Below, piece after piece: positions 1 to 37,678 of a stretch of DNA of 37,678 nt (position 1 is the first letter of the stretch; every line of letters starts with the position of its first letter). The DNA comes from Streblomastix strix (taxonomy: Eukaryota). The notes beneath the pieces are model-generated. The model ran no database searches, was not told the DNA's origin, and saw only the letters and a program-made list of their open reading frames with translations. The position numbers and the translations under genes were made by a program. Where the stretch lies: positions 1 through 37,678 of the forward strand of contig SNRW01000036.1 in assembly GCA_008636045.1 (NCBI GenBank). Reading direction: 5' to 3'.

Positions 1-151
1 AGTAGCCACGCATTTTAGGTGGAGGATTTGCTTACATTTGCTTTACTAAAATAAGAATTAAGAAAGGCTAATGCATATTCAGAAGTAAGAACTTAAGCAT
101 AAACTATCGCACGCCTCGTGACAGCAACGGAAGCAGCAACAACACCTTCAT
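1..151 (-). CDS. Possible 5' end of a gene running off the left edge of the window (frame and start uncertain)
   Basis: GC-enriched stretch with two TGA-free minus-strand frames under TAR=Gln: MKVLLLLPLLSRGVRQ...MQANPPPKMRGY (ATGs at 151 and 37) and HEGVVAASVAVTRRAIVYAQVLTSEY... No family recognised. Confidence 0.35.
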
Positions 152-428
152 GGAATAATTTTTTAAAACTTTCTTTAAAATTTTTATAAACACTTTAAAT
201 CAATTTGAATTTTGTTCAAATTTTAATAAATAATAATAAAATAAGTTTTGAAAGTTAATTTATATAAAATGATTTTTGATGTGAAAAACAGAAAATGATT
301 GTATTTATTTATTAAAATTCAAATAAACATAAAGAATTCGAAAATTATTGAAAATAGATTATTATATTGAATTAGTGAGATGAGATATCAACAAAAAGTT
401 TACATGCTATTTTATTCATTTATTTTCA

Positions 429-2789
429 TCAATCTCTTTTTTCTTTATCTTTCTGATTTTCCTCATTAATTGTTTATATTTATACAAGTGCTTCTTTAAC
501 TAAAGATTTAATTTCTTCTTTTTTCTCTTCATTCCAATCTTATTATACCCGCAATTCATCAAAATATTATTTATTAGCTAATTTCTTTATTTTTTCTTAA
601 ATAGTTGAAGAAATTTTTAAATTGTTTTCATTTGATCCAAACTTCATCAATGAAATCGTAAGTTAAATACATTCCCATAATTATGCATCTTCTTCGATTA
701 ACTGCTTCTCAAATCCATTTGATAATATTATATCATGATTGTCTAGTATTTAATAATTAATATTTTGAAATAATTATTTTTATAAATTAAGTAATATTAT
801 TTCATAAATTATAATAAAAATACTTCTTGATTCAGCAAGAAAGGTTAGTTCTTCAAAATCAATAGATTTAAACATTGATTTAGTTTTGAGCATATTTATA
901 ATAAAGATTTTTATTTTTGGAGGAAGAGGAAGTGCTTTAAATAAAATGGCAATAATTTTTGCAATTTAATAATGTATATTCCAATATTTACAATCCTCAT
1001 AAATATTGATAATTTTTTGAATTATTTCATCGTTGGTCAATGATTGGTAATATGGATGTTATGATCCTTAAATCTATCCTTTTGCACTAGATTTAACAAT
1101 TACAAGTATAATATTACATTATTATAATCTTATAACTTTATCTTTATCAAGAGGAATAAATTTTAGAAGATGAAGAAAAGGGTTAATAAAGTTTGTTTCA
1201 TCAACTACTATTTCATTTAATTTAGAGTTGTTCATAATCAATAATTTAACAATGTCTCCAATTACAAATTGTTGTCCTTCAATTTCATCTTATAATCTTG
1301 TTTTAACACAAATATCATACAGTAATATAATTAATCCATCTTTGATTAATTCAACTAATTTGCTATCATTTTGAATTTCTACAATTCATTTAATACAAAC
1401 TAATTTATTCATTGTTTCAGCATCTTCTAATGCGCTTAAGAGTTATTTTGCTTCATCTCCGCATTAATTGTCATGTTTAAGATAAATTATTCTTGAATAA
1501 TAGATAGAATTATAAATTGATTATTTAGTTTATTATGTTCCATAGATAAACATATTAAGAATAAGTCTAAGTGAATATTTGATTATCTTTGGATCAACAA
1601 TCTTTTCCTTATTTGAATTTCTAAGAAAAAAATAATAATATTTTATATATTAATAAATAAAAAAAATATAATAAAAATAAGATTATATTAAAAAATTTAC
1701 TTCATACTCAATGTATTATATTGATATTTCTATTCCACCAATAGAAATTATTGCTTCATGATTCTCTTTAATAATAATAAATGAATAATTAATAAAGAAT
1801 AATGGAAAATATAATATAAAACTAAATTTAAATATAAATTATTATGAAATAAAAATTTTAATTATAATTACAATAATTCAGATTTTTTAACCTTTATTCA
1901 TTGATATATATATCAGAGATTATAATGCTAATTTAATATTAATATTATTACCGGATTATGTTTAATCATATAATTATCAAATTATTTGTTACTGATTTTC
2001 CATTGGAAGTTTAATTCCCTAAGTTTGAAGAATAGATAAAAGTTAACAAGAATAAAACTTAATATTCAAATTAATATCTTTATTCATTAATATATCTTAG
2101 ATTATTGTCATCAATCATCCCTATTGGTCCAATTCATCAAAATATGGATGATGATATGATGTATATATGATTTAATCTAAATTTAATTTACCTCCAGTTT
2201 ATGATGGAATATTTAATTATTGTTGCTTCCATCCTTTTTAGATAATGAAGATTAAAGTTATTAAAACGGCTTCTATAATATCTTAATCTTTATTATTAAA
2301 TAATGATATAAGAGTTTGAATTATTCCAATCTCAAATAATTAATGAGTTTGATTCAAAGAACCTAAACAGCAAATTATTCTTATCACCGCAATAATGTTC
2401 AGTGTTATTTGATCAATAGGTGAATTTTTGATAAAATCAATCAATTAATTAATGAAGCCTGATTGTATTACTAGTCCAATATCTTCACTTCTTCTATTTA
2501 ATCTCAAATTTACTATTTCAACCATATTTTCTATAATTTAATTACATTCACGTTTAATTCCCTCAGTTAATTGTTATTATTGGGGTTGAATAGATTTTAA
2601 AGTTTTAAACACATTTGAAATATATATGTATAAATCAATTGATGATTCATAAGTTTCTTTAAGTGATGAAATTTATTATTTAAAGAGTCTTATTTATTCT
2701 AGAGAAATGTTTTGAGTTGATGGAAGTGAAGGAAACGATATATTTTGATTTAATTATAAAGAAGAAGATGGCAGTTATACTAATTACAT
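429..2789 (-). CDS. ARM/HEAT-like alpha-solenoid protein, 4 exons, ~690 codons, with three internal in-frame TGA codons (recoded gene or young pseudogene)
   Basis: ATG at 2789; three GT-AG introns (~1891-1766, ~1707-1621, ~823-742) join in phase; recurring motifs HPYF/HPYY, LP(L)P, ENH/NNH; ends GAT TGA TGA (429-431, 426-428). Internal TGA at 2115-2117, 1977-1979 and 1386-1388; no frameshift found. Confidence 0.7.
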
Positions 2790-3196
2790 TGGATCTACAA
2801 ATAATAATAAAAAAAAGATAAAAATTTGAAAAAGAATTAGATAAAAAATAAATTATTTATTTTTCACACAAAAAATTGAGTTTATTTGTAAAATTTATAT
2901 GTTAAATATATCAAGAAATAGAGATGTTTAATATATAATTAAATTTCGTTTTAAAATTAAGAATAAATGTTGTAATATGAGTTAAAGCAATTTTTTTATT
3001 TTTTTTAATTTTATTTTGTTAATTTGATAGAATTTTCATTTCAAAGTATAAATTATAATCATATAAATTGTATTTATTCACAAATAATCAATTTTATTGT
3101 TTAATTTATAAAATAGACAAAATGAACAGAAAAATTAACAAAAATTATTATTTTTGTGAAATATAACAAAATCAAAACAGAAATTTGTACTCAATG

Positions 3197-6100
3197 TCAG
3201 AAATTTCCTTGGCCAGTTTTTTTATCCGGTGGAGGATTATTAATTCTATTTGGTGAAATGTTAACATCTTCAATATCATGCGAGTTTCGCAAAAAAACAA
3301 TATCGTTTTCAACTCCAAATGTTGTCTTTCGAAATATTGGAGATTTCTATTTTGATTGATATTTTGACCAAACAGGAGGCTGGCGGTTGATTGAAGAAGA
3401 TAATGTTCCACTGCTTCCCCAGGGTCCTTTATTTACTCCTTTTAATTATTGTAACTAATCTTTTTAAAACTATGATACTGATTATTTTGGAAACGATGTT
3501 GATGAAGATTTCATACTATAGCTCTATTTATATTCAATAATACTTGATGATGGTCTTTTTCTTTATATTGAGTTATTAGGATAAGTCATTCTTTAATTAT
3601 AAGTAGATGAAGGAGGAGGTGATAATAATGAAGATTAATATGAAGGCTGAGTTTGTTGAGGTTAATTAATTGTTGGTGATAAATTTGATTATATTAATAT
3701 ATCTTTTTATTCTTAATCTTTTTATTATTATTATTCTTATTCTTTATTTTTAATTTCATCATCTTCAGGAATATATCCTCTTATTCTTTTCTCATTTTTA
3801 TTCCCAAAATCATCAAGAATTTATCCATTCATATCTTAATCTTTATCTTTTTCTATATCTCTTATCCAACCAGATCTATCCTTTTTTCTATCTTCCTCAT
3901 CATCTATGGAATCATCATCATCTCTGGAATCATCATCATCATCATCATTATCTTCTTCTTCTTCTTCTTCATCCTCATCATCATCATCCTCTTCTTCTTC
4001 TTCTTCTTCCTTTCCAACATCATCAGTTCCAAGAGCTTCTCTCACTTATCCATTCAATTTATTTATCAATTCACGAATATCATTTTCTCCTTATCCACCT
4101 ATAATATCACATTGTAAATATAAATAAACAATCAAATTGAATTATGAACATATAATAAATTACAAAACCTTCTGCAGTTAATGTTCCTTATTCAGCTAAA
4201 TCTACTGCTCTTCTAAATTAGCCAAGCATAGCACCTAAACATAAAAAATAGATTATATTATTTAAATAAATAAATAAATATATTTATAATTATAATTATA
4301 AATATTTAATAATAATCCATACCTATCTTTTATTATAATAAAGCTTCTTATTCTTCCAATCTTTTAACTTATTCTCTTTCTTTTTCAACAGCAGACTTTA
4401 TTTAGTAATAAAATAAACATTAAATATAAAAATAAAATAATTAATATTCTTCATTCATCTTTATTATGACTAGTTCATTTATTCTTCTACTTTTTTCTTA
4501 TATTTAAATTTGACTACATACGTTCATATCATCTTTTGCTCTTTCCATGAATCTTTATTCAGCTGCAATCTTTGATTTATGAATAGCGGCTGTCTTTGCT
4601 AATACTTATTCTAATTCTGCCAATTGTCTATCAATAATTGATTAAAATAAGTCATAAGAAAAATATCATAATTATATTTTGTTATTTAATAATTTATTAC
4701 CTGTTTGAATCAATCTACATTACAAATTGCATTCTTTTATCTGCTTCAATTTTATTTAAATGTTTTAATTCTTCTAATTTATCTGAGAATACACGAGCCT
4801 ACAAACATTAACAAAGAATATTAAAGAAACAAACAGCAGTAATAATAAAAATAATATCTTTATTCTTTTTAATTATTAAAATTTATTATTCATATAAACC
4901 TGCATCTCATTCTCTCTTTTTCCTTCATTTATTACTTATTCTCTTGCTTCTTTAAATCTTAATAAATTAAAATTATAAAATATGAATAATGAATAATACT
5001 TTTATATTACATTTATTTCCTTTTGTTCAATTATATATTAATCTTCCTATTATATATATTTCTACCCAACCTTTTCTATTTGACTTAATCTCTCAATTCA
5101 TCTTCTTTTCTTTGTTATCTGTGTCTTTCTTCTTCTTCCTCAGATAATCTATTAATATTTAATAAATGAATAATTAATTAGAGTTAAACTAAAAAAGTTT
5201 TTATTTATATTTTCCCATATAAATATTCTTTCTAATTTATAATCTTCTTTAACCTTCTATCAACTCTTCTCTTCTCTTCTTCTCCCAATCCAATTTCTTG
5301 TGCTAATTCATGTGATACTGCTGCCTAGTTATATAATAATATAATTGTTTATAATAATTGTTAGGTTAATATAATGCTTAAACAGCTTGACAATGTTTAA
5401 TATTATATCTTAAATTTAATAATATTTTATTTTTCTTTTCATACTTTTTAAAGGTCAGCGAGGGTATCTTTATGTTTTTTTAACTTTTCTTGCTTTTTCT
5501 CTCTCCTATTTAAATAAATAAATAAATTAGTAAATAAATAATAATAACAATTTTATACTTTTATTTTTCATCTATTCTTTTCTATACTACATCCTGTTAT
5601 TAATCCATAGTTTTTCTCCACTTTTTCCCTTCAATCTAAAATATAATTATTATGATATAATAATAATAATTTATTAATTTAATATAATATAATATTCATT
5701 CAATTACGATTAATACCTCTCCTATATTTTATTTATGCATTGCAAGAGCTCTTTCTTTTTTCTCTCTTTATTAAGCTTCACGAAGATCAGCTGCTTCAGC
5801 AATTTATTATCTATTAATATTGTAATAATATAATTAATAAAATTATTTATAGTTATTCTTATATAATTACTTATATATATAATATATATATAATATACCT
5901 TGACACTCCCTCTATGTTTCTGAGAGCTTCTTCTTATCCTCTTCTCTAATAATCTTCTTCATCTTCTTTCTTTCTTTCATTCATATCCTATTTTGCTTAT
6001 ATTGACACTGTACGGAGAGGTTGAACTGTATCATTGTCCTATTATTAATAAGTGAGATAAAGAAATTGTAAATAAAAATATGGAGACAAATTGAAATATA

Positions 6101-9013
6101 TGGTCAATAATAACATATTTTCATTTATATTTATTTGTATATTCTTTAATTTGAATTATTTATCCTTTTATTCTAATAATTTTATTATAATATTCAAATA
6201 CTTATTTATTCATTCGCCAATGAACTTTATCCATTGATTCTTACCTTTCTCCTTCATCAGCACTGGATATATAATAAATATAATAAATAACAAAATGAAT
6301 TAAGAAACATATCCAATAAATGTAAATATGTCAAAAAGCAAATTTGCACTTGAATGTAAATATCAAAATATAAATAGAAATACTTCCTCACTCTTTATTC
6401 AGCACCATTAATCCATTTATTTCTATCTTAACTTACTGCATTTGATTCAAGTCTTTTAACAGCGAGATGACCTTTTTATTTTAAGAAGATCTAAATTATA
6501 ACAAAATATTGGAAAGTTAATAATGTAATTAAATGAAGATCATTAATGTTTTTTATTTAGTTCTTGCAAACTCCATTTTCATCATCTTCTTGTGATTACT
6601 TTGTTATGCTATTAAGAATATATTAATGATTATAATAAATAAATAAATTATTATTTATAATTGAATTTTAATTATTTAATTTCATTATTTTGATAAAAAT
6701 AAATTAAATAAACTTATCTATATCTTTAACTACTCTCATTCTTTCAACAATTGCATCTTCTTCTTTCTTTAATCGAGCTAAAACATCTGCATCCTGAATT
6801 AATTGATAGGTTGATAATAAATATGAATAATATAATAATACAGTATATAATATATAATAAATATTTTCATTTTTTTTCTTTTCTCTAATTTAATCTTATT
6901 CAATAAAGAATGTATTTTATTACCTAATTAATAGTTATTATTGGTACTCTATCAAATGTAGGATATGTAAAGAGGGCTTCTGGTTCTGAACTTATTCCTG
7001 AATTGTTTGTATATAAGATAAAAAGAAAAGAAAAAACGAATTAATAAAATATATTGTTTTTTTAAATAATAATAATCAACACTCATCTTTATATTTATTC
7101 ACACCTTAGAATCCGCCAGCTAATACTCCATCTAAATTATATGCATCTTTATATAAATATAATAAATTAATATAATATAATTCATCTCTATTATATATAT
7201 TATATAATAATACCTCCAATCTATCCATATCTATCTCCATCTCCATTCATCTTCCTCTTATATAGAGCTTATGCTAATATGGCTGAATCAGATGATCTAT
7301 CTATTTATATATGTAGGAGATGAATATAGGAGAAGAATATAGGAGAAGAATTAATAATATAACAAATATAATATATAGATTAATAATTCATACATTTCTG
7401 TTTACCAAGTCTTTTTAATCGTGCATTTCTATTAGCCTAAATATAATATAAACATATTCAATAATATAAATATTATTTATATCCTTATAAGATATCAATG
7501 ATTATAACCTCTCCATATGCACCAGATGGATATGAAAGATTAATTGACTTAACAATTGAATATTGTGGGGATCTTGGAGTAGGAATTGGTGTAAATGGCT
7601 ATAATAAGTAATATAATATATATAATAGAATTAAGATTAAATAATGTAAATAAAAATGTTAATTAATATATACTTTTATTGTATAAAATAACTTACGAAT
7701 CTTTGCTGGGCTTTCCTATTCAATAAATATTAATAAATTATATGAAACAACAAATAAAATGTTCATATTTGTAATAAATCATATTAAATTCGAACCTACA
7801 ACAATTTATGAGCAAGAGTCACCAATTAATGCACATCAGTATATGAAGGTGAAATGAGGTTTAACATCTCCAAGTATTATCTGGTTGATTTCTATAGTTG
7901 TTACTTCTTAGTTAGTGATGATTAAGTCTGAGATGTATAAGTAGTCAATGATTACTAATCTTTCTATTGTGAAGTGTAAGAAGGATATGGTAATAGAGAT
8001 TTAGCCAATGCATCTATATTCCTATTGAAATGAATCCTCTATTCTCTCTCCTTATCATCCAATAACATTGGAATTAGATGTTGATATTGTGGATAGCTGA
8101 AGAAGAAATCAATTTCACGAGCTTCCTTCATCTTCAATAGTTATTATCTATTGAGAATACAGTATGCAACAGCTACACATAGTAGATATTCAGGTTAACA
8201 AGGATTGTTTCTCATAAAGAATGTATGATCCATTATTACTGCCCATTCTGATAATGCAAAGAAGTCAGAAAATAAACTACATAATGTTTCCCATATATAT
8301 GTCTGGGGAGTTAATCCTAATTTAGTGAAATGTTAATGAAGCTCTTAATCATAGTGTATGAGAATAGCTTCTGCTCTTTTAAGAACACGAGCTGGAGGAC
8401 CAGGAAGAGTATCAAACCAATCTGAACAATAATTCATCAATAATGTAATGCATATCTCAACACATGCTACTTCATTGTCTATGATCTTAACAAATGGATA
8501 TACAATACTGGGTATGAGACCTGCACGTACATCTGTTGACTCATGATTATGCATATTCTTCCTTTGGATTAAATCTAATACAACTTCTGGTTTCTGTCTT
8601 TCACGTACTCCAATATCACAACAAACAGGAGACCAATGTGCAAGTGCGTTCATCACACGGAAGAAGCGCTAAGCAAGGCGATTATCTAATATAGGATAAA
8701 GATGGGGCATGTATGTTAGACCTGGGTGAGTACCTTTTGATTTCAAAGAAGAAACCCCAGAGCTGGACATAGGAATACGAAGAAGGTGCTACCAATAAAT
8801 GCGCCGTTTCTCTTCTGGAAATTCACCAAGTTCTCGAAGAGCACCACGAATCTGCTCTTCTTTTAATCCTTTTACTACACCGCCAGGCGGAGGGCTAGAT
8901 GGTGTTTCACGAGGTGGTAAGGTTTCACGGCCAAAAGAGATGCTCTTCTTCAGACCTGTTTTGAAAGTTAAATTTTAAATAAAAGTGTTTATAGCAGCAT
9001 AAATATTAATCAT
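3197..9013 (-). CDS. TBC1D31: TBC1D31/WDR67-like Rab-GAP TBC protein with long coiled coil and acidic/low-complexity tail, ~22 introns
   Basis: Translation with TAR=Gln: LRELGEFPEEKRRIYWQHLLRIP...KGTHPG...RVMNALAHWSPV...PSIVYPFVKI...WFDTLPGPPARVLKRAEAILIHYDQELHQHF...YIWETLCSLFSDFFALSEWAVIMDHTF, matching the TBC1D31 TBC region as I recall it. Downstream exons join in phase to TGA at 3197-3199. Start codon (9013) is tentative. Confidence 0.8.
7314..7351. repeat. 13-nt tandem repeat (TAGGAGAAGAATA x ~3) in an intron of the TBC gene
   Basis: taggagatgaata taggagaagaata taggagaagaat read directly. Confidence 0.8.
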
Positions 9014-9429
9014 TTAATAAAATTTTATGAAATATAATGATTCAGAGTTTGGAATTCATTTTTTCTTTCCAAATTTTTTTGATCAAGTTTAATCGACCAA
9101 CCATCAAATCAAAAATTGATAATTTTAAAAATATATTTAAAACTATTGCATGATTAATATAATTTATAGAATAAATTTGATTTATAACTGTTATATCACT
9201 GGAATATATTATGCGACAAATTGCTCTTAAAATATGCTATTTAAATTGTTTTGTACCAAAAATTTATATTGTTAGAACATGCACATGTATAAAACATGCC
9301 TGCAAAACGCGGTTCCATGGATTGCAAGAGAGAGATTAATTTGTTAATTATTTATTGTATAAGATCATCTAAATATTTTTACAATTAATAAATTAATAAA
9401 ACTAGTGTATAAACATCGTTTCTGGAACT

Positions 9430-10361
9430 TCAGTTTTTGGTGCAAGTGTAAATGTAGTGAACTTCCTGACCATCTGATGCTGATTGAAGTACAACACCAA
9501 CCTGTGGTTTTGGTAGTGTGTTCACCGATACAGACCAGTTGCTGAAGTGGTAAAGAATAATATTTTTATATGAAAAACAATTTTGAAATTATATAAAAGA
9601 AAAATATGATCATACTATTCTGATGCTTATAGATACGCTAATCTGTTCTGCGATGTTCCATATGAGACTGCAAAGAAGACACCTCCTGGTCTAAGGACTC
9701 TAATGAATTGAATACAGATCATATAATAAATAATAATAAATATAAAGTAAATCCATACTTGCTAATCCCTGAGAGCATTTTCTGTACATTTGCATAGGAG
9801 CCATCACCACAGAGAATAGAATCCATTGTTCCTTTATCAATCACTGCATCATAGATACCCTCGCCTTGTCTTCCAAGTTCAAGGACATCTCCAACCTCAA
9901 CTGTAATGAAAAAAAACATAGGTTTTAACAAAATTTATAGAAAATGGATGAAAAAATGAAAAGTGAAAATGAAAAAACATCTGAGTTCACGACGATCTTC
10001 TGCACGTTTCTTTACAAGATCGATGGCTACTGGTGATATGTCTATGCTTGTTATATTCCTATACCCGTCATCATACATATCTTCCTACAATCCTGCAAAT
10101 ACAGAGAAAAAGAAATATTAATTTAAATAAAAAAATATTTTTTAAGCAAACTTGAAGTTCCAACTCCAACTTGAAGGATGTTGCCATTCTTATTAATAAC
10201 AGCATCTATGAATGGCTTCAGTGCGCTATAGCGTTGGAACCACTCAAATGGCTGCTGGTCGCGTGTGTAGCGCTCATTCCTAAAGATTGTAAAAAAATAA
10301 TTATATAATTCAAAAAATACTGTACACACCAGTAATCTGCTTTGCCGTATTATGCGCACAT
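9430..10361 (-). CDS. Class I SAM-dependent methyltransferase, EEF1AKMT4/ECE2-N/METTL13-N-like, copy 1 (6 exons)
   Basis: MCAQYGKADYW/NERYTRDQQPFEWFQRY...ILQVGVGTS/RLQEDMYDDGYRNITSIDISPVAI...YDAVIDKGTMDSILCG...VLRPGGVFFAVSYG...HYIYTCTKN-TGA. All five introns are GT-AG and in phase. Confidence 0.92.
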
Positions 10362-10745
10362 TACAAAACTCACTAAACAAGTTGGGAACTATACAAAAAT
10401 AATTGAAACAAAAAGAAATTAAAATTAATATTAAAGAAACAAACGAAGGATAATCTTAAGTTAAAAAAATATTATATTTTTGTGTAAATTATAGGTTTAA
10501 TATTCAAAATTGATTTTATTAATAGGTTTAAAAGTTAATAAATCTGAATATGAAACTTTCAAATATGAATTTTTTGAGATTTTGCAGTTAATAAATAGAA
10601 ATGTGTACTAAAGAGCAAATTCTCGATTTAAATTTGATTAATTTATATTTAATTTATTTTAAATATGCACTATAATGAGATATATTCACCAGTATATACA
10701 TTAAAATTAAATCAAATTGATGTACAAGCCAGAAATATCAATTTA
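10362..10745. repeat. Upstream non-coding region of methyltransferase copy 1, homologous to ~16200-16570
   Basis: Co-linear similar blocks, e.g. 10608 ctaaagagcaaattctcgatttaaatt vs 16441 ttaaagagcaattcctcgttttaaatt; 10720 tgtacaagccagaaa vs 16554 tgtacatgccaaaaa. Confidence 0.7.
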
Positions 10746-11299
10746 TGTTCCTGGCCGAGCAATAAGTATAATGCAGAAAATAAGCATAGAATATGAGTAT
10801 ATGCATCTGTATTAGTATAATATTTTACAGCGCATTGTGTTCGAGCTAAGAGACAGAAAAACGTACGATCCGGCCTATACCGCTAATTTTTTTGTGATTC
10901 AATAATTTTGCGCTAGTTTTTATTGAACCGGAATAATATATTTCTTTAAAAAATATTTATATCAGTTTATTCAAATCAATTTTAAGTATGTAATTCAATT
11001 TCCATTATATATATTACCCTGTGATGCAATTTAAAAAATATTTATTTTATATTAATATACATAATAAAATATAAACTATTACATAAAAAATTATTTCAAA
11101 ATAAAACAAGGTATCTTTTTTCTCTCTTATTTCTAAATATAAGTTATTTATGACATTTTACTGTATTTTACTCAAATTTTTTAATGTGTTTATATTTGAT
11201 TAATAAAAAAATAATAATATTATTTTATAGACCATTGTATTCAGAGAGTATTCATTTAATTAGTGCAAAATTAATAATTCTTCACAAAGAATAATCTAA

Positions 11300-14200
11300 A
11301 TGGAAGATTCTGTGATAAAGCGATATATATCCAAATAAAACTTCGCATAAAATGATTAAATAGATGTCATTGTTCAAGAAGATGTATATTAATATGAATT
11401 TTTTAAAATTAACAAGATTTTTAAATTTATTTTACTTAATTTTTTTTGTTAACGTTAATATTTTAGGTTAAAACTCAAATATTAGTTCACACAGGACGAC
11501 TTTTGATGAGAGAAATATCAGACGATGAGAAATCTCTCTCATTAGAAAATCTTATAATTTTATCAATTACTCGTATGCTCATTACATCTTACTTTGCATC
11601 ATTTTGATTTATTTTACTTAAATTCATTTCATTTCATCAAATAAATTATGCTCATTTATTTATTTATAGATGGATGGGATGTTTGGTAAGAGATAGTCTG
11701 TGAGAGTGGAATAATAGAAATATTAACTGAACTTTTGCTGTAAACTAAGAATCTTAGAATCCGCGTATGAAACTTCTTGTTCTATTTATTATCAATAAAC
11801 ATATTACATATTTGTCTGATAGACGTTATGTGGAGCTGTGATTGAAACTATTCAACAACGTGAGACTGAGATTAATGAAGTAGTCGATTGGTAGACTTTA
11901 CTATCACCATTAATATCATTACTTTTTGTGTGTTTCGTTATTATTTTCTGTTCATTTATTATTATTTTCTGTTCATTTATTATTAATTTCGGTTTATTTA
12001 TTATTATTTTCTTTTCATTTATTATTATTTTCTATTCTGTTTGAATAGAATCGAGATGAGTTGGTTTCCGAATCTGGAAAACAATCATTAATAATGTCAA
12101 TTGAAATGCGACCTGAATCTTTTATAGGCCTTATCAATCTCAGTATATTTGATAAGGCTTCAGAAGTATTAGATACATATACATAATCATAATCGTCATA
12201 ATCATCTCAAGTAATACCAGAAATACCAATTACTATTCTTATTAAAGTACTTGAAGTTATTGAGAAAGGAGTTCATCTTATATTTGACTATGGTAAGAAA
12301 ACATATAATTTCAAAATAGCCTCATAGAAAGTTATTTACACAAATTCTGAAGAAAGAATCAAAGACCTTTTGAGTTCTATTCTTTTTATATTATAAGAGT
12401 AAGAAGAAGCAGATGAATTTGAAGGGACATTAAAAGAGAAAGGTTAACGTATTGAAATTCAATAAATTCGATAACGATTGAGTATTGTTGAAGAAAAAGC
12501 TCGTGTTGCTGAAGATCGTATCAAATAAGCAGAAGATAAATTGAAAATAGAATAATAATGAAATAAGGAAATTGAAGAATAATTATAATAAGAGTAAAAT
12601 TTAAGGAAAATAGCTGAAGAAAGAGCATTTTTAGCAGAAAGCAAGTTGAAAACAAGAGATTCAATTAATTATTAAAAATATAAAGAAGAACTTGATTACA
12701 AATTAAATATTGATTATAATAAATCACCAACAAATCTTCATTCACCTCAATATATTCATTCTCCATTTAGTACTCCTCCTCCAAATATCAATAATTCCAC
12801 ATCTTATATTCCTTCCTCATCAAATAATACATCACCATTACATATTCACTCATCATCTGGTTCATATTCACCAATTAATGTTCATTTCACATCATCAAAG
12901 GAATAGTTTGACATTAGCACACCTTAATAAGGTATTCAATCTTAATAAATATCTTCTTCAGGACGTGCAATTCAATTTCATAAGAATCTGACCTTGGTTC
13001 CAAGAAGTTAAATTCCTATTCGATCACCAATTTAAGATATTTATCAATTTTCTAATCAATCTCCCAATAAAAATATGCATTAATTACCCGTTTCTCAGAA
13101 TAATAATATTAAACAGTAATAACAAAATAAATCAACTTCAACATTTTATTCATCATTATAACCTCAATCACAATCAAATACCAAATCAAATAATAAAATT
13201 CAAACAAATAAATCTGCTTTTCTATCAAATTCAAATTCATCTCAATATATTTCTCCTGAAGTAGCAATGCTTAGTTCAACATCGGGTATATTATACTATT
13301 AATCATTTTATGATATTTTATAAAAATTTAAATCAAATTTTGATAAATAGCATCATTTTCTTTTGTCGTTTTTTTTTCTAATCTATCAATATTTATATCC
13401 TTTTTATAATTCTTAGATGCTAACTATTTTAATCCAATTACACCAAAGATGATTCTTCCAAACGGAGAAATTAAAAGTACCATTAAAGGAAACTCATTCA
13501 TTCATACAAATGAAGAAGACAGTTTTTGCACAGTTTTGATTGATCCAATTCTCACTGAGGGAGTTGAACTGATTGAATTTATATTTCATGGACATGAAGA
13601 TGAGTTGTTTAGTTTGATAAACAATAAATATATGAATTTGAGCTATTATATAAAATTAACATATTTAATACTCTTTTTAATTTATTAAATTGAATATTTT
13701 TATCAGGCGTAGGAATTGCTGAATCTTCAAAGGTTTTTGGACAATATGAAAGTCCTTATGGCCGTATGAATAATTAATTAATTATGAATATAAAATAATT
13801 AAAGTTTTACATTAATTTTTATTATATTAACAATTTTATCTTTATTTTTATTATTTTACATAATTTACTATTACTTTAAATATACTTAATAAACAATTAT
13901 TGAAATTATTTACTTATTTGGATGAACAAATATATCAGTCTGTATGTTTAATACTTAAATATTGTGATAAAAATAAAATAATAATAATTTTTATATGTAT
14001 TCATTATTTTGATTAAAAATATTCATATTCTATTATTATTAAATTAATTTTTTCAATGTTTATTATATAATTTGATATGCTCTTATTGATTTTAAATGAA
14101 TGCAATTTTAGTAAGTATGTTTTTGATAAATTAAATAATTTGTTTTATTGATTTATGATATATGATTTTACAAATTTTTTATTATTTATAATTTCTTTTC

Positions 14201-14942
14201 TACTTTTTATGATACAAACTATGAATTTATTTTTTTATCTGTAATTATATTATTCTTATTTCATTCATAAATAATAACTTCAGATTGTATGATTAAAATA
14301 TTATAATTATTTGATAATCACATATTTTTAATAATTTTTATTTTCAATTATTTACTTATTTTTTTATTATTTGAAAAATCTTAAATTTATTCTTATATAG
14401 GGGGATATAATACAATACGTTATAAAAATACGTATGATCATTAATATCATAATATTATTTACAAATTAATATATAGATTATTATTAAATATATTTATATT
14501 AGTCTTATTTTTTTTCTTCTAATTACATCTCTATCTTTATTCATATTATATCTTTATTAGGGGGGAACTGTCACATATAATAAGGGATAATAAGTTATCT
14601 TATCCAGTTTTGGGCAATTCTCCATTTCATTGTGAATAGAAAGTCTCTATTGAAGTAGACATGAACACAACTCCACGCACACTAACTTTCTTTATTGATG
14701 GCGAAGAGCAAAAGAATTCAGTAATTAGTATTCCTAAGTCCATAAGATTTTTCGTTTGTTTTCTGATACAATTTTAATATTATTTTAAAATGTAATCATT
14801 ACTTCTTCTTTTTATTTAGGCTTGCATATTAAAGTAAGGATCATCATTTGAAATCTCAAAGTTCCAGAGACTCACATATTCAAAAGCTTCTGGAGTCAAA
14901 TAATCTTTAGCGTGGATTTGGGGAGAAATGTGGAAATAATGA
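11300..14942 (+). CDS. ARM-like N-terminus + coiled coil + S/P/N-rich linker + C-terminal SPRY/B30.2-like domain, ~740 codons, 9 introns, one internal in-frame TGA
   Basis: ATG 11300; exons join in phase; C-terminal domain CTVLIDPILTEGV...SVGIAESS...VSIEVDMNTTPRTLTFFIDGEEQKNSVISIPKSIRFF...WIWGEMWKQ-TGA (14940-14942). Internal TGA at 12559-12561. Confidence 0.75.
11938..12033. repeat. 21-nt intronic minisatellite (TTATTATTTTCTGTTCATTTA, ~4.5 copies)
   Basis: Direct tandem units with few substitutions, filling most of intron 4 of the SPRY-like gene. Confidence 0.85.
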
Positions 14943-15215
14943 AGTTAAATCATTCTTAGCAACAATAGAATATCATCATCAACAACTGAACAAATATTTA
15001 TATTTACTTTGATTTTAAAAATTTAAATTTTTATTACAACAATTTAATAAAAGAATTTGAAATAAATCAATTTATCTTTGTATAAAGATATTTTATTTAT
15101 TTTTAAAAAAAACTTGATCAATTAGTATATTTAAGATGAAATGAACAAAAATAATCATTTCTACATTAAACACTTTATGTAATAAAAAGATGAGTGCTAA
15201 TAAATACTATACTCT

Positions 15216-16199
15216 TCATTTCTTCTTGCATATGTAGATGTAATGTATCTCTTCTTCATTTTGAGCTGTTGGAACTGCGTGTATTTATTTAGCCTTTTAT
15301 TGCGATTTCTTTGGTGGAGCTTCAGTTACAGGACTCACAGTAACAGTCCAGTTGCTATAAATGCAGTAATTGATATAGTATATAAGTATATAAGTATATA
15401 TAATATATATAATTGTTATTATAAATAAATTAATTACAAACTATTCTGGTTACTACAAATATGCCATTCTATTCTCCTATATTCCATATGAGACCTCAAA
15501 GAAGACTCCATTGGCTTTGAGAACTCTAAATAAAAGATATTAAAATGAATGAATAATATATTATTAATATATTATTAATATATTATTAATATATTATTAA
15601 TATATTATTTATAATATCATACTTGCTAATTCCTGCAAGCATCTTCATTATATTTGGATATGCATCTTCCCCGCAGAGAATAGAATCCATTGTTCCTTTG
15701 TCAATGACTGCATCATAGATACCTTCACCATATCTACTCAGCTCCAACACATCTCCAACTTCAACTAATGTTAAGTTCAATATAAAAATAATAATATAGT
15801 AATAAGTATCACGTACATTTAAGCTCTTGTTTATCCTCTGCGCGCTTCTTAACGAGATCAATGGCTACTGGTGATATGTCTATGCTTGTTATATTCCTAT
15901 ACCCGTCATCATACATATCCTCTTACAATCCTGTAAATAAAGAAAAAGAAATATTAATTTAAATAAGGAAATATTTTTTATCAAACTTGAAGTTCCAACT
16001 CCAACTTGCAGAATATTGCTACTCTTTTTAATGTTTTAAATAATAGGTTTTTTGAGTGCGCTATATCGTTGGAACCACTCAAATGATTGCTGGTCACGTG
16101 TGTAGCGCTCATTCCTAAAGATTGTAAAAAAAAATTAATATAAAAATGTAAAAAACACTATACACACCAATAATCAGCTTTGCCGTATTATAAAGTCAT
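15216..16199 (-). CDS. Class I SAM-dependent methyltransferase, EEF1AKMT4/METTL13-N-like, copy 2 (6 exons)
   Basis: MTLQYGKADYW/NERYTRDQQSFEWFQRY...ILQVGVGTS...YDAVIDKGTMDSILCG...VLKANGVFFEVSYG...HYIYICKKK-TGA; same five intron positions as copy 1. Confidence 0.92.
15554..15608. repeat. 11-nt tandem repeat (TAATATATTAT x5) in intron 4 of methyltransferase copy 2
   Basis: Five perfect units read directly; absent from the equivalent intron of copy 1. Confidence 0.85.
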
Positions 16200-16651
16200 T
16201 GAAAAAACACTAATTCAGTTTGAAATATACAGTAATAATTGAAATAGTAAAAAATATAATGATTATATTGAAAAAACAAAAGATTAAAAAATGCGTCAAA
16301 AAGATAATTTTTTCGAGTAAATAATGAGTTTTATAATCAATATTGATTTTAATAATGTGTCTAAAAATGATATTTTCAAAATATTCAACTGTATAATATG
16401 AAATTTTCTTGGTGTGACAATTAAAAAACAGAAAATAATGTTAAAGAGCAATTCCTCGTTTTAAATTGGAACTATCTAAGATAAAATAGTTTAAAACGAG
16501 CAGCACAATAAAATGTTTCCAGCACTATTAATACAAAAATAAAATAAAATCACTGTACATGCCAAAAAAATTCTTTTTATAATTTATTTATATCCAATAA
16601 TTTTCATGCGTGTGGCCTGCTTGATAAAAATAAATAAATATTGAATAAATT

Positions 16652-18892
16652 TCATGTGTGAGGTACGTTTGATAAATGCAAGGAAACATTCAGTGTCGCA
16701 TTTTTGGCATTGATTGCATTCTCTTTCACAAACCCATGAGATGTTTGCCCACAACTTGTTAGATGTCCTTCAATCTCTTCTAATCCTTCTTCCTCCAGAA
16801 GCTCAAGAGATTATTTAAGTTCCTGTGGAAGTCGCTATAGAGGAGGAGGCGCATTATGACGTATGTCTAATTCTCTTCCCAAATAAAGCTCCTTGTAGAA
16901 TACACTGATATTAACCAAAGTTTTGTTGATCTCATTTGTATTACCTTCTTCTCCATATTCACTACTTGCAACACTTACACCCAACACACTACCATAACCA
17001 GAGTGTGAAAGCTATATTTATATTTCATCATCATTCTTCTCGTGAATGAGCTGTAGAATCCATCTACTGTAATATCTGATTTCTTTTGCTTCCTTATCTT
17101 AATTCTCATCATATTTCTAATAAAGTTTGTATTTACTTAATTTGACCAGAGAAGAAAATAGATTTGGAGCTGTTGCAACAGTTCTATAGTTTATGCTGCT
17201 TAATAATACAATTCGATAAAGAATTTCTACTGATGATAATACTGTGCTTTATGTACATGAGAGTGGTTGTTATTCTCCTTACTCTTACTGTTATTGTTAT
17301 GAGATTGAATTTGAAGATGCAAATTGGACAATGAAATATGTAAGATGTGGGAATATTGAATGCTGGTCAATGAGATAATTTTGAATTTGGCGATCAAACT
17401 ATGAAACATATCTAAGCACTTCATAAGAAGATGCTTGCAATTGAAGTAATTGAGCTTCTTATGTGTTAATACTTAATAAGCATTATGGTTCAATCCTACA
17501 GTTGATGTGCATCAAAGGAGATACTTTTTCATGAATCTATAAATATTCAGTGAGGCATTTCATATTGAATCCATTATATTATGAAGTTTCACTTAAAGTA
17601 TTAAGTGTTTTTGTCAATGATTCAATCTTTTTATTCATTTCCTTATCATCTTCAACTGTGTTATTGTTCTTTATCAATTCAATAAGAGAGGATATATTCT
17701 TGGATATAACTGTTGTGCATATTTTCAGATTGTCTATATTAATGTACTATTCATACATTATAATCAGATATATCCTTAATAATTATTCAGTAATTAATGA
17801 GAACGATTGATCTTCTTTTTCTTCAAGAACCATTCTTTGTTTCAATAGATCAAGAATCTTACTGATCAATCCCGATTTCTTTATATCATTGAAAAGAAGA
17901 GATTATGAATTGTCTCCAGTTGATAAATATACAGAAGGAATTCTAGAAACACGATAGCAAACAAGCTCCAAGACTCTCAACAAACATATTTAAGATGTTT
18001 AAGATAAATCTGTCAACTGCTATTGTATGATTGAAAATGTTTCATTATTAAATATCATAAGCAACTTATATTCATTCACATTACAATACTGATCATACAA
18101 TTGATTAAGTTATTGAGTCTTTTCTTCTTCATTTAATGTATCTGATGTAAATATATCTTCAATATTATGGGCATCATTATCTGAATATATGTTATTATAT
18201 ATATTTATATATAATTTAATAATAAAATATTATTAACTTTGACAGTAATATTAAAATTAAAAATTAACAATAACAAACATTCTTCTTCTTCTTCCTCATG
18301 AATGAAACAATTCTTCATAATTTAAATCTTTAATTATTATTTATCCATTACAGTTCCATTCAAATATTTGCTTGCATTATAAGCTTTATTGATATCCTTC
18401 ATTGTAATAAACGCAAATCCTCGTTTTTGTCCTTAATTTGAGGGAATATATATAGAAAGCACAGAATCATCTTAAAATAATTTCTTCAGTTGTTCTTCTG
18501 TTGTGAATAGATTTAAGTTATATACAATTAATTGAATTGGATCAGGTTATACTGGTATTACACTTATAATTGGAGAAATATTCTGCATTTTTGCACTGCT
18601 TAATTTCTACAACTCAGATGCAAGTGCCTCTACTGCAGCTTTTGCGATACTTGGTTTGAATTCTCCCTCAAGACAAGTAACTAAAAAATCTTTATCAGAA
18701 TCCTCTTTAATTAGTAGCATCATCATTTTCTACAGAGCAATTATAAAAAATTTCACAAAAAAGCTGAATGCAAACTACAACTTGACTGTCAATTTAAGCT
18801 GAAACACCAATTTCTTGCAAACAATTCATCACCAATTCACTAAGCTACTTGTCGTCGACTGCGTTCTTCTGTAATTTGGCAGAACTCAGCAT
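16652..18892 (-). CDS. RRM-containing protein: N-terminal helical (PWI-like) region + RRM + ARM-like C-terminal region, 3 exons
   Basis: RNP2 LIVYNL and RNP1 RGFAFITM, followed by LNGTVMDKQQLKI; long open last exon ending EEEGLEEIEGHL...LSNVPHT-TGA (16652-16654); ATG 18892. Confidence 0.8.
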
Positions 18893-19308
18893 TTCTACGA
18901 AAAATATGAAAAAATCATTGATATTAAATAGAATAATAATAATGCTATAGTAAAATAGTATTTTTATATATTTTATTGAAAAAAGAAAATCATTTCAATA
19001 TAATAATCGGCGTTATGCCAGAAAAACGAGTGCAATTTGATTTATCGTTTTTTCAAACTTCCAAAATAGGATTGATAAAATAAAATGAATATTTTAAATT
19101 AAATTTGTGGAGTTTATAAAAATTCTTGTAAGTGGCAAAATTATTAAGTAACTAACGAGAATATGATGGGATATATTTAACTTTGCTTCTCAAGTCGAAA
19201 AAGTTTTATAGAGATAAAATTCATTTTTATATAACATAATTTGTTTCGAATTTATACTTGTTTTATTGATACTATCAAGTTATATCTTAGTGCAGGTGAT
19301 GTGTTATT

Positions 19309-19929
19309 TCACTCATTCTTCTGTACAGAACTTGCTTCAACTACCTCCTTCTTACTTACTTAACCCGAAGCTTTCTACATCAAGTTCTTGAACTTCAACA
19401 ATATCCCTTCGCTGTATGGACGATCAATTTCCCTCTTGAACAGGTATATCTGCACTAATGGATTGAAGACGAATTGTATTGGACTCAATAGGATTTAAAC
19501 AATAACTTGTTGGATAGAGTGCATAATAAAGAAGAAGAACGCTGTGAGGACGCTCGATACTAACATTCCCTTAAGAGAACCGAAGACTTCAGATGTATCA
19601 TATTCAGGAATGGACTAAAGAGAAGTGGTTTCAACACTTAAATATTAAATAATAATAATTATGAATAAATAAGAATGTTCAAACGGATTTCCATTAAGTG
19701 CATCCTGCCACTTTATTTCAATAACCTTTACTGTCTTCTCATCACTATATTGTCTCTTCTTGATCAAGTTATTGATGAATAAGTACAGTCCCAATATTAT
19801 CAGCTAAATTCCTATATTAATTTCAAGGAGTAACCATTGCTTGGAAGATGAATCCCAATCAAAGTATGGAACAATGAGAAACTTCACAAAAAGCGTCAAC
19901 ACAACTCTGACAAGTAGAACATTCACCAT
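19309..19929 (-). CDS. PHO88: Pho88/Snd3 family ER membrane protein (SND targeting pathway), 2 exons
   Basis: Hydrophobic N-terminal segments, then ...SIPEYDTSEVFGSLKGMLVSSVLTAFFFFIMHSIQQVIVQILLSPIQFVFNPLVQIYLFKREIDRPY..., resembling the EYD / Q...P / xxxLF...RPF pattern of Pho88; ~185 aa; TGA at 19309-19311. Confidence 0.75.
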
Positions 19930-20929
19930 TCTGTATCAAATAAAATAAATTAAGCTAAACTAAATTTGGAAAGATATCAAATGAACTATATGAAGTTTAA
20001 ATATATGTATGTAACTGTTTGAGTTTATATTAATAACAAATAGCTATTTGTTGGATATATATTAAAATTGTTCAATAATCTACTTCTTGCAAAAAATTAA
20101 GTTTTAATGATAATTTTTTGTAAACTGTATTAAGAGCTGGAATTGATTTAGATATTGATATTAAACGAAAATATATGTATAAAATGCTAAATTAATGCAA
20201 GTAATAATTGTATGGCTCGAAATTGATTTTGTTACTGTTTAAGCTCGGGCAAATTGAGAAAAATGTGTCCTGTGCTTAGATATTGAAACAAATATTAATA
20301 TGTATGATAAAATTTATAATTTGAGTAATGTTTGCATTCAACAAATTATAAATAAAATCTTATTTAAGTCAGAACATTTGATTATTTCACTTCTAATTAT
20401 AAAACACATTTCTTTCAATATAAATCACATTGTTATTCATAAATTGGTGATTTATTAGTGGAACTTTGCTAATAAAAAATTATAGACATACTATTGTATT
20501 ATAAAGATTTCAAAAATTCTAAAGTAAAATTATCTAGGCAAGAATTACAGCACTTCAAGACAGAAATTGAAGAATTCTATATATCTCAAATAATCATATT
20601 ATTAAACTTAATTAACTTTTATAACTCAATCAATGAAATTACACCAATGAAATGAATTAACTGAGTGATTTTTTTTAAAAATTTTTATTTTGAAATTTAT
20701 CATTCATTTTGTTTACCATTCTTACAATAAACAATATATTTATATGTAAATTGTACGTTCTTATATTTTATTTCAAATAAATCAACATTTTTTTAATAAT
20801 TTAATAAGTTATTTTTTTTTATTTTGTTTTACAATTTTCTCTATATTTAAACATTATTTTTATTATTTATTTACTTAATTTATATAATATTTTAATATTT
20901 AGAAATAAAAAACAGTAAAAAATATAAAA

Positions 20930-23900
20930 ATGAAAACAGACTCTGCAAATAGTGACCTTCTTCTTTCAGATTTAGTAGAAATTTACCAACTTGAGGATAT
21001 TCGTCAGTTCTTTATAACATAATCTCGTTCTGCTGATATGTTTATAACAGAAGATTAGTTTGTGGAGTGTTTTACAAATATTTTGAAGAAACGATGTCCT
21101 GGAGAGTCTTTTCTGAGAGCTAATTTTAGATAAATAGATGCAGATTGTACGTAATAGAGTATATATCTCATTATTTATATTATTTATATTTATTTGTTTC
21201 TTAGTGTCTTGGTCAGACTTTAACTCCTTCTTCATTAAACAATTCAATTTACTCACATCCGGTGATGATGTTGAAGTCTGATTCAAATATTAATTCATAT
21301 AATTAATTTGTATTTATTTTCATATTAATATTTTAAAGGGAACAATTTATGATGCTGTTGATGAACTTGGCGTTGGAAAATACTAATAAATTTCAGAACC
21401 GTTTCATCGAGATTTTATTTCTTCATTTGACTTCTTTCCTAGACTTAGAATATATTTATCTGGAAGGTTATTATATTTCTATATATTATTCACTTATTAA
21501 CCTTTATTTACTTTTATTTTTATTAAACCTAATATAGTCTTGATTCTTTAGTAAAAGGATGGTCAATAGAATTGAATGGTCATTGCATGAAGACAATTGA
21601 CCACAGTTAAAGCACTAAAACACTCTTAAGTGAAAAAGCAGTTGATTATTTATCCAAATTAAGAGAAGCTGATGTTGATACATATAAATAACAAGTTAGA
21701 GTTCAATTGGATAAATAAAAAAGAAATGAATTGGAGAAAGAATTAAAGAAAGCTGCTGGAATTGATGTTGATAGTATTTGAATATGAGGATAAATTATAT
21801 ATTAATATTTATAGTATACATTATTCATTGTAATATTTATTTGTTATACTTATATATCTCATATCAGGTCCATCTTCAATACGTCCAATATCTCCTAATT
21901 CAAAATAAGGAAAAGAAACTCCTCAATCTTCATCAATTACTAATAGAAATAATAGTATGAATAATAACAATGATAATAATGATAATAATCCAAAGACAAT
22001 ATCATCAAGCCCATCTTCATAATAAACATTATCTTCTTCTTCTTCTTCTTCTCCTTCTTCTATGAATATAAATAGTAACTAATAAATAAATAAACCAGTT
22101 ATACCCAAAATAACATTAGGAATTTATAAGACTATTTCTCCGTTCTCTGAATTAAGCAGATAATTATCATAGGATAAATAAGGAGGAATTGGATTCAATA
22201 GAAATAAATACTCATCATCATTATTAGTAGCTGGAAGTAGTGCAATATTGAAGAATAAAGGTAATGCAAATTTAAATATAAATAAAGAGAATTAAACAAC
22301 CAGAACATTAATAAGCAATAATAATTATTAAGAATTAGACCAAACAAATAAAACAATTTCATCTGAATCTGGATCATAGAAAGGATTTAGTACATCAAGA
22401 CCATAATCTGCTTCTATTTAATAATAGAATGTAATATCATCTACTCATTCATCTTCTCATTCATAATAATAATCTTAATCTCGTCCACATTCTGCAATTA
22501 ATATGAAGACTCCAAATTTGGATAACTTTTCTTCTTTACTTCATTTTGACAAACCCATAAATGAATAATCAATAATAAAAGAATAAGCTGATATATCAAG
22601 AGCTCTATTTATGAAAGAGAAATCAATATCATATAATAAATACAAAGATCTTAATATGTACAATGATGCATCAAGAAAGAAATTCTTCCCACCAGGTTAA
22701 TCTGAGAAATAATCATCTGCTAATTTATTTGAGTAGATCAAAGCTAAATAAAAAAGATAGGCAGATCCTCCTTCAGTAGTTAACAATATGAATAATAATA
22801 CAAATATATTTGATACAATAATAAATCAGACTTCATAACCTTAATCAACATCTTCATCATAATCTTCATCAATTGTTACTTCATTCACTGGGAGAAGTGA
22901 TAATGTAAGCTCTTAAAGGAATACAGGTAATGATAATTATAGTAATTTATAGGCATTAAATATGAATATAATTCAATATAAAAATATTAATGAGCAATAA
23001 ATACCTTAATAAGGAAATGGAGTTACATTAAATACATATGTAAATATCATAGAGAAAGCGAATGAATAATAAAATATTAATAATATTAATATGAATGAAG
23101 ATGAAGAATAGAAGAGTAATTTGAATAGTAATTCTAATAGTAACAGTAATTCAGTGAGAAATTCTAAGAACTCACAAAGCCAATCAACATTGTAATTATA
23201 CCAGAAATAGAATCAATCTATTAATTCTCCATCTTCTGCATCATATCAATCATAATAATATTCTTTATTATCTCCATCTTCGCCTTCATAATCATAAAGA
23301 TTATAAAAATAGTAACAACAATTATTGAATAGTTAATTGAATAATATTTCAATCATAGCTGTTGCAGCTACTGCATAGACTATTAATAATATTCCAGCTT
23401 AATAGTTGAATTAAGCTTCATAAGGGAAACAACAATTTCTTGCAGCCAGAATAATGAATAAAACATTGGCTTTCTAAGCAGAAATAGATTATAAATAGAA
23501 ATTGATTCAAATTGAATAAGATCGATAAGAATAAGAAAGGCAGAAATTAATAGAAGAAGAGAAAGAGAAAGAGAGATAAAATGAATAATTAATGTTAATA
23601 GAAAAGAAGAAGCAGTTGATGATTTCCAGAGCTGCAGCAGCGGCTGGAAATGAATATTTGAGTTCATATCGATAAATTAATTCATCATCATCTTAATCTC
23701 AATAATAACTGAGCAAAATTAATTAAAATTCATAAATTAATTCATCAAAGAGTACATTAAATAAAGGAAACAAGAATAATTAATTAAGTAAATAAAATAT
23801 TAATTTGAATAGCAACAGTACCAAATAATTAAGTGTAATATAATAACCAACCATAAGTATAAATCAATTTACATCTCCAAGATCTTTATTCACTCCGCGT

Positions 23901-26900
23901 TCAATGCAGAACTAATTATAGACAATATTATCTCCATCTAATTAATCCATAACTTCTTAATCTACTCTTTAATCTGAAATATCTCCTCATTAATACTCCA
24001 TTTCTCATCCTAATGCAATTGAAGGTTATTCATCTTCTTCTTCATTATAATCTAATCAATAACAGAAGAATAAGAAGCCAATATCATATGAGGAATATTT
24101 GAAATAATTATAGTAATTTAGCAAATAATAATAAAATTAAAATAAAGATATAAATAATCAAGCGAAAGAATAAGAGGAATTATAAATAGTAAAACCCAAA
24201 TATTTCCCTTATTATCTTCCAGGAGAAGAAATGTGCGATGAAGATTATTCAATTATTAATATGAACATGAATTAGGAAAGTATGCTATATTATATTATTA
24301 AATAATTATACTAATATATATCCTTAAAATGAAATTAAATTAAAATAATAATTATTATTTATTATTTATTATCAATATATATAATTATAGCAACATAAGA
24401 ATCAGATCCACTGAAATTGAGATAATTGAATGTTCTTGGATATACTGAGGTTTGATATACATACACCATTCATTCTCATATTCAATATTTATTTACTATT
24501 TCCTCTTTATTTTGTATTAAATAATTAATAGCCATCAATATTAGATATTCGCTATGATGCTCTTGATGCAGCTGATGATATATTTGAAGCTAGATTACGT
24601 TTGAGAAAGGTTTTGAATATATAATTAGAGAATGAGAAAGAAATTAATAAATTATTGTCTTCTAAATTACATATATAATTAATAATTATTATGAACAGGT
24701 CTGGAATCCTCAATTACCAAGAAAAATAATAGATCCAATTTTAGCTCATGAATAATTTAGAAAAACAGAAAAATTAAATATCATATAATTAATTGTTTTA
24801 AAAGATTGTGAATGGATTTGTGTTTTAAGTTCAGATAGAACAGTTATATTCTATGAACCAACTTCATTCAGACCAAGAGGAATATTGAGGTATAATATAT
24901 AATAATTAATGATATAAATTGAAATTTATTTTTAATATATTTTTTTCATTCTTTCATTTCTTAGAGGATTTTCAACATTGTGTTCATGCATGATATCTGT
25001 ATAATCAAAATATTCTTCAACACAAAAAGAATCAATAATTATTGGCAAAATTGATGGTAGTATAGATTTACTATTTATAAATGAAGAAATATTAACTACA
25101 TAAAATGATATTTCAAATGAAGAAGGAATAAAATTAATAGAAAATCGAGTCAAAATATGGAATGTAAAAGAAAAGAAAGATAAAAATGATGATGAATAAG
25201 AATAATAAGGAACTTCAATAGTTAAAAGAAATAAGTCTCCTGCTCCTTCATCTAATGGATGGTAACCAATTCCAGTTGAGTCACTTGCAGCAACACTCAA
25301 ATTGTCAGTAAAAGAAGTGAAAGATGGAGAATATGAATATGAAGATGAAGAAGAAGAGGAAGAAGAGATGAAGATGAATTATGAAGGTGATGAAGATGAT
25401 ACTAATAAGGAATAGGATGAAGATGAAGAAGATGAAGATGATGATGAAGAAGAAGATGATTATGATTAGAGTACTAGTTATTGAGGTAGTTATGATAGTA
25501 ATAGCAACATTGATAATTTAGGAAGTAGATCAAATGTATAAACTAAAAGAAGTAATGAATTTTAACAACAGCAATAACAATCACATCATACACGTAGGAA
25601 TAATAAAAATAAAAATAAGAATAAGAAATAAGAAAAATCAGATGTTTTAAGTAATATTCACAATGTTATTGATATGTACAGAAATAAACAGGATAGAATA
25701 AATTATAAAGAATCTCAAAGAACCCAAAACAATTCAGGACATAATTCGCACAGTCCTTCAAGAAGATAAAGCAAATAATTATAGAAAGATTAATCATTAG
25801 TATTTCCCAGATCTTCTTCTCCATTAAAACAATAGAATGAAAATTAAATAAATAAATAAACTGAAGAAAACAGAGAAAATGAATAAAACTGTAAATAGAA
25901 AAGAAAAAGTAAAATTGATACAAAAGAAGAAGGAGAATAAAATAATAAAGAAAGAAATGTTGATAAATAAGAAAAAAACAGACGAAACAGTCGAATGTCG
26001 ATAATGTCATCAAGATAACCCTCATAAAGGAAGAGATTGTCCATTTCACCACCAAAGACTTCTTCTTCACCTTCACATTCACCTCGTTATAACAATTAGG
26101 AGACTCTGAAAACACCCAGAAAAAGCTAAAAATTTAATTTAAATCTGAATAAAATACAACAGCAACAATAACAGTAAGAATAAGAATAGAAATACAAATA
26201 ACAGCAGATGAAATAAAGTTAAAGTAAGAAAACATTCTTTGTTAAAAAGAAGAAGAAAGTATTGAAGAAGAAATCAAAAAGAAGAAAGAGAGGGAATATA
26301 AAGAGGTATAATTAATTAGAAATAATAAATATATGAAATATGAAATATGAATATTATATATTTATATGATAATTTTATTAAATATTATTTAAATAATTAC
26401 AAATAGATAATGGTTAGGAGATGCATTAGAAGATATAATAAAGTTGAGACCAAGAAAAGCATATAATTATTTTTAAGCTCATGAAACTGTTGTGACTCAA
26501 ATTATTTATTTGGAAGTATGAACTTTGTAAGAAAATAAATAAGTACTTTGAAGAATTAAATTAAATAAACATTTTTCTTTTAATTATATTTTTAATTATT
26601 TTATATTAATAAAGGAATTATTAAGTTTAGTAACATGTTCGCTTGATTCATCAATTGCAATCTGGGATTTAGATCGTTAAGTATGTGGAGAATAATAATT
26701 CAGAATCAAAATTAATTATAAAATAGAAATAAATTTTACTATAGATTTTTTTTCGTATATTAATTATTACATTAAATTATGTATTATATGCAAAGGTAAT
26801 AAAACATAGATTTGTAGAAGGACATACATAGTATATAATAATAATTATACTCAATATTATATTACTTATCGTTATTATTATTTCTAATTATCACCATATA

Positions 26901-29900
26901 ATAAATAGAGGAATATAATGTATGTCGTGGTCGCCTGAATATAAATTATTAATATCTGGTGGATATGATAATATTGTATGAATATAATAAATATAAAGAA
27001 TAAATAAATAAATTGAAATAAAAAAGAGAAAATCTTATTATTAATGTTTTCTCCATTTTTTCTTATAATTTGTATATTCATTCTCTATTTAATTACAGAT
27101 TTGTATTTGGGATCCATTTGGAAAGAGATTAAGAGGAATAATGAGGGGACATACTGGTGCTATTTAATCCATTACAATTGATGAATCTGCAGGTAATTAG
27201 TCAAATATTAAATAGTTAATGTATTCAAAAAAACAATTAATAATTATTTAATTTATTATTCATTCAATATTTGCTATATATTTTGTGTTTTTAAAGGCCT
27301 TGTTTTAAGTATTGGTCGAGATAATACAGTTAGAATTTGGGATATTCTTTCACAGCGTTTGATTATTTATCTATTTTATTATTTAAATTTAATATTCATA
27401 CTATGAAATAGGGCAATTATAAAAAGTTTCATCATAAGACAAATAATGTGGATATAGATTTTTCACTTTATCATATAATTCCATTTTGAAAGGTGTAATA
27501 ATGGCTTCACACAGGTATTATTTAATATTAATAATAATTATTATTATATTTATTATTATTCATAATCATACTTACTTCCCTGATAATCATGCTATTTTAT
27601 TATAATTATGTGATTTTAGATTAATTGGATGGCTTCACAACAGAAAAGTAGATGGAAATTTATCTGCTCACAATGCAGACATAGAAATATTACTATTCAA
27701 CAATCAATTCAAATAACTTCTTAGCATCGATATGAACTCAGTATGTAATATATGGAATGCTGAAACTGGAAGGTATTTATTGTATATTACATCATATATT
27801 AAGAAAGAAAATATAATAATGAAAAAAATTAATATATATTTAATAAGAAATTGATTATAAAATTATTATTTTCATTCATTCATTTTTATATAATTTTTTA
27901 TATTTTCTTAAATTATTTTAATAAATAGAAATATTTTTAGATTCATTGCAGAACCACCAGAAGAGTAATCAGAAGGATAAGGAGAATAACAGGCTGATAG
28001 TGTTAATAAAGGATCTGGTATAATAATATATTATATAATTGAATTATACTAATTATATATTTATTTTATATACCTTATTCTCTTATTATAATTATTATTT
28101 ATTTTCATTCATTTGGTAATATAAATTACAGCATCACTATTTGATAGACCATTTTAATAATAATCTGGACAATCATAGAAGGATGGAACCAATATTTCAA
28201 TAACTTCTGCAACATTTGATCAAACTGGAAGAAGATTAATTGTTGGTTTAGTGAATGGAGGTTTATATTATACAAATGAAAGTTGAATGAAAGAATAAAA
28301 CTCATTTGAAAAATATTTTTAAATTAAAAATTATATTATTTAATATATATTTTATAACATCTATAATTAATTTTAGGAGTATATGTCTATAATCACAACA
28401 GAGGAACATTAATGAAAGTTTGAATAGTAAAACAAAATAAATATTTATTATTTAATATTTTATATTTTTTATCCCCAAATAATAGTAATATAAACCAGAT
28501 CGAAATGTTGATGGATTTGCATTAGTATTTAACAGAGAAAAAACAGAAAGAGAGAAAAACTATTCAATCGGAGTTGGGACGAATGGACTTGGATATAAAT
28601 TAGGAACGGGTCTTGGAGTTAAGGGAAAATGGAAGAAAATGTTTGATGAATAATAAATGAAATATATAATTATTATTAATATTATCATTTTTACATATAA
28701 ATATTAGATAAAGATATGGTCATTATGATGATCAGTATTAGATGATTTTAGATTAAAGATAGAAAGCATAATTAATGAATGAAAATCTTGGATTAAAAAT
28801 CAGTTTGAATAACATTTATAAAATTTTAAATAATTCTTTGTGTGTTTATTCATAAAATATGATTAATAGTTATTTTTACTTTAAATATTTTTATTGTTAC
28901 TTTAGATTTTCAAGAAAATACAAATTTGAATTAAGAAACACAGACAATTACATAATACAATAAACTAGTTGGAAAGAATAGAGTTGGGTATATTTATTTA
29001 TTATATTTTATTTTGTTGTCATTTGTTTCAATATTTCATTTTTTGCAATCTCTTTTTGCTTATTTATTCATTGGTTATTAATAGTTCAATAAATCACATA
29101 ACATATGCATCATCTTAAGAAGTTAATAGAATGATTATTGTAGTTGGATCTGGAAGAATGGTAAGAACAATTGACGATAGAAACTAATAAGATAAGAAGG
29201 AGAGGTATTAAATATATAATATATGTTAAATACATTTGAATTAAAGTTGAATTATTAAATATATAAAAATTAAATAAAAACATGAAATTCTGTTAATTTA
29301 ATTGTAATTTTTAATAACTTGAATTTATATTTAATCAGATATATTCATACAAATAAAATGAATAAATATAGTGAAAATGTCTTATGCTGTTGTTTCTAGG
29401 TTAGTATAATATAATTAATATAAAATATATTTTTTATATTCTTAATCCTCTTTTAAATCTTCAATATATTTATTTATTCATAAATAATCACTATAGAAAC
29501 CAGATACAATTATAGCATGTTCAGACAATGGATCAATAGTTTCCTGGTCTTCCACATCAGGATTAGAGAAAGTATAAATTAATTTACCCTATAATAAAAA
29601 GGAGAAGAAAGAAATGAAATAAAGAGAGAAAGAAATCAAAGAAAAGGAAACAATGAGATTGAAATTGAAACAACAACAAAAATAAATGAAAGATAAAGAT
29701 AAATCTTAATAGAGTAATAAAGGTAAATAAAGAGAAGGTCTTTCCTAATCAAGGAATAGTAATGAAGAGAATAAACTGAGTGAAATAGATTAAGAAAAGA
29801 GTGATAAAGATGAAGATGATGAAGATGATAGTAATAAGAGTATAATGAATACTATTAGTTCATATTCAGATGATGATGATGAAGATGATGATGAAGATGA

Positions 29901-32900
29901 TGAATAGGAAAAGATTATTAAAATTAATAAGAAAAGGAAAGAGAAGGATGAAAAATAGAAAGAATAAGAAAAATAATTGGAGAATGAGAATGAGAATGAA
30001 AATGAAAATGAAAATGAAAATGATAAATAAGATTAAGGATAAAAAGAAGATCAAGATAAAGAATAATAAGATAAATAAATTTAAGTTTAAAAACAAAATA
30101 ACTATAAAGAAAAACGCAATGAAAGTATTGATTTATAGAAAGAAGAAGAGAATTTTAAAGCAGAAAAATAAAGAATTGCAAATATAAAACTATAAAAATT
30201 AAAAGATTAATTACGAAAAGAATTAAAAGATATTAAGAAAGAAGAAAAACAACAATCAAGAGTCATATCATAATGCATGTTTATACCTGAACATGAAGAT
30301 ATGCTTCTTACTCACCATTTGGATGGGTATATAAGAATCTGGAATATAATGCTTGGATGTATGTTAATATCAATTGATATTAAACATACAAATGTTGTCA
30401 TTGATGTTGATAATAAAGGGAAATATATAGCAATTGGTTCATCAGATGGAGATGTTCAAGTTTATAAAACAAAGATTATTTCTCAATTAGCACATCTATC
30501 CTTTACATAAATTCTGCTTTAGAATCCAGAAGCATTATATAATTTAGATGATTTCTATAAGAAACATTAAATCATCTAAAAAGAGAAATATATATAAGAA
30601 TAGAAAAGACTGAAATATGAACAAAAGATCAAAGAATAAGAAGTAGAAAAAGATTTAGTAGTATAAGAAGAAGATTATGAATAAGATAATGAAGAAGGAA
30701 AAAATCAGTTTTAACTCTCTGAATAATAATATTAATAATAAGCATCTCAATAAACCTCTCAATATTCATCATCTTCTTCATCTCCATTTTCTAGAACTTA
30801 ATCTCCTCCAAACCAAAGTCCTATTAATTAATTTCCTTTTAATTCTCTTTCTCCTCAATAAAGAAGATCAACTTCGCATTCTTCTTCTCCATTATCCAAA
30901 TCTCCTTCTAATGCTCTTTTTAATAATAGCACTTATATGGCACATTAATAATAGTAATCATTCACATATTAATAATAACAGTAATAATAATAATAATAAT
31001 AAGATTAGGAATATCAGACAAAAAGATAATAATAACCAATGTCTTTTTTCACTTCTCCTCAAGATATTAATTCTAATTCTAAGAATTCGTATTCATCTTA
31101 ACAATAATCTTCATCTCTACTAATATCAAATAATTCAACTCCTTAGTCATAATCATTAATTAGATAATAGCAATAATAATAAACTCCATCATCAGGAATT
31201 AATTCAAATAAGAATATTAATAATTTGGAATATACTTAAATGAGCAGAACAAGTAGTAAAGGGAATTTATCTAGTAATTAATTATTTAAGCCATTAGGAA
31301 CAAAAAGTAAATCTTCATTAGAATAATATTAGTTTAATTAGCTGAATATCAACTAATAATATGCTAATAAGAATTCAATCTGGTTGTAATATTTTGACAA
31401 TTATCCAATTCAACTAAATGTGCATTAAAAATAAAGAATAACATAAATGATTAAAACTGATGGCCATTCTATGGATAATATAAATAATTATAACTCATAA
31501 GTTAAATATTAACAATTTTTATAGCAATAATAAACATAATCTCCATTAGCTTCATAAGGTACATTTAATGCAGGATTTATGACTATTAATTAGAAATAAT
31601 CTAAAAATCAAAGTTCTTTATTTTTATAAGATAAGTAGCAATCTTAACAATAAATATAACAAGTAGCTTAATAACATTTTTCATGTGAAGATTTATTAAT
31701 GTATTAATGGAGAGCTACAAGATAAGAAATTAATGCAATTAAATTTATTCCAATTGATAATTTACCTGCATAAGTTGCAAGAAATGAGAGAAAGAAGAAG
31801 AAGAGAATAAAATAAGGATTGAAAGAAGAATAAGTAAATGATGATTCTACTGATGATGAATATGAATTTGATGATGATGATTCTGAAGAAAATAATACTT
31901 CTTCTGATTTATTAGAAAATACTTCTGGTTCTGGAATAAATAATAAAACTTAATATTCAAATTTTGATTAAACATAAAAATCAATTCAAGAATATGAACA
32001 AAAATAACAGAAAAAATTAAACCGAATTAAAAACACCAAATTATTTATATCAATTGCATACTCCAGATTATTAGCGTTATTTTCATTGGAAGGCGGATTA
32101 TTAGGATCATATGGTTAGGCCATAATTCCAAAGTAGAAACCAATTTATGTTTAATTGCAACAATTCCCACATATATATCCATAAGAGTAGCCGATCAAAT
32201 TACCCTTTAGTTGGGTTGCTTAAGGATATAGGAAAGAAATTAAATAAATTCAATCAGTATATAGTGTTGTAAAAGAATGGGGAGATTTATTTGGAAATAG
32301 ATTTGAAGGAATTCCTACAAGCCAAGGGATGATCAATATTTTATTTAACAGATAGTAATATTTATAATAACAATAATAACAAGGATAACAGTAGTAAGAA
32401 GAAAATTAATAGTAATTAAATTTATAATAAAAATTAATGACTTTGATAAAAGGAAGTGAAACAAAAAAATTGGGTAATTCATTGAAAAATAGTAATTTGA
32501 ATGATAGTTTGAATGAATAGGCATAATAAATATTAGATGAGAATAAATAAAAGATCAAAAGAATGCAAAGTTAATAACAATTAAAATTATTAAAACCACA
32601 GCAGTTGGACATTTACTAATAATTTAATTAGTAATTAGTATCAGATTAAGGACCAAATAATATTTTAAATACGAAATTGATGAGACATTAAAGTAAAATG
32701 AAATCAAATACAGGATCATTAAGATAATTGTAACAAGTAAATGGAGAAGCTTTATAAAAGAATAAAGATCATGTGCATGAATATTCAATATGGGACAACC
32801 AGAACTTAGACAATGTCATAGACAAAAGGGTCCCATTGCTCAGATTTCAGAATGCTGTATCAAAGGTTATTCAATCTTTGAAAAACTAAGGAAAAATTGA

Positions 32901-34089
32901 AAAAGAGAAAATAAGAAAAGAAAAAGAGAAATAAAGATTAATTAGATAATAACAATAACAGATAAGGAAAGACATAAAAGAAACACAAAATTTGTAGTAA
33001 TAATTATTAATTTAACAAAAATAAGATGAAAAATAATAATTTAAAAAATAATTATTAATATAAAAAGAAGAAAAAGAAAAAGAAAAGGAAAAATAATTGT
33101 AAGAATAGTAATTATAATAATAAATGAAATAAAAATTTAAGCCTTCAATATTTGCATAAAAATAAATTAGTAATATATAAACTTCTAAATAATAGACAAA
33201 TTAATAGTAGTAATAATAAAAAGGTTCATAAATTGGCATTTCAAAAGGTAAAGAATAAATCGAATAAAAACAAGAAGTTGATTAAAATAAACAAATAAAA
33301 CCATTTTAATTCAATTTAAAACTTCCAATTCAATAATAATTTTAACAATAATAATAAAGACCCTTTTCAGCCAATCCACTTTCCTCATATCGTCCCAAAT
33401 CAACCAATCCATCAAATCCATCTTCATCTCCAACACCATTCATTCATTCTCCATTCTTAATATCACCTTCTAATTCACCTCAACATATTCCTGTTCATCC
33501 AACATCTGCATAATCATCTTCATAGTAATCTTCATTAACATAGAGATCATCTATACAATCACAGACAACTGATGTGATGCTTAGAAGGAGAAACAGACTT
33601 GAAGAAAAAGCAGTATCTGGTCCTTTTGGATAATTGATTGCTGTTGTTCCAAGACCTTACTCAGTTGTGAAAAAGGAGAAAGAAGAGAAGGAAGAAAATG
33701 AAAAATAAGCCGTTTCTGCTCTATAATTATTAAATAAGAATATTAACAGTTCTATTGGAGCATAAACTAGACCATAATCTGGATTACGAAACAATGAAAC
33801 AAAATAAGAATCATCAGCAACTGATCCGAAAACAATTAATAACAATATGAATGGGTCAACACTTACTCGAAAATAAATTTCAGTATCAGACATTGGGTTA
33901 TCAAAAGATATTCCTATTGTGATGCAATTGGAAGAAATGATGAAAAATAAAAAAGATTAAAGTTTTGGATATGATTCTGGAACATTAATGAGATCTGAAA
34001 ACAATAATGCTGGGATAGACAATGCAGATACAGTATTAGAATTTGGATCAAGTATAATTGTGACAGCAAGTAAAAAGAAATAACGTTGA
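20930..34089 (+). CDS. Giant EF-hand + WD40-repeat protein (WDR49/WDR64/EFCAB8-like architecture) with large low-complexity inserts, ~25 introns, ~3,600 codons, one internal in-frame TGA
   Basis: EF loop IDADCTQQMSWSDF; WD40 repeats including LVTCSLDSSIAIWD, GHTQGIQCMSWSPEYKLLISGGYDNIICIWDP, GHTGAIQSITID...LSIGRDNTVRIWD, AHNADI...FNNQFKQLLSID...IWNAETG, ITSATFDQTGRRLIVG; exons join in phase; ends CGT TGA 34087-34089. Internal TGA 25482-25484. Confidence 0.8.
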
Positions 34090-34256
34090 TTTTATTCTAT
34101 CTAAATTGAGTTTATAAATGATTTTTAAGTTTTATTTTCTCTAATTTTTTCCATTTCAATGTTAATTCATTTCACTTTTTTAAAACCATTTCATTTGATA
34201 TTATTTATTTATTAATTTATATATAAAAAAATATTAAGATAATATTTGTTCTACTC

Positions 34257-36214
34257 TCATTTTTTGATAGAATGGTACTTATATGGCTTGAGAATTAATT
34301 CTTTTATTTTTTTAGATAGGGAAGTAATTTCTTTGAAAATATTTTATTTCTTAAATAAATGAATTTCAATTTCCTCTGATGTATCTTATTCCTCCAGATC
34401 TTCTTAACATATTTTTGCTGTTATTCCCTCTGGAGGTTTGATTATCTTCATCGTTTTATCCTCATCGATCTCTTTTTAGTGTTTTTCGAACCGAGCAAAT
34501 GCAGTAGTTGCAGAAAAGATCTAGACGATGGACTAAATAACCAAAATCAATATTTCATTTTCATTTGATTCAAGCCAGTAAACAAGTTTTGGAATTACGC
34601 CGAATTTAACAATCTGCACAATTCAATAATAAAAAAGATAGAATTTATCTATTATTAATTTATAGAAATTTAAAGAATACCATAACAGTGTTTGCAAATG
34701 ACCCAATCATGCAATTTGAAATGACAAATATAGCATCTTTGATCCAATGCTAGCATGACTTAATTATATTTTCATCTTCCTTTCCATTTTTATCAACTAA
34801 GTACTCAAATTCTTCCTCCTTGTTATAATGAATCTCTTCATCATCAATATCTGATTCTACTAATAAAGTTACAATCATTTTAATGCAGCCACTTTTGAAA
34901 CAGGCTTTTATTTGTGATTGAGTTCCTGCTGAGATGTTAGAAATTACAAAACATGCAATTCTCAAAAGTTCCTCTTTTTCCTTATGATTTTCATAATCAT
35001 CTTCTTTTTTCGATAAAGATGGTTGAAATATTTTATGAAATCCTTTTTATTATATTTTTTGGAGAAAAGCATGAATGTTTTTAAGAACTTTAGAATCCAC
35101 AACTTCTTAAGTTCTTTTTTCATTTCCAGCAGCAAGTTATCCCATAATTCGTAAAGAAAATTTTTAAACACGAAAGTTTTGACAACTAATATAATAATAA
35201 TAATAAATAAATAAATAAAATAAAATTTTAAATATATATAAAGATGTTAAATATAAAACATTTAAATTTTATAAATTATATGTCAAACTTTATAAACTTT
35301 GAAATCTTGAATAATGCTTAGTCAAAATTCAAATCCTTCAATACTATATCTTGTTTAATTACATAATTTAATCCCTAAAGTGTATCGCCCAACACTTCAA
35401 CGTGTAATATTTATGATGTGTTTTTGATGTAGAAAATGAATATATTTGCAGCAATAATTAATGTCTCAATCTTTAATTTCATTTTTTATATCATTTTGAA
35501 AAGCAATTAAGCTTGATTTGCAAGTTCTTATTGAGATGCTTTCATTTCTATTGCAACATTCTTCTCCTGATCTGATGTAGAATTTTGAATATTAAGAAGC
35601 TATACAAGCTGATCTTCCAGACCAGAATTTTGAAGTAAATTTACCAATTAAATATCATCTTCAATTGCAACATTTAATAATGCCCATTCAGATTAAATGC
35701 GGACCTTATTGTTGGTAGACATTAATAATCTAATAAGTGGAGGAATAACACCAAAGTTTGTAACATCAATTGTTTCATCAGTCGTTCCAGAAAATATGTT
35801 TGTTAATATCCAAGCAATCTCCTCTTATAACTATGGCTGATCATCTTTAAGAAGCAACTCTGGAAATTTCTCCAAAATACCTGAATTAATGACATCCATT
35901 ATTGGAATACTAATTACTTTAGCAGAAAATATCTTTCGAAGAGTTTAAACACATTAACATACGTCATAAATATTGGATGATGACATATCTCTAATAAAAA
36001 TATTGTGTTTTTCAAGACTTATCTTTATGAAATTTAATAAATAAATAAATAAAATTCTGAATATGAACATATCAAATTTTCATACTATCGCTAGATTCTT
36101 TGGTGTTTGTTTTATATCAATATATTCTGAATAGAAAAATGATAAATTAGAGAAAGATTGTATTAATATTGTAAAAATTAAATAGAAAAAATTACATACT
36201 TCCATTATTTTCAT
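34257..36214 (-). CDS. Divergent importin alpha (karyopherin alpha)-like ARM protein, 5 exons
   Basis: LRKIFSAK...PIMDVINSGIL...QPQLQEEIAWILTNIFSGT...GVIPPLIRLL...VRIQSEWALLNVA...SLRIMGQLAAGNEKRTQEVVDS...ACFVISNISAGTQSQIKA; matches importin-alpha ARM consensus; TGA at 34257-34259. Confidence 0.85.
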
Positions 36215-36857
36215 TTTTATTAGAATCAGAAATATAATCCAAAGTATTTTTCAATTTTAAATATAAATTTTGTAATTTCTTTTGAAAATTATATATTTCA
36301 ATGTTCTTTTAAAGTAATTTTTATTAAAGCTTGCATATATCTTCCTTAATTACTCTCAAGTTTCCTTAAATTTCTTCAATGCTAAGTGACATTGAATAAA
36401 AATATGATGATGTCTGAAAGAAACAAAAAATATTGAATTAAAAAGTGTACTTATGGAATCCATTTAAATTGTTATTATTAAAATGTAATTAATATATTTT
36501 TGTTAATTGTATATATCGGATAATAAATTTAATTTCATCTGCATGAGAATTTGGTAAATAATGAAAAAAAATTGAATTTTCTAACATTACCAATATATGA
36601 AAGAATATGATAATTTGCTAGTATATAACTTAGTTAATGTGAATAATAAAATAACTTAAAATTATAAATAATAAATTCTATCACTTATTTATAGAGAAAT
36701 TTATTTTTATATATTTTTACTTTTTATTTTTGATGAAATGATATGAAGTGGAGCTATAGGAAAACTGGGGCAGTGTTTTAATGGGATTGGTAGACATATC
36801 TAACGCACCTAAATTTAAATTTGCTAATTAATTTTATTTATTTTCAATTCATCCACA

Positions 36858-37678
36858 TCATTTTCCCTTCTCGCTCAAGTAAGTATCGTTGTATAACTAT
36901 TTATCTTCTTCCTCCATTTCAATTTCTTTTTCTTTTTTATGCTTTTTGTCATGTTTCTGATTATGCTTGTGATGATGCTTTGAACTATGATCCTTCCTCT
37001 TTGGTTATTCTTCACCTCCCCAACTGTTTGATTCAATTATATTATTATTTTCATCAGCTGTGTTATTGCTTTCTTTTGTTTCAGTTTTTGATCTTTTATT
37101 CTGTGATTTTTATGATAAATAATAAATTAAAATGAAAATTTGCAAAATATTTAATTAAATAATCAGAAATCATACTAAATAATATAACACTATTATTATG
37201 ATAATAACAACGAAAGCAGCAACTATTACAATTACAACTATAATTCCAACTAATGCTCCAGTAGATAATCCGCTTTTGTCAAACCATTAAACATCAACTA
37301 AATTATTTCCATCTCCAGTTACTTCTGCATCCTGATGAGATCCATCTTTTGTCTCCGTTTGAACCGACACACTCAATTTTACTCCTTTCTTTACAAGATC
37401 ATCTTCTTATATTGATGCAGAAAATGTCTCTTCATCATCCCATGTCTGTGCCACATCTTCAAGTGGATATTCTTTGCTTGTAATGTCATCATTCAATGCA
37501 GGTTATGACTTCAAAATGACCATAAGGAACAACTTCCCACATTTGAACAGTGATTTTCCTTTCAATTCAACATCAATTCCAGTTTTATCTTTATTTCCTT
37601 TGGCTGTGATGCTTTGTATCTCTGGTGTGAATAGAAGTGTCTTTTCATTATTCAGTGATCCACTAATTATGCAGTAGT
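36858..37678 (-). CDS. C-terminal part of a type I single-pass membrane/surface protein (5' end outside the window)
   Basis: Open frame ...LSTGALVGIIVVIVIVAAFVVIIIIIVLYL (transmembrane helix), an intron, then a charged cytoplasmic tail NKRSKTE...EKGK-TGA (36858-36860). Confidence 0.75.

Follow-up and report, generated by a model that had tools for sequence, protein, structure and literature searches.

Streblomastix strix is an oxymonad, a protist of the termite gut. In the stretch of its DNA analysed here (the window: 37,678 nucleotides, positions 1 to 37,678 of contig SNRW01000036.1, assembly GCA_008636045.1), TGA ends the genes and also stands in frame inside three of them, which raises the question of whether TGA is read as an amino acid in this organism or whether the genes that carry it are broken. 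A nuclear code in which TAA and TAG specify glutamine (TAR=Gln, NCBI table 6) is already known for S. strix (Keeling and Leander 2003, via PMC13002328 and PMC1501061), and the accessible parts of the literature on this code report TAR=Gln only, with no internal TGA. On balance we lean towards the view that the five internal TGAs are ordinary premature stops under table 6, in oxymonad genes that were recently inactivated or are weakly selected, and several observations speak for a real chance that TGA is instead an amino acid codon.

Genetic code and gene models

An ab initio parse of the window with table 6 gave nine gene models of 7898 codons in all, with 596 in-frame TAA/TAG codons (494 TAA and 102 TAG) and five internal TGAs. 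In the paralogue alignment of gene A, the columns under TAA/TAG (Q 0.20, E 0.19, K 0.16) resemble those under CAA/CAG, and TGA closes all ten genes whose end is visible, as had been predicted; both features of table 6, TAR as glutamine and TGA at gene ends, are thus present. The genes and sites concerned are the following.

429..2789, minus strand: gene A, ARM-repeat protein, 688 codons (Arm E=0.0007; introns as in paralogue L021)
2115..2117, minus strand: internal TGA, codon 225 of gene A; paralogue column V8 I7 T5 M1 L1
1977..1979, minus strand: internal TGA, codon 271 of gene A; paralogue column S5 Q4 A3 T3 K3 N2 E2
1386..1388, minus strand: internal TGA, codon 397 of gene A; paralogue column R in 17/24
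3197..9013, minus strand: control gene, TBC/RabGAP protein, 1233 codons, no internal TGA
11300..14942, plus strand: gene B, 741 codons, 9 introns
12559..12561, plus strand: internal TGA, codon 301 of gene B, within a coiled coil, no alignable column
20930..34089, plus strand: gene C, WD40 protein, 3575 codons, long Q/S/N/D/E-rich insertions
25482..25484, plus strand: internal TGA, codon 1308 of gene C, in a low-complexity insertion
25471..25521, plus strand: candidate in-frame 51-nt GT..AG intron spanning the gene C TGA, splice score 0.7

The original prediction had described the five TGAs as lying in three unrelated genes with intact frames and splice sites, and the table 6 parse agrees (2117-2115, 1979-1977 and 1388-1386 on the minus strand; 12559-12561 and 25482-25484 on the plus strand), but gene A lacks a kinase domain and one repeat. 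The +4 base was also as claimed, since it fails to separate internal TGAs (T,T,A,A,G; n=5) from terminal ones (T,C,A,A,A,A,A,T,G,T; n=10). Genes A, B and C are all free of frameshifts in this parse. Two frameshift flags raised by the parser were rejected, both being at region edges: at one, an RRM part continues into the next ARM part via a 98-nt intron, and at the other the window end cuts the last gene.

The model introns are GT..AG and short (median 88 nt), with splice scores from a minimum of -0.8 through a 10th percentile of 0.3 to a median of 3.1, and a GC content of at most 0.224 across all 75. A backup TGA lies within three codons of the stop in three of ten genes (chance P ~0.014), and the stop-to-stop gaps of convergent genes are only 167 and 273 nt, which suggests that 3' UTRs may be short. 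CpG is depleted in the window (o/e 0.47); CGA is used 32 times, never in gene A, and TGG occurs 56 times across the gene models. No tRNA gene was found in the window, and Rfam returned no match there at gathering score, a weak test for divergent SECIS elements. Five other conserved genes, 2371 codons together, contain no internal TGA (weak evidence, P=0.17), and neither do the 523-codon ARM model and ~935 codons of the gene A paralogue L021. In the TBC/RabGAP gene, all six exonic variants among those listed are synonymous, one of them being TAA/TAG.

Gene A and its family

The named relatives of gene A are kinase/ARM proteins of Streblomastix strix itself, which form a large family. Gene A is organized as follows.

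2789-1892, 1765-1708, 1620-824 and 742-429, minus strand: exons of gene A
1766..1891, minus strand: intron 1, both ends seemingly retained in contigs of run X2
1621..1707, minus strand: intron 2, GT..AG, missing from X2 record 9

Its three intron positions are all shared by L021, and its 3' end reads TGA TGA. The kinase domain, present in several paralogues, is absent, and one repeat (~40 aa) is missing with the frame kept; if intron 1 were retained, an in-frame TGA would follow at 1880-1878. Conserved columns are kept at 80 of 104 positions, and at 64 of 79 past the first TGA, the misses being mostly conservative. Among 18 paralogues without the NCBI partial label, ten end before the C-terminal part of the family and only three cover at least 80% of gene A, although these short copies might just as well reflect gene models cut at TGAs that are sense codons. 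Three proteins not labelled partial (P0017, P0043 and P0051) end abruptly before columns of E/D, F/L and E/Q/K, neither Arg nor Trp, and these ends are uninformative because the same result could come from a shift of frame immediately ahead of a T-GAA junction.

Some other features were considered and set aside: the GC content of only 0.23 in gene A, which might have pointed to decay, since L021 is at 0.20; its three introns of 3n length as an anomaly, since 29 of the 75 model introns are 3n; and the annotated C-termini of paralogues as a test of the code, which are uninformative. Word-based protein searches gave no match with gene A or with a gene C exon, and four with the family alignment. 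Pattern scans for further host DNA yielded one true paralogue among 45 metagenome loci, a further 42 loci under prokaryote titles, and nothing in viral contigs.

Residues aligned with the internal TGAs

Residue columns were alignable at the three gene A sites only, with 68 paralogue rows (24 + 22 + 22). It had been argued that the TGA contexts mostly suit Arg better than Trp. Trp is excluded, since neither Trp nor Cys occurs in any of the 68 rows and the summed log-odds over the three sites are -11.3 bits for W and -10.1 bits for C; the preference for Arg was not supported, with R at -1.6 bits (Q at -2.6) and Arg in 0/22 rows at each of the columns of 1977..1979 and 2115..2117. No residue that a tRNA might plausibly deliver scores above zero over the three sites, and a consistent aligned residue, whose lack was to count against the original prediction, did not appear at these three. 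Of the one-step changes that would create TGA in gene A, that from TAA is the most frequent, with 38% of the modelled rate.

Sequencing runs, alleles and splicing

Contigs of the DNA run X1, which may be the source sample of the window, show 0 differences from it over 1066-1753, 1880-2913 and 12550-13294, indicating that the TGAs at 1386, 1977, 2115 and 12559 are not consensus errors; assembly error therefore does not explain those of gene A. A contig of run X2 lacks exactly one GT..AG intron (1621..1707), for which reason we take it as spliced RNA, and it retains the TGA at 1386..1388, so that splicing-out fails as an explanation there too. X2 reads without gaps across 1880-2793; it carries TAA (Gln) at 2115..2117 and probably keeps the TGA at 1977..1979, no change being seen there among the differences listed (6 of 7). 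X2 has practically no coverage at 12559, and a further run, X3, has none over 1929-2152; we count neither gap as evidence. The alleles of gene A that share TGA are ~1% apart, and its exonic variants, among the 40 of 216 rows listed, are five synonymous and five non-synonymous (neutral P=0.07), against six and none in the TBC/RabGAP control.

Gene B starts with an ARM-like region followed by a coiled coil, a low-complexity region and a C-terminal domain without a Pfam hit, which we take to be B30.2/SPRY-like; the one variant listed behind its TGA is synonymous. Gene C presumably has a WDR49-like layout, and its TGA may lie inside the weak 51-nt candidate intron, which the parser does not favour (GC 0.27, exon-like by 6.1 log units).

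Discussion

TGA, the sole stop on this view, is one substitution away from TAA-Gln, TTA-Leu, AGA/CGA-Arg, GGA-Gly and TGG-Trp, and, these codons being very common, point mutations in dispensable genes can be expected to yield TGA at mixed columns. Gene A would then be a kinase-less family copy that has lost its function while still being transcribed and partly spliced, and three nonsense mutations would have accumulated in it, with TAA still segregating at one of the sites. A single recent mutation each would account for genes B and C, that of gene C perhaps being spliced out. Termination at the five sites and loss of function are our inference from this pattern. The columns of R, S/Q/A/T/K and V/I/T, over which no plausibly delivered residue scores above zero, the TAA of X2 at 2115..2117, and the absence of internal TGA from the other conserved genes, the ARM model and L021 all favour nonsense. 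So does clustering, together with the short paralogues: three of the five TGAs fall within 688 of 7898 codons, which under an evenly used sense TGA has P=0.006 for gene A and 0.018 for any gene of up to 750 codons. As in pseudogenes, the stops are clustered in a single copy at mixed columns.

Frameshifts beside the nonsense codons, which pseudogenes would also be expected to carry, were not seen in A, B or C; for gene A, the co-occurrence check that had been proposed thus came out as the original prediction held. The local indel rate is 9 per 115 mismatches (two paralogous introns and the duplicated methyltransferase 5' flank), and only ~2% of all substitutions create TGA, so that the probability of all five hits being TGA is 0.0005-0.002 at the local indel rate and 0.006-0.08 at a half to a third of that rate, both uncorrected for the choice of window in the original prediction. 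The lack of any frameshift argues against nonsense and gives TGA a real chance of being an amino acid. The same direction is indicated by the neutral divergence needed for three TGAs in gene A (~8%) while conserved columns are kept, by the synonymous half of its variants, by the synonymous gene B variant, and by a TGA transcript that is detectable despite the S. strix UPF1.

A position-dependent decoding that excludes Trp, in which TGA would be no unconditional stop, terminating only towards the end of the mRNA, and would be efficiently read inside genes as Arg, Gln or a mixture, is to us a serious, though lesser, possibility. In the form in which TGA stops only near the poly(A) and is read upstream by near-cognate tRNAs (Arg, Gln via the abundant UAA reader, or a mixture) we consider it rather unlikely. 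A seldom used but tolerated TGA would on this reading drift into low-expression, AT-rich genes at any column, which accords with five TGAs and zero frameshifts, with the conserved columns kept downstream, with the synonymous 5/10 of the variants listed for gene A, and with a TGA in a spliced contig that is common to two alleles. The internal sites lie 876-6804 nt of spliced sequence upstream of the terminal stop, and the possibly short 3' UTRs and the backup TGAs also fit. According to the available part of one study, yeast puts Trp, Cys and Arg at UGA (PMC5866558). However, the context-dependent UGA codes in the accessible literature all use Trp, excluded here, and the TGAs cluster in a single member of a family with many fragments. 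Gln at UGA would require a middle-position mismatch, which the Tetrahymena tRNA study of Schull and Beier from 1994 reportedly precludes. Ordinary leakiness would be too low to keep a gene with three TGAs working, since even in the context that permits most of it UGA is passed at ~8% (PMC13192750).

That some sites are spliced out, or are assembly or amplification artefacts, we regard as improbable. The 51-nt candidate over 25482 has a splice score within the range of the model introns, and early-fixed amplification errors are possible if X1 is the source sample; yet the GC of this candidate is above that of all 75 model introns, the intron candidates at 1388, 2117 and 12559 would cut conserved or clearly coding sequence, and the second sample, X2, retains 1386..1388 in a spliced contig and is gap-free over 1880-2793. 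The claim that TGA is a dedicated Arg codon inside genes, reached via CGA to TGA and read by a tRNA with a UCA anticodon, appears quite improbable. The column of 1386..1388, CpG depletion and the lack of CGA in gene A agree with it, but only one of three testable columns is Arg, the second allele has TAA at 2115..2117, 32 CGA codons persist in the window, and a nonsense change by CpG decay is an equally good account of the Arg site. UGA as Trp/stop, or as selenocysteine, is the least probable of all and very nearly dismissed. Parduczia and Amoebophrya sp. ex Karlodinium share this starting point of TAR=Gln and a single UGA stop, as far as the accessible parts of those reports go, but the Trp- and Cys-free rows largely refute both for gene A, the models use TGG for Trp in 56 codons, and neither UGA at Cys columns in gene A nor an Rfam match at gathering score in the window was found.

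If the TGAs are nonsense codons, the locus amounts to a known code and a few broken genes, and matters only as a warning when codes are inferred from fragment-rich protist genomes. If they are decoded without Trp, the loss of a dedicated stop, described for ciliates, Blastocrithidia and Amoebophrya, would extend to oxymonads, by a route that did not involve tRNA-Trp; many short predicted S. strix proteins would be annotation breaks and not pseudogenes, and, within the accessible portions of the literature found, no earlier context-dependent code is described from a metamonad, nor any that is not based on Trp.

Comparison with known systems

The window resembles the S. strix code as described in its sense TAA/TAG, terminal TGA, short GT..AG introns and S. 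strix paralogues, and differs in having five internal TGAs, which the accessible parts of those descriptions do not report. With yeast UGA read-through (PMC5866558) it shares an Arg insertion that would fit 1386..1388, but read-through there is, in the part available, a few percent at best, and the V/I/T and S/Q/A columns are left unexplained. In Parduczia and Condylostoma (PMC5304391, PMC10089648) and Amoebophrya sp. ex Karlodinium veneficum (PMC6394959), as far as these sources were accessible, TAR=Gln likewise occurs with terminal and internal UGA, and the flanking bases differ little between the two. There, however, internal UGA is common (2,518 coding TGAs in C. magnum) and Trp-aligned (72-83% in Amoebophrya; PMC6394959), in the same accessible parts, whereas it amounts to 5/7898 codons here and is never at Trp. 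For the spread of internal UGA over conserved genes that a Trp/stop code would be expected to show, the window gives 0/2371 codons in five such genes (P=0.17, weak evidence) and one TGA in a WD40 low-complexity insertion. Nonsense alleles and transcribed pseudogenes occur in expanded gene families. Gene A differs from such copies in having no frameshift and in its residual signs of purifying selection, and it resembles them in its several stops, its mixed columns, one polymorphic site and the short copies in its family.

Gene models and codon use

The window has a GC content of 24.5% and is CpG-poor (CpG o/e 0.47). A parser trained on the window itself, whose exon ends are predictions, returned nine gene models, whose 75 introns have a median length of 88 nt and a GC content of no more than 0.224. 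The 7898 codons of the models, counted without the RRM part and without the last gene, cut by the window end, comprise 596 TAA/TAG, 56 TGG, 32 CGA and five internal TGA. Under table 6 (TAA/TAG as Gln, TGA as sole stop), the internal TGAs of the original prediction were confirmed in frame:

2115-2117, minus strand, codon 225 of gene A (ARM-repeat gene)
1977-1979, minus strand, codon 271 of gene A
1386-1388, minus strand, codon 397 of gene A
12559-12561, plus strand, gene B
25482-25484, plus strand, gene C (WD40 gene)

TGA likewise closes all ten gene ends found, and the +4 base, as proposed, is no guide to whether a site is internal or terminal. In three of the ten genes a backup in-frame TGA lies at most three codons from the terminal one (chance about 0.014, or 0.08 without the cut last gene):

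429-426, minus strand, gene end
3199-3191, minus strand, gene end
36860-36849, minus strand, gene end

This is a hint that termination may be leaky; TAR=Gln ciliates have a similar excess of backup TGAs.

Pfam supports Arm (weakly), TBC, RRM, Pho88 and WD40 domains; methyltransferase, importin-alpha-like, WDR49-like and B30.2-like are putative labels. Two extra introns called around 2117 were replaced by the three that gene A has in common with its paralogue on contig L021, because homology and an ungapped contig of X2, an RNA-like run, show exon there. At 16652-18892 (minus strand), an RRM domain and a long stretch resembling ARM repeats belong to a single gene, linked across a 98-nt intron (18278-18181). 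Gene B carries a very AT-rich 637-nt intron (13764-14400, plus strand), several times the median, and gene C (20930-34089, plus strand) reaches 3575 codons, inflated by Q/S/N-rich insertions with 364 TAA/TAG codons.

Presence of the TGAs in DNA and RNA

Contigs of four runs were compared with window positions 300-14900. Those of X1, a DNA run that is possibly the source sample, span 1066-1753, 1880-2913 and 12550-13294 without any difference, matching the TGAs at 1386, 1977, 2115 and 12559. Record 9 of X2 spans 1071-1619 and 1708-1803, omitting exactly the GT..AG intron 1707-1621 (intron 2 of gene A), which makes RNA its most likely origin. The three differences in the first piece of this record are all listed, and 1386-88 is not among them; this TGA thus sits in the spliced transcript of a second allele. 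Record 10 covers 1880-2793 without a gap and has seven differences; among the six listed, TGA 2115-17 becomes TAA (one contig, depth 6.3), and TGA 1977-79 is probably kept. Intron 1 (1766-1891, minus strand) is apparently retained in X2 contigs and intron 2 spliced, so that X2 seems only partly spliced.

Relatives of gene A

A profile-free search with gene A returned 71 proteins (27-48% identity); the 30 looked up comprised 24 Streblomastix strix proteins by name, two JGI hypotheticals and four Logan proteins, which suggests that the window comes from S. strix or a close relative. From the best local alignment per protein, with a separate alignment giving a matching picture, the columns were V8 I7 T5 M1 L1 at codon 225, S5 Q4 A3 T3 K3 N2 E2 at codon 271 and R17 A2 Q K N Y E at codon 397. 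Summed log-odds over the three sites were highest for Thr (+0.9) and Ala (-0.1), for which we know of no decoding route at TGA; R had -1.6, Q -2.6 and W -11.3. No column could be aligned under the TGA of gene B, within a coiled coil, or under that of gene C, which falls in a low-complexity insertion.

The kinase domain present in the paralogues P0004, P0005 and P0009 is missing from gene A, as are about 40 residues near 1100-1130 (minus strand), roughly one repeat, joined in register and in frame. Among 18 paralogues not labelled partial, ten end before the family end and three cover at least 80% of gene A. The L021 paralogue runs for about 935 codons without TGA; its contig is probably chimeric, the oxymonad kinase/ARM gene (1-3075) being directly joined to bacterial-looking genes (3076-5296).

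Frameshifts and selection

The frames are intact, as had been claimed, with no frameshift beside the five TGAs. The methyltransferase-like gene is duplicated (9430-10361 and 15216-16199, minus strand), both copies being intact, with five intron positions in common; over their first 165 codons they differ at 42 codons synonymously and at 33 non-synonymously. Their aligned introns 1 and 2 and 5' flank (three more introns had diverged too far to be counted) show 115 mismatches and nine internal indels, eight not a multiple of three. With about 2% of substitutions creating TGA, five TGAs and no frameshift have P = 0.0005-0.002, or 0.006-0.08 if the coding indel rate is half to a third, values weakened by the choice of the window for oddities.

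Gene A still has the conserved residue in 80 of 104 columns (paralogue mean about 0.81) and in 64 of 79 behind its first TGA, a measure biased towards the query, although three neutral TGA hits would require about 8% divergence. Among 40 of 216 variant rows listed, its exons have five synonymous and five non-synonymous variants (neutral P = 0.07), and those of the TBC gene six and none.

Interpretation of the internal TGAs

We consider it somewhat more likely than not that the five TGAs are nonsense alleles, and the observation as a whole is most likely ordinary. Three of the five fall within the 9% of codons in gene A (P = 0.006, rising to 0.018 when any gene of up to 750 codons is allowed), and TAA is the commonest starting codon for a one-step change to TGA (38% in gene A), which agrees with the TAA allele at 2115-17. 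Position-dependent read-through, with a residue not fixed or other than Arg, is a tentative and less likely reading. The missing frameshifts and residual selection in gene A raise its odds, the backup TGAs hint at leaky termination, and in yeast Trp, Cys and Arg are incorporated at UGA codons (PMC5866558, in part). Clustering in gene A and columns of mixed type lower them, however, and a non-Trp context-dependent code has a low prior. The consulted part of PMC13192750 puts UGA leakiness at about 8% at best; plain leakiness could not carry three sites in one gene, and read-through would need to be efficient. UPF1 is present in S. strix (PMC1501061, in part).

The original prediction held that the contexts mostly suit Arg better than Trp. 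On these columns (35% identity, three sites) Trp is excluded and Arg weakened, and Gln or a mixture of residues may be compatible. TGA=Arg itself appears very unlikely: Arg fills 17 of 24 rows at codon 397 but none at codons 225 and 271, and one allele has TAA at 2115-17. It is also quite improbable that the TGAs are mainly due to splicing or artefact, since the 1386-88 TGA is kept in a spliced contig, although a 51-nt in-frame GT..AG candidate spans TGA 25482; given its marginal splice score and exon-like composition, we allow it about one chance in four of being a real intron that removes this TGA. Trp or Sec is scarcely credible, with neither Trp nor Cys in the 68 paralogue rows under the gene A TGAs. 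A new kind of genetic code here has about one chance in three.

Among the titles and abstract openings listed, none reports sense UGA in oxymonads. The parts consulted of PMC13002328, PMC10120064 and PMC1501061 give TAR=Gln only; the first infers the code from tubulins and mentions neither TGA nor UGA in its main text. In the context-dependent codes described in the parts consulted of PMC5304391, PMC10089648 and PMC6394959, UGA is always Trp and used often, whereas here Trp occupies none of the 68 paralogue rows and internal TGA accounts for five of 7898 codons in the window models.
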